Assembly: GCA_963739305.1 (NCBI GenBank) | Contig: CAVTZU010000022.1 | Coordinates: 1-41,614, forward strand | Length of the DNA: 41,614 nt | Origin: Candidatus Bathyarchaeota archaeon | GTDB lineage: Archaea > Thermoproteota > Bathyarchaeia > Bathyarchaeales > Bathycorpusculaceae | Direction: 5' to 3' | In this document: positions 1 through 41,614 of the stretch, piece after piece | How positions within the stretch are numbered: position 1 is the stretch's first letter | How the letters are laid out: the number at the start of each line of letters is the position of its first letter | The notes under the pieces: generated by a model | What the model was told of the DNA's origin: nothing | The model's database searches: none | The model's input: the letters and a program-made list of their open reading frames with translations, nothing else | Translations under genes and position numbers: made by a program

Positions 1-136
1 ATGGCACAGTCGTAAGAAGTTTTGGTGAATGAAACGTATTCGTGCCCAATGTAGTGTTCTCAGTGTGTAGCGCGCGCTAGATCACACTGCACTACTCTTT
101 CGAAAGTCTAATTAATTCACCAAGCTAACTTGAGAG

Positions 137-373
137 GTGGCGAAATGGTTGGCAATTGAAATTGAGGAATTAACGAAAAATCTTGAACCAAAAAACCGAG
201 GGCGTGTAAGAGCCTTAGAGACTGGAGAAAAATACATACTACGGTTCAATGTGGATAGTTTAAGATTACGAGATGTCGAAAATATCCTTAAAGACATCAG
301 GAAAAGCGTGCCAAAAAACTTCAAAGAGAAACGAGTCCATATCCAACTTGACGGTGTTGTTGATTTTCGTTAA
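137..373 (+). CDS. Small hypothetical protein (78 aa)
   Basis: GTG start overlapping GAGGTG RBS-like sequence; AT-rich TATA-like stretch upstream; stop followed immediately by a 14-bp palindrome. Confidence 0.6.
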   Translation: MAKWLAIEIEELTKNLEPKNRGRVRALETGEKYILRFNVDSLRLRDVENILKDIRKSVPKNFKEKRVHIQLDGVVDFR

Positions 374-559
374 ACAGCGCGCGCTGTCCAAGGTAAGACT
401 TTAATAAAGAATCCAATGCTGTATGTGAAGGAGACTAGCAGGAAAGTGATTCGGACAAAACTCCTTTCTCCCAAAGTTTTTTTTGTTTGACGCTCTCCTG
501 CTTCTCCCCTTTAATTCTCCCTTTCCATTCGCGATACAATAATCGCACAATGGTCCTAT

Positions 560-673
560 AATAGTTCTTATAGAACAAAGTTCTATCTCACTACGCGTAC
601 GCTGACCCTTCTTTTTCTGTAATTTCGGGAAATAGAACATAATTATAGAAGATAGGGCAACAAGTTCTATTTC
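560..673. repeat. Cluster of ATAGAAC/GTTCTAT inverted half-sites (operator- or iteron-like)
   Basis: ATAGAAC-AAA-GTTCTAT palindrome at 570-586; GAAATAGAAC (629-638) and GTTCTATTTC (664-673) are perfect 10-bp inverted repeats. Confidence 0.5.
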
Positions 674-866
674 TCTGAGGGCCTGTTATCGCTGCGTTAA
701 AGGACTTGAGACATTAAAACGAATCTACGATAGGGCAGACTTGAAAGTGTTAGCATAACTGGAGTTTTACGCATGAATCATAAGAATAGGAGCATTTTGC
801 TCAACATTTCCATGTCGGTTTTTTATAGCTCACCGTCCAATAGACTGGTGGGAGCATGACCAGGGC

Positions 867-1040
867 ATGGTAAATAAGAAAGCGCATGTCAAGTGTCCCA
901 ACTGCGGTTTATCAGGCACACTCACTTTTGCAGAGGAGCCATCCACAGCATCACAAGAGAAGCCATCCAACCAAGAGACCTCTGTTGTCACAATGAATTG
1001 CCTTCGTTGTGGGACAATTATGAGAGTCCGATGGGAATAA
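867..1040 (+). CDS. Small CPxCG-type zinc-finger protein (57 aa, not in the ORF track)
   Basis: Manual translation MVNKKAHVKCPNCGLSGTLTF...MNCLRCGTIMRVRWE*; two CxxCG knuckles; GGTGGGAG upstream and TTTTTATA at about 820-827. Confidence 0.75.
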   Translation: MVNKKAHVKCPNCGLSGTLTFAEEPSTASQEKPSNQETSVVTMNCLRCGTIMRVRWE

Positions 1041-1339
1041 GTAGCGCGCGTAAGAAGCGCGCGCACGAATGTGGCTATACGGCCACAACGGTCTATACAG
1101 ACCGTTTCGTTATACAGAGACTAATTCTCTGCATGCTACGAGGGGAGTGGAAAGGTTCAAGAAATTGCTAGATGATCTGGAAAACTGCCGATCTGGTACG
1201 CGCGCGCGATAGTCGTAAAAGAACCTGGAATAACGAGCTGGCTCAAAGGAGAAAGATGATATATCTGCTGGTTTTGCACAAATCCATTGGCGCGCGCTAC
1301 AAACGATAAGGGGTTTAAAAGGAAGAAGTATATTTTCAG

Positions 1340-2151
1340 ATGGGCAGACTTATGTCTACGGTGTACTTCTCCGAGAAAGTCAACAGGGAACACTTCGTTA
1401 ACAAGATCTTGGAGGTCTTTTCTGCGCCGTTGCAGAAGGCTAAGAAGGTTTTTGTAAAGCCCAACATTGTATCTTATGAGCCTTATCCGACTACCACTCA
1501 TCCAGAGGTTCTTGAAGCCGTTTTAAAGCGACTCGGCGGCTGCGAGTTAGTGGTCGGTGACGCGCCGGCTATTGACGCGGGCAGATCAAACAGGATTCTG
1601 CAGAAATCGCCTCTGAACGAAGTATGTAGTCGCTATGACGTTAAATTGATGAATTTGTATTCTGAGAAGATGAAGACCGTGCAGAGTCCAAGAGGCTACA
1701 AGGTTAAGGTATCAGCTCTGCCTCTTGCCTGCGACTTTGTCATTTCTCTTCCTGTTTTGAAAGTTCACGGGATGGTCGGTTTGAGCGGCTCCTTGAAGAA
1801 CCAGTTCGGCTACCTGAGCAGACAAGACAGATTTCTGATGCACTGCAAAGTAAAAAGCATAAACAAGGGGATAGCCGAAGTCAACGCCGCGGTCCCAACA
1901 AACCTGTTCATCGTCGACGCTGTGGAAACCATGATAAAAGCCCAGGAATGCAGACACGGAGGCTGCCCCGCCAAGTTAAACACAATGATCGCAGGCACTG
2001 ACCCAGTAAGCTTGGACCTTTTGGGCTAGAGCTTTTCAAAAGGTTGGAGCCAAAATTCGAAAATATAAAAAATCAAGCCTTGAAATACATCGAATATGCT
2101 TCCGACTATGGTTTGGGGATGAAAGATTTTACCGCAAAAGAAGTTCAATAA
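1340..2151 (+). CDS. DUF362-domain protein (Fe-S-associated family); frameshift near 2020
   Basis: Motifs VKPNIV, TTHPEV, ISLPVLKVH, SLKNQFG, DPVSLD; the C-terminus GLELFKRLE...YASDYGLG...EVQ* continues in another frame after the cttttggg run. Confidence 0.8.
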
Positions 2152-2233
2152 CAACGTTTGTTGCTTGTGTTCGCGCGCGCGAAACTAAATGTTTTATACA
2201 AATAGCGGGAAATAAGATTGGGAGAGATGAAGA

Positions 2234-2527
2234 ATGGTGGCCAACAATCACGTGCTGCTCAAATGGTCGAACATAATTGCCTTTGCATTTACAGTAATAG
2301 TAAACAGTTTGGCAGGCGGCACCACGCTTATAGGCGGAGTGAACACAGCTCAAATCTCTGATTCAAACCCTACATTGATTACCCCTGCAGGTTACGTGTT
2401 CTCCATATGGGGAGTAATCTATGTGTTGCCGGGCGTTTTCGTTATCTTCCAAGCTCTACCAAGCCAAAAAGAAAAAGAAATTCTTACTCTGAAAACCAAC
2501 AGAAAACAAACTGGGGACTCAGACTAA
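2234..2527 (+). pseudogene. Truncated TspO-like / tryptophan-rich sensory membrane protein
   Basis: N-terminal NSLA...ISD...TLITPAGYVFSIWGVIY motif typical of this longer multi-TM family; after two TM helices the frame runs into the repeat at 2476 and stops. Confidence 0.7.
2476..2525 (+). repeat. Cassette repeat R0 (~50 bp)
   Basis: AGAAATTCTTACTCTGAAAACCAACAGAAAACAAACTGGGGACTCAGACT; 39/50 identical to R1, ungapped. Confidence 0.75.
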
Positions 2528-2704
2528 AGCAGCAACCTAGGTTCTGTCTATACTAAAGAGTATGTAGTACAAAAGAAAAGTCAAAGTGCAGAACAGAAAA
2601 ACATTGGAATAGGCGATTCAAACTGGCTCAGAAAACTATCAACTATTACGTGCTATTTGTAACGGAAAAAACGATATGAAAATGGGGAAGGAGTTAGACT
2701 TCAG

Positions 2705-3788
2705 TTAAACTCTAAATAGGAAATTCCAGAGTTTTTTCCTTCTCCATAACATTTGGGACATACAAATTCTTTGAAGAGAATATGCTTCATTCTCCAATGC
2801 CCATCTTTTCTACAAGTGGATTTGTTCACATCTTGAACATCTAAATCCTTGCATAGTTTCTATTGAACCACCTTAATTGAAAAACTTCCCACATGTATTA
2901 CAGAGACATTTCTCCCAATTTTCTTGATGGTCTAATTGGAGCATCTGACCATCACCCCTCTGTATTATGGTTATAGTGTAAGAAGTGTTCATCGAATTTG
3001 AAGTCAAGTCTGATTAATGGTAGATAAACTAATTGTAAATTATTAATGCGAATGTTCCTCTCACTTATTTCACAGAGTTTTGTGTATCTCCTGCTATTTG
3101 CACGAGCTATATAGGAAACTTGTTTGGATTGCAATGCCTTGATTTGTCTCAGAGCAAGTTCTGCTTGAATTAACCACTTCATGAGATAACACCTTTCCAT
3201 CTGAATCTTCGTGCAGTTTTTCAAACCTAACCTCTTCACCGAAGTTCAGAAAGTCAGCAATACGAGGTTCTCTAAAATTAAGCAACATTCTCCTATGATT
3301 AACAAACTCATGATGAATTTGACCTATGGACGTCTTGAAACTTTGGTCAACACTATAATCTATCTCATGATATGAATGATAATGGATACTTCTCTTCACG
3401 CTGTTAGCCAACTCACTTGGAGGCTTAGGTGCTGAATCTAAAACCGAATCCAAATATCCTCCTAATCCAGCAATAGTTGAGTCAACTGACGGAACTGGAA
3501 ATGCCCAAACAGATATTTTCTCTTCTATACGACTTCTCTCAACTTCTTTCTTCCTATTCTCTTCACTATCTGCCTTCAAATGGTCTAAGAAGATATTCTC
3601 AACGTATCTGCACCATATTTTGGACCAAATATCTGAATCGCAGAATTCAAACTTTCGAGGCTATGTCTATGCCTTCTATGCGAAGCTCCTGCTACTGCCA
3701 CAGGTTCATCTATCCATGAATGGATGTCATCGCCACGAATACCATATCTCTTCTTTGAATGGAGACAATGTTCTTCATGGTCAGGCAT
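2705..3788 (-). pseudogene. Fragmented multidomain protein: His-rich DUF6915-like N-terminus, linker, Cys-rich zinc-ribbon C-terminus
   Basis: HCLHSKKRYG..IHSWIDE..HRRHRH..QIFG; a shift near 3603 joins VENIFLDHLKAD and ORF 3094-3579; C-terminal CNTCGK, CSRC and CPKC are spread over frames; stop at 2705. Confidence 0.55.
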
Positions 3789-3859
3789 TTTGTTGCCTCA
3801 GTCTGTTGCACTCATACATAGCTTGTGAAACTTTTTATGTCTTGCATATAATCAAAGAC

Positions 3860-3909
3860 AGAAATCTTTAATCTGCACAGCAACAGAAGACAAACTAGGG
3901 ATTCAAATT
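3860..3909 (+). repeat. Cassette repeat R1 (BRE/TATA-like + RBS-like module)
   Basis: AGAAATCTTTAATCTGCACAGCAACAGAAGACAAACTAGGGATTCAAATT. Confidence 0.9.
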
Positions 3910-4467
3910 GTCTCAGCAAATACCACGCTAACTTCGAGACTCAGAAAAGGCTTTCTCGTTGTTGGAATGGTTCTCTTGGTTATGGGTTTCTTCTTTTTCT
4001 ATCTGGCAAGTCGTGTGAATTGGGGTTATGTGACGACACATAATGATGCTGTAAATCTTTTTTATCCCTCTAGGATTTATCAAGATCCGCAATGGGGCCA
4101 ATCCTATGAATATTATGTTCGTCGTTTAGATATACAACCCAACGACTATTTCACGGTAAGCTATCCAGAATCTCAATATTCTCAGATTGGTGGAACAATT
4201 CGCATAGTCTTGAGAGGAATTACGGCGGATGCCAATGAAACGACATTGGCCTTCAATGGCTTTTTTATGTACTACACGAACAACCCGCCCTACGATTTTC
4301 CTTTTTTTGACGTGTATCTTGTTGCTTCAAACATACAAAATGTAACAGTATCATTAACAACTGAACTTGATCATTATGAAACACCACAATGGGCTTTTTT
4401 TGGCATTGGCATTGTTTTTTCTTCATTAGCAATGATTCCAATTTTCAAATCAAAAAAGTCAGCCTAA
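3907..4467 (+). CDS. Hypothetical membrane protein (N- and C-terminal TM helices flanking a soluble domain)
   Basis: ORF 3967-4467 is open upstream; hydrophobic segments at both ends; start is either ATT 3907 (end of R1) or ATG 3967. Confidence 0.7.
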   Translation: MVSANTTLTSRLRKGFLVVGMVLLVMGFFFFYLASRVNWGYVTTHNDAVNLFYPSRIYQDPQWGQSYEYYVRRLDIQPNDYFTVSYPESQYSQIGGTIRIVLRGITADANETTLAFNGFFMYYTNNPPYDFPFFDVYLVASNIQNVTVSLTTELDHYETPQWAFFGIGIVFSSLAMIPIFKSKKSA

Positions 4468-4511
4468 GCCATACCGTACAAAAGGCTCTAGTCAAACTGA
4501 AAGAGGATAGT

Positions 4512-4561
4512 AGAAATCTTTAATCTGCACAGCAACAGAAAACATCGTAGGGATTTGAATA
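4512..4561 (+). repeat. Cassette repeat R2
   Basis: First 29 nt identical to R1; 43/50 overall. Confidence 0.9.
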
Positions 4562-5101
4562 GAATCAGAAAGAGAATCTCGAATTGACTCTTGTTACGAG
4601 TGCTCAGTTAAAGATGGAGATCATTCTAAAAAGAAGGTATTTCGTTGTGAGCTGTGCGACAAGTGGTTCTGTGAGAAACACCGAAAACCCAAGTTTCCCG
4701 CGTTCGTGGACTGGGACACAATATCCGATGTTCAAGGCAACCCGACAATCAAGTTGGTGTTTTATAACGAATATAGGCGTAAAGATGGGCATTCTGACTT
4801 GATTTATTTTCGCAGGACAATTGAGGCTGAAGAACTTGATGAAAAAACAAGGACTCGATTGATAGCCCAAGCACTTGATAGAATGGAAGATGCTATCGCG
4901 AAGAGAGGACCAGAAGAAAAAGAGGGTCGATGGGTCATGATGGAAAATAAACATGGCAGAAGTTTTGAAGTGCCGCTTGAGGTCTATTCAAGTCCGCAAT
5001 ATCGAGAGTACCTTGAGAATGCTGAGACCGAGAAAAGTGTCAAAGCTATAGTAGATGAATATTACAGAAAGTATAAGAAAAAGAAACATTGGTGGCAATA
5101 A
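4559..5101 (+). CDS. AN1-like zinc-finger protein
   Basis: The frame of ORF 4706-5101 extends upstream to ATA 4559: ESERESRIDSCYECSVKDGDHSKKKVFRCELCDKWFCEKHRKP (CxxC...CxxCxxxFCxxH). Confidence 0.7.
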   Translation: MESERESRIDSCYECSVKDGDHSKKKVFRCELCDKWFCEKHRKPKFPAFVDWDTISDVQGNPTIKLVFYNEYRRKDGHSDLIYFRRTIEAEELDEKTRTRLIAQALDRMEDAIAKRGPEEKEGRWVMMENKHGRSFEVPLEVYSSPQYREYLENAETEKSVKAIVDEYYRKYKKKKHWWQ

Positions 5102-5149
5102 CATTAAATCTGCACAGCAATGAGAAGAATAACTAAGGGTCCAAAAATG
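5097..5149 (+). repeat. Cassette repeat R3
   Basis: Shares AATCTGCACAGCAA, AGAAGA and ACTAAGGG with R1; ends at ATG 5147. Confidence 0.75.
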
Positions 5150-5574
5150 AAGACGAGAATATTAATCATCATTGGTATTGCTGTGGTTATTGTAATAGGA
5201 CTCGTATTAACCGTATCAAGTCACACAGATGCAAAACCAGCTTTCTAATCTCAAGAGCTGAAGACAGAATTGAGAGCGCAAACGAGGACTATTCTCATCT
5301 ATAGTTCTGGCAAGATACGCCATATTTTGGTAACTATAGTCTTTTCAAGATGAACTGCACGATCTTTAACACTGGACTCAAAACAGCCCTAGGCACTTAT
5401 CTCGTCATGTTTTTCTACTTTGTCCAAAACGTACCGCCAGAAAGAAATCTACTAAGTCAAATAAATATCCAAGGGCGACAAAGTTACACGTACATCAACT
5501 TTCTTCTGGTTCATAATTTCACAGTTGGAAGAATGAGCTTGGAACCAGCTTGGGGAGACCGCAATCCAATCTAG
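5147..5574 (+). pseudogene. Disrupted membrane-anchored hypothetical protein
   Basis: MKTRILIIIGIAVVIVIGLVLTVSS signal anchor stops at 5248; the frame of ORF 5350-5574 can be joined with one frameshift and one TAG. Confidence 0.45.
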
Positions 5575-5600
5575 AAGAAGCGTACTGAAAACAAAAAGAC

Positions 5601-5648
5601 AGAAATCCTGTCTGAACAGCAACAAAAGACAAGCTAGTTCGGAACATT
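5601..5648 (+). repeat. Cassette repeat R4 (degenerate, no gene downstream)
   Basis: AAAGAC-AGAAATCCTGTCTGAACAGCAACAAAAGACAAGCTAG aligns to R1 with a 2-nt gap in the TATA-like part. Confidence 0.7.
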
Positions 5649-6051
5649 ATATCTTATTAGCGCGCGCGCACATGCCTTATTCCAAAGTAGGAAAAGTGTG
5701 GGATCATCAGTGAATCACTTCGAGATAGTATATATAATACTTTCAGACCCCCTCCCACCCCTCGAAATCACATCTAGCGTTTTTATGCACGTGTGCTAAT
5801 AATTCTGTTTTCTGAACGCCAGAAACGATAGATCATCGCGTATGAATAACATATTTCAAGTGCCAAAAAACCGTCTTTAACAAGTGTTTTTCTTGGCTTG
5901 CAAGTGATTAGATCATGAATTTTCATTGTCACTGCTTTGCTAATGATACGCCTATGTCACATCAACTTCATGTTTTGACAGAATAGAACAATAATCCATA
6001 GCAGTTAAATACTTTCTGAGGCTAGTACTAAACGAGGAAGGAGAGATTGGT

Positions 6052-7273
6052 CTGAAGCATAGACTATCGTCTCTGCTATCTGCGATACTAATAATTACAG
6101 CAGTATTGCTAGTCATTCACCAGCCTGGCTTTCTGCCGCCCAAAGTGGACGCTGCACCCACCACGATGACAGTGGACCCTCAAAACTCCACAGCCTACCT
6201 AAACGCCACGTTAAACATCAACATAACAGTAACAGACGTAACCAACATGGTCGGCTGGCAAATAACCGAACTGTACTACCTCAACTCCATTCTCAACTGC
6301 ACAAGCGCAACAGAAGGCCCATTTCTGACGAGCCTAGGCCTTACATTCCCCATTTTCGACATCCTCAACAATTTCAACAGCACACACGGACGCGTACGGG
6401 CAGCATCCGTCCTCTTAGGATCAGGCAACTCCGCAAACGGCACCGGCGTAATAGCAACACTCAATTTCACTGCCATCGCCACAGGCATGACCGCCAGTAA
6501 CACTCGGAGATACAATCCTGAAGGACAGCCAAAACCAAGACATCCCGCACACAACCATAAGCGGAAACGCAACGGTCACACTGGCACCAGATACAAGTCG
6601 TTGACGTCTACACGCAGCGCGGAGGCGTCGGAGCAAACGTGAGCAGCGACTCCTTTGCACCTGGAGAAACAATATTCTTCAACGCTTCCCTGATTTTCCA
6701 GGGAACACCTGTTCCCGGAATCATCGTCCAATTCATAACATATGACCCACATGGAACGCCAACAGCAAGAAATTCAGTCAGCGGACAGGACGGCGTTGCC
6801 GTTCTCAACGTCACTCTTCCATCCAGCCCGCTTTTCGGTAACTACGTCACCCTTGCCTCGGCAACGGTAAACGGCAACAGCTACAACGACACGGTCTCGT
6901 ACCAAGTGGGCTATATCATCAACATCGTACAGGCAATCGTCTGCAACTCCACGGGCGGCGCCCAAACACAATTTCCAAGGGGAAATCTGGCGTATCTCAA
7001 CGTGACCCTTGAGAACATAGCGTTCAACCCGAAGCAGCTTTTCCTCTTCAATCGGAGCAACCGACGCATCCGGCAACCCAGTCGGCGAAGAGTGGATCAG
7101 CTGCGCGATACCCGCGGGCAAAACCAGCTTCTTGATGGGGTTCCGGATACCCTATTGGGCCATTCCAGGCGTTGGACAAGCCTTCGTTGGAGCCTACAAC
7201 AACCCGCCCTGGGGCTGGAGGTTCAGCGTACTGCCCAGGACACTATCTGCCACTGTCGATATCAGGCGGTTGA
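6052..7273 (+). CDS. Secreted cohesin-domain protein with Ig-like modules (at least 4 apparent frameshifts)
   Basis: Signal peptide; cohesin-like INITVTDVTNMVGWQ...EGPFL...ANGTGVIATLNF; continues across frames as PVTLGDTIL, VDVYTQRGGVGAN, FRIPYWA, GGSAYCP; CTG start after GGAGAG is inferred. Confidence 0.6.
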
Positions 7274-7274
7274 A

Positions 7275-8291
7275 ATGACGAGAAACCATCGCAAAACGGG
7301 TTTCAAGCCCTTGCTCGTTCTTCTAGCCGCGGCCCTGACGCTGGCGATGATCAACGGAGCAGGCTCCGCAACGATTAGCATCACAGTAAACCCTGGCAAA
7401 CCGACCTACTACATAGGAGAACAGGGAACGATCTGGGGCAACGTGACCTTCTCCGCAGGTTTAGGAGGAGGCTTGATTCCGAACGCTATGGTGTCGATAG
7501 AAGTAGACAACTCGAACGGTGTACCCGTGATACTCAGGACCAGAACAACCGGGTCAACGCCCGAGCCCTCGACAATATGGATTCTAAGTGTAACACCGTG
7601 TGACCAGGTTGGAAACCCCAAGTACGTGTTCACAAACCAGACTCTTGCCTACTTCAAAGTCACACTGAACAACACTGACACCGCGCCGAAGTACGCCGAG
7701 ATAACGCTGAACATCTTTGACGCGAGAAACGTTGTATACGAGGCCTTCACAGCCTTCAAGGGCTTGCTAGTCAACGGCACAACGACTATGCTCTTCTCAG
7801 ATCCAATCCCGCAGGACATTTCCCCAGGAAACGCGACAGCATACGTGAACGTGTTCTCCGCGCTTCCGAGTGCCGGCGGATTCGCCTACTGCCTCGAACA
7901 ATCAACCGTTTTCTCCATAGTCGGCACTAGTCCCCCACCGTTGCCGACTCAGGAGCAACCTTTATCAGGCTTCTACAACCTCACCTTCCTCATAGACAAC
8001 TATCAGAGAACCAGAATGTTCCGCCCAGGAAACTACAGCGTCTCAGCAAACTGCAAGTACCAGACTGAAGTTGCCAACGCCACCGCAACGTTTGAAGTCG
8101 TCCTCAGGGGCGACATAAACCGCGATGGAACCGTCGACATCTACGATGCAATTATCCTGGCCGGTCATTTCAACGAGCATCAGCCGTGGATACACCCGGC
8201 GATAGATCCCAAGGTAGACCTCAACGGCGACGGCGCGATCGACATCTATGATGCAATAATACTCGCAAACAACTTCGGAAAAACCGCATAG
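7275..8291 (+). CDS. Secreted protein with C-terminal dockerin type I (duplicated Ca-binding loop)
   Basis: ATG 7275 followed by a signal peptide; GDINRDGTVDIYDAIILAGHF...DLNGDGAIDIYDAIILANNFG. Confidence 0.85.
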   Translation: MTRNHRKTGFKPLLVLLAAALTLAMINGAGSATISITVNPGKPTYYIGEQGTIWGNVTFSAGLGGGLIPNAMVSIEVDNSNGVPVILRTRTTGSTPEPSTIWILSVTPCDQVGNPKYVFTNQTLAYFKVTLNNTDTAPKYAEITLNIFDARNVVYEAFTAFKGLLVNGTTTMLFSDPIPQDISPGNATAYVNVFSALPSAGGFAYCLEQSTVFSIVGTSPPPLPTQEQPLSGFYNLTFLIDNYQRTRMFRPGNYSVSANCKYQTEVANATATFEVVLRGDINRDGTVDIYDAIILAGHFNEHQPWIHPAIDPKVDLNGDGAIDIYDAIILANNFGKTA

Positions 8292-8376
8292 GAGCATGTT
8301 TCACCGTGAGCAGTGTATCAAAAACTCGCAGAAAGCAGCGTGAAGTCCTCCTAAGGAGTGGTACGAACAGAGAAAA

Positions 8377-9395
8377 GTGAACGAATTGCCAAGAACACGA
8401 GTCTCAGCCACAGCACTAGCATTCCTGGTCATAATTCTAGCAGCCGTGACGCTGACCTCTGAAACAAGGGCAACAGACCCCACTACACTGCTCCAAATAA
8501 CTCCGCCTATGCATTTCGTTACGAGCCTAGTCGAAACCTTCAACGAAACCGTCACAATCTCAACCTCCGAACAAGTCAACAGCGTCAACTTCACGATAAC
8601 CTATAACTCTACTCTCCTCGACGTCGTCAACGTCAGTCAGGGCTCATTCTTCCCGCCAACACTTTCCGCCCACCTATTTCACGTACACGCAGGATTCAGC
8701 GGCCGGCACCATCAACATCGACGATGAACTCCTCGACCCACAAACCCAAACCGGAAACGGAACCTTAGCAACCGTGACATTCATACCGAAAATAGATCCC
8801 AAATCATTCGCCTTCACCCCAATAATGCTTAGTCAAATTCTGATCCTAAACGCCGTGCACCTGCCACTCACTTACGACACGCTCAACGCAATGTGCTTCT
8901 GGAAGTACCTGCCTCTTCCCCCGCCGCCCGCTACACCCAGACTAGTAGATGTCTACACGCAAAGAAGCGGAATAGGCCCGAACACCTACGGAGGCGAATT
9001 CGCGGCTGGCACAATGGTCATTCTCTCAGCCCAAGCAACATACAACGGCTATCCAGTCCAAAGCGTCCCCGTCGCCTTCCAAGTTCTAGACTCGAAGAAC
9101 CAAACAATCGCACTTCTGGTGGGCACGACAGACGAAAACGGAACCGCAACAACCCAATTCAGGATACGCTCCGACCAAAACGTCCAAGGAACATGGTGGG
9201 CCATCGCCTCAGTCGACATATCCTGCACAATCGTATGGGACACCGTCAACTTCACAGTCTTCTTCCTACTCCCCGTCGGAGGATACACGACAACTCCGCG
9301 TTAAAAACCCGGACCCAACGCCCCAATACATAGCCACAATAATCACGCTTGCCTTAGCAATGACACTGACGAAACGCAAACTACGCAAAAAATAG
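8377..9395 (+). CDS. Cohesin-like surface protein with C-terminal PVGG + TM + basic tail (frameshifted)
   Basis: Signal peptide; FTITYNSTLLDVVNVSQGSFF; GNGTLATVTF; VDVYTQRSGIGPN; PVGG; then IATIITLALAMTLTKRKLRKK* in another frame. Confidence 0.6.
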
Positions 9396-9480
9396 CAAAC
9401 TTCATGTGCAAAAAACTCATCCGACCACGCAAAGAACCAACCACGCATCCCCACCATACCCTCCACAAAAACCCGCCCAA

Positions 9481-9556
9481 GAAAAAAAGGCCGGGGGGTA
9501 GGGTGTTTTAGACTGTTTTCAACTCAAAACCCATGTTGACCAGGCCCGCACAGACC
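9481..9556 (+). repeat. G-tract dispersed element, copy 1
   Basis: GAAAAAAAGGCCGGGGGGTAGGGTGTTTTAGA (32 nt identical to the reverse complement of copy 2) ...CTCAAAACCCATGTTGACCAG...CAGACC. Confidence 0.9.
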
Positions 9557-9644
9557 CATAATCCTGATTCCAAAATCATAAAACTTACCAAACCCCCCAT
9601 CATACACACTATCACTCACCACACCACAACACGAGTGAAAACGA

Positions 9645-10034
9645 TTGTCCTTCGAAGACTGGCAGTACAGACAAGCCGAAAAAAACGCCCACAACGAAAT
9701 CCTAGCCTTCCTCGTCATCATCATGGGCATTAACCTCCTAGCAACCGGCCTGATAATCACGATCATGACAACCGGCCAACCCGTCCTCTTCCCCTACCCA
9801 CTCCCACAATTCATCAACCTGCCAATTGCCCTAGGATTCATACTCACCGACTCAGGCTTCGCCATAATCTTCGCAGGATTCGCCCTAAGCATACACTACG
9901 ACAAACAAAGATCATGGCACCTCACCGAAATCGACAAATCATCCAAACGCAAAAACTGGAAAGTAAACGTAAGAGCCACCGACGAAATCCTCGAAGAACT
10001 AAAAGAAGAAAAGAAAAAACCTAGCAGATCCTAA
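9645..10034 (+). CDS. Hypothetical membrane protein (2 TM)
   Basis: TTG start, two hydrophobic helices, charged C-terminus. Confidence 0.75.
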   Translation: MSFEDWQYRQAEKNAHNEILAFLVIIMGINLLATGLIITIMTTGQPVLFPYPLPQFINLPIALGFILTDSGFAIIFAGFALSIHYDKQRSWHLTEIDKSSKRKNWKVNVRATDEILEELKEEKKKPSRS

Positions 10035-10067
10035 ACAGCGTCCCCGTGGAAGCCAACCTCAACGAGC

Positions 10068-10268
10068 CTAATCGCTCCACTTCTCGATGAACAGCTTCTT
10101 CTCACCCTGCTTAAACATGACCCTCACAGGAATCGCATCCGTCCCCCTCTTCGTCTTCTTATACTCCTTGAACGGAAACATGCTGTCCTCAGCCAAATCC
10201 ACCGGGATATAAAGCAGATACTTCCCGTCTTTTCGCTTGAACAATCGACCTCTTCCCTCGCTAACCAT
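10068..10268 (-). CDS. Small conserved-type protein, possibly AbrB-like swapped-hairpin
   Basis: GAGGTGA RBS and ATTAAATA TATA upstream; GRLFKRKDGKYLLYIPVDLAEDSMFPF pattern. Confidence 0.7.
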   Translation of the reverse strand: MVSEGRGRLFKRKDGKYLLYIPVDLAEDSMFPFKEYKKTKRGTDAIPVRVMFKQGEKKLFIEKWSD

Positions 10269-10489
10269 TCGTTATCACCTCGATTACATCCTCAGTTTAA
10301 GACCTAAGCAGTACAAGCAGAATCTATTTAATCCTTGTCATCACACAAACCAAAAGCATAAAACAGACAGACACGCCACAAGAAAAAAACGCATCAAATG
10401 AAACAACAAAAGACAAAGCCGTTAGAATTAGAGACCAACCAAAAAAACACGGACAAACCTCAACACAGGCTTCTCCCTACAAGCGCCCG

Positions 10490-10681
10490 TCACTCATACC
10501 TGGTCAGATACAACGGCTTCCCAGCCTCCCTCTTCTTCAACTCCACAGAAGAATCACGCAACAACACCGCATCCGCATCCAACTCAGCACATCGAACAGC
10601 CGCACCGTTCGAACCGCCAGACCCTGACTCCTTAACCAAACGAGCTTTCTTCACCGAAACACACTCCAACACCAAACTCAA
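10490..10681 (-). CDS. Possible small hypothetical protein (63 aa)
   Basis: GAAAACGCTTATTTAG BRE/TATA-like sequence about 20 nt upstream of TTG (leaderless geometry). Confidence 0.4.
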   Translation of the reverse strand: MSLVLECVSVKKARLVKESGSGGSNGAAVRCAELDADAVLLRDSSVELKKREAGKPLYLTRYE

Positions 10682-11149
10682 CTAAAAGACAAACACAAGG
10701 CTAAATAAGCGTTTTCAAACAAGTGTACAACCCAAAAACACTCAGCCCCCTCCCTCTCCGAACCACAACGACTCTTCTCCCACTCACGACGAAACCGAAA
10801 CCCCGTTTCCCTCACTCTCATCTCCCACAAAAACGCACACATCATCAGCGTTCGGACACTCCAACGCAGGATGGAACAAACACCTCCGACTCTTACGCTT
10901 ACGCTCTCGCCCCATAACGATAATCACCCCGTAATGCTTCTTTCCCACAACGCACCGTCCGAACCGTAATATTCCAAAGCCTGCTCTACTGCTCCTCTAG
11001 AGCACACCGCATAAAAGAACCTTGCCTCCAACATTCCCAAACGGAACACACCAGATTCACAGCGGCCAAAGCAAGGCAATTTCCAATAGCGAAAGCTTTT
11101 ATTGCAGCACAAAACAAAGTTTGCCAATACCTCAAAAAGATGATGTGAA

Positions 11150-11899
11150 ATGAGTCTGCAGAAAGGTGACTTCATACTAATAGAGTACACAGCAAAAGTC
11201 AAAGAAACAGGAGAAGTCTTCGACACAACAACCGAAGAAACCGCAAAAAAAGAGCACCTGTACAAAGAAGGCAACATCTACGAACCCAAGCTCGTCGTCA
11301 TCGGAGAAAACTGGGTCCTGAAACCTCTCGACGAAAGCCTAACAACAATGGAAGTAGCCAAGCCCACAACCGTCGAGATTCCGCCGGAAAAAGCATTCGG
11401 GCAACGAGATCCAGAAAAAGTGAAACGCGTTCCCCTCAAACAGCTTCTGGCCAGAGAAATCACCCCGAGCGTGGGACAAAGAATCGAATACGGAGACAAA
11501 AGCGCCACAATCCGAGCCGTCGGCGCCGGACGAGTCCTGCTAGACTTCAACCCTCCACTTGCAGGAAAAACCCTAGTCTACGAGGTCAACGTCAAACAAA
11601 AGCTTGAAACAGCTGAAGAAAAAGTTGCCTCACTAATCCACAGAAGAATACCCAACGTCGACGACAAGAAATTCGAGTTCACCGTGAAACCAAAAACAGT
11701 CAGCGTTGAAATGCCCGAAGACGCCTTCTACATAGAAGGAGTACAAATCGCAAAAAGAGGAATAGCAATGGACATTCAAAGATTCTTCCCAGAAACAACC
11801 ACAGTACGATTCACAGAAGCCTTCAAAGCCGAACCCAAGAAAACAGAAGAACAACCCGAAAAGAAAGAAACAACCGCTGAGGCACAACCAGCAACCTAG
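11150..11899 (+). CDS. slyD: Long-type FKBP peptidyl-prolyl cis-trans isomerase
   Basis: KGDFILIEYT, FDTT, IPPEKAFG, LDFNPPLAGKTL, archaeal C-terminal extension. Confidence 0.93.
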   Translation: MSLQKGDFILIEYTAKVKETGEVFDTTTEETAKKEHLYKEGNIYEPKLVVIGENWVLKPLDESLTTMEVAKPTTVEIPPEKAFGQRDPEKVKRVPLKQLLAREITPSVGQRIEYGDKSATIRAVGAGRVLLDFNPPLAGKTLVYEVNVKQKLETAEEKVASLIHRRIPNVDDKKFEFTVKPKTVSVEMPEDAFYIEGVQIAKRGIAMDIQRFFPETTTVRFTEAFKAEPKKTEEQPEKKETTAEAQPAT

Positions 11900-11901
11900 A
11901 C

Positions 11902-12966
11902 TCACACGACCTCAGTGACTTTTGCAAGGTGCTCATAAGCTTCACGATTCAGACTCAGCTTGTTCAAGATCGTAAACCTCTCAGGCCTCAACGAAGCAGC
12001 CAACACCAACGCTTCGACAACGTCACGTTTATCTAAACCAAGATCCCGCGCCGTAGTCGGAGCCCCAAGCCTTCTAAAAACGTCTCTAATCCGCTTCCAG
12101 TTAGCCCCATGCAAATAAGCCATCATTATCGTCCCCACACCACACCTTTCACCGTGCAAAGCACAATTCGGCTTTATGGTTTCAAGCGCATGGCTAAACA
12201 TGTGCTCAGACCCGCTGCAGGGACGACTGCTCCCCGCAATGCTCATCGACACGCCGCAACTTATCAAAGCCTCAATCAAGACTCGCAGCCCCTCTTGGTT
12301 CTTCTTCCGCATCAGGTTCGCGTTCAACAAAACGTGCTTGGCGCTCATCAAAGCCAAACTCGAAGCATACCCACCATAATACTCATCTCTCTCGTCACGC
12401 GCCAACTGCCAATCCTTCACAGCCGTGAACTTGGCAATCACGTCCGCATAACCGCTCACAGCAAGCCGCCAAGGAGCGCGAATAATGACCCGTGTGTCCG
12501 CAATAATCGCCAGAGGAGCCTGAGCCATCACTGAGTACGGCTTTTCATAACCCTTGATCGAAGACAGAGGGCTGGCTATCCCATCATGAGAAGCCGTCGT
12601 CGGCACGCTAATGAAGGGAATGTTAGAACGCGCCGAACTGCACTTCGCCACATCTATCTTCGTACCCCCGCCCACACCGAAAACAATCTCCGGTTCCAAC
12701 ACTCTTATTCGCTCTTCAACCAATTGAACATCTTTCACTGTCGCAGTCTCAACGAGAAACGTGTCAACCTTCATTCTTTCCGTCTCAAGCATCCTTCGTA
12801 CTTTCCGTCCGGCAATAACGTTCGTCCTGGAACCAGCAATAACAAGCGCTGACTGAGCAAAACCCAGTCTTCTGCAGATCTCTCCAACTCTCTCCAGTAC
12901 ACCATCCCCAACGATAACTTCCCGAGGCAACTGCATCCTATGATGTTTTAAGTTCAAATAAACCAC
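11902..12966 (-). CDS. egsA: NAD(P)-dependent sn-glycerol-1-phosphate dehydrogenase
   Basis: GVGGGTKIDVAK, PTTASHDGIAS, SRPCSGSEHMFSHALE, HGERCG. Confidence 0.96.
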   Translation of the reverse strand: MVYLNLKHHRMQLPREVIVGDGVLERVGEICRRLGFAQSALVIAGSRTNVIAGRKVRRMLETERMKVDTFLVETATVKDVQLVEERIRVLEPEIVFGVGGGTKIDVAKCSSARSNIPFISVPTTASHDGIASPLSSIKGYEKPYSVMAQAPLAIIADTRVIIRAPWRLAVSGYADVIAKFTAVKDWQLARDERDEYYGGYASSLALMSAKHVLLNANLMRKKNQEGLRVLIEALISCGVSMSIAGSSRPCSGSEHMFSHALETIKPNCALHGERCGVGTIMMAYLHGANWKRIRDVFRRLGAPTTARDLGLDKRDVVEALVLAASLRPERFTILNKLSLNREAYEHLAKVTEVV

Positions 12967-13078
12967 GTTTGATCGGCATCTTCGTTTTCTTAGCGGTGTC
13001 CTAGAACCTTAAAAAGTATTGCCCTTCATGAAGAACGCTAAAACAGCCGCAATCCTGAAATTCTCATCAATGGACACG

Positions 13079-13576
13079 TCAATTATCTGCTTTTTCAAGG
13101 TACCTAAACGAGAAGGGCTTGACAACCAACTCTGGACGGTTTAGGCTAAGAATAAAGCTCTGAACATCTTTCAAGTTAGGCTGCCAATCCTTCCTCATAG
13201 TGGTAATCAATCTTGAGAAGCTAGCGTAGTTCTTGTGCACGGAGACGATTATGCTGTTCATCCCTAACCCTTCACCATCAGATGCAAAAACAATATCCGC
13301 CTGCGCCTTTGCCCATTCGCGAGCCTTCTCAAGCAGTTCAGGCTTGGCTTCAGTGAAAGCAAGAAAAGTGAACGCAACAATCTCGTAACCCATCTTCGTG
13401 AGGTTAGGGATTATCGTGTACTCCTTCACGTACCCAGCCAATTCCAGATGAGTTCTCTTCCTCGTCACCGTCGGCTGCGAGACTCTCAAAACTTTAGCAA
13501 GCTCTCTGTCGCTTCTCCTTGATCCCCTTATCAATTCGCGCAAAAGATCCAACTTTTCTTTTTCTTTCTCACTCAT
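13079..13576 (-). CDS. Lrp/AsnC-family HTH transcriptional regulator
   Basis: RRSDRELAKVLRVSQPTVTRKR...GYVKEYTIIPNLTKMGY; start at MSEKEK. Confidence 0.88.
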   Translation of the reverse strand: MSEKEKEKLDLLRELIRGSRRSDRELAKVLRVSQPTVTRKRTHLELAGYVKEYTIIPNLTKMGYEIVAFTFLAFTEAKPELLEKAREWAKAQADIVFASDGEGLGMNSIIVSVHKNYASFSRLITTMRKDWQPNLKDVQSFILSLNRPELVVKPFSFRYLEKADN

Positions 13577-13819
13577 GAATAACGCCCGTATTATACACAA
13601 TTCAATTGATTTAATAATATTTGTGATTGAACACACTTCACCAGTTCTTCAAGACGACTCGTCAGAAACCACAGGAAGATAATCGTTGATTCGAGATGCA
13701 TTGATTTTTTCACAAAACTTCTGAGCGCAATATTAATAAATCTCTTGTAGATGATAGAATGATGCTACTTCCTAGTGAAGTAATTCTCTGACGCAATTGA
13801 GTTTTGGAGAAAAAACAGA

Positions 13820-14458
13820 ATGACCAACAACGATGTGATAAATCAATTAACATTGAAAGGAACAACGACCATAGGTCTTGTCTGCAAAGACGGAGTCATA
13901 CTGGCTTCTGACACCCGCGTCACGATGGGCTATTACGTAGCTCATAAACAAGGAAAAAAGGTCTATCAGATAGACGATCATTTAGCAATGACTATAGCCG
14001 GAAGCGTTGCTGACGCCCAGAAAGCCGTTGACATACTCATTACCAACGCAAAACTCTACAAGATCGAGCTTGGAAGGCCTCTGCCCGTGAGTTCGGCAGC
14101 GCGTTTGCTGGCCAACCTACTTTTTTCGGCAAGGTACGTTCCCTTGTTGGCACAAGTGCTCGTCGGAGGCGTCGATGGCACAGGTCCACATATATTCTCC
14201 ATAGATCCCTTCGGATCCCTCACTGAAGAAAAATTCGTCTCCACAGGCTCCGGCTCACCAATAGCATACGGCATATTGGAGGACAAGTTCAAGGAAGGCT
14301 CCCACATAAAGGAAATGTTGCCCGTAATAGTCAAGGCGGTAAATGCTGCCATGAAGCGCGACTCAGCCAGTGGAGACAGTTACAACGTCGCGGTCATAGA
14401 CGCAAAAGGCTACAGAGACATAGGGGAAAAGGAGAAGAAACAGCTCCTGGCAGACTGA
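13820..14458 (+). CDS. psmB: Proteasome beta subunit
   Basis: Propeptide ending KG|TTT; ASDTRVT; GSGSPIAYG; RDSASGD. Confidence 0.96.
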   Translation: MTNNDVINQLTLKGTTTIGLVCKDGVILASDTRVTMGYYVAHKQGKKVYQIDDHLAMTIAGSVADAQKAVDILITNAKLYKIELGRPLPVSSAARLLANLLFSARYVPLLAQVLVGGVDGTGPHIFSIDPFGSLTEEKFVSTGSGSPIAYGILEDKFKEGSHIKEMLPVIVKAVNAAMKRDSASGDSYNVAVIDAKGYRDIGEKEKKQLLAD

Positions 14459-14471
14459 GGATGTAAGAAGG

Positions 14472-16391
14472 GTGCACGGAAATTCTGACAAGGACAAGGT
14501 CGAAATCAGCCAGTACATTCTAGAGCATGTGCCCAAAGAGGCTGAGGTCACAAGGATCGAGTACGAGGGCTCAACGCTGGCCGTCTACACCAAAAAGCCA
14601 GAAATCTTGGTGGATCAAAGCAGCGTCGTCGCCAACATAGTCAACGTCATAAGGAAACGAATAGTCATCCGTTCCGACCCTTCGGTAAGGCTCCAAGAAG
14701 TGGAAGCTGAAAAGATTTCAAGAGACATCATACCCGCAGAAGCAGAGGTAACTGACATAAACTTCGACCCAAGCTTGGGCGAAATCATCATAGACGCTAA
14801 GAAGCCTGGCCTCGTCATTGGCAAGAACGGTACAGTTCTTCAAGAGATAATCAAGCGCACCAAATGGCGCCCACACGTCCTCAGAAGCCCACCTTTGAAG
14901 TCAAAAATAATCACTCACATGCGGCATTATCTTCATTCAGAAAGCAAAGAGAGAGAAAGAGTCCTGCGAACCATAGGAGAAAGAATCTTCAGACCAAAAG
15001 CCTTTGAAGTTGGCGACGTCAGGATCACGGCGCTCGGAGCCGCCCAAGAAGTCGGCAGATCCGCGTTCCTCCTCCAAACCCGTGAAAGCAACGTACTCCT
15101 GGACTGCGGAGTCAACCCAGGTTCATCCAGACCGTTTGAAGCATTCCCGAGACTTGACAACCCCGGCTTCGAACTCGAATCCCTAGACGCCGTGGTGATA
15201 AGCCACGCCCACCTTGATCACTGCGGTCTGGTTCCCTTCTTGTACAAATACGGCTACGACGGCCCAGTGTACTGCTCCGCTCCCACATCAAACATGATGA
15301 CGCTTCTCCAACTGGACTATCTGGACGTAGCAGGAAAGCAGGGTACAACCCCATTCTACGACCAAAAAGACGTTAGAGAATGCGTCTTGCACACTCTTCC
15401 CCTAAGATACGGAGTCGTGACGGACATTGCCCCAGACGTTAGGCTAACTCTGCACAACGCTGGCCACATACTCGGTTCTGCAATGGTTCACCTCCACGTA
15501 GGCGAAGGCCTCCACAACGTCGTCTACACCGGAGACTACAAATTCTCCAGAACGATGCTCCTTGAAGCCGCAGCCACAGAGTTCCCCAGAGTAGAAACCG
15601 TCATAACCGAGAGCACTTACGGCGGACCAGATGACATCATGCCCTCTCGAGTTGAAGCCGAGGAACGGTTGACAAGAATCGTAAACGAAACCCTGGAACG
15701 CAAAGGAAAAGTCTTGATACCCGTGCCGGCGGTCGGCAGAGCACAGGAAATAATGCTCATACTGGACGGTTACATGAAAAGAGGAATGATGAAAGAGGCT
15801 CCAGTGTTCATCGAAGGAATGATCTCAGAGGCAACCGCAATTCACACAGCATACCCTGAATACCTTGGAAGAGAAGTCAGAAACAGCATACTTCACGACG
15901 GAGTCAACCCCTTCCAATCCGACTACTTCACGATCGTGGAACATCCCAGCGTGCGACAGGAAATAATCGAAGGAGAACCATGCATCATAATGGCCACCTC
16001 AGGAATGCTTGAAGGCGGACCAGTCATCGAGTACTTCAAAAGTTTGGCGGACAACGAGAATAACACAATTGTTTTCGTCAGCTACCAAATCGAAGGCACG
16101 ATGGGCAGGAGAGTTCAGAAAGGTTTGAATGAAGTCACCGTTATGACTTCCGAAGGAAAAATGGACGTTGTGAGAGCCCGACTGCGTGTTGAATCAATAG
16201 AAGGCTTCTCTGGGCACTCTGACAGGCGGCAGATTTTCAACTACATCATGCATTTGAGACCGAAACCGGAGAGAGTGGTCGTGTGCCACGGCGAAAGAGC
16301 GAAGTGTCTCAGCATGGCCAATTTCATAGAAAGAAGATGTGAAATCAGATCATTCGCGCCAGCCTTGATGGAGACGTTCAGGCTGCTGTAG
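14472..16391 (+). CDS. fttA: aCPSF1/FttA beta-CASP ribonuclease with KH domains
   Basis: KH KPGLVIGKNG; MBL SHAHLDH; AGHILGSA; GFSGHSD; conserved adjacency to psmB. Confidence 0.96.
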   Translation: MHGNSDKDKVEISQYILEHVPKEAEVTRIEYEGSTLAVYTKKPEILVDQSSVVANIVNVIRKRIVIRSDPSVRLQEVEAEKISRDIIPAEAEVTDINFDPSLGEIIIDAKKPGLVIGKNGTVLQEIIKRTKWRPHVLRSPPLKSKIITHMRHYLHSESKERERVLRTIGERIFRPKAFEVGDVRITALGAAQEVGRSAFLLQTRESNVLLDCGVNPGSSRPFEAFPRLDNPGFELESLDAVVISHAHLDHCGLVPFLYKYGYDGPVYCSAPTSNMMTLLQLDYLDVAGKQGTTPFYDQKDVRECVLHTLPLRYGVVTDIAPDVRLTLHNAGHILGSAMVHLHVGEGLHNVVYTGDYKFSRTMLLEAAATEFPRVETVITESTYGGPDDIMPSRVEAEERLTRIVNETLERKGKVLIPVPAVGRAQEIMLILDGYMKRGMMKEAPVFIEGMISEATAIHTAYPEYLGREVRNSILHDGVNPFQSDYFTIVEHPSVRQEIIEGEPCIIMATSGMLEGGPVIEYFKSLADNENNTIVFVSYQIEGTMGRRVQKGLNEVTVMTSEGKMDVVRARLRVESIEGFSGHSDRRQIFNYIMHLRPKPERVVVCHGERAKCLSMANFIERRCEIRSFAPALMETFRLL

Positions 16392-16767
16392 GAATAGGCT
16401 CGTTCGAAACAGCTACTTTCTCTCGCCAGATTTTAACGCTTTGAGGACAAACAACTACCCGTTCTTCTCCCAGTCTCGCGATGTCCCCTCCAACGGCTTC
16501 GGCGAACTCGCACAACTCGTTGACAGCACGTTTGACATCTTCGATGCTCTTGTTTGCAAGAGGTGTTATTCTAAGAATCAGGATATTCCCTTCTTTAACT
16601 TCTGCCTTAATAGATTCCAAGTCTGAAAGGTCACGGAGAGGCATCGCTTTCAAATAGGTCTTGCCAGAACTACTTTTTGGCTCGGCTTCCTTCTGTTCCT
16701 TTTTTGATTTGCGCAGTATCCCAAGTCCTGGCAAACGTCTCTTCCCTTTCCCTCTCTTATTCTTCAT
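16378..16767 (-). CDS. sepF: Cell division protein SepF
   Basis: EVKEGNILIL...VKRAVNEL...GGDIARLGEERVVVCP. Confidence 0.85.
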   Translation of the reverse strand: MKNKRGKGKRRLPGLGILRKSKKEQKEAEPKSSSGKTYLKAMPLRDLSDLESIKAEVKEGNILILRITPLANKSIEDVKRAVNELCEFAEAVGGDIARLGEERVVVCPQSVKIWREKVAVSNEPIPTAA

Positions 16768-16842
16768 TTCGAGAGTTTAAGTTTTTCTTAACTTCAGGCC
16801 GAATTTCTAATGTATCTTGAAGTATTAAAACGTTCCATAGGC

Positions 16843-17382
16843 TCAATGCCCCAACCTCTTTTCTGGGATCTTGGAAGTCAACTCCTTCATAAGATTCCAA
16901 GTCTTGTCACCAACGTAGTAAAGATTCTTCACCAATATGCCCTGTTTTGTCCTTGTTGCCTCTTCAGAGCCATGAAGGATCTCGCCCAAAGCAAGTGGTT
17001 TTCCGTATTTTTCGTCAACGACGACAACAATGCTACCGCTTTCGAAGCGTCCTTCAATTCGCCTCACGCCAGGTGCCATTACGTTTGCGCCTTTGCAAAC
17101 ATAAGGAACGGCTCCCATATCGACGACCACTTTCGGAGCCAAGCGAAGATACTCATCGAACCTCAAAGTCGGATATATGCTCTCACCTGCCTTGACTAAT
17201 GACGGCTGCCCGTTGATGAGATAGATTTCGTCCGACTCCATCTGAAAGACCTCAACATCGAACCGATTCTTGAAGAACGCTGCCAAATCCACGCCGAGTT
17301 TCTCTGAAGCCTTTTGCAGCACAATTTTCGCTTCTTTCTTATTTAAGAAATGCTGTCGAGGTTTCTCGGGCATCAGGCCCAT
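16843..17382 (-). CDS. DUF1947/PUA-domain RNA-binding protein
   Basis: YPTL, VVVDMGAVPYVCKGANVMAPGV, NLYYVGDK. Confidence 0.9.
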   Translation of the reverse strand: MGLMPEKPRQHFLNKKEAKIVLQKASEKLGVDLAAFFKNRFDVEVFQMESDEIYLINGQPSLVKAGESIYPTLRFDEYLRLAPKVVVDMGAVPYVCKGANVMAPGVRRIEGRFESGSIVVVVDEKYGKPLALGEILHGSEEATRTKQGILVKNLYYVGDKTWNLMKELTSKIPEKRLGH

Positions 17383-17452
17383 CTCTTAGATAGGTTTAAA
17401 TGTTAAGCTTTAAGTATAAAAGGCATAACACTTTGGGTTCGAGAGTGAAAAG

Positions 17453-17680
17453 ATGAGCGAAATGACAACTGAGATCCTTGAGCAGAATCTTGGGAAAATA
17501 GTGCTGGTTAGACTGAAGGGCGGAAAGAGCTTACGCGGGAGACTCAAAGGCTTTGATCAACACCTGAATCTCGTTCTCGAAGAGACTGAAGACACCACAT
17601 CCTCAGAAAACGTCAGGAAACTGGGCGAAATAATCGTCCGAGGAGACAACGTCGTTCTGATTTCTCCGCCTCCTAGGTGA
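17453..17680 (+). CDS. Sm/LSm-like RNA-binding protein (SmAP1)
   Basis: GRLKGFDQHLNLVLE, IIVRGDNVVLISP; directly upstream of rpl37e. Confidence 0.95.
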   Translation: MSEMTTEILEQNLGKIVLVRLKGGKSLRGRLKGFDQHLNLVLEETEDTTSSENVRKLGEIIVRGDNVVLISPPPR

Positions 17681-17685
17681 CATCC

Positions 17686-17874
17686 TTGGGAAAGGGAACA
17701 CCCTCATTTGGCAAACGCCAAGGAAAAACGGTTCACATCAAATGCAGGAGATGCGGAAGAAGATCATACAACGTTACGAAGAAACGCTGTGCAGCCTGCG
17801 GTTACGGAGAAACACAAGTAATCAAAACGTATTCGTGGCGGACCAAAACTCTGCACAGGGAAAGAATGCGCTAG
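17686..17874 (+). CDS. rpl37e: 50S ribosomal protein L37e
   Basis: GKGTPSFGKR, HIKCRRCG, CAACGYG; TTG start after GGTGA. Confidence 0.95.
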   Translation: MGKGTPSFGKRQGKTVHIKCRRCGRRSYNVTKKRCAACGYGETQVIKTYSWRTKTLHRERMR

Positions 17875-17890
17875 AACTTCTGTTTTCCTT

Positions 17891-18502
17891 CTATTGCGAT
17901 GCCTGATAATATCCTTTGTCAACTTTTACAAATATCAGAGGACCTTTGCTCTGCGTGAGGTCTCTGGCCTTCCTCAATGCATTGGTGACGGCATTCAAAG
18001 TCTGTTCTTTCTCGTTCGCATAATTCCTCTTTTCGTCACCCAATTCCATCTTTAAGAGGTTTTCAGCCAGAATTGATGTTCCACAGATTTCTCCATTTCT
18101 AATAAGAGTTGAGATGACAATGTCCTCCATCTGGTTGCGATTGGAGAGTCTTGCCCAAATTGGCTCCGCATTGTTGAGGATTTTTGTAACGTTATTCCAT
18201 TTCTTGGAATTTTCGTTTCCTATCAGGAGCTTTACCCTTTCTCCCCACTTCCTAAGCCAGATTCCACTCCAGACGACCATGAATTCCTGCAGTTCCTCTG
18301 GATCCTCTTCGAAAAGCTTCTCCAGTCTGTCGACAACCTCGCATTGGGAAGCATCACTCCCTATTAAATTCCAGTGCACCCTCAAGAAGTTTGCCAAGTC
18401 TTGACAAGCGATTTGCAATACTTTGCGGTCCGCTCCCAGAACGTCGATCAGGGGGTTTTTCTCCATAAGTTTTTCAGACATCAACGTTTCTATGAAATTC
18501 AC
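17891..18502 (-). CDS. Hypothetical protein
   Basis: 203-aa open frame with normal composition; no family recognised. Confidence 0.7.
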   Translation of the reverse strand: MNFIETLMSEKLMEKNPLIDVLGADRKVLQIACQDLANFLRVHWNLIGSDASQCEVVDRLEKLFEEDPEELQEFMVVWSGIWLRKWGERVKLLIGNENSKKWNNVTKILNNAEPIWARLSNRNQMEDIVISTLIRNGEICGTSILAENLLKMELGDEKRNYANEKEQTLNAVTNALRKARDLTQSKGPLIFVKVDKGYYQASQ

Positions 18503-18647
18503 GGGTACTTCCTTCTCGAAGCCTTCTCCATCTAAGACTAGTCCTTTGAGCTTTTAATAAGCTTTATTCGTAGTGGCTTCTATAACTCTGTTCAGTAGTT
18601 TTCAGCAATATTCCTTTATAGAAATATCATAGGAGGAAATTCTGGCC

Positions 18648-19307
18648 CTATTTGATGAAAATTGGCAATTTCTTGATACTATCCAGAATCAGGTCTGGGT
18701 CTTCCTTCTGAAGTTCCTTCCGCGAGAAGATTCCCGACAAGACTGCAACCGTTTGAGTCCCCGCATTCTTTCCGGCTCTCACGTCGACGACAGAGTCTCC
18801 AACGACAACGCAAAAAGATGGCTTCAATCCAAGTCTTCTCGCGCACTCGATTATCGCTTCAGGTGAAGGTTTTGGATTGGTTGTGTCGACAGCTGTCACC
18901 ACAGCCCGAAAATAGTTCACCAAGCCGAACTTTTCGAGCTGAGCCTTGATTTCGTTCCCGGAGACTTGACGTCTAGTTGTCAGCGCAAGTTTTGCCTTCC
19001 TCGATAAGATCTCGAGCGCGACCTCGACCTCCAGAAAAGGCTTCGTTTTTGTACGTGTTGCGCGGTAGTAGGCATCCAGATAGATTTCACGAAACTCTTT
19101 CTCATCAATTCCTTCGACTAAGTCACTGAGAGGAATATTCAGTTCGAATCGCCGCGGAATCTCCCAAGCAGTTTTCGTACGAAACTTCTCTCTTCCAAAC
19201 GCTGAAAAGGCCGTTCTTGCCGCGTCTACGTAAGCTTGTCTTGAATCGACTATCGTTCCATCCAAGTCAAAAATGATTCCTTCTACGTCCAGTTTACAGC
19301 TTTCCAT
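18648..19307 (-). CDS. HAD-superfamily hydrolase (phosphoglycolate phosphatase-like)
   Basis: FDLDGT, KPSP, VGDSVVD. Confidence 0.92.
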   Translation of the reverse strand: MESCKLDVEGIIFDLDGTIVDSRQAYVDAARTAFSAFGREKFRTKTAWEIPRRFELNIPLSDLVEGIDEKEFREIYLDAYYRATRTKTKPFLEVEVALEILSRKAKLALTTRRQVSGNEIKAQLEKFGLVNYFRAVVTAVDTTNPKPSPEAIIECARRLGLKPSFCVVVGDSVVDVRAGKNAGTQTVAVLSGIFSRKELQKEDPDLILDSIKKLPIFIK

Positions 19308-19433
19308 TGCGTTTTCGATCCCGTCGATTGTTCCTCTGATCTTTTGTTCGATAGGTTTTTATTTGCCGACACTTGTCTAAGGTAAACACCTGATAAATCT
19401 GTTTAGGCGCAGTAGCTTAGGAATGAAGAGCCA

Positions 19434-19742
19434 ATGGTTAGAAAAGCAAGGATACGTTTGACGAGCACAGATTACTCGAAGCTTGAAGAAGTATGTGAAG
19501 AACTGAAAGTCATAGCTCAAAAAACAGGTGTAAAAATAAACGGACCAATTCCGTTGCCCACCAAAAGGTTGAAAATACCAGTTTTGAAGTCCCCCTGTGG
19601 TGAAGGAACATCAACTTGGGACAAATGGGAAATGCGAATTCACAAACGTTTGATCGATATCGATGCTGAAGAACGTGTCATGCGTCGAATAATGAGGATC
19701 CGTGTCCCTGAAGAAGTGCACGTGACGATAGAACTCCTGTAA
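19434..19742 (+). CDS. rpsJ: 30S ribosomal protein S10 (uS10)
   Basis: GPIPLPTK, KSPCGEG, WEMRIHKRLID. Confidence 0.97.
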   Translation: MVRKARIRLTSTDYSKLEEVCEELKVIAQKTGVKINGPIPLPTKRLKIPVLKSPCGEGTSTWDKWEMRIHKRLIDIDAEERVMRRIMRIRVPEEVHVTIELL

Positions 19743-19951
19743 ACAACTTAACTGACTTCGGTTTGAACAGACCTCGATAAATACAGTTTTTAGTTGATGA
19801 TCGAAGATGACGAGTCAGCATTCTGACAGAGTAGATCGATTGTCAATAAAGACATCGACCAAAAGGGATAATTAGAAACGCATTCTCAATAGTTTCAATG
19901 CGTACAGCATGATCTGAGAAACTTGTTGACCATTCCCGGTGTAGCCAATGT

Positions 19952-21363
19952 TTGCGACGTGGTGAGCATTTGACGAAGAGATTTGCAATATTGGTATTGA
20001 CCTTTCTAACATTATTTGGCCTCTCCTTTCAAATTAGGTGGAGCCCTTTTCAGGTGATTGCCTTAAATTCGTTTCCAGTTCACAATGTGAACACCGGACT
20101 TAACTACACCTCAGTCCAAAGCGCGATCGACGCCCCAGAAACTGTGGCTGGAAACACGATTCTGGTTGATTCGGGGAATTACTCTGAACATCTTGTGATT
20201 GGTAAATCTATTGCGCTGGTTGGAGCAGGGCGAAATACGACAACAATCGATGGAGGAGGAGGCGGAATTGTAATCCAAGTCACTGCTAGCAATGTTCTGA
20301 TAGAAGGGATTTGAAGTGAAGAATGGTCTACTCGGCATATTTCTAGATCACTCCAACAACTCGGCTATAATAGAAAATAGCGTGAACGGAGTGGTCAGCA
20401 ATTACGCTGTCTATGTCAGCTACTCTCATAACTGCACGATTGAACAAAACATAATTGGACCCAACTCTGCTTCGGGCGTTCTCGTCACGAATTCTGAAGG
20501 CTTCACGATCTCGAAGAACTATGCACATGATAACGGTGGGTATGGGTTGAATGCGAACGATTCGATGAACGGAATCCTTGAGTGGAACGATGCAATTGGC
20601 AACATGTATGATGGAATCGGATTGGGTAGCGGTTCCAGAAACTGCACGATTATGGGAAATAACGTGAGCGACAATCAGCTTTGGGGTATCTGGCTTGATT
20701 CGGATTCTGTTGACAACCTTATTTATGATAACAACATCATCGGGAACGGTGGGCTAGTTTCTGTCAATTTAGCCGAATCGCTGGGATAACGGTCTTGAAG
20801 GAAACTTTTGGAGCAACTATTCAGGGCCTGACTTGAACAGGGACGGCACAATCGATGAGCCACTTGTGATCAATGAACATAATATGGACAATCATGCTCT
20901 ATCCGGGGAGTTCTCGTCCTTTCAAGCTTACTCTAATCTACGCGTAAACGTCATATCGAACTCGTCGATAGCAAATCTTACGTACATTCAACCAAATGGC
21001 ACAATCATACTTGAGGCAAACAGCAGCGCAACGAATCAAGGCTCAGGCTTCTGCAGGATCAGCATTCCTCACGGGCTAATAATTGGACCTTACAACGTGA
21101 CGATAGACAATACCGCCCCTTCCTACATCAACGATTCGCTTTACGACGACGGTGACACCAGATGGATGTACTTCAACTATCCCAATTCTGGACGTGAAGT
21201 CTCGATTCAGGGAGTCGACAAGACCATTCCAGCCGTTTCTTTGTTCGCGCGCGCTCTGGTTCAATTGGCTGTGATAGTCATCGTAGTGGGTGTGGTTATC
21301 GCCGTTGCTCTCTTGGTCTATTTCAGGAAATCAAGGAACAAAACTCCGAAAGCTGGTCGCTGA
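19952..21363 (+). CDS. NosD/parallel beta-helix surface protein with C-terminal TM (split into 3 ORFs)
   Basis: VHNVNTGLNYTSVQSAID, GNYSEHL, PbH1-like repeats, RWDNGLEGNFWSNY across a frameshift, TM + basic tail. Confidence 0.75.
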
Positions 21364-21399
21364 GTCGAGGGTCACAAGTTTTGATTGCAAGGTTTTGAA

Positions 21400-22299
21400 A
21401 TGGAGACCAAAGCAAGAAGACATGCCCTGATGGAAGGAGTGACGGCAGGTATTCTGTTTGGAACGGCCGCAATTTTCGTCAGATATGCACACGGAATAGA
21501 TCCTTTTTCCATCGTGTTCTGGCGTTTGGCCATAGCTTTGATAACGTTAGGTACGATAACGATTCTTTTCTACAAAACTATTCAGCTTGATTTTATTAGA
21601 AAGAACGCAAAGAAACTGATGATTCTCAGCGTCTTCTTAGGATTGCACTTTGTTTTTTTCACGGTTTCCCTGAATGATACGACAATTCTGAATGCCACGG
21701 TCTTGGTCAACACTGTGCCCTTTTTCTCGCTTTTGATATCAAGTTTCGTTTTCAACTTGAAACCGTCCCGTTTTGGATTGGTTGGGCTTGCGATATCGTT
21801 CACCGGAATTTGTTTGATTGCCATTGGTGAGACGATGGCTTCGAAACCTATTGCTGGCGTTTCATCCAGCTTCAAAGGCGACCTGGAAGCGGTCACTGCA
21901 GCGCTGCTCTTGTCGCTTTACTTGAACTATGGTAGAGAAGTACGGAATAGAATGAACATTCTGTCGTTGATGGTGCCGATCTATGCTGCTGCTTTGGTGG
22001 TGGTTGGAATCGTTGGTCTTGCGTTAGGAAGCTCTGTCCTATCGTTGGCTCTTGTGCCTAGCTCAATTGTTCCTTTGATCGGTCTCGGTCTTCTTCCAAC
22101 TGCAATTGCACACACGCTGTATTTTTCCTCCTTGGCAAGTCTGAAATCATTCGAGACAGCCACGATGGCTCTTCTTGAACCAGTTGGCGCAACAATTCTC
22201 GGGATAGTCGCTTTTCTTGAGATTCCTGGTCCTATTTTTGCTCTGGGCGCAGTCTTCGTGTTGACCGGCATATTCTTCACTATCGTAAAAGGTAGTTAG
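21400..22299 (+). CDS. EamA/DMT-family transporter
   Basis: About 10 TM helices, duplicated halves, LLEPVGATILG. Confidence 0.9.
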   Translation: METKARRHALMEGVTAGILFGTAAIFVRYAHGIDPFSIVFWRLAIALITLGTITILFYKTIQLDFIRKNAKKLMILSVFLGLHFVFFTVSLNDTTILNATVLVNTVPFFSLLISSFVFNLKPSRFGLVGLAISFTGICLIAIGETMASKPIAGVSSSFKGDLEAVTAALLLSLYLNYGREVRNRMNILSLMVPIYAAALVVVGIVGLALGSSVLSLALVPSSIVPLIGLGLLPTAIAHTLYFSSLASLKSFETATMALLEPVGATILGIVAFLEIPGPIFALGAVFVLTGIFFTIVKGS

Positions 22300-22349
22300 A
22301 GCGGACTTGGCGTGCGGATCGGTTCTTCAAGAAGAAAACGGGAGCAGGT

Positions 22350-22631
22350 TTATTCTTCTTCCTGCACTTCCCTGCCTTTGATAACTAAAGAGCTTTCTTT
22401 GCCACCGATTACTCTGAAATATTCTTCCAGTTCTTTCTTGTGAAGGAACTTTCGAAGCAGAACGCGCAGATAGGTCCGTGACACTTTAACGTCATCAGTT
22501 TTGATCACTACGTCGTCTGTTCCTGTTTCAACTTTGGCGCCTGTTTTCTCTTTCAAGTAGGTCGCCAGATCTTTTACGACTTCGCTTCCTTCACTTTTCA
22601 GTTCCGAAATGTTTATTCTCGCTTCTTCCAT
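22350..22631 (-). CDS. rpl22e: Ribosomal protein eL22 (L22e)-like
   Basis: LATYLKEK...SRTYLRVLLRKFLHKKELEEYFRVI resembles the eL22 SKRYLKYLTKKYLKK..LRDWLRVV motif; acidic tail. Confidence 0.75.
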   Translation of the reverse strand: MEEARINISELKSEGSEVVKDLATYLKEKTGAKVETGTDDVVIKTDDVKVSRTYLRVLLRKFLHKKELEEYFRVIGGKESSLVIKGREVQEEE

Positions 22632-22640
22632 CTTCTCACC

Positions 22641-23300
22641 TCATTTTCTGACTATTATGACTCTAACCTGATCGCATGCGTCTTCACACGAGTCTGCAAT
22701 CATCTCGATTGCTTCAAAGAGTTGGCCTATCAAGACCGCAACCCCTGCCCTTGGCAAGTCTTCTTTTCCCAATAGTATTCTGGCTTTCTCGTGCAGGTCG
22801 TCGACTTTTTCTTCTTCACGTTCAACAGCATCTGCGGCTTCGAGTGCTCCTTCAGGTTTCACCATTATCATGTTCACGCATTTTTGCAGGGAAACGGCGC
22901 ATTTCTTTATGTTCAGTATCATTTCTATCAATTCGTCTCTAATCGAGGCTGGAACATCAACGATAGGTATTGCGCCTAGTATCCGCGTAGATTCTCTGCT
23001 CCAATCGGCTACCATGTCCACTCTCTTGACCAAGTTCATTAAGTCTTCTCTGTCAGTTGGGGAAAGCTCTCCGGTTGAGATTTCGTCCATTACGTTCCTT
23101 CGTAATCCATCGGCCTCTTTTTCGCTCCTCGCAACCATTTGGATACAACGCTGCATTTCTTTGATATCGCCTTTGATCGATGCCCGAATTGCTTTTTCTA
23201 GATCCTCAACTATGCCCGTCGTCAAGGCCAGATGGCGTTGAACACTCACTAAAGCTTTGGTTTCCCTGCGTTTTGCAAACCATTTTATCAATTCACTCAA
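22641..23300 (-). CDS. DUF47 / PhoU-like phosphate transport regulator
   Basis: EKEADGLRR...DREDLMNLVKRVDMVAD; EEKVDDL; IADSCEDACD. Confidence 0.88.
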   Translation of the reverse strand: MSELIKWFAKRRETKALVSVQRHLALTTGIVEDLEKAIRASIKGDIKEMQRCIQMVARSEKEADGLRRNVMDEISTGELSPTDREDLMNLVKRVDMVADWSRESTRILGAIPIVDVPASIRDELIEMILNIKKCAVSLQKCVNMIMVKPEGALEAADAVEREEEKVDDLHEKARILLGKEDLPRAGVAVLIGQLFEAIEMIADSCEDACDQVRVIIVRK

Positions 23301-24396
23301 CTGCTAATTCCTCCTTCAAACCCATCTCGGGATATGAGAACACGTGTGCCTTCTCTACGGAAAAACGAACGGAGACTCTCTCTCCGATTCGGACCCATTT
23401 TCCAGCCATCGAAGGTTTGACTACCACGATTCGGTCTTGATTTTCGAGCACGATCTCGTATCTTATGCTTGTCCCTTCGAAGGTAACTCTTTCCACCACG
23501 CCTGGAATAGAATTCTTGGCCTTGCTCGGCTTTTCTTCCAGAATGAAAGCTTCGGGCCTCACGGCAAGAACCACTTTTTCACCTTTTTTTGCAAAGTTGT
23601 TAATGGCTTGGACTCTTATTCCTCCTCGAAGCTCTATTAATGTTTCTTTATCATCTCTCTCCAGGATGTATCCCTCGAGGAAGTTTGACTCTCCGATGAA
23701 GTTGGCCACAAAAATGTTCTGAGGAGACATGTAGAGCTCACTTGGGTTTCCGACTTGTTTGATTTTGCCTTTCTTCATTACTGCTATCCTGTCGGAAATT
23801 GCCATGGCTTCGGATTGGTCATGCGTTACGTGTATGGCTGTCAATCCTAGGTCCTTCGTCATTCTTCTTATTTCGTATCTCAAGTCATTCCTGACCTTTG
23901 CGTCCAACTGTCCAAGCGGTTCGTCCAGGAGCAACAGTCGAGCCCCTGCTGCTAATGCTCTTGCAACGGCTATTCTCTGCATCATGCCGCCGCTCAGCTC
24001 GTTTGGAAAAGCATCAAGTCTTTCGTGAAGTCGAACCATCTCGAGAACTTCGTGTCCTATCGTGCCCGCTTTTTTCATGTCGAAACCCTTGACTCGGGGA
24101 CCGTAGATTACGTTGTTCCAAACGTCCATGTGTGGAAAAAGCGCGAAAGTTTGGAAGACGAATCCGATGTCTCGGTCTTCGGGGGGTACATCGTTTACTA
24201 GTTTGTCTCCGATGAAGATTCTTCCTTTATCTGGTTGAATCAGTCCTGCGATAAGTCTGAGCAAAGTTGTTTTGCCGCAGCCACTTGGGCCGAGGAGGGC
24301 GAAATACTCTTTGTCACAGATGTGGAGGCTCACGTCATCTACGGCGACGAGTTTGCCGAACCTCTTCGTGACTTTTTCTATTCGTACGTCAGGCAC
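23293..24396 (-). CDS. ABC importer ATP-binding subunit (PotA/FbpC type, TOBE domain)
   Basis: GPSGCGKTT, LSGGMMQR, LLLDEP, HVTHDQSEA. Confidence 0.93.
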   Translation of the reverse strand: MPDVRIEKVTKRFGKLVAVDDVSLHICDKEYFALLGPSGCGKTTLLRLIAGLIQPDKGRIFIGDKLVNDVPPEDRDIGFVFQTFALFPHMDVWNNVIYGPRVKGFDMKKAGTIGHEVLEMVRLHERLDAFPNELSGGMMQRIAVARALAAGARLLLLDEPLGQLDAKVRNDLRYEIRRMTKDLGLTAIHVTHDQSEAMAISDRIAVMKKGKIKQVGNPSELYMSPQNIFVANFIGESNFLEGYILERDDKETLIELRGGIRVQAINNFAKKGEKVVLAVRPEAFILEEKPSKAKNSIPGVVERVTFEGTSIRYEIVLENQDRIVVVKPSMAGKWVRIGERVSVRFSVEKAHVFSYPEMGLKEELAVE

Positions 24397-24468
24397 AGTT
24401 CAGCCTTCCTCCATCGCCGTTTGAATTTTCGAAAGTATTGATAGGGCGAACGTAGTTTATTAATCATG

Positions 24469-26127
24469 TTAGTATCTTCCTCTTCCCTTGACCACCAATC
24501 TTAACGCCAACAGTATCAAGAAGGAAAACAGTATTAGATAGCCGCTTCCCAAACCTGCCTCCAAAGGATGCGCAGTGACCCAATTAACGAGGACGACTGG
24601 CGCTGTCTTGAGCGTTGTGACAACAGCTACGGTCGCTCCTGTCTCGCTTACGCTTCTCGTGAACATCATTATTGCTCCCGAAAGTATAGAGTACTTTGTC
24701 AAAGGGAGAACTATTGTTCTGAAGACGGCAAGAGGTCTTGCTCCGAGAGTTCGCGATGCTTCTTCGAGGTCGAGACCGATTCTTTCGACCGCAGCGGACA
24801 TTGATCTGACAAAGTATGGATAGGTTATTGCGACGTGAGCAAAGATCAGGAGCAGTATTTCTGGAATGAAGGTGAAATTGGTTTTCCAGAAGATCCCCAG
24901 TGAAATGCCTAGAGCAATCGATGGGACTACAAGAGGTATATTGACAAGCACGTCTAAGATTGTAGAAACGAACCCGCCGAACTTCTTTCTCGCAATGAGG
25001 ATTGCCATTGGCAAGCCTATAATGATGTTGATGACTGTGACGATTCCGCCGAGGAGATATGACAACACGAGACTCTGCCAATATTGCCCCCAGATTCCTG
25101 ATCCTGCTAAAGATTGTGAGAAAGTTCCTGTGAATACAGCTTGAAAGGCTGGGAGCGCCACGAATAGGGACGGAACGAGGATGATTGCAAAGAAAATGAT
25201 CAATGTTGCAGTGTCCCTTGAAGCCGCCGCTTTCGAATAGCTGATGCGTCGTTCGAGCATCGGCCAAACTCTCTTCATGGGTAGTCTTAGCCGTGGTCCA
25301 ACTATGCGTATAACGAAGAAAATCGCGACCGCGACGACGATGAGAATGAAGCTTGCAAACACGGTCGAGCCTTCGTAGAGAGTTTGACTTACGGTTCCGG
25401 CTGCGTAAGCTTTATTCATGTTCTGTATGAAGACGGGTCCGTTTTCGAAGAATCCCGCAACTATGAACGTGGCTCCCGTTTCGGATATTGATCTTGCGAA
25501 CGCAAGAATGAAGCTGGCGATCAGGGAGGGTTTTATGATGGACAAAGTCACTGTTCTGGATGCGGTGAATGGAGGTGCCCCTAGAGTTCGTGACGCGTTT
25601 TCGTATTCTCTCTTGTAATCCAGCAGGGCACCTACGACTACTCTGACGACAACGGGAAAAGAGAAAGCGAAGTGCAAGAGTATGACAAGCAGCCATCCTG
25701 GAGAAATCAGGGTTCCTCCAAACAGCGCGGATATGCCTTGGGGTTTGTTCCAGAAAAGCAACAATGAGTAGCCGAGAACTGCTGTTGGCACGATGAATGG
25801 AATGTCAGACAGGGTGTCTAGGACGTTGATCCAAGTGGATTTCTTGCGGGCGATGAGCCATGCCATTGGTACGCCGACGACAAGATCGATGGCTGAAACG
25901 AGGAGTGCTATGGTGAAAGAGTTCTGGACGGCTGTGAGTGCTCGGGAGACGTAGCTTGGCTGGTTTAGGAATTGTTGCATTGTGTTCCATTGTGTTGCTA
26001 TTCCAAGCAGGGGCGGAAGGATTATGAATGCGAGGAATACGATTACGGCGATCAAGTAGACCGAGTATTTGATGCTTTTCCGTGAAGAAAGTCTGTAAAG
26101 TGCTGAGACAAACTTGGATTCCGGCAA
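24469..26127 (-). CDS. ABC importer permease with two fused BPD_transp_1 domains (FbpB/ThiP type)
   Basis: Two EAA-like loops (ENASRTLGA, EEASRTLGA); two SETGAT motifs. Confidence 0.9.
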   Translation of the reverse strand: MPESKFVSALYRLSSRKSIKYSVYLIAVIVFLAFIILPPLLGIATQWNTMQQFLNQPSYVSRALTAVQNSFTIALLVSAIDLVVGVPMAWLIARKKSTWINVLDTLSDIPFIVPTAVLGYSLLLFWNKPQGISALFGGTLISPGWLLVILLHFAFSFPVVVRVVVGALLDYKREYENASRTLGAPPFTASRTVTLSIIKPSLIASFILAFARSISETGATFIVAGFFENGPVFIQNMNKAYAAGTVSQTLYEGSTVFASFILIVVAVAIFFVIRIVGPRLRLPMKRVWPMLERRISYSKAAASRDTATLIIFFAIILVPSLFVALPAFQAVFTGTFSQSLAGSGIWGQYWQSLVLSYLLGGIVTVINIIIGLPMAILIARKKFGGFVSTILDVLVNIPLVVPSIALGISLGIFWKTNFTFIPEILLLIFAHVAITYPYFVRSMSAAVERIGLDLEEASRTLGARPLAVFRTIVLPLTKYSILSGAIMMFTRSVSETGATVAVVTTLKTAPVVLVNWVTAHPLEAGLGSGYLILFSFLILLALRLVVKGRGRY

Positions 26128-26234
26128 AGCAACTCCTTTCTTAGGTCCCTCTCGCTACGTTTGCGGTCTTTGTAGCTGAACGTAGCTTTCCTTTTTTCAC
26201 TTGTGGTTTCGGTTCATAAGTTTTCCGCATTGGA

Positions 26235-26304
26235 ATCTGTCAGTTCGCCCGTCGAGTCATGTCATCGCTCACGCTCTATTGACTCTCTGTGTCATCATCC
26301 AGAC
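26235..26304 (-). ncRNA. Box C/D methylation-guide sRNA
   Basis: Minus strand: TCTG-g-ATGATGA (C) cacagagagtcaa TAGA (D') gc-gtga-gc GATGA (C') catgactcgacgggcgaa CTGA (D) CAGA terminal stem; CAAAAGCCTTAAG BRE/TATA about 25 nt upstream. Confidence 0.82.
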
Positions 26305-26432
26305 TGGACTGAGGGTCAGAGTGGACTTAAGGCTTTTGCGCCTTGAGGCTTTTGAAATAGAAAACCTGCGAGTTGCTTCGGTGTGAAGTCTTAATATCTT
26401 GTTTTCTTCAATTTACTCGTGGGGTTTGGCTG

Positions 26433-28214
26433 TTGAAGTACAGTGTCATTGCTGAAGCTTATGAGAAGATTGAAGCCACGACGAAGCGGTTGGAGATGAC
26501 TGATTTGCTGGTTGATCTGCTCAGGAACACTCCGAAGGACGTGATTGAAAAGGTTGCTTATTTGACGCAGGGTAAGTTGTACCCTGATTTTTTGGGTGTG
26601 GAGATTGGTGTGGCTGAGAAGCTTGCTTTGAAGGCTCTAGCCAGAGCGACGGGCAGCGGTCAGACGGTGCTGGAGGAGGATTTGAGGAAGAGTGGTGACA
26701 TCGGTGAGACGGGTCAGAAGTTTATTTCTAAGAAGAGGCAGGTTACGTTTTTCCAGGAAGTTCTGACTGTTGAGAAGGTGTATGAGACGCTTGACAAGGT
26801 TGCGAAGACTTCGGGGTCGGGTGCCGTTGATGCAAAGATGGCGTTGTTGTCGGGTTTGTTGGCGGCTGCGTCTCCGTTGGAAGCAAAGTATGTTTTGCGG
26901 ACGGTGACTGGGAATTTACGGCTGGGCATTGCGGACATGACTGTGTTGGACGCGTTGGCTTTGGCTTATGGCGGTGGCAAGGACGCGCGGGGATTCATTG
27001 AGAGGGCGTATAATATCTGTTGTGATCTTGGGAGGGTTGCGAGGGTTCTTGTTGAGGAGGGTCTTGATGGAATACGGCGGTTTGAGGTTTCGGTTGGTGA
27101 ACCTATTAGGCCAATGTTGGCTGAGCGGCTTTCTTCTCCTGAGGAGATTCTTGAGAAGCTTGGGGGTCGGTGTGTTGCTGAGTACAAGTACGATGGGGAG
27201 CGTCTTCAGGCTCACAAGCGTGGCGATGAGGTCACGTTGTTTAGTCGGCGCGTGGAGAATATTTCTGGTCAGTATCCTGATGCCGTGAAGCTGTTTCGAG
27301 ATTGTGTTGAGGCGAAGGAGGCTATTCTTGAGTGTGAGTGCGTGGCTGTCGATGTGGATACGGGTGAGATGCGTCCTTTTCAGGAGCTTATGCATCGGAG
27401 ACGGAAGCACGGGGTTGCGGAGGCTGTCGTGGATTATCCGGTTTCGTTGTTTGTGTTTGATGCGCTTTTCGTTGACGGGAAGGATTTGACTCTGGAGCCA
27501 TTTCCGGTTAGGAGACAGTGTCTTGAGAAGACGATAGAAGTGGGTGATCGTGTTAGGCTGGCGAAGAGTATTACGACGAGGGATGCTGGCGAGTTGGAGA
27601 AGTTTTTTTTGGAGGCGATTGAGGACGGGTGTGAGGGGTTGGTCTGTAAGTCGGTTGGGGAGGATTCGGTTTATCAGGCTGGGGCGAGGGGGTGGTTGTG
27701 GATTAAGTATAAGCGTGATTACAAGAGTGAGATGAAGGATACCGTTGATTTGGTTGTTGTGGGTGCTTTTCATGGGCGCGGCAAGCGCGCGGGGACTTAT
27801 GGTGCTTTGCTGTTAGCCGCGTACAATGCTGAGAGTGACACGTTTGAGACGGTTACGAAGTGTGGGACGGGCTTTACGGATGAGGATTTGGCGAAGTTGC
27901 CGAAGATGTTGGCGAAGCATGAGCTTAAGAAAAGGCCTTCGAGGGTTGACTCGGTTTTGGAGGCTGACGTGTGGTTTGAGCCTGCGGTTGTTCTTGAGGT
28001 TTTGGGAGCTGAGGTCACTTTGAGCCCGATTCACACGTGTGCTTTGGGTTCCGTGCGGAAGGGCAGTGGGTTGGCTATTCGTTTTCCAAGGTTTACGGGG
28101 AATTATCGGGTTGATAGGGCGCCGGAGGATGCGACGACTTCAGCTGAGATTCTGGAGATGTATCGGGGTCAGTTGAAGAAGATGAGTGAGGTTAAACCTG
28201 AAAGTGCTTCGTGA
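26433..28214 (+). CDS. lig: ATP-dependent DNA ligase
   Basis: EYKYDGER, EGLVCK, WIKYKRDY, IRFPRF; TTG start inferred. Confidence 0.97.
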   Translation: MKYSVIAEAYEKIEATTKRLEMTDLLVDLLRNTPKDVIEKVAYLTQGKLYPDFLGVEIGVAEKLALKALARATGSGQTVLEEDLRKSGDIGETGQKFISKKRQVTFFQEVLTVEKVYETLDKVAKTSGSGAVDAKMALLSGLLAAASPLEAKYVLRTVTGNLRLGIADMTVLDALALAYGGGKDARGFIERAYNICCDLGRVARVLVEEGLDGIRRFEVSVGEPIRPMLAERLSSPEEILEKLGGRCVAEYKYDGERLQAHKRGDEVTLFSRRVENISGQYPDAVKLFRDCVEAKEAILECECVAVDVDTGEMRPFQELMHRRRKHGVAEAVVDYPVSLFVFDALFVDGKDLTLEPFPVRRQCLEKTIEVGDRVRLAKSITTRDAGELEKFFLEAIEDGCEGLVCKSVGEDSVYQAGARGWLWIKYKRDYKSEMKDTVDLVVVGAFHGRGKRAGTYGALLLAAYNAESDTFETVTKCGTGFTDEDLAKLPKMLAKHELKKRPSRVDSVLEADVWFEPAVVLEVLGAEVTLSPIHTCALGSVRKGSGLAIRFPRFTGNYRVDRAPEDATTSAEILEMYRGQLKKMSEVKPESAS

Positions 28215-28218
28215 GTGA

Positions 28219-28296
28219 GGTCTGGGCTAGGGACTGGTCAACATGGTTTTTGAGTGTTTTCAGCTCTAAAACACCCTACCCCCCGGCCTTTTTTTC
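28219..28296 (-). repeat. G-tract dispersed element, copy 2 (inverted)
   Basis: Reverse complement GAAAAAAAGGCCGGGGGGTAGGGTGTTTTAGAGCTGAAAACACTCAAAAACCATGTTGACCAGTCCCTAGCCCAGACC. Confidence 0.9.
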
Positions 28297-28391
28297 TCAG
28301 AAGGAGCTGCTTTTGGGTTTTTCGGTAATCCTTTGGGCGGTGCTGGTGGTGGTTTCCGTGCAGTTTCCGATGTTGCTCCTGTGCTTTCGGT

Positions 28392-29240
28392 TCATCTGAG
28401 GTTTTCCAACACTGAGGATACACCGCTGGCCGCGAGTACTAGGAGTTCGAAGGTCTTGTATGCCTCGGTCATGTTTTCTGCTGGGTACTCGACGGTCAAG
28501 CCGCTTGTTCTTTTTGCGGTGGGAAGCATTTCTGCGACGTCTGCAAAGTGGCTTGCGGTGAAAGTCACGTTCATTTTGACTGGTTTTCTTGCTTTCAAAA
28601 GCCGAGTCTTGCCGTGTTCATGGTTGGAAATAGCTTTTGGAACCGCTTTTCTCAGTTCGACCTCGATCTTTTTCATGCTTGGGCTTCGAGCTGAAAGGCG
28701 ACTCAATGACTGTTTAAGAGTGACTGCCTCGATCCAGGGTGCATGCTGCTTTACGTCGTCGTTCAGAAGCTGAGCTTCGCCGGCGACGAGGATAACGGGA
28801 ACTTTGAATTCGCCGGCCACGTAGCCGTTCAAGAGGAACTCGCTTGCAGCGATACCGTTGACTTCGACATTGGTGATGCTTGCTCCGCTGTACGTGTGGT
28901 CGAAGGTTGATCTTGCGGTTCCAAACTTGGCATGATACCCGAGAAACAAGGCTACGTCGCATGATTCGATTCCGGCTACCATGCTCAGCGGTCTAGGGAA
29001 GCCTCGCACGATCTCCACGTACTCGGGCAGGTCGTCGACGTAGATGTTTACCATGGGGCCGTGACTGTCGGCGATGGTGACGCTGTCGAAGCCGTTCTTG
29101 TTAAGCTCGTCTGCAACAGTCAGCGTGACTCTCGTCGCGATCTTTCGGGCTTCTTCGTACAATGTGCCTTTCAGCCCTAAGTGTCCCGGTGTCACAACGT
29201 GTGGCATGCCTTCCAGATCGACGGAAATGAATGCCTTCAT
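28392..29240 (-). CDS. dppA: M55-family D-aminopeptidase
   Basis: FISVDLEG, ADSHG, FLGYHA, FDHTYS. Confidence 0.93.
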   Translation of the reverse strand: MKAFISVDLEGMPHVVTPGHLGLKGTLYEEARKIATRVTLTVADELNKNGFDSVTIADSHGPMVNIYVDDLPEYVEIVRGFPRPLSMVAGIESCDVALFLGYHAKFGTARSTFDHTYSGASITNVEVNGIAASEFLLNGYVAGEFKVPVILVAGEAQLLNDDVKQHAPWIEAVTLKQSLSRLSARSPSMKKIEVELRKAVPKAISNHEHGKTRLLKARKPVKMNVTFTASHFADVAEMLPTAKRTSGLTVEYPAENMTEAYKTFELLVLAASGVSSVLENLR

Positions 29241-29370
29241 GTTCTTTTCCCGTTAGACGTCTGCTAGGAATGGATTAAAGTATTTCGATCGTTGGGAAAA
29301 TTCGCTTCCGCAGCTTTGGAAAGGACTAGGATTCTGAATAAGGCTTCAGAATTCACAACTGTAAAATAAG

Positions 29371-29628
29371 TTGGGAATCGACATCCAATCGAGTCAGGTT
29401 GAGGTAGTCGAGAAAATGGGAAGGAATACTCCTGAGGTATTTGAACGAAACTGCCCTTACGAAGAGAAGCATCGTAGATGCGAAGTCAAGGAGTGCGAAG
29501 AATGCGCAGTGTTGACGGTTTTTTGCCGAAACACCGAAAAAGAACGCGTGGAACGATCCAAAACTTTCGGCGTCAGATTTGACGTTTCAACGGATTCTGA
29601 CGATGTTCAAGTTCTCCGAAACGAGTGA
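29371..29628 (+). CDS. Small Cys-rich hypothetical protein
   Basis: CPY..RCEVKECEEC; alternative ATG at 29416. Confidence 0.45.
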   Translation: MGIDIQSSQVEVVEKMGRNTPEVFERNCPYEEKHRRCEVKECEECAVLTVFCRNTEKERVERSKTFGVRFDVSTDSDDVQVLRNE

Positions 29629-29786
29629 GTACATCTTCAGCTGCAGAAAACGCATCAAAATGCCAACAGCACCGACGGCCCAGAAGTAAGACCATTGCCC
29701 GCAGGTTTTTTCAGCATAGCAGGCTCTGGTGGGTTTTTGCGCAATTGATAAAAAGCGATGGTAGAACAGTTGATGAATGATGATAC

Positions 29787-30344
29787 ATGCCTAGTTTGCG
29801 GGTCGGTGATGACGCGGTCAGGGCGAAAACCGGAAAAGCATGGCACGAATGGTTCGAAATTTTGAACAATTCATCTGCCCATCACAAGAATCACCAAGAC
29901 ATCGTAAGGTTGCTGAACACGAAGTACGGTTTGAGCGCCTGGTGGTCTCAGATGGTCGCGAACGCTTTTGAGTAGCACTCAGGCACACGAGAGCAGTATC
30001 AGCGTCCAGGTGGTTACGAGATTAGTGTGAGCAAGACCTTCCCCGTTGCCGTGGCGGTTCTATATGACAGCTGGTTTTCAGAAGAATCAAGAAGTCAGTG
30101 GCTCAAAGGGTTCGTTATCAAAGTGACTACGTCCATGCGAAACAGGTCAATCAGGGCGCAGTGGCAGAATGGAGAAAGCAGGTTAAGCGTAGACTTCTAT
30201 TCGAAAGGAGTTGACAAGAGCCAAGTTGTGGTGCAGCACATGAGACTGAAAAGCCCAGAGGAGGCTGAGAGAATGCAGCTCTTCTGGAAAAACGGGCTAG
30301 AAAGGCTGAATGACCAAATCAGAAAAGAGGCAAGCAACCAATAG
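29787..30344 (+). pseudogene. DUF4287-like + SRPBCC-like protein with in-frame TAG
   Basis: AVRAKTGKAWHEWF...WWSQMV; TAG 29973-29975 in frame with SVSKTF...KSQVVVQH...FWKNGL. Confidence 0.75.
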
Positions 30345-30423
30345 AGTCAACCTTGTGACGATCACAATAGGAAGCTGTAGACACTTTTTCCATTCACCGA
30401 GATCACGTGAATGATTCGCGCTC

Positions 30424-31653
30424 CTAAACAGATTGTCGGGCTCCCAGCGTAACAGGGGACGTCATGGTCTCGTTGTTTCTCACGAATGCGACGTTGATCG
30501 TCTGACCGGGCAAAGTGTATTCTTCGAGGTAAGTTGAGAGAGCGTCCATGTTTGTGATTCTCGTGCCGTTGATCGCTATCACAATGTCTCCTCCTATCGT
30601 AACCGACGTTCCCGCGATTTGAACTTGATTCGTTCCTCCGCGTAGTCCAGCTTTGTCGGCGGGTCCTCCACTTGTAACCCCGCTGATAAGCCAACCATAC
30701 GTCACGTTCACGTTCATTGCTTGTGCTATTCCATAGGTCATGTCCGTTCCTGATGCACCGAGTGAAGGATGATTATTGTATGAGCCGGTCGCGATTAGAG
30801 ATCCAGTTTCTCGCAGTATTGAGCTTGAAGGAATTGCAAACCCGAGTCCCTGCGAATCAGTTACTATAGCCGTTGTTATGCCGATAACTTCTCCACGGTA
30901 GTTAAGAAGCGGGCCACCAGAGTTTCCCGGGTTTATTGGCGTCGTCGTCTGTATGCAATCAGCTATCACGTATCCGCCTGTGGTGCTCTCAGTAATTGTT
31001 CTGCCAAGGGCACTCACTATTCCTGACGTGATGGAACCAGAAAGCCCGTAAGGATTGCCAACTGCAAGAACCGGATCACCAACCTTCAACGTTGACGAAC
31101 TTGTGATCGTGAGTGGTACGTATTCATCTTGCGATGCGTTTATCGACAGTACTGCGAGATCTGCGTAAGGATCTGAACCAATCACGGCGGCTGCGTAAGT
31201 GTCACCGTCTATGAATGTTGCAGTGATATTGGTTGCGCCATCAACAACGTGAAAGTTTGTTATGATCACAAATTGCCCTGTCGCGTTGGAGACAAAGCCT
31301 GATCCTTGTACGGTAGAATAGTATGGGCGATTGAAGAAGTCGTACTGCACGATTATGCCTTCAATCGTGGCAACTGAGCTCTTGATTCGGTCGTACAGTT
31401 GCGATAGAGAAACGTTGTCTCCTAGAAAGAAGGTATTGTTTTCGTAGGAAGTGTTGTATTGCGTTTGTGGCTGGAGGTTCGAAAGCTGGTTTTGAAGTGT
31501 CGACATTTGATTTTGGAGGCTACTGATTTGGTTAGAAGTGGTCAAACTGACTATTGCGTAGCCGAATATTCCTCCAACCAGCAAGCATATTATCGCGGTT
31601 CCTATCAAAACCGTAGTTAGATGAAATGTTTTTTGTTTTTCAGGTGATTCCAT
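30424..31653 (-). CDS. Membrane-anchored HtrA/DegP-like serine protease with PDZ domain
   Basis: TNFHVV, DLAVL, INPGNSGGPL; PDZ GPADKAGLRGG...GDIV. Confidence 0.94.
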   Translation of the reverse strand: MESPEKQKTFHLTTVLIGTAIICLLVGGIFGYAIVSLTTSNQISSLQNQMSTLQNQLSNLQPQTQYNTSYENNTFFLGDNVSLSQLYDRIKSSVATIEGIIVQYDFFNRPYYSTVQGSGFVSNATGQFVIITNFHVVDGATNITATFIDGDTYAAAVIGSDPYADLAVLSINASQDEYVPLTITSSSTLKVGDPVLAVGNPYGLSGSITSGIVSALGRTITESTTGGYVIADCIQTTTPINPGNSGGPLLNYRGEVIGITTAIVTDSQGLGFAIPSSSILRETGSLIATGSYNNHPSLGASGTDMTYGIAQAMNVNVTYGWLISGVTSGGPADKAGLRGGTNQVQIAGTSVTIGGDIVIAINGTRITNMDALSTYLEEYTLPGQTINVAFVRNNETMTSPVTLGARQSV

Positions 31654-31673
31654 TTATGTCACTCCCAGACTTT

Positions 31674-32456
31674 TCATATTCGCTTCTTGCAACTCGGACA
31701 TCTTTCATCACTCACTTGAATATTTCCCCCACAATAGGGACATGTGAGCTTTTTCTTGGCAAGATGAAGCCCTTGCTTCTCTTTGGTGATTTTTCCGTCC
31801 TTCAGAAGAAGCATTCGCTCACTGTGTGAAGCAACATGACTGTCATGGGTGACCATCACCACAGTCGTTCCTTGTTTGATGTTCAAGTCTGCGAGCAGTC
31901 GGACAATCTCATACTTGCTCTCTGAATCCAAGTTTCCGGTTGGTTCGTCTGCCAAAATTATGGCTGGATCATTTGCCAAAGCCCGTGCAATCGCAACTCT
32001 TTGCTGCTCGCCAGCACTTAACCGCTGTGGCCTGTGCTCTTCCCTTCCTGCAAGCCCCACCAATCCCAGAAGTTCACGAGCCCTTCGTCTCCTTTCACTC
32101 TTCGATTTCTTAGTGTTCTCCATCGGGAGCTCCACATTTTCCACAGCATTCAAGTAAGGAATCAGGTTGAAGGTCTGGAAGATAAACCCCACTTTGTTCC
32201 GCCTAATCTTGAACAGTTCCTTTTCAGGCAATTTCGCTGTGTCGACCTCGTCAAGTATCATTCTTCCACTGGTGGGTTTGTCGAGGCAGCCCACAACATT
32301 CAGGAGAGTTGTCTTCCCTGAACCAGACGGACCCATAACCGCGATAAACTCGCCCTTTTTGACCTGAAGATTGAGGTCGGACAATGCGTGGATCTCGCGT
32401 TTGCCCATCGTGAAGGTCTTAGACAGATTTTCTGCTCTAAGAATAGCTTCACTCAT
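31674..32456 (-). CDS. MacB/LolD-type ABC ATPase with C-terminal zinc ribbon
   Basis: GPSGSGKTT, LSAGEQQR, DEPTGNLD; CPYCG..CPSC tail. Confidence 0.92.
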   Translation of the reverse strand: MSEAILRAENLSKTFTMGKREIHALSDLNLQVKKGEFIAVMGPSGSGKTTLLNVVGCLDKPTSGRMILDEVDTAKLPEKELFKIRRNKVGFIFQTFNLIPYLNAVENVELPMENTKKSKSERRRRARELLGLVGLAGREEHRPQRLSAGEQQRVAIARALANDPAIILADEPTGNLDSESKYEIVRLLADLNIKQGTTVVMVTHDSHVASHSERMLLLKDGKITKEKQGLHLAKKKLTCPYCGGNIQVSDERCPSCKKRI

Positions 32457-33855
32457 ATCTCATCGCCTCTGCAGGTCTGGTCCTTGACGCCCTCCACGCC
32501 GGGTACAGACTGCCAATTGCCCCTAGTAGTACGGCTGCACCGACAGCTAGCAACATAAGCTGTGGGTCCGGCACAGCTGTTACTACGCTTGCGCCCGCCG
32601 TTCCAGGGTTAGCTCCTCCGAAGGTGCCTCTGAAAGAACCTGAAGAACCAAAAAGGTTGATGCTCGGGAGCAGAAGACTGGACAAGAAAGGAGCTCCTAA
32701 GGTTCCGATTGCGATACCTACGACGCCACCAACCAGACTCATGAGCATTCCTTCGAGCATAAACTGACTCATCACATTCCAGCTGCTGAAACCGATGGCT
32801 TTGAAGGTGCCAATCTCCTTGGTTCTTTCGCGCACAGTGTATAACATGATGAGCAAGATAATCAGGCTCGTGGCAACGACTACTACGACGATCTCTTGAG
32901 TTGCGATGGCCTGAGTTTGCGCGAGGGTTGCTTCTGTATTGCTCAGTGTTTCATCGTATGTTGTTTGCATGCTCTGAAGCTGTGTTAAACGATCTTTGTA
33001 GTCCGTAACCTGAAGTTGCGAATATTCAGCTTGAATCGTTTGAGAGATCACATCCACATTAGAACTATCGTTCGCGTACACGTCAACCATCGTAACACTG
33101 CCCGTCTTGTTGGTCACGGTTTGAGCGTCAAGAATGTTCATGTAAACCGTTCTTGTTTCAAAAGCGCTTTGACCTGTCTGGTCATAGATCCCCACTACGG
33201 TGAATGATTCACCGTTGATCTGCACTGTGCCACCGACTCCTACTGCAAAATAGTAAGTGAGGTTTCGGCTCATGACGACCACGCCACTATCTTCTGCTTG
33301 CAGATTTCTTCCAGCTGTTATGTTCGTTGGCAGAATTGAATAGCTGTCGACAAAAGAGGAGTTCAGGCAAACGCCTTCAATCGTGTAAAGAGGTCTAGAA
33401 ATCGTAAAACTTCTTCCGCCGAATCCAGTTATGGTTTCCGAAGTCGTTGCGTTAGACTGTGCTGAAAGGAATGGCACAACATCCTTGACGCCAGCGATAG
33501 AGAGTATTTCATCAACGATAGTTTCATTCAATGATGCTCCTTGTCCGGGGCCAAATATTCGCTCACTAGGGGGACCACCTGAAAAGTTGCCGGGGACGCT
33601 GCCTTGCCCAGATCCAGATGAATTTCGAACCTCGATCAATGTAGCTGTCGTGTTGATCTCCAGCTGCATGTTGGTGATTGTATTGTTGAAATTCTCCGCT
33701 AAACTTTGCGCGGAGGTCTGATTTGCAACGACACCTGCAGGGATAGAAATCATTATTGCCATGGAGACTCCCAAAGCAACAATTACCAATAATGTTCTTA
33801 TTTTCCTTCGCGATAGGTTTCTAACCGCTCTTGTTAAGGCACCCAAATCCTTCAC
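32449..33855 (-). CDS. MacB/FtsX-like ABC permease
   Basis: RRKIRTLL; large extracellular domain; VRERTKEIGTFKAIG; YPAWRASR. Confidence 0.92.
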   Translation of the reverse strand: MKDLGALTRAVRNLSRRKIRTLLVIVALGVSMAIMISIPAGVVANQTSAQSLAENFNNTITNMQLEINTTATLIEVRNSSGSGQGSVPGNFSGGPPSERIFGPGQGASLNETIVDEILSIAGVKDVVPFLSAQSNATTSETITGFGGRSFTISRPLYTIEGVCLNSSFVDSYSILPTNITAGRNLQAEDSGVVVMSRNLTYYFAVGVGGTVQINGESFTVVGIYDQTGQSAFETRTVYMNILDAQTVTNKTGSVTMVDVYANDSSNVDVISQTIQAEYSQLQVTDYKDRLTQLQSMQTTYDETLSNTEATLAQTQAIATQEIVVVVVATSLIILLIMLYTVRERTKEIGTFKAIGFSSWNVMSQFMLEGMLMSLVGGVVGIAIGTLGAPFLSSLLLPSINLFGSSGSFRGTFGGANPGTAGASVVTAVPDPQLMLLAVGAAVLLGAIGSLYPAWRASRTRPAEAMRYE

Positions 33856-34019
33856 TTCTACAGACGTTCTCTATTTGATTCTGCAAAGAGAATAGGACAA
33901 ACGGTCAATCCCGAAATTTTTGCACCCAGACATATCTTGACCTCACTATCATGCACTGTCTTCCATCTCCTTGCGAAACTGTGATGTATCGTTGGAGAGA
34001 GAAGTGGATTATTAAACCG

Positions 34020-34053
34020 TTTTTCAGAATTATACCCAATTCTGTACCAAATC
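34020..34053 (-). promoter_or_regulatory. 34-bp operator-like motif, copy 1, abutting BRE/TATA of the ABC-HtrA operon
   Basis: Plus strand TTTTTCAGAATTATACCCAATTCTGTACCAAATC; followed on the minus strand by TTTAATAA. Confidence 0.7.
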
Positions 34054-34134
34054 GAAATATGTTGATTCAATGGTCAATGACCGAGAAACTCAAATGACGA
34101 TCATAAGACCGATTTGATCCAGGTTGACTCTCAA

Positions 34135-35058
34135 CTAGGCAAGAGTCTCGAATTGCTTCAAGCTGTCCTTCCTCGTCAAGAAACGTGAGCGGCGTTGGAC
34201 GATAAAAGGAATGAGTTTCTCTGCTATCAAGAAAGCGCACGTTCCGTAGATGACTGCCGCAATCAGATCTGCAACATAATGTTCCCCAAGATAAACTGTG
34301 CTGAACCAAACTCCAGCTGGAAAGACAAGGATAGGCAATGCTTTTGCTTTTCCAATCTTCAATGAATAAAGGGAAATCAGCCAGGGATACATCGCATGCA
34401 GGCTTGGAAACGCTGCAAACGGGTTACTCTGGAGGAAATCGAAGAAGCTGCGATAAAACGGCACGCCTAAATCCCCATCGAGCTGGGTCAAGACACGGGT
34501 TGCATTAACTCCGTACCACGGAGGCGCGGAAGGATACAAGAGGTATGTTATCAAGGCGGCATAAGTGCCGATTGCAAAGGTGAGAACGTATCCACGATAG
34601 TTCCCAGGATGATACTTCCAAAGCAGAAATGCAAAGACTACAGGAGCCACGAAGTGTAGCGAATAGAAGAAGGTACTTAGATAATCCAGTAAAGGAGACC
34701 TGTAGAACTGTTGGAGCACGAGGGTGGGGATTGCCCCAAACAATTTGAAATCAGCGTTTATGAGTTCGTTAACGTGAACGGTTTTTGATAAGCTGCCGAC
34801 TAAGGTATTCATGGCTTCATAAGACAAGAAGACCAGCACGAAAGGAGCCCATTCATTTACGAAACGGTGACCGCTTTCAGCATATATGGCATATATGAAA
34901 AAGCACATTACTATGATTTCTGGACTCGGGATGATTCCGTTTGTCAAACAAAGAACGATCAACACTGAAACAAATATGATCGAGATCACGACCACTGGGA
35001 TGCGTAAAGAAAGAGATGAGGGCTTCGTTTCGAGCCTTGACGCGCTTTCGCCTTCCAT
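34135..35058 (-). CDS. PAP2-superfamily AUR1/IPC-synthase-like membrane protein
   Basis: PSAPPW, AAFPSLH, GEHYVAD. Confidence 0.88.
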   Translation of the reverse strand: MEGESASRLETKPSSLSLRIPVVVISIIFVSVLIVLCLTNGIIPSPEIIVMCFFIYAIYAESGHRFVNEWAPFVLVFLSYEAMNTLVGSLSKTVHVNELINADFKLFGAIPTLVLQQFYRSPLLDYLSTFFYSLHFVAPVVFAFLLWKYHPGNYRGYVLTFAIGTYAALITYLLYPSAPPWYGVNATRVLTQLDGDLGVPFYRSFFDFLQSNPFAAFPSLHAMYPWLISLYSLKIGKAKALPILVFPAGVWFSTVYLGEHYVADLIAAVIYGTCAFLIAEKLIPFIVQRRSRFLTRKDSLKQFETLA

Positions 35059-35260
35059 AGCCTTCTCACTTATGGGTGCTTGCGGTGCGGCCTTAAGATT
35101 CTTTTGGCAGGTGTCGGAAAAAAGCGACGCAAGAATTAAGGAAAGACGTTTTCTTCCGACGCAACGTTTCGGCCTTAAAGGCTCGTTCTTGAATGCTGGG
35201 TTTCAATGGATCTATGATTCTTGCTCTATGCCATAAAGCCTGAGGACGCATGAGAGATCC

Positions 35261-35479
35261 TTAGCAGAATGCAGGAAGATCATGATTCTGAGCACCCGAA
35301 CCGCATTTTGGTAGGCCTTCACTATTTCTGAGCGAGTCTTTGTGACGACAACTCTTGCGCGTTGAGCAAGAAGGATCTTCGCTGCAATCGCTCTCTTTCT
35401 CGTCATATTCGACGACAATTTTGGTCTCTTGCTTTTTTCCATTCTCTTCATTCTCCCACTTTGGTTCTTCATTCTTCAT
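35261..35479 (-). CDS. Small Cys-rich hypothetical protein
   Basis: GGTGAG RBS; charged N-terminus; 5 Cys in the C-terminal half; lies downstream of operator copy 2. Confidence 0.5.
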   Translation of the reverse strand: MKNEEPKWENEENGKKQETKIVVEYDEKESDCSEDPSCSTRKSCRHKDSLRNSEGLPKCGSGAQNHDLPAFC

Positions 35480-35639
35480 AGGATCTCACCAGGGTCTAGA
35501 AGCAGCTGAAGGGGAAAGGAGAAACGGAAAAGTAATGTTCAACTTTTCTAGGCCTAGGTGAGCATCTTTTTGAAGAATAGAGTTTCGTCGATTTGTTCTC
35601 TGCCTCCAAATCGTTCAAAAGCAACTGGTTATTTAGGAC

Positions 35640-35673
35640 TTTTTCAGAATCATACCCAATTCTTTACCAAATC
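35640..35673 (-). promoter_or_regulatory. 34-bp operator-like motif, copy 2
   Basis: 32/34 identical to copy 1; followed on the minus strand by CTAAATAA. Confidence 0.7.
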
Positions 35674-35782
35674 TTGCGGTTCACAATCGTCAAGCTTGAA
35701 GGAAAACGCTGAGAAGAACACCTTTATTAACTAATTCAAATAGGTTTAACAAAAACTCCTCGAGGCATGCGGAGCGGTAGAG

Positions 35783-36085
35783 ATGGCGGTTAGTGCGCGT
35801 CCTTTCAAGTATGTGCTAGGCTGGCTAATTGCGGGGACGAGAGGAGGTGTCAGCCGCGCCAGAATAATCCAAACTCTAAAAGAGACTCCGCAGAATGCAA
35901 ATCAATTGGCGACATCGCTCGGGATGGATTATAGGACGATAAGACATCATCTGGCGGTGTTAGAGAAGAACAAGATAATTACCTCCGCTGGCGAAGGATA
36001 CGGCACTACGTATTTCCTCTCTCCGGCGATGGAGGAAAACTATTCTGCGTTCGAGGAGATTCTGAACAAAATCTGGAAAAAGTAG
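35783..36085 (+). CDS. ArsR-like winged-helix regulator
   Basis: WLIAGTRGG..RARII..PQNANQLA..MDYRTIRHHL..GYGTTYFLS. Confidence 0.9.
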   Translation: MAVSARPFKYVLGWLIAGTRGGVSRARIIQTLKETPQNANQLATSLGMDYRTIRHHLAVLEKNKIITSAGEGYGTTYFLSPAMEENYSAFEEILNKIWKK

Positions 36086-36102
36086 AAAAGGGAGATAAAA
36101 GA

Positions 36103-36549
36103 ATGAACCATCGTATGAATAAATACCTAAGAACTTCCGTAATAGTGGCAATCGTTGTGGTTGTGGCCATTCTGGCAGCGATCTGGGCCTCATCGACATC
36201 CTTCTTCCCACGTTTTCCTTTCGAACGTCGCGTACCACCCAGAGAGGGAATTCCATTGGACTTTGAGTTTTTCTACACAATAGACACGGTGATTTCCACA
36301 GTCAACGTGACGCTTTCGATAATCCTTCTTGTCGTGTACGTCAACATCTACAGAAAGACAAGATCGGAATTCACGATCGGATTAATAATATTCTCAGCGG
36401 TCTTCCTTCTGAATGCACTTTTCTCCAATCATTTTGTGATTTGGGTTTTTGGTTTTCAGCCGTCCGGTCTGGGACCATTTGCCTTGCTGCCAGGTCTATT
36501 TACGCTTTCAGCCTTAGCCGTGCTGCTGTACCTGAGTTTCCGATACTAG
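36103..36549 (+). CDS. Membrane protein coupled to the wHTH regulator
   Basis: About 4 TM helices; YRKTRSEFTIGL. Confidence 0.8.
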   Translation: MNHRMNKYLRTSVIVAIVVVVAILAAIWASSTSFFPRFPFERRVPPREGIPLDFEFFYTIDTVISTVNVTLSIILLVVYVNIYRKTRSEFTIGLIIFSAVFLLNALFSNHFVIWVFGFQPSGLGPFALLPGLFTLSALAVLLYLSFRY

Positions 36550-36623
36550 CGTGCAAATAGATAACACTGTGAACCATACTAATGATTCATTGGAACATGA
36601 AGAATAGGAGTGAAAGCGCAAGC

Positions 36624-37415
36624 ATGAGTGAACTGAAAACGAAGGAAGCGAATTATGGTAATTGGGTATCTTCGAAATTGCTTTTTGTTCTTGGTTTTGT
36701 TGCTTTTCTCTTCTTGGTTTTCTGTTGTTTTTCTAGTCTTCCTGGATCTCTATTTTGCCTTTCTCGTTTCTGTTGTTGGTGGGCTCGCGTTTGTCTTAAC
36801 ATTCGTCTACTTCGCGTACGCACGATACGAGTTCTCGCCGCGGGGTGGAAATGTTCAGGCTCAGATCCAAGAACTGGTTCTGGACGATTGAAATGGGATG
36901 GGAAGGGGCAGGCTCTTGACATCGGATGCGGAAACGGCACCCTCAGCATCAAGTTGGCTAAAAAGTTCATTGATGCCCAGGTTATTGGCGTAGACTATTG
37001 GGGTGGATTGTGGGAGTACTCGAAAATCGTTTGCGAGACAAATGCAGAGATCGCGGGTGTACGAGGTCGAATGAACTTTAAGAAAGCGAGTGCCTCCGCC
37101 TTGCCTTTTGAAGATGGATTCTTTGATGCGACCATAAGTAATCTAGTGTTTCATGAGGTGAGCGATGCCAAAAACAAACAAGATGTGATCAAGGAAGCGC
37201 TGAGAATCCTTAAGAAGGGAGGCAGTTTTTCTTTCCAGGACTTGTTCTTGGCGAAGAAAACGTACGGCGAGGTTGCCGACTTGCTTGAAACAATCAGGAG
37301 TTGGGGCGTTGAGAACGTTCAGTTCTTGGACACGAGCCATTCAGGATTTATTCCGAAGGCTCTCAGGCTGCCGTTCATGGTCGGTACAATTGGTGTCCTC
37401 TACGGGACAAAATGA
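36624..37415 (+). CDS. Class I SAM-dependent methyltransferase with N-terminal TM (two compensating frameshifts, ~36720 and ~36888)
   Basis: NYGNWV; LDIGCGNG; LPFEDGFFD..SNLVFHEV; the segment FAYARYEFSPRGGNVQ lies in another frame. Confidence 0.85.
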   Translation: MSELKTKEANYGNWVSSKLLFVLGFVAFLFLVFCCFSSLPGSLFCLSRFCCWWARVCLNIRLLRVRTIRVLAAGWKCSGSDPRTGSGRLKWDGKGQALDIGCGNGTLSIKLAKKFIDAQVIGVDYWGGLWEYSKIVCETNAEIAGVRGRMNFKKASASALPFEDGFFDATISNLVFHEVSDAKNKQDVIKEALRILKKGGSFSFQDLFLAKKTYGEVADLLETIRSWGVENVQFLDTSHSGFIPKALRLPFMVGTIGVLYGTK

Positions 37416-37553
37416 TACTTAGCTTTCGCCACCAAAATGCCGATGCTTCAGATAGGACTTCTGTTGCTTTAACCAGAAAGTAGGATAAGCTTAAAGGGTC
37501 AAATTTGCATTGCTACTACCTAAGCCGCAATTTCTGATCATGATGGTGAAAAG

Positions 37554-37946
37554 ATGGAAACATCATCCGAAGCAAAGAAGCAAGTTGCGTTCAAGTTGCT
37601 TGACCGGACATTTAACGAGGGCGCACTTTCGGTTATTGACGAAACCTGTTCAAAAAACATCGTTGTCCACAATCCAAGAGTACCAGACGACCTCAAAGGA
37701 ATTGAAGCTTTCAAAAGATTCGTCAAAGACTTCCGTTGGGCGTTCAGGGACATTCATTTGCACGTGGACGAACTGCACGCCGAAGGCGACACGGTGGACG
37801 CTCACACGACCTTTACCGCCACGAACCAAGCACCGTTTCTCGGAAGCCCCGCCACACAAAAAGAAGTGAACACCGAACCCGTATTCTTCTTCAAGTTTGG
37901 GCCTGACGGAAAAGTGGTTGAGCACTGGCAAGAGAAGATACCGTAG
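37554..37946 (+). CDS. SnoaL-like / ester cyclase (NTF2 fold)
   Basis: GIEAFKRF..AFRDI..AEGDTV..FLGSPATQKEV..GKVVEHW. Confidence 0.88.
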   Translation: METSSEAKKQVAFKLLDRTFNEGALSVIDETCSKNIVVHNPRVPDDLKGIEAFKRFVKDFRWAFRDIHLHVDELHAEGDTVDAHTTFTATNQAPFLGSPATQKEVNTEPVFFFKFGPDGKVVEHWQEKIP

Positions 37947-38033
37947 ATTCTGCGCCGGAAACCGCCAGTTCAAGAAACGCTAATGCTTAACGCGAAAGAA
38001 TAAATTCAATTTTCTACCGTCAGGTGCATGGGG

Positions 38034-39200
38034 TCAGTAGGATTTTGGCAGGCCTAGGACATGTTCGCCTATGAATGCGAGGGCCATCTGATGGGTCACT
38101 GGCGCCAACCTGATCAGGTTCACTTCTCTCCACCAGCGTTCCACGTCGTATTCAACTGTGTAGCCGTAGCCGCCGAACGTCTGCATCGCATGGTAGACGG
38201 CTTGATAGCCTGCTTCTTCAGCTGCAACCTTTGCCATAGCTGCTTCCGCGCCGCACGGTTGCCCTTTGTCGTAGAGCCATGCTGACTTGTACGTCAGCAG
38301 TCTGGCAGCCTCAATCTTTGCTTTTGCCTCCGCGAGCGGGAACTGAAGCGCTTGATAGGAGCCGATGGGTGCTCCGAAAACCTTTCGTTGCTTAGCGTGC
38401 TCGACAGCCTTTTTGATTGCCAAGATGCCCAGTCCTCCAGCAGCGACTGAAAAAGACATTCGTTCAGGGTTAAGAGTGTCCAGTATGAGATACCAGCCCT
38501 TGTCCTTCTCGCCGAGAAGGTTTTCTCGAGGTATCTTGAGGTCACTGATGTAAACATCGCATGTTTTTGAGTAGTTGATTCCGTGTTTTTCTATCGGAAT
38601 AACTTCCACCGCCGGGTTAGGAAGATCCACAAGGAAGAGGCTGAGACCTATAGTTTTCTTCGGCGCTTTTTCCAAGGAAGTCGTCCTGGTGATCAGCACC
38701 ATTCCTTTCGCTCTGTCGGCCCCTGAGATGAGAGTTTTTCTTCCATTTACGATGAAGTGGTCTCCATCTTCCACCGCAGTGGTCTGGATGTTTAGAGTGT
38801 TCGTCCCAGCATCCGGCTCGGTGAGACCCAAACAAAACTCGCTTCCTTTAACGATTCTTGGCAAATACTTGTCTTTTTGGTCTTCGTTTCCATGTTTGAG
38901 AAGGGACAAACCGCCAAAAACTGATGTAAGGCACAGAAACCATGTGCCTGCCAGCCCGCAGCTTTCAGAAGTGAGAGTTTCCATTGCCAAAAGCATTTCA
39001 TATAGTCCCATGCCACCTCCTCCATACTTTTCAGGCACAACTATACCGACGAAGCCGGCGTCGATCAAAGCCTTCCAAAAATCATCAGGAAACTCGTGGT
39101 TCTTGTCCCTGTTACGCCAGTATTCTGGATCGAAATCTTTCGCAACGTCACAGGCCGCACTTACTATCATCTTCTGCTCCGGAGTTAGCTCAAAGCTCAA
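38034..39200 (-). CDS. Acyl-CoA dehydrogenase
   Basis: PEKYGGGG, LTEPDAGT, NGRKTLISGA, QTFGGYGY; TTG start after GGTGAG. Confidence 0.95.
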   Translation of the reverse strand: MSFELTPEQKMIVSAACDVAKDFDPEYWRNRDKNHEFPDDFWKALIDAGFVGIVVPEKYGGGGMGLYEMLLAMETLTSESCGLAGTWFLCLTSVFGGLSLLKHGNEDQKDKYLPRIVKGSEFCLGLTEPDAGTNTLNIQTTAVEDGDHFIVNGRKTLISGADRAKGMVLITRTTSLEKAPKKTIGLSLFLVDLPNPAVEVIPIEKHGINYSKTCDVYISDLKIPRENLLGEKDKGWYLILDTLNPERMSFSVAAGGLGILAIKKAVEHAKQRKVFGAPIGSYQALQFPLAEAKAKIEAARLLTYKSAWLYDKGQPCGAEAAMAKVAAEEAGYQAVYHAMQTFGGYGYTVEYDVERWWREVNLIRLAPVTHQMALAFIGEHVLGLPKSY

Positions 39201-39645
39201 GAATCTCACCGACCATTCTATCAAGAAACCGCTGATAAAAGAGTTCCCTTTGTGCGTGCACTGAAATGATGACGGACCCAAGCCATAAAGGAAAAATCTC
39301 CTTGCACAAGCTCGTCCGCGCGCGAAAGAAACCCAAAGAAGTGGATAAATGGAACAGTCTTCTTTCCCAGGTTTTTGCTTCAAAGGTTATAGATATCAGA
39401 ATCGCACTTCACAAATTGGCATAGAAGCAACTGAAATGTTATCGGTGAACAAACTCCAATCCAAGTAACACGTGCGTAGAAATCCTCTTTTTTGGTTTTC
39501 CCTGAACTTCAGAACGTAAGCCAACTCTTGAATGTGCTTCTTGTTCTCTGCAGACCTGATCTTGGTGTCGCGCGCGCTATGTTTTTATAGCGCATATCAA
39601 TCGAATGAATGCTTCATAATAGGCAAAAATCAGGAGTGAGCAAAC

Positions 39646-40674
39646 GTGTCTGCAACGCAAGCCGGACCTACAATGCCTTCGATTATTGCGAAGGTCGAGA
39701 ACCTCTCAAAGGCCTTCGGCAAGTTGAAGGCCGTAGATAACGTAAGCTTTGAAGTCAAAATGGGGGAAATTTTTGGTTTCGTTGGCCCTAACGGAGCAGG
39801 CAAGACCACTACCATCAACATGCTTACGACCCTGATCAAGCCTTCATCGGGAAACGCGGTGGTCTGCGGCTATGACATATTCAAGGATGCGAACGAGGTG
39901 CGAAGAAATGTTGGAGTTGTACCGCAGGAGTACACTGCTGACGAGGACATGACTGGAATTAACAACGTCCTCCTCTGCGCTGATCTCTACGGCATACCAA
40001 GAAGTGATTCAAAACCACACGCACAAGAGCTGCTGAAGCTGGTAGAGCTTCAAGACGCTGCAAAGAGGAAGGTGAGCACATACTCAGGAGGAATGCGCAG
40101 GAGACTGGAGCTCGCCTGTGGTTTGATCAATTATCCGAAATTGCTATTCTTGGATGAGCCAACGCTCGGTCTCGACGTTCAAACACGCACTGTGGTCTGG
40201 AAATACATCAAAATGTTAAAAGATGAATACCACATGACCCTCTTTCTGACAACTCATTACCTCGAAGAAGCCGACTCACTCTGCGACAGAATAGCCATAA
40301 TCGATCACGGTCACATCATAAGAATTGGCTCACCTGAAGAGTTGAAGGAAAGCATCGGCGGAGACGTCATCGTGGTCACCCTCAAGGAGACAGAGCCGGA
40401 CATTTCATCCGATATTGCTAACATCAAATTGGTAAAGAACGTTCAGAAGAACGATAACAACTATCGCATAAAGGTGGAGCTCGGAGAGGAAGCCTCCCCA
40501 CAAATCACGGATCTAATTCGATCCAAAGGGCTTCACGTGACGAAAGTCTCGTTGACGAAGCCAACCTTGGACGAGGCATATCTGGAATTTACTGGCCGCA
40601 GCCTGAGGGAAGAAGAAGCTGACAGGATGCAGATGTTCAGACAACGCGTAACGGTGAGAAGAGCAAGATCGTAA
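39646..40674 (+). CDS. DrrA-like ABC exporter ATP-binding subunit
   Basis: GPNGAGKTT, YSGGMRRRLE, LDEPTLGLD, TTHYLEEAD. Confidence 0.94.
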   Translation: MSATQAGPTMPSIIAKVENLSKAFGKLKAVDNVSFEVKMGEIFGFVGPNGAGKTTTINMLTTLIKPSSGNAVVCGYDIFKDANEVRRNVGVVPQEYTADEDMTGINNVLLCADLYGIPRSDSKPHAQELLKLVELQDAAKRKVSTYSGGMRRRLELACGLINYPKLLFLDEPTLGLDVQTRTVVWKYIKMLKDEYHMTLFLTTHYLEEADSLCDRIAIIDHGHIIRIGSPEELKESIGGDVIVVTLKETEPDISSDIANIKLVKNVQKNDNNYRIKVELGEEASPQITDLIRSKGLHVTKVSLTKPTLDEAYLEFTGRSLREEEADRMQMFRQRVTVRRARS

Positions 40675-40689
40675 AATGAGGGAGTGAGT

Positions 40690-41614
40690 ATGGAAAAAAT
40701 CAAACCGACAACAAGCAAGGAAACAGCAAGAGGAGAACAGCCTGAAGAGGTTTCTGCAGAGAAGCAGATGGTAGTCAGGGCGGCTCCAAAACTGAGCAGG
40801 AGTCCCCTGCATGGGTTATGGGCGCTAACGAACAGAGATTTGAGAAAGTGGTACACGAACCCAGTCCAGCTAATCACATCGCTAATCCAACCGGTAGTTT
40901 GGCTCGCGTTGTTCGGCAAAGCCGTGAACTTTGGAGAGTTCATCGCTAAGGCCGGGGGCACGCAAGCGGAGCAAAACGCAATTCTTTTGAACTTATTCGG
41001 CACAACCAGCTACTTTTCATTCCTAGCTTGCGGAATGATTGCCTTTGTCGTCCTGTTCACTTCCGCGTTCAGCGGAATGTCGGTCGTGTTTGACCGCAGG
41101 TTCGGTTTCCTGAACAAGGCTCTGAGCACGCCTGTGGCGCGCGGAGCGATTGTGATGGGCAAAGTCCTCCAAAGTGTAGGTAGGTCGTTGATTCAATCGG
41201 CCATAGTTCTAGTTATCGCAATAATACTCGGGATGGATACAGCTCATTTCACCGTCGTCGGAATTGCGGGCACATTCGTCATCATTTTCCTCATGGCCAC
41301 GGGGCTGTCAGCGTTATTCACTATGCTCGCGTTGAGATCAAGTGATTGGCAGACACAAGTGGCTATCATCAACCTTATCAACCTGCCCCTGCTGTTCGCA
41401 AGCAACGCAATATTCCCCGTAACGATAATGCCAACTTGGCTTCAAGACGTCGTGAAGGTCAACCCAGTCAGTTACGCTAATGATGCAGTAAGACAACTGT
41501 TGATAGGCGCGACAGGTTCGAACAGCCTTTTGCTAGACTTTGGGGTCTTGATTGGGTTCGCGATTGTATTATCTGCAATTGGAATCGTCCTCTCTTGGAG
41601 ACTCCTTTCCAAGT
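40690..41614 (+). CDS. ABC-2 type permease (DrrB-like), runs off the window end
   Basis: ATG 40690; DRRFGFL...TPVARGAI; NLPLLFASNAIFP; NPVSYANDAVR; no stop before the end. Confidence 0.9.
   Translation, partial: MEKIKPTTSKETARGEQPEEVSAEKQMVVRAAPKLSRSPLHGLWALTNRDLRKWYTNPVQLITSLIQPVVWLALFGKAVNFGEFIAKAGGTQAEQNAILLNLFGTTSYFSFLACGMIAFVVLFTSAFSGMSVVFDRRFGFLNKALSTPVARGAIVMGKVLQSVGRSLIQSAIVLVIAIILGMDTAHFTVVGIAGTFVIIFLMATGLSALFTMLALRSSDWQTQVAIINLINLPLLFASNAIFPVTIMPTWLQDVVKVNPVSYANDAVRQLLIGATGSNSLLLDFGVLIGFAIVLSAIGIVLSWRLLSK

Follow-up and report, generated by a model that had tools for sequence, protein, structure and literature searches.

The PeSL (promoter-early stem-loop) units of T4-type phages combine a sigma-70 promoter with a stem-loop terminator, and PeSL mini-circles have been demonstrated physically, according to the available portions of two reports (Arbiol et al. 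2010, PMC2839356; Comeau et al. 2014, PMC4122927). In Sulfolobales viruses, an early-gene sequence is associated by transcript data with immediate-early expression and is thought to be bound by a wHTH repressor (accessible part of Bhoobalan-Chitty et al. 2024, PMC11065993). Putative mobile promoters were surveyed by Nijveen, Matus-Garcia and van Passel (2012, PMC3575422) in the region from −150 to −50 only, with cases reaching the coding region removed, and most of the resulting families were pairs. Integrons and CALIN, including those of archaea, carry cassettes joined at folded attC sites by the IntI recombinase (accessible part of Ghaly et al. 2022, PMC9668308).

Peat and sediment Bathyarchaeia of one lineage carry a repeated unit, here called module A, before more than 100 unrelated small genes. 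Members of the Bathyarchaeia, abundant in peat and sediment, have seldom been cultured, and we know of no genetic system for them. A full-text literature search within a limited collection found no description of module A. The unit was recognized in a window of 41,614 nt of a Bathyarchaeota genome (G000), where a preliminary description had proposed an integron-like array of unrelated genes punctuated by five direct repeats of ~50 bp.

Five module A copies in a low-GC island

All five repeats (R0–R4, at 2476, 3860, 4512, 5097 and 5601) are present. In ungapped alignment with R1 (3860–3909), R2 (4512) is identical at 43 of 50 positions and R0 (2476) at 39 of 50, as first counted. The core of R4 (5611–5637) matches R1 at 24 of 27 positions after a 2-nt register shift; R3 matches it at 27 of 50 at register 5097 and has an exact 14-mer in common with it at 5107. 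With ≤10 substitutions allowed, a 37-nt core occurs 4 times in the window versus 0 times in each of 100 Markov-1 resamples. A whole-genome nhmmer search with the family profile recovered all five copies (E 3.9e-17, 6.1e-12, 2.9e-4, 2.1e-3 and 7.5e-3), as did a covariance model (E 5e-19 to 4e-5). Of the five, R1 and R2 are well preserved, R3 is without its 5′ part, and R0 and R4 are degenerate. The conserved unit, approximately 3852–3916 at R1, is longer than the ~50 bp first given and extends into the first codons.

GC content is 0.365–0.398 across 2001–6000 versus 0.44–0.54 in the flanks. The array sits in a 3.2-kb low-GC island that starts where a membrane-protein gene is truncated and that is apparently decaying; it holds two good and three decayed module A copies, and its cargo starts are damaged or non-canonical. 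The truncated gene (2234..2470, plus strand) is a 5′ fragment, ~78 codons of a multi-pass gene of ~270 aa, without a Pfam match. A tblastn search with its full-length paralogue (contig C21, 8170–8979, 270 aa) matched only residues 20–93 there, and no C-terminal remnant was found anywhere in the genome. Homology to the paralogue stops at ~2467–2470, where R0 begins, and the ORF from 2234 continues through R0 to a stop at 2527. Contig C16 terminates at the homologue of window position 2473. R0 itself (2468..2532, plus strand; nhmmer E 7.5e-3, covariance model E 4.4e-5) forms the left border of the island and has no cargo ORF. The array had been described as spanning all five repeats; the stretch between R0 and R1, however, is occupied by minus-strand ORF fragments from the ORF list (3585–3788, 3094–3579, 2952–3239, 2873–3007 and 2701–2829, spanning 2701..3788), which are not a cassette of the array. 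ORF 3585–3788 matches DUF6915 with E 6.7e-6 at 26.6 bits, below the cut-off of 27, and ORFs 3094–3579, 2952–3239 and 2701–2829 have no Pfam match. None of the minus-strand ORFs has a homologue in the other loci compared.

R1 (3852..3916, plus strand; covariance model E 5.1e-19) is a full module A, consisting of a purine-rich BRE-like run, a TATA-like word, a 24-nt invariant spacer, CTAG, a G-run and a start. It is 98% identical over 54 nt to a copy on contig C15, and the similarity of peat contigs around it has sharp borders at 3853/3854 and 3898/3907. The gene behind R1, cargo 1 (3908..4467, plus strand), encodes a two-TM membrane protein with an intact ORF at 3967–4467; its TTG start at 3908 is not in the reading frame of the body, as read from the sequence. 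Two contigs of run X4 (34.5 of 40.1 depth) are without 2 nt at 3925, and the TTG would then be in frame, so the frame break may be strain-specific or an assembly error. Elsewhere, too, peat contigs and the window disagree by 1-nt indels at several positions, and part of the decay seen in the window could be assembly error. In tblastn, cargo 1 was 46% identical to C23 30755–31273 and 41% identical to a copy in the related genome G002; members of its family also stand behind module A on C23 of this genome and on C5 of G002.

A second conserved piece of ~45 nt, module B (4458..4509, plus strand; nhmmer E 7.3e-14), is situated between cargo 1 and R2. Module B is also found 3′ of motif-led genes in G001, G002, G005 and G008, and 9 of 160 module A copies have it directly upstream. 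R2 (4504..4568, plus strand; covariance model E 1.4e-13) is a full module A whose start position is no longer ATG. Cargo 2 (4559..5101, plus strand) is an open frame of 180 codons whose N terminus is rich in cysteine and weakly resembles an AN1 zinc finger; the first canonical in-frame start, GTG 4706, lies past the finger. The zf-AN1 match (E 0.0038) is not a family assignment because it reaches 17.8 bits versus a cut-off of 27.9. A motif-led AN1+CAP protein is present in G001 (zf-AN1, 47.5 bits). An Atlas search with cargo 2 gave no informative match, and tblastn among the loci compared detected no homology between the R1 and R2 cargos.

R3 (5089..5154, plus strand; nhmmer E 2.9e-4; covariance model 5098–5151, E 3.9e-6) is a 5′-truncated module A. 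The preliminary description had ascribed BRE/TATA-like and RBS-like parts to the repeat; both are found in module A, but in R3 the end of cargo 2, with its stop codon at 5099–5101, stands in place of the BRE/TATA part. Copies truncated in this way also follow other cargos elsewhere. Cargo 3 (5147..5248, plus strand) is a 33-codon ORF from the module ATG, with one hydrophobic helix (start +59, TM 1–29) and no homologue in the loci compared. R4 (5593..5655, plus strand; covariance model E 2.0e-5) is the right end of the island. As first noted, no ORF starts at this module; a GCGCGCGC run is found downstream, at 5661.

Layout of module A

Module A is a unit of 55–65 nt made up of promoter-type elements, a ribosome site and a start codon. 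Its TATA-like word lies at −42, preceded by a purine-rich BRE-like run, and its G-run lies at −11 to −8. Across 827 ORFs of this genome with an unambiguous ATG, SD-like words peak at −13 to −10 and TATA-like words at −49 to −37. This agreement with the spacing usual for the genome supports the promoter/RBS reading put forward earlier: every element of an archaeal promoter, a Shine-Dalgarno site and a start codon is laid out in the repeat, and promoter activity is predicted. The module ends in ATG, commonly ATG-AGT-GAA. Of 143 ORFs led by module A, 53 start exactly at module position 58 and 77 at positions 57–59, and 45 begin MSE; the first two codons travel with the module as identical nucleotides.

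Information content is 1.03–2.0 bits at every column from 9 to 47, and only columns 18 (an A/T split) and 28 fall below 1.2 bits. The conservation has no period of three, indicating that module A is not coding. The 24-nt spacer is as conserved as the TATA-like word, the recruitment of copies by a strict pattern having inflated apparent conservation at columns 19–48. Such conservation of a spacer is unusual for a plain promoter; a leader at the RNA level would fit equally if transcription starts upstream. A further conserved stretch of ~28 nt with its own TATA-like word is found upstream in 13 of 160 copies. Module A identity is 0.799 within genomes versus 0.820 between genomes, the latter figure being inflated by strict-pattern recruitment. 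That copies within a genome are no more alike points to one consensus maintained across species.

RNAalifold predicted 0 pairs in an alignment of 18 copies, giving no conserved hairpin. DNA-fold z-scores of four of the window copies were −0.96, 0.14, −1.0 and −1.1; R3 had a z-score of −2.4 (3 of 200 shuffles folded as well), with a stem not common to the other copies. No inverted repeat is common to module A copies, in agreement with the earlier statement that the repeat lacks the long palindrome of attC sites. The features of a MITE or other small transposable element were not seen: the copies have no inverted termini, and no target-site duplication was visible by eye at the listed borders.

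Spread, cargo and portability of module A

The preliminary description had proposed a search of the genome and its relatives for the motif, and this search revealed a lineage-wide family. With the covariance model, 8 of 11 genomes of the genus have 3–18 copies each. The closed genome G001 has 18 copies and the genome studied here 15, and the strict pattern occurs in at least 120 stretches of metagenome sequence. The exact pattern, searched against genomes of 185,579 species, gave 22 matches, 21 of them in Bathyarchaeia or Bathyarchaeota MAGs, and it had 0 matches in 2.9 million IMG/VR contigs. Outside the genus, module A is present in 3 of 120 other genomes of the order, a patchy occurrence that suggests transfer. 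The depth of peat contigs over 3675–4008 is 415–2093 versus 3–50 in neighbouring bins.

Clustering of the proteins of the 143 ORFs headed by module A gave 100 clusters, of which 91 are singletons; the median length is 99 aa. The repeat thus precedes unrelated genes across the family, as it had been said to do in the window. The cargos include anchored coiled-coil proteins, small membrane proteins, zinc ribbons and a few defence-like or DNA-repair-like genes. Pfam matches above cut-off were obtained for 5 of 20 cargo representatives (GOLD/EMP24, AN1+CAP, RusA, CBM96 and HEPN_AbiV). Adjacent copies are co-oriented, with 31 same-strand pairs versus 2 on opposite strands, and are 224–1989 nt apart, with one pair at 10,665 nt. 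Module A copies occur in low-GC patches, and several are solitary, with conserved chromosomal genes on both sides (e.g. on C15 and C23).

Cassettes that are ~85–94% identical lie in unrelated flanks, and around cargos ~87–94% identical the flanks score at random level (e.g. c003/c022 and c035/c090). Among 12 cassette pairs listed, homology starts at module column 2–16, and at column 7–9 in seven. In 5 of the 12 the end of homology is −3 to +11 nt from the stop codon, and in the other seven it is not near the stop codon; homology runs into the next module or the downstream flank in two pairs and halts well inside the cargo in four. Several cassette pairs end a few bases past the stop codon with no head after it. 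The distances at cassette junctions span −3 to +77 nt, no single crossover point recurs, and module A copies are truncated at many different points. An orthologous recombinase gene in G002 and G000 is followed in both by a module A copy, with different cargo. The C15 cassette lies downstream of a permease gene; in four relatives having the orthologous gene no such cassette was seen downstream of it, and a fifth relative had no match to the permease gene. Near-identical units in unrelated flanks support the portability first proposed for these expression modules. Gene content differs among the relatives compared, which supports the view that the promoter-plus-gene units are portable and that the motif is not just a promoter of syntenic core genes.

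Proposed explanation and comparison with known systems

We think it probable, if by a modest degree, that a self-contained expression head and the ORF behind it together form a mobile cassette, moved by homologous recombination between heads and with no dedicated recombinase. Module A would be a complete archaeal expression head, with the BRE-like run and the TATA-like word 42 nt before the start codon. The 24-nt invariant spacer is probably the operator of a lineage-specific regulator, and the geometry predicts a transcription start at CTAG, ~13 nt before the ATG. The G-run at −11 to −8 would be the Shine-Dalgarno site, and the head would close with ATG, commonly followed by AGT GAA. Head and ORF would be gained, lost and re-sited as one cassette, and cassettes would stack head-to-tail. 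Homologous recombination between head copies, as for the PeSL of T4-type phages, would be the simplest mechanism. A model of single crossovers in heads is strained by the several pairs that end just past the stop codon without a following head, and the heterogeneity of the junctions means that ordinary illegitimate events may do much of the work. A more specific version is offered tentatively: a recombinase-free cassette system in which the 55–65-nt head (promoter, ribosome site, ATG and two codons) would be both expression signal and portable homology, with single-gene cassettes excised as circles, exchanged between species and families, and stacked.

Module A might instead be a plain regulon promoter, kept for the binding of a regulator and the basal machinery, with the genes moving by ordinary island turnover. 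One consensus across ~12 species with no within-genome homogenization, flat and high conservation over the whole block, and heterogeneous junctions all fit this explanation, and archaeal viruses provide a precedent in a shared BRE/TATA sequence before unrelated small early genes (PMC11065993, in its accessible part). However, homology starts at the 5′ edge of the module in most listed pairs, the flanks of the tightest pairs are unrelated, and the first two codons move with the module as the same nucleotides. A regulon alone gives no account of how 100 unrelated genes acquired the same 60 nt, and we consider it rather unlikely. We regard it as quite improbable that transcription comes from upstream and that the block is a 5′ leader, A-rich and unstructured, to which a protein or small RNA binds, or a translation enhancer. 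A purine-rich, unstructured block with a spacer conserved as much as the TATA-like word, conservation into the first codons and a subset of copies with an extra conserved upstream piece and TATA-like word would be expected of such a leader. But sequence upstream of column 2–16 is unrelated in the pairs compared and peat contigs diverge before 3853/3854, so that no common upstream promoter would be present, and the TATA-like word and G-run lie exactly where the genome's own promoter and Shine-Dalgarno signals peak.

The location of copies in low-GC patches would also be consistent with early-gene promoters of integrated viruses or plasmids, the chromosomal copies being remnants. Some G001 copies have neighbours that, by eye from translations, look like virus structural or packaging ORFs, a restriction-modification gene or tRNA stretches, RusA and HEPN_AbiV are among the cargos, and the 3 of 120 genomes beyond the genus suggest transfer. 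In G124, of another family, two diverged copies lie in a 9.3-kb integrase-bearing island that splits two genes adjacent in G000; yet a head-like sequence is upstream of only 1 of 16 gene starts in that island. Homologues of the C28-type integrase are 8–31 kb from the nearest copies in G001 and G002. These distances, the lack of exact matches in IMG/VR and the copies standing alone between chromosomal genes make a viral or plasmid origin doubtful. The integron-like reading, with the repeat as attachment site of a dedicated recombinase encoded elsewhere and cassettes captured as circles, seems very unlikely. Co-oriented rows of short single-gene units (31 pairs versus 2) and re-sited cassettes with borders at the repeat would suit it, as would a tyrosine-recombinase gene 0.7–1 kb upstream of a copy on G000 C26 and on G002 C5, with different cargo, and another recombinase match, a weaker one, 2 kb from the copy on C28. 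The repeat, however, has no hairpin or palindrome, lies at the 5′ end of the gene and carries the predicted promoter; most integron cassettes are without promoters. None of 15 PF00589 matches in the genome is on this contig, and PF00239 (serine recombinase) has no match in the genome, so the earlier statement that the window encodes no recombinase holds for the two families searched. In G001, none of 9 PF00589 matches is within 5 kb of any of the 18 copies. The co-occurring tyrosine recombinase that had been suggested was thus not found consistently near module A, and with junctions at −3 to +77 nt and copies cut at many points a recombinase-driven array was not borne out.

A 60-nt head marking more than 100 unrelated small genes provides a sequence handle on the flexible gene pool of this lineage, and early-promoter motifs have led in a parallel way to anti-defence genes in archaeal viruses. 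For expression work, module A offers a candidate native promoter, expected to be strong, together with a ribosome site; it also allows promoter reuse and cassette shuffling to be studied in the chromosome of a cellular archaeon. A recombinase-free system, if real, would parallel phage PeSL shuffling in archaeal cells, and the head would give newly acquired or newly born small genes a ready-made route to expression.

Like integrons and CALIN, to judge from the accessible part of PMC9668308, module A forms tandem, co-oriented rows of short ORFs with an interspersed repeat and variable cargo. It differs in having no fold and, by PF00589, no IntI-type recombinase next to the array, and in placing a repeat with the predicted promoter at the 5′ end. 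With the archaeal virus early-gene sequence, as covered by the accessible part of PMC11065993, it shares a closely similar sequence before many small, mostly single, unrelated hypothetical genes, with a BRE/TATA core that is predicted to be strong in module A, and a proposed repressor; module A is instead chromosomal, belongs to Bathyarchaeia and has 0 IMG/VR matches to the exact pattern, and its regulatory role is predicted. As in putative mobile promoters (PMC3575422), ≥80% identity over ≥50 nt is found before non-paralogous genes, within a genome and across taxa (R1/R2, 43/50 with cargos that showed no homology in tblastn; R1/C15 copy, 98% over 54 nt). Module A occurs in rows and in 3–18 copies per genome, whereas mobile-promoter families are mostly pairs. 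It would have been missed by that survey because it occupies −57 to +8, outside the −150 to −50 region and reaching the coding region.

The analogy with the PeSL of T4-type phages, drawn in the preliminary description, is apt. As far as the available portions of the PeSL reports describe them, both are short conserved units in which a strong promoter (predicted for module A) is followed by a Shine-Dalgarno site and the start codon belonging to the gene downstream. The analogy fails at the stem-loop, which module A does not have; module A further differs in its archaeal BRE/TATA type, its location in an archaeal chromosome and its inclusion of the first two codons. PeSL circles have been physically demonstrated, whereas recombination at module A is proposed from assembled genomes. 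Both units are repeated before unrelated, ORFan-type small genes in the most variable regions, and in both the unit marks the limits of the insertions, deletions and replacements that distinguish relatives.

The repeats of the window and their surroundings

The five repeats of the preliminary description, all copies of one element that we call module A, are present at 2476 (R0), 3860 (R1), 4512 (R2), 5097 (R3) and 5601 (R4), and the family is wider than was reported there. Relative to R1 (3860-3909), R2 is identical at 43/50 positions and R0 at 39/50; R4 matches R1 at 24/27 positions in the core, once shifted by 2 nt, and R3 is a copy without the 5' part. Allowing 10 substitutions at most, the 37-nt core was found at 4 places in the window and at none in 100 Markov-1 resamples. 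The copies lie in an island (~2470-5800) with a GC content of 0.365-0.398, against 0.44-0.54 on both sides. Neither Rfam at the gathering threshold nor ARAGORN gave a match over the window.

At the left edge of the island, a gene starting at 2234 is cut short: of a membrane protein of 270 aa, it retains the first 78 codons. Homology with a full-length paralogue ends at ~2467, and no remnant of the rest was detected anywhere in the window's own genome. No cargo follows R0, and minus-strand ORF fragments lie in the 1.1 kb behind it. R1 heads a gene for a protein with two transmembrane segments (cargo 1), with a TTG start that is out of frame; a 2-nt deletion at 3925, present in two contigs from a single peat run, would bring the start back into frame. 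Since peat contigs show single-base indels relative to the window at several other places, this frameshift may be an assembly error, which is a less likely account of the substitutions and truncations of the window. R2 is preceded by a second element, module B (4458-4509), which recurs behind cassettes in other species, and has lost the ATG at the start position of its AN1-like zinc-finger cargo (cargo 2), whose AN1 match is below the cut-off. R3 has lost its putative promoter part to the end of the zinc-finger cargo and heads a 33-codon stub, and R4 has nothing behind it. A related-locus search of genome contigs found no relatives of cargo 1. In the left flank, neither the DUF362 gene nor the truncated gene for the membrane protein had a match in five relatives at the thresholds used, so the comparison across species does not extend to the window's own locus.

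The first 2473 bases of the window are 99.15% identical to the last 2474 of contig C16 of the same genome (58839-61312), the end of which coincides exactly with the start of R0. Together with a bin contamination of 7.8%, this match points to a bin of two strains in which the assembly broke at the repeat. Near-duplication is also seen between contigs C12 and C21. Immediately to the right of the island, 149 nt of intergenic DNA (5669-5817) are 91% identical to C16 49413-49558, 9 kb before the end of that contig. Relative to the window, peat contigs have single-base deletions at 6494, 6590, 7046, 7216, 8658, 8660 and 9298, which fall in large, frameshifted-looking dockerin-bearing ORFs (6106-8291 and beyond), suggesting assembly indel errors or a decaying gene.

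Other repeats were seen in passing. The genome contains 359 occurrences of the word GCGCGCGC, where base composition predicts ~46; it stands at several island or synteny borders (window 2170-2180 and 5661-5669; C15 ~50290). A short stretch with GCGCGCGC ends (window 1207-1298) has matches at several sites of related genomes and, at 84-87%, on three other contigs of the window's own genome. A separate intergenic family of 70-125 nt occupies ~27 places in this genome on both strands; its copies in the window (~9425-9560 and 28219-28297) reach a summed peat-contig depth of 380-820.

Anatomy of module A and the genes behind it

Column statistics were derived from 160 distinct copies. Columns 9-47 each carry 1.03-2.0 bits with no period of three, and only column 18, which is split between A and T, and column 28 fall below 1.2 bits. 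The order of elements is a purine-rich run, a TATA-like word starting 42 nt before the ATG, 24 near-invariant bases, CTAG, a run of G at -11 to -8, a few A-rich spacer bases and the ATG, which in most full copies is followed by AGT GA. Among 827 ORFs of the window's genome whose ATG is unambiguous, there is a peak of Shine-Dalgarno-like words at -13 to -10 and a weaker one of TATA-like words at -49 to -37. As its signals agree with these peaks, module A would have the layout that is normal for a short-leader promoter. In archaeal promoters the TATA box is centred ~26-27 nt before the start site, a spacing that predicts transcription to start at CTAG, ~13 nt before the ATG. The geometry and the comparative evidence favor the proposed reading of the repeat as a putative promoter and ribosome-binding site.

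An ORF of at least 30 codons starts within 130 nt of 143 of the 160 copies. Its start is exactly at position 58 in 53 of the 143 and at positions 57-59 in 77; 105 begin with ATG and 45 open with Met-Ser-Glu. The encoded proteins have a median length of 99 aa (range 30-456) and form 100 clusters, 91 of them singletons. The biggest clusters are an N-terminally anchored coiled-coil protein (23 members), 57-aa zinc ribbons (8) and the family of cargo 1 (6). Pfam domains above the cut-off were found in five of 20 representatives (GOLD/EMP24, AN1 with CAP, RusA, CBM96 and HEPN_AbiV), the others having no Pfam domain or mere coiled-coil noise. The commonest cargo matched only "hypothetical protein" clusters of Bathyarchaeota and Thermoproteota in the Atlas, and the zinc-finger cargo returned nothing usable there.

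Several other identities of the repeat were considered. A coding function, with a frame open into the ATG, was rejected because there is neither a period of three nor a common upstream start codon. The repeat could likewise be the 5' end of one paralogous gene family, a reading rejected in view of the 100 cargo clusters. A miniature inverted-repeat element (MITE) was also rejected, as module A has no inverted ends and its copies mostly face a downstream ORF (143/160). No inverted repeat is common to the copies, and RNAalifold predicted 0 conserved pairs on 18 of them. DNA folds of four window copies did not differ from those of shuffled sequences; the fold of R3 beat most shuffles (z -2.4), with a stem not common to other copies.

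Two further conserved pieces accompany module A. Directly 5' of 13 of the 160 copies is a piece of ~28 nt with its own TATA-like word (C18 ~135860-135888 and C20 ~97950-97978 in the window's genome; ~7227-7255 in locus L030). Module B, of ~45 nt, lies just behind motif-led genes in several species (window 4458-4509; locus L028 8180-8225; locus L033 5736-5793 and 16155-16215) and abuts module A in 9 of the 160 copies. Module B has neither a T-run nor a hairpin that convinces.

Distribution and rearrangement of the cassettes

A search profile built from ten copies found module A at 15 places in the window's genome (G000; 2.32 Mb, 36 contigs), the next match having an E-value of 2.2. The window has five of these; C23 and C32 carry two copies each, and C1, C15, C18, C20, C26 and C28 a single one. 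A sequence-only covariance model was positive in 8 of the genus's 11 genomes (G000, 15 copies; G001, 18; G002, 12; G008, 12; G004, 6; G005, 6; G010, 4; G009, 3) and detected 0 copies in G003, G006 and G007, which are 89, 83 and 65% complete. In the rest of the order it was positive in 3 of 120 other genomes, one from another genus of the same family and two from a single genus in a different family. In a DNA comparison of the window's first 9 kb with five genomes from the genus, module A and its near surroundings were best kept, the only other matches being a dockerin repeat and, near 1215, a short piece. A strict degenerate pattern matched 22 stretches among genomes of 185,579 species. Of these, 21 belong to MAGs that carry the name Bathyarchaeia or Bathyarchaeota, most of them from peat; the remaining one is in a Melioribacteraceae MAG. 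It also matched at least 120 metagenome stretches and 0 IMG/VR contigs.

In four peat runs, summed contig depth was 415-2093 in the bin of R1 and 3-50 beside it. Similarity of the peat contigs to the window has sharp borders at 3853/3854 and 3898/3907, past which latter point they continue with the consensus opening of a start codon and two further codons. Two island bins (2673-3674 and 4677-5678) had summed depths of 0-14 against 15-90 in the flanks, the uncovered part not being counted as a finding. Joints in the peat contigs (e.g. 3907 to ~4465 and 2602 to ~3853) have short sides of 20-30 nt; we read them as probably representing other cassettes of the module A family, not deletions.

The 80 metagenome loci hold 113 copies, with two to four copies at 23 loci. 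Adjacent copies are on the same strand in 31 cases and on opposite strands in 2, spaced 224-1989 nt apart except for one pair separated by 10,665 nt. Another copy follows in 22 of 137 cases, and in these the stop codon lies -3 to +77 nt from the next core. Module A copies are truncated at many different points.

Cargos ~87-94% identical at the DNA level, including two zinc-ribbon cassettes and a gene for a 72-aa membrane protein, were found with flanks whose scores, on either side, are no better than random. Across 12 aligned pairs, homology starts at module columns 2-16 (columns 7-9 in seven). It ends -3 to +11 nt from the stop codon in five pairs, runs past the cargo in two, either across the following module or into flanking DNA downstream, and stops well inside the cargo in four. 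An orthologous tyrosine-recombinase gene is followed by module A in both G002 and G000, with a two-TM cargo in the former and an anchored coiled-coil cargo in the latter. An orthologous ABC permease gene has a cassette behind it in G000 and no module A was seen there in four relatives with the gene; a fifth relative has no gene match. Between G000 and the closed genome G001 the permease genes are 92% identical in DNA and the sequences diverge 35 nt after the stop. The cargo swap, the presence and absence at the permease site and the re-sited cassettes show that gene content between repeats is not fixed and that the motif is not just the promoter of syntenic core genes. Geometry and comparative evidence together support the proposal that module A and its cargo are probably portable units.

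A 9.3-kb low-GC island with an integrase gene was observed in a genome of another family (G124, C4 ~1200-10400). It separates two genes that are direct neighbors in G000 (C11 ~36066) and contains two diverged module A copies. Module A as the general promoter of this island was rejected, head-like sequence being upstream of 1 of 16 gene starts.

Means of movement and known systems

The array had been described as an integron-like system driven by recombination, with no recombinase encoded in the window. The latter observation stands for the two families searched: none of the 15 PF00589 matches of the genome is on the window's contig, and the genome has no serine recombinase match. One PF00589 match lies 1 kb from the copy on C26 and a weak one 2 kb from that on C28; in the closed G001, all 9 matches are more than 5 kb away from each of its 18 copies. 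With no conserved fold, no consistent PF00589 neighbor and variable junctions, a recombinase-driven, integron-like system was not borne out, and the PF00589 and serine recombinase searches gave no sign of a dedicated enzyme. Concerted evolution was rejected: identity between copies is 0.799 within and 0.820 between genomes, a comparison that pattern-recruited copies bias upwards, and 989 of 1000 permutations reach the observed difference. Because copies within a genome are no more alike than copies between genomes, the data argue for one consensus kept by selection or a shared pool, not by within-genome homogenization. The simplest candidate for cassette movement is exchange through module A itself.

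At locus L034 (G002, C5), the last ~35 nt of a tyrosine-recombinase gene are repeated ~400 nt downstream (~7970-8010 and ~8370-8410), flanking a small minus-strand gene. This pair looks like an attachment-site duplication.

In the literature collection covered by full-text search, no description of module A in Bathyarchaeia or archaea was found. The family fails the defining tests for integrons (PMC9668308). Its copies are as identical as is asked of "putative mobile promoters" (PMC3575422); that survey used a window of -150 to -50 and would therefore have missed module A. The conserved early-gene regulatory sequence of archaeal viruses (PMC11065993) is also close. The nearest known likeness is to the PeSL cassettes of T4-type phages (PMC2839356, PMC4122927). 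There, a promoter, a stem-loop, a Shine-Dalgarno site and a start codon precede ORFans in hyperplastic regions, and the cassettes shuffle via homologous recombination, with mini-circles physically shown.

What the first reader, a model, noticed from the sequence alone, without database searches (positions are those of the whole stretch)
9481..28296. Inverted G-tract elements sit at the centres of opposite, transcription-independent A+C/G+T strand-skew domains
Seen: around copy 1 (G-tract on +) the + strand is extremely A+C-rich on both sides (9421-9480: 52/60 A+C; 9601-9630: 26/30). Around copy 2 (G-tract on -) the + strand is G+T-rich on both sides (27601-27660: 48/60; 28321-28380: 43/60). 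By eye the skew fades over several kb and flips around 17-20 kb. It ignores gene direction: + strand slyD uses ACA/CTA/AAA codons while + strand lig uses GTT/GGT/TTG/GAG, and minus-strand egsA is G+T-rich on its coding strand. Established: prolonged ssDNA exposure gives C>T and A>G, i.e. G+T enrichment, as on the mitochondrial H-strand. Inference: the element is an oriented site (strand-displacement priming, helicase loading, R-loop or fork barrier) that repeatedly exposes the strand carrying CCCTACCCCCC. This would be an undescribed cis-acting system shaping local mutation in an archaeon.
Basis: partly seen in the sequence, partly recalled or inferred. Interest (0 to 1): 0.9.

Follow-up and report, generated by a model that had tools for sequence, protein, structure and literature searches.

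The report
Oriented repeat marks one-sided strand-skew domains
A short repeated DNA element in a peat-dwelling archaeon sits at the sharp edge of 2-5 kb stretches where one DNA strand has been rewritten by C-to-T and A-to-G changes whatever way the genes point, which suggests a new kind of site that steers mutation locally.

Summary
The 15-nt G-tract is the core of a 150-270 nt intergenic repeat with 27 strong copies in this Bathyarchaeia MAG. Variant copies occur in two congeners.

Taking the strand that reads CCCTACCCCCC...T7, the 1.5 kb on its 5' side is G+T-rich at all 19 copies outside my post-hoc zero-skew group. The mean is about +0.3, against 0 of 5000 random placements. The skew fades over 3-5 kb and stops within 0.5 kb past the element. 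So the element marks an edge, not a centre.

- The skew lies at third codon positions and in intergenic DNA.
- It is equally strong in co- and anti-oriented genes.
- It involves transitions only.

Orthologues in an element-free congener lack it in 29 of 30 genes. Polarised changes in the window are C>T and A>G on that strand, 83 against 10 in reverse.

Total substitutions per site barely rise; forward transitions roughly double and reverse ones fall about threefold. Eight copies that share flanks, a group defined post hoc, show no skew.

My best reading (about 0.35): the element seeds repeated one-strand removal and resynthesis. The C-tract strand is left as the exposed sole template. Fork arrest, R-loops and fixation bias remain open. 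No enzyme was identified. Four literature searches found no description of this.

The parts
9476..9551 (-). Element copy 1, conserved core. The strand called here the C-strand is the - strand. It reads 5' box TCAACATGG, a variable hairpin-like stretch, CTAAAACACCCTACCCCCCGGCC, then T7.
   Evidence: nhmmer E=4.9e-23; sequence; alignment
9400..9475 (-). Copy 1, module 3' of the T-run. It is A+C-rich on the + strand and ends in a degenerate inverted copy of the 5' box. The limits are approximate.
   Evidence: alignment of 27 copies; sequence
28225..28299 (+). Element copy 2, conserved core. The C-strand is the + strand. It starts 11 nt after the lig stop codon.
   Evidence: nhmmer E=9.2e-22; sequence
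28296..28381 (+). Copy 2, conserved G+T-rich module 3' of the T-run. It ends just before the stop of the convergent M55 peptidase gene.
   Evidence: nhmmer with the module model, E=4e-06; the module is found only beside elements, 24 of 24 hits
9552..16400 (.). Skew domain 1. The + strand is A+C-rich (the - strand, which is the C-strand, is G+T-rich). The skew is strongest next to the element and fades toward 16.4 kb. It contains genes on both strands.
   Evidence: orthologues in five congeners are unskewed (A2)
6100..9399 (.). Weaker skew of the same sign on the 3' side of copy 1, over cohesin/dockerin surface-protein genes. This region is not syntenic with G001.
25900..28224 (.). Skew domain 2. 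The + strand (the C-strand) is G+T-rich. It is essentially the lig gene, with a weaker shoulder back to about 22.6 kb.
28382..29240 (.). Short tail of same-sign skew 3' of copy 2, over the M55 peptidase gene. Position-3 keto is +0.33-0.34 on the + strand, against 0.00 in the G002 orthologue.
26373..28214 (+). ATP-dependent DNA ligase gene. It is co-oriented with copy 2. Position-3 keto is +0.71 and position-1 keto is +0.23.
   Evidence: Pfam
11150..11899 (+). It is anti-oriented to copy 1. Position-3 keto is -0.62.
   Evidence: Pfam FKBP_C, FKBP26_C
11902..12966 (-). egsA-like (Fe-ADH_2 family) gene. It is co-oriented with copy 1. Position-3 keto is +0.44 on its coding strand.
   Evidence: Pfam
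9645..10034 (+). Membrane-protein ORF with no Pfam family. Orthologues are present in G001, G002, G004 and G008. Position-3 keto is -0.78.

Best explanation
The repeat is an oriented cis-acting site that makes the few kb on one side of it evolve with a strand-asymmetric transition bias. That a copy marks and signs a domain is shown. That it causes the domain is inferred.

The mechanism I think most likely is as follows. A single-strand break or priming event occurs at the element on the G-tract strand. It is followed by 5'-to-3' removal and resynthesis of that strand over a variable 1-4 kb, running into the domain. During this the C-tract strand is the sole template and is transiently single-stranded. 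Deaminated bases on it (C to U, A to hypoxanthine) are copied and become fixed as C>T and A>G. Lesions and errors on the replaced G-tract strand are erased.

Repeated over evolutionary time, this enriches G+T on the C-tract strand. The enrichment is steepest at the element and fades with tract length. The edge is sharp because the process starts there. It is blind to gene direction.

All steps after 'the element marks and signs the domain' are inference. No nick, enzyme or single-stranded intermediate has been seen.
For: Association and sign:
- There are 27 strong copies.
- C-strand keto in -1500..0 is positive in 19 of 19 copies outside the zero-skew group. The mean is 0.27-0.31 per 500-nt bin.
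- The observed mean over all 27 is 0.212. Random placements give sd 0.018, and 0 of 5000 reach the observed value.
- 18 of 70 skew domains carry a copy, and all 18 are concordant in orientation.

Geometry:
- There is a plateau to the element. The first 100 nt past the core read 0.44, which is the element's own module.
- Beyond it the value falls to 0.16-0.07 within 500 nt and to about 0 after that.
- Upstream it decays gradually: 0.18 at -2 kb, 0.10 at -3 kb, 0.05 at -4.5 kb.

Independence from transcription of annotated genes:
- Within 2.5 kb upstream, 27 co-oriented genes average +0.31 and 19 anti-oriented genes average +0.54 on the C-strand.
- Nine of 10 anti-oriented genes checked outside the window have Pfam families in the called direction.
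- Intergenic DNA alone is positive at 16 of 16 loci, weighted mean 0.24.

Signature:
- 4-fold sites change from A.26 C.25 G.23 T.26 to A.07 C.11 G.43 T.40, with the purine share unchanged. This means transitions only.
- There is no dinucleotide context effect.

Lineage specificity:
- 29 of 30 upstream genes are more skewed than their G001 orthologues (0.52 against 0.04).
- lig is +0.71, against a maximum of +0.36 in 80 other Bathyarchaeia.
- G001 has no copy at E<=0.01 and about a third as many strong windows: 1.27% against 3.55% at |k|>=0.22.
- The same profile is found around 21 variant copies in G003 and G004.

Polarised changes in the window:
- 46 forward against 4 reverse transitions in domain 1.
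- 37 against 6 in lig.
- The control is near symmetric: 98 (G>A, T>C) against 68 (C>T, A>G).

Rate pattern:
- Going from far away to the last 1 kb, forward transitions per C/A site rise from 0.31 to 0.60.
- Reverse transitions per T/G site fall from 0.29 to 0.09.
- Transitions per site stay at 0.30-0.33 and transversions at 0.19-0.21.
- A fall in reverse changes is expected if the G-tract strand's own lesions are erased. It is not expected from added damage alone.

Break-proneness: many copies coincide with synteny breakpoints against G001, and the segment between the two window copies is inverted.
Against: - No nicking enzyme, Rep, relaxase, primase-polymerase, reverse transcriptase, IS200/IS605 transposase or MutS was found. 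Two of these searches had silent controls.
- Nothing marks the nick site.
- Eight copies with near-consensus cores have no skew at all. So the core sequence alone is not sufficient, or those copies are very recent.
- After allowing for changes on the G001 branch, my rough estimate of the forward rate is 3-4 fold. That needs extra single-strand damage on top of strand replacement.
- The same numbers fit a fixation bias with a scaled coefficient near 3.5.
- Resynthesis errors on the new strand should oppose the skew.
- The invariant T-run (6-7 T in 27 of 27 rows) looks like an archaeal transcription terminator. This points to RNA polymerase rather than a nickase.
- The skew continues weakly for up to 0.5 kb past the element, and for 3 kb past copy 1.
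Confidence: 0.35

Rival explanations
1. Polar replication-fork barrier (Ter-like). A protein bound to the element arrests forks that approach through the domain. Behind the arrested fork, the lagging-strand template is the C-tract strand. It stays single-stranded, or the nascent lagging strand is degraded and remade, and so it accumulates C>T and A>G.
For: - The sign equals the bacterial rule that the leading-strand sequence is G+T-rich (passage of PMC10030826 read), for forks moving toward the element.
- The edge at the element is sharp and the decay behind it is gradual.
- Six of 7 neighbouring copies closer than 25 kb are arranged so that the domains face each other. This is the geometry of a fork trap (my tally of the coordinates).
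- The conserved sequence blocks carry no fold better than shuffles, which suits a protein site.
- The process is independent of gene direction.
Against: - It does not by itself explain the fall in reverse transitions, because the parental G-tract strand is not replaced.
- Twenty-seven barriers, many in opposed pairs, would impede normal replication.
- No binding protein is known.
- Replication direction is unknown: G001's cumulative skews show no clean two-replichore pattern.
- The zero-skew copies would need the permissive orientation, yet they form a subfamily defined by sequence and flanks.
Confidence: 0.2
2. Terminator-anchored R-loops. RNA made in the C-strand sense ends at the T-run and stays hybridised upstream, displacing the C-tract strand. 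The growing G excess on that strand favours further R-loops, so the skew runs away.
For: - The T-run is invariant.
- In my reading, the nearest listed upstream gene is co-oriented at 10 of the 19 skewed copies (for lig the element starts 11 nt after the stop).
- In lig the skew is flat across the gene and steps down at its start.
- GC skew is known to favour R-loops (passage of PMC10030826; PMC3787257, listing and abstract start only).
- An RNA:DNA hybrid could shield the G-tract strand and so lower reverse changes.
- Positive feedback would explain the all-or-none split between copies.
Against: - At 9 skewed copies the adjacent upstream gene is anti-oriented, with equal or stronger skew.
- At C18_109644 all four genes over 4.4 kb are anti-oriented, and at C36_60079 and C9_9905 both listed upstream genes are. 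No annotated transcript there runs toward the element.
- Rfam and alifold give no RNA family or firm structure.
- No RNA run was available.
Confidence: 0.12
3. Fixation bias rather than mutation bias. Either selection favours a G+T-rich C-strand near the element, or strand-specific biased gene conversion is seeded at the element in a polyploid cell.
For: Substitutions are redistributed rather than added. Transitions per site stay at 0.30-0.33, while forward changes go up and reverse changes go down by similar factors. This is the textbook pattern of a directional fixation bias. My estimate of the scaled coefficient is about 3.5. Amino-acid identity to G001 is unchanged, at 72-75%.
Against: - Selection of that strength would be needed on thousands of synonymous and intergenic sites, with no known function.
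- The conversion rule needed is contrived: keep the C-strand base in G.T mismatches and the G-strand base in A.C mismatches.
- The genus lacks MutS (0 of 11).
Confidence: 0.1
4. Reverse causation. A mobile repeat inserts, in one orientation, into DNA that is already skewed or often single-stranded.
For: - The repeat looks mobile. It has 27 copies, species-specific variants, roughly 9-bp inverted termini, and collinear 'filled against empty' sites relative to G001 at several loci.
- Single-strand transposons are known to insert in an orientation that depends on the strand (recalled).
Against: - The orthologous loci in element-free congeners are not skewed: 29 of 30 genes, and the window genes.
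- The copies that look youngest sit in unskewed DNA.
- The polarised changes arose on the G000 branch.
- No Y1 transposase was found.
Confidence: 0.05
5. Strong transcription from a promoter in the element, running in the G-strand sense into the domain. In this lineage the transcription-linked asymmetry would be reversed, making the non-template strand A+C-rich.
For: - A TATA-like motif lies about 22 nt before a conserved ATG at the outer end of the flank-sharing copies.
- The coding strands of EF-1alpha (-0.47) and a thermosome gene (-0.42) are A+C-rich at position 3.
- A sharp start with gradual decay is what a promoter with leaky termination would give.
Against: - The sign is opposite to the known transcription-associated asymmetry, in which the non-template strand is G+T-rich (passage of PMC10030826).
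- The promoter-like motif is kept in the unskewed copies and decayed in the skewed ones.
- The skew does not begin at the unit's outer end in the window copies.
- Ribosomal-protein genes are near 0.
Confidence: 0.05
6. Artefact of assembly, binning or damage.
For: The genome is a MAG with 7.8% marker duplication. Contigs often end at repeats.
Against: - The frames stay open and Pfam families are intact.
- The skew respects codon position.
- Independent contigs of three runs reproduce it.
- The same pattern appears in two other assemblies.
Confidence: 0.02

Closest known systems
Vertebrate mitochondrial strand asymmetry (H-strand gradient between the two origins, D-loop with termination-associated sequence); recalled
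   Same: The signature is the same: C>T together with A>G on one strand, at synonymous sites, independent of gene direction. There is a gradient tied to a fixed cis site, and amino-acid composition is dragged along (lig position-1 keto is +0.23).
   Different: Here there are many local domains of 2-5 kb in a 2.3-Mb chromosome. Each is anchored by a repeat copy, not by the replication mode of a whole small genome. Total substitution is hardly raised.
Chi sites with RecBCD/AddAB; recalled
   Same: Both are short oriented chromosomal sequences present in many copies. Both give a one-sided, kb-scale effect on single-strand formation, and the strand with its 3' end at the site is the one exposed.
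   Different: Chi is an 8-mer that acts only on enzymes entering from a double-strand end, and it leaves no compositional domain. This element is at least 75 nt with a T-run, and no RecBCD-type enzyme is implied. Membership was not tested.
Tus-Ter, RTP-Ter and rDNA fork barriers that coincide with terminators (a reference to the latter was seen in the reference list of PMC10030826)
   Same: Both are oriented, protein-sized sequences. Opposed pairs are arranged so that the domains face each other. A terminator-like T-run sits within the element.
   Different: No local mutational skew has been described at Ter sites as far as my four searches reach. The number of copies here is far higher, and no binding protein is known.
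GC-skewed R-loop zones at the 3' ends of human genes (PMC3787257: listing and start of abstract only)
   Same: There is G excess on the non-template strand just upstream of a termination signal. A feedback between skew and R-loop formation is possible.
   Different: The skew here is equally strong where no annotated gene is transcribed toward the element. It includes a T-over-A skew as large as the G-over-C skew.
Prokaryotic MITEs and REP/BIME-type intergenic repeats (PMC3184786, PMC2229807: listings only)
   Same: Both are short, non-coding, multi-copy and intergenic, with short inverted termini and subfamilies. They often lie just after stop codons and are associated with rearrangements.
   Different: No such repeat is reported to imprint a kb-scale strand-specific substitution bias on its neighbourhood. 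No transposase was found, and target duplications were not examined.
Cis-targeted somatic hypermutation and diversity-generating retroelements; recalled
   Same: Mutation is aimed at a defined stretch next to a cis element.
   Different: Those systems need transcription plus AID, or a reverse transcriptase. No reverse transcriptase was found. There is no hotspot motif, and the total rate hardly rises.

Membership tests
Rfam RNA families / tRNA | Match to a curated covariance model or a tRNA fold | tested here: not met
   There were 0 matches at gathering score in the window. Only two chance-level snoRNA matches (E 3.1 and 5.6) lie near copy 2. There are 0 tRNAs.
Structured small RNA or single-strand DNA hairpin element | A fold more stable than shuffled sequence, and compensatory pair changes | tested here: inconclusive
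   DNA folds of both strands of both copies give z = -0.65, -1.07, +1.24 and +1.16. The alifold consensus energy is about -1 to -2 kcal. One pair has GC/UG/CG alternation in 22 of 26 sequences.
Small protein gene on the G-strand (93-nt frame ending in the TAG inside the G-tract) | Open frame with excess third-position change | tested here: not met
   The spacing is exactly 93 nt in 17 of 23 copies, 11 have ATG and 9 are intact. Pairwise differences by codon position are 126/120/141, so there is no coding periodicity.
MITE | Terminal inverted repeats | tested here: met
   The 5' box TCAACATGG is exact in 23 of 27 copies, by my reading. About 165 nt downstream, its inverted partner retains ATGTTG in about 20 of 27 copies by the same reading.
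MITE | Filled against empty sites and target-site duplication | tested here: inconclusive
   Flanks are collinear in G001 at about 7 copies, for example C18_31277, C28_26223 and C23_91708. The empty-site junctions and duplications were not read.
MITE / IS200-IS605-derived element | A cognate transposase in the genome | tested here: not met
   Y1_Tnp gave 0 matches and the TnpB zinc-ribbon domain gave 0 matches in G000. Other transposase families were not searched.
Archaeal oligo-T transcription terminator | A run of 5 or more T on the non-template strand at the 3' end of a gene | tested here: met
   There are 6-7 T in 27 of 27 rows of the alignment. In my reading, the nearest listed upstream gene is co-oriented at 10 of the 19 skewed copies (for lig the element starts 11 nt after the stop). 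Function as a terminator was not tested.
Polar fork barrier (Ter-like) | Orientation-dependent fork arrest by a bound protein | not testable with these tools
   Only indirect evidence is available: the oriented one-sided skew and the facing pairs (coordinates).
Chi-like recombination signal | Recognition by a resecting helicase-nuclease, and co-orientation with replication | not tested
   No test was possible, because the replication direction is unknown.
Retroelement-driven mutagenesis (DGR-like) | A reverse transcriptase gene | tested here: not met
   PF00078 gave 0 matches in G000, and the control genomes rang.
Nick-directed MutS/MutL mismatch repair | MutS present | tested here: not met
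   MutS_V was found in 0 of 11 genomes of the genus, and the controls rang. NucS is present in 9 of 11.
Loss of deaminated-base repair as the cause | Endonuclease V or UDG absent from the element-bearing genomes | tested here: not met
   Endonuclease V is present in 9 of 11 genomes and UDG in 10 of 11. Both are present in G000, G003 and G004.

The most novel reading that the evidence does not exclude
An archaeal lineage that lacks MutS/MutL carries a dispersed, oriented DNA signal. At this signal a dedicated, still unidentified nicking or loading factor starts one-strand replacement over several kb. In effect this is a built-in strand-discrimination or targeted strand-rewriting system. It operates at more than 20 chromosomal sites, rewrites synonymous sites, drags protein composition along and promotes inversions. 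The signal spreads like a MITE, and each new copy then converts its neighbourhood.
Probability: 0.3. Interest if true: 0.92.

Novelty: categorically new. Interest (0 to 1): 0.86.

Why it matters
Local mutation spectra are usually ascribed to replication direction, transcription or chromatin. Here a roughly 75-nt oriented sequence predicts, with its sign, a mitochondrion-strength strand bias over 2-5 kb of ordinary chromosomal genes. The bias is independent of gene direction and adds little mutational load.

If the element is causal, this would be the first dispersed cis-signal shown to steer the direction of substitution in a cellular chromosome. It would also give a handle on DNA strand transactions (nicking, resection, fork arrest or R-loops) in uncultured Bathyarchaeia, whose replication and repair are otherwise inaccessible.

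There are practical consequences too:
- Codon-usage, dN/dS, phylogenetic and horizontal-transfer inferences for genes next to such copies will be distorted. Examples are lig, EF-2, ThyX and Ogt.
- The element explains contig breaks and inversions in these MAGs.

Tried and rejected
RNA identity. Rfam at gathering score, Rfam at permissive E, ARAGORN, alifold and single-strand folds gave nothing solid.

Small ORF on the G-strand. Rejected because there is no codon periodicity.

Enzymes:
- No reverse transcriptase, Y1 transposase, TnpB, MutS or Prim-Pol was found.
- Rep_1 and Viral_Rep gave no hits, but their control genomes were silent too, so these two say nothing.
- Endonuclease V, UDG, NucS and CDA-fold deaminase are present alike in element-bearing and element-free congeners. 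Neither a repair loss nor a special deaminase is indicated.

Context dependence of the bias (APOBEC-like or CpG-like): none.

Second repeat family: a 45-nt palindrome plus a GGAGG motif, 7 copies, not linked to skew.

All-against-all intergenic BLAST. It found no other family at the edges of the remaining domains. Change-point listing of the domain edges showed no shared motif by eye.

Weak nhmmer hits. Ten of 16 are positive upstream and 5 are at or above 0.22. This is suggestive only.

The remaining roughly 50 domains:
- Only 22% of their coding bp lie on the G+T-rich strand.
- Two domains examined in G001, each with a counterpart edge sequence in G000, begin with tyrosine-integrase genes. 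One lies next to RNase P RNA and the other next to a tRNA-like fragment.
- I treat this as a separate phenomenon.

Expression. No RNA holder was listed by the look-up of sequencing runs.

Read laying. It returned only contigs and the 40 best-supported of 1401 differences. No position-resolved or polarised SNP spectrum could be made.

Replication direction. G001's cumulative GC and keto skews show no clean origin/terminus pattern, so element orientation could not be related to fork direction.

Remnants. Partial copies in G005 (C-tract but no T-run, opposite orientation) and in G008 (C-tract 140 nt after lig) carry no skew.

Literature. Four searches and passages of one review gave no description of element-anchored local strand skew.

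Caveats on my own groupings:
- The 'young' group of 8 copies was picked after seeing both their shared flanks and their low skew.
- Defined by shared flanks alone (alignments of 190 nt or more), the group has 9 copies. It then includes C23_19663, with skew 0.20, and still does not overlap the other 18, which range from 0.13 to 0.44.
- The tallies of synteny breaks and of facing pairs are my reading.
- Gene calls outside the window come from a crude caller of my own.

Full report
OBSERVATION. The window is a whole 41.6-kb contig of a 2.32-Mb, 36-contig genome. Its relatives are titled Candidatus Bathyarchaeia MAGs. Near-identical sequence is held by runs labelled peat and wetland metagenomes.

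The 15-nt motif is at the stated places, on opposite strands. The 1-kb keto skew is -0.35 at 10-11 kb and +0.34 at 27-28 kb. It is near 0 between 16 and 21 kb, and the genome-wide sd is 0.099.

The skew is carried by third codon positions and follows the DNA strand, not the gene:
- lig(+) +0.71
- the FKBP gene(+) -0.62
- ORF 9645(+) -0.78
- egsA-like(-) +0.44 on its own coding strand

Gene identities and directions were confirmed with Pfam.

THE ELEMENT. The motif is the core of a longer repeat. I call the strand that reads ...CCCTACCCCCC... the C-strand. Read on that strand, the unit has these parts:
- a 5' box, TCAACATGG
- about 25 variable nt that can form a weak hairpin
- CTAAAACACCCTACCCCCC followed by GGCC, GGTC or TACC
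- a run of 6-7 T, present in 27 of 27 aligned rows
- a G+T-rich module of about 110 nt, ending in an inverted copy of the 5' box

An nhmmer model finds 27 strong copies (E < 1e-10) and 16 weak hits. BLAST between the flanks puts the shared unit at 150-270 nt, and up to 380 nt in one subfamily. The 3' module occurs only beside the core (24 of 24).

It matches no Rfam family and is not a tRNA. It folds no better than shuffled sequence and has only a feeble consensus structure. A 93-nt frame on the other strand ends in the TAG of the G-tract, but it shows no coding periodicity.

Variant copies (...GACCTACCCCCTCCCCCCTAGG, then T4-6) occur in two congeners, with 22 matches in G004 and 8 in G003. 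G001, G005 and G007 give only partial matches (E about 1e-5). The repeat was not found in 30 genomes of other genera.

GENOME-WIDE ASSOCIATION AND GEOMETRY. Each copy was oriented by its C-strand. The mean keto skew of the 27 copies is +0.19 to +0.22 over the 1.5 kb on the 5' side. It decays to about 0.03 by -4 kb, is +0.15 in the first 500 nt on the 3' side and about 0.02 beyond. The upstream mean of 0.212 was reached by 0 of 5000 random placements, whose sd is 0.018.

Of 70 domains with |keto| >= 0.22 per kb, 18 have a copy within 1.5 kb. All 18 are in the concordant orientation.

At 100-nt resolution, the 19 copies outside the zero-skew group behave as follows:
- a plateau of 0.26-0.36 right up to the element
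- 0.44 in the element's own 3' module
- 0.16 to 0.07 over the next 400 nt
- 0 after that

So the element is the sharp 3' edge of the domain, not its centre. Copy 1 of the window is unusual in having a long weaker tail on the far side.

The same profile is seen around 21 variant copies in G003 and G004. There the value is 0.20-0.22 upstream, positive in 18-19 of 21, and 0.065 beyond +500.

INDEPENDENCE FROM GENES, AND THE SIGNATURE. I used a crude gene caller of my own (2345 genes, 83% coverage). Genes whose midpoints lie within 2.5 kb upstream are co-oriented in 27 cases and anti-oriented in 19. Their position-3 skew expressed on the C-strand is +0.31 and +0.54 respectively. Nine of 10 anti-oriented genes checked outside the window have Pfam families in the called direction. 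They include ThyX, M48 peptidase, ERCC4, ferredoxin, an HdrA-like protein and Ogt.

Intergenic DNA alone is skewed at 16 of 16 loci, with a weighted mean of 0.24.

At 4-fold sites the composition changes from A.26 C.25 G.23 T.26 to A.07 C.11 G.43 T.40 in genes whose coding strand is the G+T-rich one. It changes to the mirror image in the others. The purine share is unchanged, so the bias is made of transitions. Neighbouring bases have no effect.

COMPARATIVE EVIDENCE.
- lig has position-3 keto of +0.71 here. It is +0.55 and +0.47 in G003 and G004, 0.09-0.25 in the other congeners, and -0.51 to +0.07 in the full-length orthologues of other genera.
- Across 80 further Bathyarchaeia the median is -0.08 and the maximum +0.36.
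- Gene by gene, the domain-1 genes from 9645 to 16391 are -0.78 to -0.20 here. Their orthologues in five congeners range from -0.26 to +0.33.
- Genome-wide, 29 of 30 genes within 2.5 kb upstream of skewed copies are more skewed than their G001 orthologues, with means of 0.52 against 0.04.
- G001 has no copy at E <= 0.01. Its strong windows amount to 1.27% against 3.55% at |k| >= 0.22, and 0.28% against 1.04% at |k| >= 0.30.

Changes were polarised against three or four element-poor congeners:
- Domain 1 shows G>A 26 and T>C 20 on the + strand, against A>G 2 and C>T 2.
- lig shows C>T 22 and A>G 15, against T>C 5 and G>A 1.
- Control genes are near symmetric.

On the C-strand, therefore, the changes are C>T and A>G, and they arose on this lineage.

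RATES. I compared synonymous third positions with G001 in bins of distance from the 19 skewed copies. Going from more than 5 kb away to the last 1 kb:
- Forward transitions per C/A site rise: 0.31, 0.36, 0.50, 0.60.
- Reverse transitions per T/G site fall: 0.29, 0.24, 0.15, 0.09.
- Transitions per site stay at 0.30-0.33.
- Transversions per site stay at 0.19-0.21.
- Amino-acid identity stays at 71-75%.

Downstream, the values return to 0.35 and 0.25 within 1.5 kb. So the bias is largely a redistribution of direction, not a flood of extra mutations. As a rough inference, allowing for changes on the G001 branch, the forward rate is up 3-4 fold and the reverse rate is down about 5 fold.

TWO KINDS OF COPY, AND REARRANGEMENT. 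Eight copies have no skew on either side. They share longer flanks with each other and mostly keep the outer ATG and a TATA-like motif. I chose this group post hoc. Defined by shared flanks alone it has 9 members, one of them with skew 0.20.

By my reading of the synteny map against G001:
- The upstream (skewed) side is collinear in about 25 of 27 copies.
- The side beyond the T-run is unmapped or non-collinear in about 19 of 26.
- About 7 copies look like simple insertions.

The 18.7-kb segment between the two window copies is inverted relative to its right flank when compared with G001, G002 and G008. The breakpoints are at the two copies. Among neighbouring copies closer than 25 kb, 6 of 7 are arranged with their domains facing each other (coordinates).

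OTHER SKEW DOMAINS. The roughly 50 domains without a copy are different in kind. Only 22% of their coding bp lie on the G+T-rich strand, against 52% in element domains. Two domains examined in G001, each with a counterpart edge sequence in G000, begin with tyrosine-integrase genes. One lies next to RNase P RNA and the other next to a tRNA-like fragment, so they are integrated elements with A+C-rich coding strands. EF-1alpha and a thermosome gene are moderately A/C-ending, while ribosomal-protein genes are near 0. The two EF-2 genes give an internal control: -0.02 on C13 and +0.58 on C32 beside a copy.

MECHANISM (inference). The favoured strand has its 3' end at the element. The edge there is sharp and the decay is gradual. 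Gene direction is irrelevant. Reverse changes are suppressed. These constraints sort the candidate mechanisms as follows:
- A strand displaced from a nick at the element into the domain (rolling-circle, Hfr-like, or a D-loop with a nascent strand leaving the element) would be the G-tract strand. That gives the wrong sign unless the displaced strand is discarded.
- Ordinary transcription-associated deamination fails where all upstream genes are anti-oriented.
- Three geometries fit. The first is 5'-3' removal and refilling of the G-tract strand from a break at the element. The second is arrest at the element of forks coming through the domain, which exposes the lagging-strand template. The third is an R-loop made by an RNA that ends at the T-run.
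- Only the first, and perhaps the third, also explains the loss of reverse transitions. In those cases the G-tract strand is remade or shielded.
- A fixation bias also fits the numbers.

I therefore rank strand replacement from the element first (0.35). Next come a polar fork barrier (0.20), R-loops (0.12) and fixation bias (0.10). Insertion preference, reversed transcription asymmetry and artefact each get 0.05 or less.

No enzyme was identified. The repair genes for deaminated bases are present in all congeners alike.

COMPARISON AND NOVELTY. The signature is that of the vertebrate mitochondrial H-strand. The one-sided kb-scale effect of a short oriented site recalls Chi. The facing pairs recall Ter traps. 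The T-run with upstream G excess recalls R-loop terminators. The repeat itself looks like a MITE. None of these families is known to imprint a local, gene-independent substitution skew on a cellular chromosome.

Four full-text searches found no such report. Two recent papers on archaeal skews, seen only as listings and abstract starts, attribute archaeal skews to gene orientation or translational selection. That does not describe these domains.

LIMITS.
- Everything rests on MAGs.
- There is no RNA, nick or replication data.
- The genome-wide rate comparison is unpolarised, with G001 as the only comparator.
- Gene calls outside the window are crude.
- Several tallies are my reading of tables.

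Noticed in passing
window 9476-28299, compared with G001:C1 498-523 kb, G002:C8 38-69 kb and G008:C2 249-271 kb: The 18.7-kb segment between the two inverted element copies (ORF 9645 to lig) is inverted relative to the right-hand flank (M55 peptidase, HtrA-like protease, ABC genes). This holds in comparison with three congeners. The breakpoints coincide with the two copies.
   Followed up: partly
G000 contigs C7, C18, C22, C23, C28, C36 (coordinates): Six of 7 neighbouring element copies less than 25 kb apart are in the (-,+) arrangement, so their skew domains face each other. The spacings are 7.6-20.7 kb, and three of them are 9.3-9.5 kb. None are in the (+,-) arrangement.
   Followed up: partly
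G001 loci L200:16859-18073 and L186:490-7000; G000 C15 about 106 kb and C26 about 10.8 kb: Strong skew domains without the repeat start with tyrosine-integrase genes. One lies next to the RNase P RNA gene and one next to a tRNA-like 3' fragment that ARAGORN and Rfam do not call. They are probably integrated elements whose coding strand is very A+C-rich. They are present in both genomes. One of them contains a gene on the opposite strand with the same DNA-strand skew.
   Followed up: partly
G000 C13:50219-52417 and C32:71475-73697: There are two EF-2 genes in one genome. The one beside an element copy has position-3 keto of +0.58 and the other has -0.02.
   Followed up: no
window 6106-9304: The cohesin/dockerin-type surface-protein genes are split into several overlapping or abutting ORFs, which may reflect frameshifts or pseudogenes. 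They have no syntenic counterpart in G001.
   Followed up: no
G000, 7 sites (for example C33:9380-9424, C18:103070-103114, C11:141370-141414): A second conserved 45-nt intergenic repeat has a perfect palindrome followed by a GGAGG-containing stretch. It looks like a shared operator or leader. It is not linked to skew.
   Followed up: partly
window 14472-16391: The gene for the archaeal termination factor aCPSF1/FttA (KH_TffA, Beta-Casp, RMMBL domains) lies inside skew domain 1. Its position-3 keto is -0.36, against -0.08 to +0.01 in five congeners.
   Followed up: no
L104 (record titled as a bacterial MAG, lig at 63-1820): One lig orthologue out of 80 has a strong skew of the opposite sign (position 3 -0.67). 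This hints that similar domains with other anchors exist elsewhere in Bathyarchaeia. The record's title also suggests a binning error.
   Followed up: no
G005:C20:19500-19620 (L004 1490-1545) and G008, downstream of lig (L032): These are partial element remnants that keep the C-tract but lack the T-run and the 5' box. No skew lies next to them.
   Followed up: partly

Follow-up and report, generated by a model that had tools for sequence, protein, structure and literature searches.

Does a short intergenic segment in the genome of a Bathyarchaeota archaeon encode a single RNA that guides 2′-O-methylation of both ribosomal subunits? The question is raised by a locus within a contiguous stretch of 41,614 nucleotides, which we call the window throughout, and for which an initial annotation had proposed a box C/D sRNA with two guides, one directed at C1402 of 16S rRNA and the other at C1920 of 23S rRNA. 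All parts of such an RNA do lie at 26235–26304 on the minus strand, where they had been placed, in the interval of about 300 nt between a ligase gene and a permease gene (Table 1).

Anatomy of the locus

The boxes C, D′, C′ and D and the terminal stem of the initial annotation are all present, and the C and D boxes are invariant in 21 of 21 homologues. The C′ box was initially read as CGAUGA, which shares its UGA with the register AUGACAU that fits the family and that we use here; in the former register the D spacer would be 18 nt long. Canonical guide spacers in archaeal box C/D sRNAs are about 12 nt, compared to 13 nt for the D′ spacer and 15 nt for the D spacer of this genome. D spacers of 14–16 nt are a trait of the family, with 12–13 nt in the members L069 and L092. 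Both internal boxes, D′ and C′, are degenerate in this genome.

Table 1. Features of the sRNA locus and of the neighbouring genes, in positions of the window; RNA features are given 5′ to 3′.
Feature	Position	Strand	Remarks
ATP-dependent DNA ligase gene	26433–28214	plus	Pfam DNA_ligase_A_N/M/C
BRE/TATA-like promoter element AAAAGCCTTAAG	26326–26337	minus	27–38 nt upstream of the G starting GAUGAUGA
Terminal stem, 5′ strand UCUG	26300–26303	minus	conserved part is UG (26301–26300) only, then G
C box AUGAUGA	26292–26298	minus	fits RUGAUGA near the 5′ end
D′ spacer CACAGAGAGUCAA, 13 nt	26279–26291	minus	holds the H69 guide
D′ guide AGAGAGUCA	26280–26288	minus	complements own 23S 2043–2051, H69, E. 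coli 1917–1925
D′ N+5 nucleotide G	26283	minus	opposite C1920
D′ box UAGA	26275–26278	minus	non-canonical; GA then GC unvarying in A1
D′–C′ linker GCGUGAGCG	26266–26274	minus	mini-hairpin GC-GUGA-GC, then G
C′ box AUGACAU (family register)	26259–26265	minus	family consensus GUGAU[A/G]U
D spacer GACUCGACGGGCGAA, 15 nt	26244–26258	minus	holds the 16S guide and GACU
GACU in D spacer	26255–26258	minus	conserved; outside the 16S duplex
D guide CGACGGGCG	26246–26254	minus	complements own 16S 1363–1371, E. coli 1400–1408
D N+5 nucleotide G	26248	minus	opposite C1402
D box CUGA	26240–26243	minus	unvarying in 21/21
Terminal stem, 3′ strand CAGA	26236–26239	minus	conserved part is CA (26239–26238) only; C and A at least 90%
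ABC-transporter permease gene	24469–26127	minus	BPD_transp_1

The terminal stem comprises 4 bp in this genome, though only the inner 2 bp are conserved: among 21 sequences the inner pairs can form in 17 and 21, and the outer pairs in 8 and 7. In the linker hairpin both GC pairs are identical in all 21 and therefore carry no covariation information, and the linker variants seen elsewhere have longer stems with a UUCG loop (L042 and L120) or stems of 3–4 bp of the form GCG(C)/(G)CGC (members of f35, f27 and f30). Measures of folding as a whole are uninformative, the energy of the 65-mer having a z-score of −0.59 and the covariation score for the terminal stem and linker hairpin in the set A1 (21 sequences) being equalled by 23 of 500 shuffles, with the key pairs invariant.

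Relatives repeat the order of ligase, divergent sRNA and, about 100 nt further downstream, permease. Across the 23 relative loci searched the ligase lies alongside in 16 and the permease in 11, and the ligase adjoins the sRNA also at loci that lack the permease.

Conservation across Bathyarchaeia

We found full-length copies by BLAST in 20 of 40 relatives, and in G006 a 5′ half lying where a contig ends; a copy in G025 was recovered by covariance model. Neither approach found a recognisable copy in 18 of the 40, several of which are incomplete genomes. The BLAST matches often stop at the edges of the RNA (query 25–88), and across genus, family and order the conservation is bounded by these edges. 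Invariant in A1 are GATGATG, GAGTC, the GA-GC of D′, the TGA of C′, C-CGACGGGC and CTGA; the A before GAGTC is near-invariant, and the first 4–5 nt after the C box and the loop of the linker vary. A lack of conserved boxes and guides in relatives was among the outcomes that the initial annotation said would count against it; what the relatives show is unvarying boxes and guide cores separated by variable filler.

The search pattern used to gather a second set, A2, had fixed boxes and guide cores, so the set is biased to that extent; in A2, as in A1, the TGA of the C′ box does not vary. The D′ box reads TAGA in 53 of 112 parsed members, CAGA in 29, the canonical CTGA in 19 and something else in 11, and D′ boxes of the form xAGA also occur in published Pyrobaculum sRNA sequences (PMC4644070). 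Counts for the C′ 7-mer are 47 for GTGATAT, 15 for GTGATGT and 15 for GTGATAA, with the ATGACAT of the host occurring once.

The box-plus-guide pattern is present in at least 117 records of GTDB species genomes, and the record titles listed for it are nearly all those of Bathyarchaeia or Bathyarchaeota MAGs. One match (L091), in a record with a Thermoanaerobaculia title, has no D′/C′ features, and was put down to chance and left out of A2. With a covariance model derived from A1, the sRNA was identified in 29 of 151 genomes sampled evenly across the class (G000 counted) and in 12 of the 15 from the host's own family. These counts are lower bounds, as 32 first-look candidates were scored per genome, and they come from a model biased toward members retaining the D guide. 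The host genome has a single copy. When the whole window was compared to Rfam at gathering thresholds there were 0 matches, and no family of Rfam release 15 covers the sRNA, which bears out its description as unannotated. We conclude that the locus is almost certainly a real and conserved box C/D sRNA gene, belonging to a family that is widespread in Bathyarchaeia.

Promoter and transcript ends

The sRNA had also been credited with a TATA element of its own, and the sequences upstream of its homologues support this. We compared 123 unique upstream flanks, which are free of the constraint imposed by the search pattern, counting positions from the G that starts GAUGAUGA. They contain an A-rich block from −37 to −35, with A in 84, 91 and 105 flanks at the three positions in turn, and a T/A block spanning −31 to −27, where −30 is T in 78 and never G and −28 is A or T in 110; a T-rich run follows, and then a G at −1 in 122 of the 123. 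The element AAAAGCCTTAAG of this genome matches the resulting fixed-distance motif, which resembles a BRE/TATA. In archaea the distance from TATA to start is about 26 nt, and together with the spacing of the motif this predicts a transcription start 1–5 nt before the C box. There is no T-run in the 60 nt after the D box at 91 of 135 loci, so that the 3′ end would probably come from trimming or read-through. A scan of 26100–26450 for sigma-70 promoters and intrinsic terminators, which does not model archaeal promoters, returned 0 of either.

Complementarity to the host rRNAs

The assembly of the host carries its own 16S rRNA (contig C17) and 23S rRNA (contig C13), and pairing the guides with them gave both complements, each once: CGCCCGTCG at position 1363 of the 16S and TGACTCTCT at position 2043 of the 23S. 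Each guide forms 9 contiguous Watson–Crick bp, through guide positions 3–11 for D and 2–10 for D′, and no other Watson–Crick run of 9 or longer exists between the 65-mer and either rRNA. Box C/D guides are expected to form at least 9 contiguous Watson–Crick bp with rRNA or tRNA, centred near N+5 (PMC6009581), and both do. The nucleotide opposite N+5 is 1365 of the host 16S for the D guide and 2046 of the host 23S for the D′ guide, which are C1402 and C1920, respectively, so that both target assignments of the initial annotation are reproduced with perfect duplexes and in the claimed register. The E. coli numbering was anchored on U1406–G1410 as printed in PMC5389701 for the 16S, and on A1912, which is A2178 of the alignment in PMC4644070, for the 23S; a shift by one nucleotide would place a U at the 23S site, and would thus be at odds with the “C2186” tabulated in PMC4644070. 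The targets themselves do not vary, with the 16S target CCGCCCGUCG the same in 23 of 23 16S sequences recovered and the H69 target the same in 16 of 16 23S sequences recovered.

Other targets were sought as well. No tRNA genes were found within the window, and the 37 ARAGORN tRNAs of the genome include no complement of 8 nt or longer; the D′ spacer reaches at most 6 nt and the D spacer 7 nt, the latter outside the N+5 zone. Targets tolerant of G-U pairs, for instance 23S 2068–2077 for the D spacer (10 bp, 3 of them G-U, with N+5 at the duplex end), arise at chance frequency and were rejected.

By itself rRNA complementarity is weak evidence, and only suggestive. Composition-matched shuffled guides attained 9 bp covering N+5 in 238 of 5000 trials for D′, in 349 of 5000 for D, and for both in 14 of 5000. 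The genome has 215 pairs of C and D boxes, among which chance alone would give about 0.6 loci with two 9-bp guides; 2 were seen, and the sRNA locus at 26236–26303 is one of these. A reversed-sequence control had 0 double-guide loci, but just 64 box pairs, and the shares of box pairs with any 9-bp guide are similar (29/215 in the real genome versus 6/64 in the control). It is conservation, not complementarity, that is decisive in making the locus real.

Conservation of the two guides

The D guide keeps a constant register relative to the D box in all members whose sequences we inspected. A distant variant, CGAUGGGCGGA, pairs with the 16S through one G-U and retains this register, and inspection of 17 distant covariance-model matches found a D guide with N+5 on C1402 in all 17. 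Among 135 parsed members, 40 have a D′ guide that forms a duplex of 7 bp with H69, 38 one of 8 bp, 29 one of 9 bp and 2 one of 10 bp; a few rows are mis-parsed, and since the A2 members were chosen with GAGTCA, lengths from 6 bp upward follow in part from the selection. The predicted nucleotide in H69 is C1920 in 70 of these members, U1921 in 40 and C1922 in 5, a shift of N+5 that comes about because the distance from guide core to D′ box varies. Other families, including f14, f17 and f35, have different D′ guides. With the host rRNA as proxy, that of f14 and f17, UUCAGCCUU, forms 9 bp with 16S 868–876, and that of f30 forms 10 bp with 23S 2388–2397.

The long D-guide block weighs heavily in the covariance model, and we therefore also ran a reverse search that started from the other guide (C box, AGAGTCA and xxGA), which matched 22 of the 151 genomes compared to about 9 matches for a reversed-pattern control. 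Known family members account for 11 of the 22 genomes, and 10 of the 11 matches outside the family were discarded as lacking a credible C/D organisation, a number much as the control would lead one to expect. G033 (L232) carries a complete C/D sRNA with a 10-nt H69 complement and N+5 at C1920; its D guide is different, with a canonical D spacer, no 16S guide and no partner equivalent to the GACU of the D spacer. L069 and L092 also retain AGAGAGUCA without a GACU partner. As these three keep the H69 guide, we consider it to be maintained in its own right.

From these comparisons the H69 guide is plausible but is the more changeable half of the molecule, and the guide to 16S C1402 is firmly conserved. 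The guide modules look to have been swapped: the D guide stays while D′ changes between families, and G033 is the reverse case. It is highly likely that the D guide directs methylation of C1402, and reasonably likely that the D′ guide directs that of C1920 in this organism.

A possible internal helix

Conservation of the GACU in the D spacer is 90% or higher, even though neither the search pattern nor the 16S duplex includes it. Together with U26259 and C26254 it complements GAGUCA at 26280–26285, the core of the D′ guide, and the minimum free energy fold includes the resulting 6-bp helix GAGUCA/UGACUC, which covers the D′ N+5 nucleotide. In G160 compensating changes preserve the helix as GAGCUA/UAGCUC and the complementarity to H69 is lost, and G151 and G166 have a 7-bp helix of different sequences. 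In a partner-swap control, a molecule's own segments pair over 5.5 bp versus 4.4 bp for swapped segments in one comparison and over 4.5 versus 3.6 bp in another, a modest difference confounded by relatedness; in seven lineages with other D′ guides the helix is 3–4 bp, which is the level of the swap control (about 3.6).

The initial annotation had offered another role for this segment, namely that ATGACT might pair with the far strand of h44. The AGUCGU that such pairing needs is present in the host 16S, though within the order the pairing is indistinguishable from the helix with the D′ guide, because both partners contain AGUC. In f35, inspection of the sequences found no complement to the equivalent segment on the far strand of h44. 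The internal GAGUCA/UGACUC helix is a plausible feature of this subfamily, and as a role for GACU it seems at least as well supported as pairing with the far strand of h44, and we would say better, either role being putative.

Proposed mechanism and alternatives

The genome encodes the proteins that a box C/D RNP would require: an adjacent Nop5–fibrillarin gene pair (318 bits for fibrillarin and 259 for Nop5, above curated cut-offs) and L7Ae-family genes (103 bits, above the curated cut-off). The genome, which is 97% complete, has no match to RsmI, and its best match to the TlyA model scores 26 bits against a cut-off of 186; for neither site, therefore, is a stand-alone enzyme detectable. Our preferred reading, which we hold to be fairly probable and for which we infer transcription, RNP assembly and both methylations from the sequence, is that 26236–26303 on the minus strand encodes an independently transcribed dual-guide sRNA of about 60–65 nt leading to Cm1402 and Cm1920. 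L7Ae would bind the terminal C/D K-turn and the internal C′/D′ K-turn, and a Nop5 dimer would recruit two copies of fibrillarin. Each guide would then pair with pre-rRNA, and fibrillarin would 2′-O-methylate the rRNA nucleotide that faces guide position 5, counted upstream from the D or D′ box, with CGACGGGCG giving Cm1402 at the top of 16S h44, in the P-site/decoding centre, and AGAGAGUCA giving Cm1920 at the base of the loop of 23S H69. Where it forms, the internal helix would lengthen the non-canonical stem of the internal K-turn and mask the N+5 nucleotide of the D′ guide. C1402 and C1920 sit on opposite sides of the subunit interface. A bolder proposal, which we think improbable, is that the sRNA goes beyond guiding methylation and acts as a cross-subunit assembly device, in which the D guide would hold the top of 16S h44 while the internal helix would keep the D′ guide closed until its release onto 23S H69, so that modification across the interface would be ordered or coupled by a structural switch.

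It is possible, though rather unlikely in our judgement, that only one guide works. The D guide would still lead to Cm1402, but the D′ region would mainly form the intramolecular GAGUCA/UGACUC helix, extending and stabilising the internal C′/D′ K-turn, and its match to H69 would be fortuitous or serve a transient chaperone pairing. Such a role is consistent with a 6-bp helix that covers the D′ N+5 nucleotide in the predicted fold, with the conservation of GACU outside both the 16S duplex and the pattern, and with the helix being kept in G160, where complementarity to H69 goes, and at 7 bp with other sequences in G151 and G166. It would also account for the many members with just 7 bp to H69 and a drifting N+5 register, and shuffling brings a D′ guide to 9 bp in about 5% of trials. 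However, a purely structural helix should covary freely, and here both strands are near-invariant across more than 100 species, with a conserved A 5′ of GAGUC that fits pairing to H69 and cannot pair in the helix. Additionally, L069, L092 and G033 retain an H69 complement of 9–10 nt although they have no GACU to pair with it, the seven lineages with other D′ guides show no more helix than swapped segments do, and in N. equitans an sRNA has been confirmed to guide Cm1920 (PMC5389701). The constant register of the D guide is in turn a difficulty for the idea, to our minds very improbable, that the RNA is mainly an rRNA folding or assembly chaperone, or a tether on h44 and H69, without stoichiometric methylation: a register fixed relative to the D box, even in the G-U variant, is what selection on the methylated position predicts and thus counts against a chaperone, and the machinery for methylation is encoded in full. 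Roles of this kind have been proposed for dual guides (PMC4644070, PMC6009581 and PMC5389701), and the 15-nt D spacer and degenerate internal boxes could reduce catalytic efficiency.

The position of the locus allows a cis-regulatory leader of the permease gene rather than a trans-acting RNA, since that gene starts on the same strand some 110 nt further downstream, most loci (91/135) have no T-run terminator shortly after the D box, and the sRNA–permease arrangement is found at 11 of 23 relative loci. What is retained in these relatives, however, is C/D boxes and rRNA-complementary guides and not a leader structure, and the ligase is the neighbour at 16 of the 23, some of them without a permease; co-transcription followed by processing would also fit a dual-guide sRNA, and we regard a leader as highly improbable. 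A chance cluster of short motifs with no RNA gene behind it might be argued from the roughly 0.6 double 9-bp loci expected among the 215 box pairs and from the ordinary fold energy, but conservation bounded by the edges of the RNA, presence in 29 of 151 genomes of the class and a promoter motif at fixed distance effectively refute it.

Comparison with known systems

In bacteria, TlyA is the methyltransferase for Cm1920 and Cm1409 and acts on both subunits at this interface, and in yeast and human the guides for the equivalent of C1402 are named snR70 and SNORD43. RsmI is the bacterial stand-alone enzyme for Cm1402, and in eukaryotes the equivalent of C1402 is modified by C/D snoRNPs, giving Cm1639 in yeast, Cm1703 in human and Cm1645 in Arabidopsis, the last with AtU43 (PMC11542601). 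RsmI and TlyA thus act on the same two nucleotides that we predict as targets of the sRNA, but as protein-only methyltransferases. The U43-type C/D snoRNAs are nearer in kind, as both they and, by prediction, the sRNA at 26236–26303 use RNA-guided fibrillarin methylation at this position, but they are eukaryotic and have no H69 guide. The Rfam families sR3 (RF01133) and sR2 (RF01139) share the generic layout of C, D′, C′ and D boxes, though the sRNA falls outside both of them, with 19.1 and 17.2 bits in a permissive-threshold search compared to gathering thresholds of 41 and 42. In that search generic archaeal C/D models alone matched the locus, with their boxes, including the C box, falling on those of the sRNA.

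Both modifications are known or predicted in archaea (PMC5389701, PMC4644070), as the initial annotation had it for the sites in general. H69 is a methylation hotspot and h44 is sparsely targeted in archaea, according to Dennis et al. (2015, PMC4644070), whose table provides parts of the arrangement seen here. For instance, the D guide of Pca sR25 is predicted, with an asterisk, to target 16S C1389, which corresponds to E. coli C1402 (taking A1408 as 1395), and an “sR35” in another species column is also predicted to target C1389 through its D guide. The printed D spacer of Pca sR25 resembles GACUCGACGGGCGAA; its D′ guide, unlike that of the Bathyarchaeia sRNA, is directed to 16S C1349 and not to the 23S. 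Conversely, 23S C2186, which is C1920, is given as the predicted target of the D′ guides of Sac sR20 (S. acidocaldarius) and Mma sR104 (M. maripaludis), but their partner guides have 23S U2222 (Sac) or no predicted target (Mma), so that as tabulated neither has a 16S target, unlike the sRNA at 26236–26303. Pca sR16 and Neq sR11 are tabulated as further cross-subunit dual guides (PMC4644070).

Among the systems closest to ours is Neq sR20 of Nanoarchaeum equitans, reported to guide Gm1530 in the 16S and Cm1920 in the 23S, the latter confirmed, as its authors state with “data not shown”, by mass spectrometry and RiboMeth-seq, with target helices that approach each other across the subunit interface (Seistrup et al. 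2017, PMC5389701). Compared by description alone, the two have in common one sRNA addressing two subunits at their interface and one guide to C1920 of 23S H69. They differ in the 16S site, which for Neq sR20 is G1530 in the 3′ minor domain next to h45 rather than C1402 in h44, and in the host, which there is a hyperthermophilic nanoarchaeon. Cm1402 was likewise detected in the 16S of N. equitans, for which the study found no sRNA candidate in that species; for I. hospitalis it suggests that Iho sR11 may be the guide (PMC5389701).

Both sites, and the principle of one RNA serving two subunits, are therefore already in print. A full-text literature search, with subscription journals and preprint supplements outside its scope, found no description of C/D sRNAs in Bathyarchaeia. 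The novelty is a family that has no model in Rfam release 15, in a class for which that search found no C/D sRNAs described; the kind of RNA is not new, and the picture of how C/D RNPs work is unchanged by it. The family yields a ready covariance model for annotating a widespread class of uncultured archaea. It also supplies a conserved candidate guide for Cm1402, a modification shared across domains for which PMC5389701 assigns no guide in N. equitans, and, if the predicted targets are correct, a second example after Neq sR20 of a single sRNA that addresses both subunits at their interface.

Other guide-like loci in the source genome

Using a genome-wide scan for box motifs, we found only one locus besides the candidate sRNA in which both putative guides form 9 Watson-Crick base pairs covering N+5, the nucleotide opposite the fifth guide position upstream of the D or D' box. 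At this locus, on contig C14, the putative D guide is directed at 16S 253 and the D' guide at 23S 2914. It may be a second C/D sRNA acting across the two subunits, or else the one chance match to be expected at the 9-bp threshold. The same scan, a crude one, gave three further C/D-sRNA-like loci, and the one on contig C4 has the layout of the candidate itself, with an xxGA D' box followed by a GCC...GGC mini-hairpin and then the C' box. C/D-like sRNAs are probably present in modest number in this genome.

C/D-like loci and an inverted repeat identified in this analysis
Feature	Location	Strand	Source
C/D-like locus, both putative guides 9 bp	G000 (source genome) C14:40155-40205, outside window	minus	genome-wide box scan
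C/D-sRNA-like locus	G000 C4:31358-31415, outside window	plus	crude scan
C/D-sRNA-like locus	G000 C23:95273-95322, outside window	plus	crude scan
C/D-sRNA-like locus	G000 C11:151815-151879, outside window	plus	crude scan
C/D sRNA, sister family (L232)	G033:C76:37185-37206 and downstream		
Inverted repeat, 8 bp, 17-nt loop, and T-rich run	Window 26154-26198; GCTACGTT 26154-26161, AACGTAGC 26179-26186		

The inverted repeat lies between the candidate sRNA and the start of the permease gene. Directly after its second arm is a T-rich run on the plus strand (26187-26198), and together they look like a plus-strand terminator, with no plus-strand gene upstream of the element. A simple terminator scan missed it because the scan allows loops of at most 8 nt.

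Guides in related genomes

An example of the H69 guide accompanied by a different D guide is found in L232, a sister-family sRNA that retains a 10-nt complement to H69 with C1920 at N+5, as well as the D' box and the GC hairpin. Its 11-nt D guide has no 8-bp match in the rRNAs of the source genome, and a covariance-model search of G033, the related genome that carries it, turned up no member of the family. Members of other families show a longer hairpin in the D'-C' linker, with a conserved UCAGCC in the loop (f35: L221, L226 and L228; f27: L223; f30: L229). In f14 (L217, L222 and L225) and f17 (L224 and L227) the D' guide, UUCAGCCUU, is complementary to 16S 868-876 and has this UCAGCC as its core. 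The guide may have changed place, or the loop itself may serve as a third element for pairing.

Family members also occur on contigs of metagenome-assembled genomes with other titles. Two of them, L069 and L092, come from genomes titled Heimdallarchaeota and have a D spacer of canonical length and a GAGA D' box. A third, L101, comes from one titled Limnocylindrales bacterium and is of the same style as the copies in Bathyarchaeia. The contigs could have been mis-binned, or else the family could be more widely distributed. Close to the end of a partial 16S in another related genome (L195; G022:C28), the reverse complement resembles the D' core joined directly to the D guide (GAGUCUCUCGACGGGCAA), which may be a degenerate copy or may have arisen by chance.

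TlyA-like matches and the 16S target

Weak matches to the TlyA model (approximately 26 bits) are found in the source genome at C6:31629-31802, C3:203-376 and C2:1266-1439, each within one of three apparently near-identical 225-residue open frames, one per contig, which suggests a repeated or mobile gene. At the 16S target, the source genome has G at position 1371 (L001), the equivalent of E. coli 1408, where it pairs with the C at the 5' end of the D-guide core. The same nucleotide stands there in each of the 23 Bathyarchaeia 16S sequences examined. G is the eukaryote-like state at this position, which bears on aminoglycoside sensitivity.

Follow-up and report, generated by a model that had tools for sequence, protein, structure and literature searches.

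The repeat unit and its two copies in the window

The window analysed in this work comprises positions 1 to 41,614 of contig CAVTZU010000022.1 (assembly GCA_963739305.1, Candidatus Bathyarchaeota archaeon). It carries two copies, A and B, of an intergenic repeat, which are mutually inverted, lie 18.7 kb apart and have between them a segment of housekeeping genes, including those for DNA ligase and the termination factor FttA, that we call segment S. The 77 bp initially flagged at copy B are the conserved right half of a longer unit: in alignments the homology among copies begins about 95 nt upstream of the A-run, which gives a unit of about 165-175 nt. The size of about 77 bp given by the sequence-only reading was therefore too short. 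Read from left to right, the unit has the left inverted repeat (TCAACATG) and a C/A-rich spacer of 75 nt, then the core, in which a G-run and TAGGG follow an A-run, and then an A/T-rich hairpin, the right inverted repeat (CATGTTGA) and a tail. The spacer keeps its length while its sequence varies, and the core is far more conserved. The features of the window are as follows.

9400..9575, + strand: copy A, full unit, the range spanned by homology to the 27 other copies of the genome
9403..9408, + strand: left inverted repeat of copy A in a flipped, degenerate form, CATGTG (usually CAACATG), from alignments
9410..9479, + strand: C/A-rich variable spacer of copy A, from alignments; length kept, sequence not
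9482..9503, + strand: core of copy A, A7, GGCC, G6, TAGGG, from the repeat search and the sequence
9506..9529, + strand: A/T-rich hairpin of copy A, T-loop form, with the loop octamer TGTTTTCA at 9514-9521
9532..9539, + strand: right inverted repeat of copy A, CATGTTGA, followed by the tail at 9540-9575
9576..28214, no strand given: segment S, about 21 genes from a 129-aa ORF to lig, collinear inside with the congeners and inverted relative to both flanks
28215..28380, − strand: copy B, full unit, opposite to copy A, starting one base past the lig stop codon (TGA, 28212-28214)
28238..28245, − strand: right inverted repeat of copy B, reading TCAACATG on the + strand
28247..28271, − strand: hairpin of copy B, A-loop form in element orientation, with the loop octamer at 28255-28262
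28274..28295, − strand: core of copy B, reading CCCTACCCCCCGGCC and then T7 on the + strand
28370..28376, − strand: left inverted repeat of copy B, degenerate (CAACATC in element orientation), from alignments

A repeat search within the window paired positions 9480-9512 with 28265-28297 (33 nt, 100% complementary) and 9522-9547 with 28230-28255 (26 nt, 92% complementary). When the 33-mer was compared with the whole 2.32-Mb genome by blastn-short the match had E = 2.9e-12, and it is therefore not due to chance. Our data bear out that both copies have in common the string A7, GGCC, G6, TA, G3 together with CCATGTTGACCAG and CAGACC, with 33 nt identical, and that their like-oriented loop octamers are exact reverse complements, TGTTTTCA in copy A and TGAAAACA in copy B. 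Since the copies themselves are mutually inverted, the + strand of the window shows TGTTTTCA at both. The same copy A, with the same flanks on both sides, is present in an independent metagenome contig (L092).

Distribution of the family and variation of the core

The repeat is not confined to two copies, as had been counted from the window: nhmmer found 28 on 15 contigs of the 2.3-Mb source genome (G000), and a covariance model (R1) also gave 28. The same model matched 23 copies in the congener G003 and 41 in a second congener, G004, gave partial matches only in G005 (14), G007 (6), G006 (4) and G001 (1), and no match in G002, G008, G009 and G010. A blastn search with copy A against 41 relatives found only G000 and G003, and its tally understates the spread of the family because it missed G004. 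In a family-wide sample of 61 genomes (60 genera) there were clear matches in G000 and G003 only, three more genomes had one marginal match each (E = 3e-4 to 9e-4), and no clear copy was seen in the 58 other genera sampled. An exact-pattern scan recovered 6 loci in genome contigs, all from one other Bathyarchaeia MAG, 69 loci in metagenome contigs (one of which, L061, is apparently unrelated) and 0 loci in viral contigs. Among the records listed by our literature search on Bathyarchaeota repeats and MITEs there was nothing on such elements; the main text of a MITE census (PMC11602168) contains the string 'Bathyarchae' 0 times, and its supplementary sequence files could hold the family.

With gene calls taken as longest ORFs rather than as gene-finder output, 27 of the 28 copies lie outside ORF calls and the remaining one is overlapped by a 120-aa ORF call. 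The copies sit between divergent (10), convergent (9) and tandem (9) gene pairs, beside unrelated neighbours and in either orientation. A (GC)n tract occurs within about 200 nt of 11 of the 28 copies as against 172 of 768 control spacers, a weak excess. The claim that the core is invariant holds for the 33-mer of copies A and B but not for the family: the four bases that follow the A-run in the 28 genome copies are GGCC in 11, GACC in 5, GGTA in 5 and other forms in the rest, and the cores of the congeners have two G-runs, so that a two-G-run copy carries three runs of at least 3 G in all.

The spacers that hold the G000 copies at C7:21569 and C23:29124 are occupied by copies in G004 as well, but there both the core variant and the loop form are of the other kind and the spacer of the unit cannot be aligned. 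Copies at orthologous sites with genome-specific variants thus point to concerted evolution. The likeness of copies within a genome may be kept by copying between them, that is by ectopic gene conversion, which would explain why the core is near-identical within G000 and different between species even at orthologous sites.

The two forms of the hairpin loop

Among 93 unique copies we classified 63 as T-loop and 22 as A-loop, with 8 left unclassified. Each form is present in both sequence clades, and copies at orthologous loci differ in loop form; the flipped loop first seen in the window is thus a real and recurrent dimorphism. The left arm, too, can be flipped, as in 9 of 87 copies that could be classified. 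Within the two-G-run clade, the loop plus right arm of the A-loop form is, by eye, the reverse complement of the left arm plus loop of the T-loop form, one base excepted. This pattern agrees with the template-switch origin proposed in the sequence-only reading, since template switching during replication is described in PMC8794818 as yielding loop inversions plus stem-perfecting changes. Frequent extrusion of the hairpin, which had been suggested as well, is not indicated because the hairpin is weak: DNA and RNA folding z-scores of the hairpin and of the whole unit, on both strands, run from −0.35 to +1.6 against dinucleotide shuffles.

Stem pairing is kept despite two-sided changes (GAG/CTC versus CGC/GCG), and the stem pair 16-28 is A-U in 21 sequences and G-C in 21. 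Such changes affect three stem pairs in each of the two loop forms, they split largely by clade, and the stem covariation is essentially one clade-level event. We propose that the flipped loop reflects two hairpin alleles of long standing, which would have arisen by a replication template switch or by fold-back, and that the loop alleles would then have spread among copies by conversion. The flipped loop would accordingly not be evidence of ongoing flip-flop. Contigs of four DNA runs that map to 9000-28900, which are fragmented there, showed no joint, bridge or loop variant at either copy. The copies are more than two unconserved sequences and are not all 3΄ transcript ends devoid of loop variation, so the finding is not refuted.

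Insertion of copies into conserved spacers

Some copies have simply been inserted into spacers that contain none in congeners. At C28:16871, two convergent genes overlap by 8 nt in G001, G002 and G008, and in G000 about 148 further nt are found there, with AACAAAG before and AACTAAC after them, against AACTAAG at the ancestral site. A candidate target duplication, with 1 and 1 mismatches, is thus seen at this one filled/empty site, the only one that could be aligned at base level. Flanks are likewise collinear across the copies at C7:12234, C7:21569 and C23:91710. The 8-9 nt inverted repeats are not terminal: at C28:16871, the one copy whose ends are mapped, there is no left repeat and about 35 nt follow the right one. 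Furthermore, TCAACATG and CATGTTGA are conserved but their changes are uncompensated, which is not the behaviour of the terminal inverted repeats of a MITE. The family is like a MITE in being short and devoid of coding capacity and in having many dispersed, mostly intergenic copies. Of the alternatives that had been listed for the window copies, a REP/MITE-like element is the best fit for a dispersed, intergenic and non-coding family.

New copies may be made by an enzyme acting in trans. A linked HUH/TnpA-REP nuclease, which the sequence-only reading had envisaged, finds no support, as PF01797 was found in 0 of 11 genomes of the genus by a search that scored in 6 of 14 control genomes. No transposase or integrase family matched among the 52 ORFs that neighbour 26 copies, congeners without the repeat have tyrosine recombinases just as often, PF01609 has 2 matches in G000 and 0 in G003, and no long repeat in G000 carries the unit. 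The one clear DDE element, with a transposase on contig C18, was considered as the parent and rejected, its ends being unrelated and the element single-copy. The IleS spacer has been replaced wholesale between G000 and G003; an orthologous copy was sought in the IleS spacer of G003 and is absent from it, the spacer sequence being different.

An inverted block of housekeeping genes lies between copies A and B

Copies A and B mark both ends of an 18.7-kb block that is reversed relative to four congeners. In G001, G002 and G008 the end of the block at window position 9634 adjoins the right flank (R). The lig end is next to DNA homologous to contig C16 of G000 in G001 and G002, and in G005 lig adjoins the last gene of the left flank of the window and then the C16 homologue. 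Contig C16 of G000 continues into C22 (2474 nt, 99.15% identity), and S is reversed between those same flanks. The junction at copy A is also present in the independent metagenome contig L092.

A crossover between the inverted copies A and B could have turned the block around; alternatively, the second copy and the inversion would both be products of an intramolecular replicative transposition. G005 has, at the 9634 end of S, a relic of the repeat oriented opposite to copy A, which does not fit the history of a single simple crossover. More generally, copies lie at synteny breaks in 8 of 12 testable spacers, while breaks are also common at other junctions of the same queries. Since gene order is often broken between species, the position of copies at breakpoints is not by itself proof that they caused the breaks.

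Other readings of the repeat

Our results favour, at somewhat better than even odds as the explanation of the whole, a non-coding, non-autonomous MITE/REP-like element of one peat/sediment genus of Bathyarchaeia. From its substitution pattern the unit does not look protein-coding: pN/pS is 0.82-1.01 across the six frames, and the variability of the spacer is even over codon positions (0.34, 0.32, 0.34). A tiny gene could still be imagined, namely a leaderless 31-codon ORF from the ATG of the left repeat to the TAG of the core, with a product of the form MQIQ..TTAR..QEKKxGG; it has equal length in all intact copies and, in one subfamily, a promoter-like box (CGAAAGTCTATCTA) about 25 nt upstream. 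However, 16 of 93 unique copies keep this ORF intact, none of them with a two-G-run core, its frame has a pN/pS of 0.84 against 0.82-1.01 in the other five, and all frames are open because the strand is T-poor, so we give the idea hardly any credence; a hydrophobic ORF on the opposite strand was rejected together with it. The unit might instead be a small RNA gene or a cis-acting RNA or terminator module. Transcribed as the T7-ending strand, it would yield about 85 nt of RNA, made of the tail, the hairpin, the C-rich CCCUACCCCCC and an oligo-U archaeal stop, and the conservation of the core would reflect an RNA function or the arrest of transcription that arrives from either side. The T7 after the conserved half, the place of copy B directly 3΄ of lig, the T-runs on both strands and a core much more conserved than the spacer would all suit such a module, as would a stem whose pairing is kept through two-sided changes in both loop forms, each of which folds better on the strand where its own loop is A-rich. 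Nevertheless, Rfam gave 0 matches at the gathering score across the window and 0 at E up to 1 for both copies, folding z-scores are not below those of shuffles on either strand, no common TATA-like box lies upstream in either direction (81 copies), and between orthologous copies both the core variant and the loop form change. The copies have no uniform orientation to their neighbours and 10 of the 28 lie between divergent genes, so that the terminator downstream of lig proposed earlier fits copy B only; at tandem genes, too, orientation is mixed (3 versus 6), which is not what an oligo-T terminator predicts. We therefore regard an RNA role as unlikely. The G-rich core might also act as a G-quadruplex or R-loop element like the mitochondrial CSB II, or as an origin-type protein-binding box. 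The two-G-run form (G5-6, A, G5-6, TAGGG, then T-runs) does look similar to CSB II, and TCAACAT direct repeats lie upstream of some copies. But the canonical G-quadruplex motif has four runs of at least 3 G with short loops between them, and the G000 copies carry G6 and G3 only, that is two runs of at least 3 G each, which speaks against the quadruplex first proposed for the tract; with 28 dispersed copies in both orientations, we consider a quadruplex or origin function extremely improbable.

A different set of observations concerns recombination. The unit could be the target or junction module of a site-specific system with crossover sites at the 8-mers TCAACATG and CATGTTGA, in which one of the many tyrosine recombinases would swap or turn modules (the upstream piece, the spacer-core-hairpin and the tail) and inverted pairs would bracket blocks able to turn or move. 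Modules are indeed reshuffled, since in alignments each loop form is found with either of two tail starts, GACCAG or GAGTAG. The left 8-mer is flipped in the 9 of 87 copies mentioned above, and in G001 the tail module stands on its own: it begins at the 8-mer, shows 91% identity over 147 nt and carries another CCATGTTAAC at the opposite end. G000 has 15 PF00589 matches, and 7 of 13 adjacent pairs on the same contig are convergent, five of them 7.6-9.4 kb apart; the block between the convergent pair of C23 is collinear inside with G001 and has both flanks elsewhere, and the wholesale swap of the IleS spacer between G000 and G003 would be of the same kind. On the other hand, recombinase counts are as high where the repeat is lacking (9-13 in G001, G002, G005 and G008), no recombinase adjoins any of the 26 copies, and the 8-mer shows no clear enrichment in other spacers (31 occurrences, versus 11 +/- 6.6 with a maximum of 34 for permuted 8-mers). 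The C7 pair and the copy at C28:16871 lie in fully collinear DNA, and the blocks between pairs have no genes in common. A site-specific module is for us quite unlikely. The simpler rule that every convergent pair is an inversion was rejected, given the collinearity at the C7 pair and at C28:16871, flanks at C33 that keep their orientation, and an arrangement at C18 that is common to G005, where no copy is detectable. A family of 9-kb composite transposons was rejected as well, tblastx finding no similarity among the seven bracketed segments. One step further, the repeat would be a working part of a block-shuffling system specific to Bathyarchaeia rather than a passive selfish element: the recognition sites of a putative recombinase would be the G-run/TAGGG core and the 8-mers TCAACATG, and this enzyme would keep the copies alike, flip the hairpin and left arm on purpose, and act on convergent pairs so as to turn or move the 7-20-kb blocks that they bracket. 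Such a system would account for the excess of convergent pairs spaced by about 9 kb, and for both the inverted block of the window and the translocated C23 block; we consider it very unlikely.

Comparison with known systems

The MITE/REP-like reading invites comparison with several well-described systems. The terminal inverted repeats of Correia elements are long, at about 26 bp, and come with a TA duplication, and the terminal repeats of Sulfolobus MITEs are those of known insertion sequences of the same genome. The Bathyarchaeia repeat differs from the former in its 8-9 nt, non-terminal repeats, its archaeal host and the lack of sequence similarity, and from the latter in that no parent element was found for it. 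The ends of integron attC sites have the form RYYYAAC ... GTTRRRY, which is matched by the outer repeats of some copies (ACTCAAC ... GTTGAGT), and the length of the unit is near the upper range of attC. Unlike attC sites, the repeat occurs as single copies at least 7.6 kb apart, with no cassette arrays and no integrase nearby, and its interior is not an imperfect palindrome. With REP, BIME and REPIN sequences it has in common an intergenic location, imperfect hairpins, a mosaic and modular make-up and likeness within a genome, but the RAYT (Y1/HUH) partner is missing (PF01797, 0 of 11 genus genomes) and the unit is four to five times the length of a REP and mostly non-palindromic.

Loop changes comparable to the one described here are known from chloroplast spacers as small hairpin inversions. 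As in the template-switch inversions described in PMC8794818, the loop becomes its reverse complement and the stem is kept or made perfect; among the results of that study (Monttinen and Loytynoja, 2022) are 69 loop-only inversions in rRNA, with inverted loops of up to 7-8 nt. What sets the repeat apart from known loop inversions is that both forms persist in a dispersed family across species and are exchanged among copies. According to the account in PMC10969869, Correia elements (CREE/nemis, Neisseria) resemble it in being gene-less, about 100-200 bp long and present in tens to hundreds of mostly intergenic copies, and in having no transposase of their own; they bear signals that resemble promoters and terminators, are themselves able to invert, and shape how genomes differ between strains. 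The same source lists the Sulfolobus SM1-SM4 MITEs, which are non-autonomous, multi-copy and intergenic and, like the repeat, archaeal.

Significance

In our reading, this MITE/REP-like family is new and drives rearrangement. In practical terms, the repeat accounts for contig breaks and for spurious small ORFs in annotation, such as a 62-aa ORF at 28211-28399. It also provides a clean natural example of hairpin-loop inversion by template switching in which both forms are kept across species. Bathyarchaeia are abundant and uncultured, and to our knowledge almost nothing is known on how their genomes rearrange. The family offers a concrete and datable example of such rearrangement, as it has been inserted in conserved spacers, has been homogenised in each genome and lies at both ends of an inversion of housekeeping genes, among them those for DNA ligase and FttA.

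Unit structure and distribution of the repeat

Our results show that the two window copies belong to a dispersed repeat family, a real and new family within a known kind of element. A sequence-only reading had proposed a ~77-bp element in two copies. The unit is larger: an nhmmer search seeded with copies A and B (window 9400..9575, plus strand, and 28215..28380, minus strand) finds 28 copies in the source genome, G000, and an all-against-all flank comparison places the start of homology ~65 nt 5' of the seed model's first position, which is ~95 nt 5' of the A-run. In some subfamilies the shared length reaches 380 nt. The strings named in that reading were all found in the window sequence, and the conserved halves of the two copies are:

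9480-9557, plus strand: conserved right half of copy A, partner of copy B
28219-28296, minus strand: conserved right half of copy B, partner of copy A

A repeat search of the window pairs 9480-9512 with 28265-28297 (33 nt, 100% complementary) and gives a second arm pair between the copies (26 nt, 92% complementary); against the whole genome of 36 contigs and 2.32 Mb, the 33-mer has E = 2.9e-12.

Parts of the repeat unit, in order
1: short repeat TCAACATG
2: ~75 nt, C/A-rich, of kept length and only ~65-75% identity between copies
3: AAG, A7, four variable bases, G6, TAGGG
4: A/T-rich hairpin
5: CATGTTGA
6: tail of 30-150 nt, depending on the subfamily

The survey of the genus used a covariance model built on sequence alone from the conserved 58 nt (A3, R1); blastn missed G004, a genome with 41 matches to this model.

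Covariance-model matches in G000 and its congeners
Matches: G000, 28; G003, 23; G004, 41
Partial matches only: G005, 14; G007, 6; G006, 4; G001, 1
No matches: G002, G008, G009, G010

In a family-wide sample of 61 genomes from 60 genera, clear matches were confined to G000 and G003, and three further genomes gave one marginal match each. An exact-pattern scan matched only one other genome among genome contigs, an uncultured Bathyarchaeia MAG; it found 69 loci on metagenome contigs, one of them apparently unrelated, and no locus on viral contigs. A literature search on Bathyarchaeota repeats and MITEs yielded no description of the family, and the main text of a prokaryote-wide MITE census makes no mention of Bathyarchaeia (PMC11602168). 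The tail module also stands alone in G001, a genome without full copies (C1:997293-997437). Over 147 nt it shares 91% identity with the tail of the G000 copy C7:12234, the neighbouring genes being only ~70-75% identical. It begins at the 8-mer CCATGTTAAC, a second CCATGTTAAC follows after ~95 nt, and a GCGCGC tract marks its end.

Coding and RNA readings

An ORF of 31 codons runs from an ATG in the left repeat to a TAG in the core, and as a protein gene it was rejected: pN/pS is 0.84 in its frame versus 0.82-1.01 in the five others, its three codon positions are equally variable, and 16 of 93 unique copies keep it intact, none of them with the two-G-run core. Every frame is open because the strand is T-poor. 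A 62-aa ORF overlapping copy B (28211-28399, plus strand) is probably not a gene either, since it is open merely through an A-poor strand and the same frame is stopped in several other copies. The host is archaeal, and among the products of the window's genes are FttA/aCPSF1 (a termination factor), FKBP26 and a DNA ligase that depends on ATP.

A recognisable structured RNA was likewise rejected. Rfam gave no match over the window at gathering score, and copies A and B gave none at E up to 1. The folds do not exceed dinucleotide shuffles, either as DNA or as RNA: on both strands, the 148-nt unit and its 51-nt hairpin region have z-scores of -0.35 to +1.6. Across 81 copies no common AT-rich box lies 5' of the left repeat; one subfamily of the G000 type has a promoter-like CGAAAGTCTATCTA ~25 nt 5'.

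Genomic context and insertion into spacers

By longest-ORF gene calls, 27 of the 28 G000 copies lie outside ORFs, in divergent (10), convergent (9) and tandem (9) contexts. The 52 ORFs adjoining 26 copies are a set of unrelated genes, housekeeping or unknown, and none matches a transposase or integrase family. A linked HUH/TnpA-REP nuclease had been suggested, and this expectation failed: PF01797 (Y1/HUH) occurs in 0 of 11 genus genomes, and control genomes do score. Tyrosine recombinases have 15 matches in G000 and are equally numerous in congeners without the repeat; most of G000-G009 have 9-15 matches, many for 2.3-Mb archaea. DDE_Tnp_1 has two matches in G000 and none in G003; its clear element, considered as a parent, was rejected, being single-copy with ends unlike the repeat. 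None of the long repeats of G000 contains the unit. Our results set the family apart from strict MITEs, whose terminal repeats and parent element are both missing, and from REP-RAYT systems, whose defining Y1 transposase is absent. It works most like Correia elements and REP/BIME (bacterial intergenic mosaic repeats), as PMC10969869 portrays them. Its function, if any, and its way of spreading we infer.

The search for empty sites produced one filled-versus-empty pair. In G001, G002 and G008 an 8-nt overlap (CTAAGTAG) joins a CoA-transferase gene to a convergent HMGL-like gene; G000 has ~148 nt of repeat, copy C28:16871, between the same two genes. The left border of the insert reads AACAAAG and the right border AACTAAC, against a single ancestral AACTAAG; this one site offers a possible, imperfect 7-bp duplication. 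Because the unit runs ~35 nt beyond CATGTTGA and the left repeat is missing from this copy, the 8-mers are internal and not terminal. Copies C7:12234, C7:21569 and C23:91710 likewise have collinear flanks.

Some observations concern the surroundings of copies. Between IleS and the ORF that follows it (G000:C33:3860-4260), the spacer has conserved ends and a wholly different interior in G000 (~300 nt, with the repeat) and in G003 (~190 nt, without it; C69 end and C53 start, contigs that overlap by 55 nt). Tracts of (GC)3 or longer lie within ~200 nt of 11 of 28 G000 copies versus 172 of 768 control spacers. Copy C13:47807 has a tRNA-Met gene ~60 nt upstream (G000:C13:48001-48078; L132:3202-3279), with a GCGCGC tract and an extra TCAACATG between them, and metagenome locus L058 is arranged alike. 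A second, unrelated 60-nt repeat family (D1) lies at window 2476-2535, 3860-3919 and 4512-4571; the stretch 3852-3907 has many matches per genome in four congeners, at 83-95%.

The hairpin and its two loop forms

The central octamers of copies A and B, read in the same orientation (TGTTTTCA and TGAAAACA), are indeed exact reverse complements. Both loop forms are real: a T-run loop is present in 63 of 93 unique copies and an A-run loop in 22, the pattern used leaves 8 unclassified, and each form is found with each core variant. They have the stem TTTT(A)GA..TG / CA..TCAAAA in common, with loop AAAA versus TTTT(T). Within the two-G-run clade, a perfect 9-bp stem is made by the A-loop form, GTTTTTCGC, TTGAAAAAC, GCGAAAAAC, and the left arm and loop of the T-form are GTTTTTCGC T GTTTTTCAA; read by eye, the A-form loop and right arm are the reverse complement of the T-form left arm and loop, one base excepted. 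Copy C18:88932, with an A-form stem and a T-rich loop, is an intermediate. Stem pairing reaches 81% in the A-form, against 71% in the T-form, and each form folds better on the strand that gives it an A-rich loop. Two-sided stem changes occur (GAG/CTC versus CGC/GCG; pair 16-28 is A-U in 21 sequences and G-C in 21) and represent few events, since they are split by clade.

PMC8794818 describes loop inversion accompanied by stem-perfecting changes as the footprint of replication template switching. Copy A is one of 9 copies, out of 87 classifiable, in which the left 8-mer is flipped as well (CCATGTTGA for TCAACATG). Because of this flipped 8-mer and the template-switch-type footprint, we read the loop flip as a probable old mutational dimorphism spread among copies, and not as a sign of ongoing flip-flop.

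Probable homogenisation between copies

Copies in G004 occupy the same spacers as C7:21569 and C23:29124 of G000, beside orthologous genes and in the same orientation. At these sites the G004 core has two G-runs, A4 and TAGGTC, versus A7, one G-run and TAGGGT in G000; the loop form differs and the spacer is unalignable. Within G000 nearly all copies carry one core variant, C23:91710 having the G004-type core. Within the family, both loop forms occur with both tail starts, as read from alignments, and a single locus with identical flanks differs between metagenomes in loop form and G-run structure (L053/L106 versus L072). Taken together, these comparisons show the pattern of concerted evolution or of repeated re-occupation of the same spacers, which would account for the 33-mer looking "invariant" within G000.

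Inversion of the segment between copies A and B

The segment between the two copies (S, window 9576..28214) has one end at lig and the other at the 9634 end; R is the right flank of the window, from 30.4 kb onward, and M55 is window 28392-29240.

Neighbours of the two ends of S in congeners
G001: 9634 end ~0.6 kb from R; lig end adjoins the homologue of G000 contig C16 (23.3-32.5 kb)
G002: 9634 end ~1 kb from M55, with R beyond M55; lig end adjoins the homologue of G000 contig C16 (23.3-32.5 kb)
G008: 9634 end ~0.6 kb from R
G005: 9634 end with a relic copy near and C15-like DNA beyond; lig end followed by the homologue of the left-flank gene (8941-9289), then the C16 homologue

C16 and the window's contig, C22, overlap end to start in G000 (2474 nt, 99.15%), and therefore the order is C16 block, ~37 kb unconserved in congeners, left-flank gene, copy A, S, copy B, M55, R, with S running from its 9634 end to lig and copy B inverted. 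From this order and the congener map it follows that S (18.7 kb, ~21 genes) lies between the same flanks as in congeners but the other way round, each of its junction spacers containing one of the two inverted copies.

Either a crossover between the inverted copies A and B or an intramolecular replicative transposition may have turned S, since each yields such an arrangement. A mis-join at the copies is unlikely, since the identical stretch common to them is only 33 nt; junction A, the one junction checked by an independent contig, is also found on a 5.5-kb metagenome contig (L092). The relic near the 9634 end in G005 (C20:19574-19607) lies in the orientation opposite to copy A and retains the core and half the hairpin, without A-run or right repeat, which suggests a more complicated history of S.

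As to the assembly, window 1-2473 and 37482-41614 overlap the ends of C16 and C27 (the latter at 97.0%), and many further G000 contig ends overlap at 95-99%; hence there is strain-level redundancy, in agreement with the 7.8% contamination figure. Four congeners lack any conserved counterpart of the ~37-kb stretch (C16:32500-61312 plus window 1-9400) apart from its last gene. The stretch codes for proteins with dockerin and Ig-like domains and looks like a variable island.

Copies, gene order and pair spacing

Fourteen copy-bearing spacers were compared with congeners, and 12 were scorable against G001, G002 or G008; C9:72984 and C18:109638, with one flank lacking homologues, were unscored. Eight of the 12 are breaks (A, B, C18:88932, C15:79247, C33:4095, C36:21835, C23:19656 and C23:29124) and four are collinear (C28:16871, C23:91710, C7:12234 and C7:21569). 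The 9.4-kb block of the C23 pair is collinear with G001 inside and both its flanks map elsewhere; the C18 arrangement is common to G005, where no copy is detectable. Since breaks are frequent at other junctions in the same queries too, we claim an association of copies with rearrangement for the window's block only.

Seven of the 13 adjacent same-contig pairs are convergent (on C7, C28, C23, C33, C36, C22 and C18), one is divergent and five are tandem. Five convergent pairs span 7.6-9.4 kb, and the other two 18.7 and 20.6 kb; by simple arithmetic, 28 copies in 2.3 Mb should have a mean spacing of ~83 kb. Among metagenome contigs with two copies, two further and independent pairs are convergent, at 6.7 and 12.8 kb, and one is tandem. 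No genes are common to the bracketed segments.

Three features of this family are worth recording: the inverted pair of copies at the borders of an inversion of housekeeping genes, the genome-specific homogenisation at orthologous sites and the hairpin-loop dimorphism kept across species.
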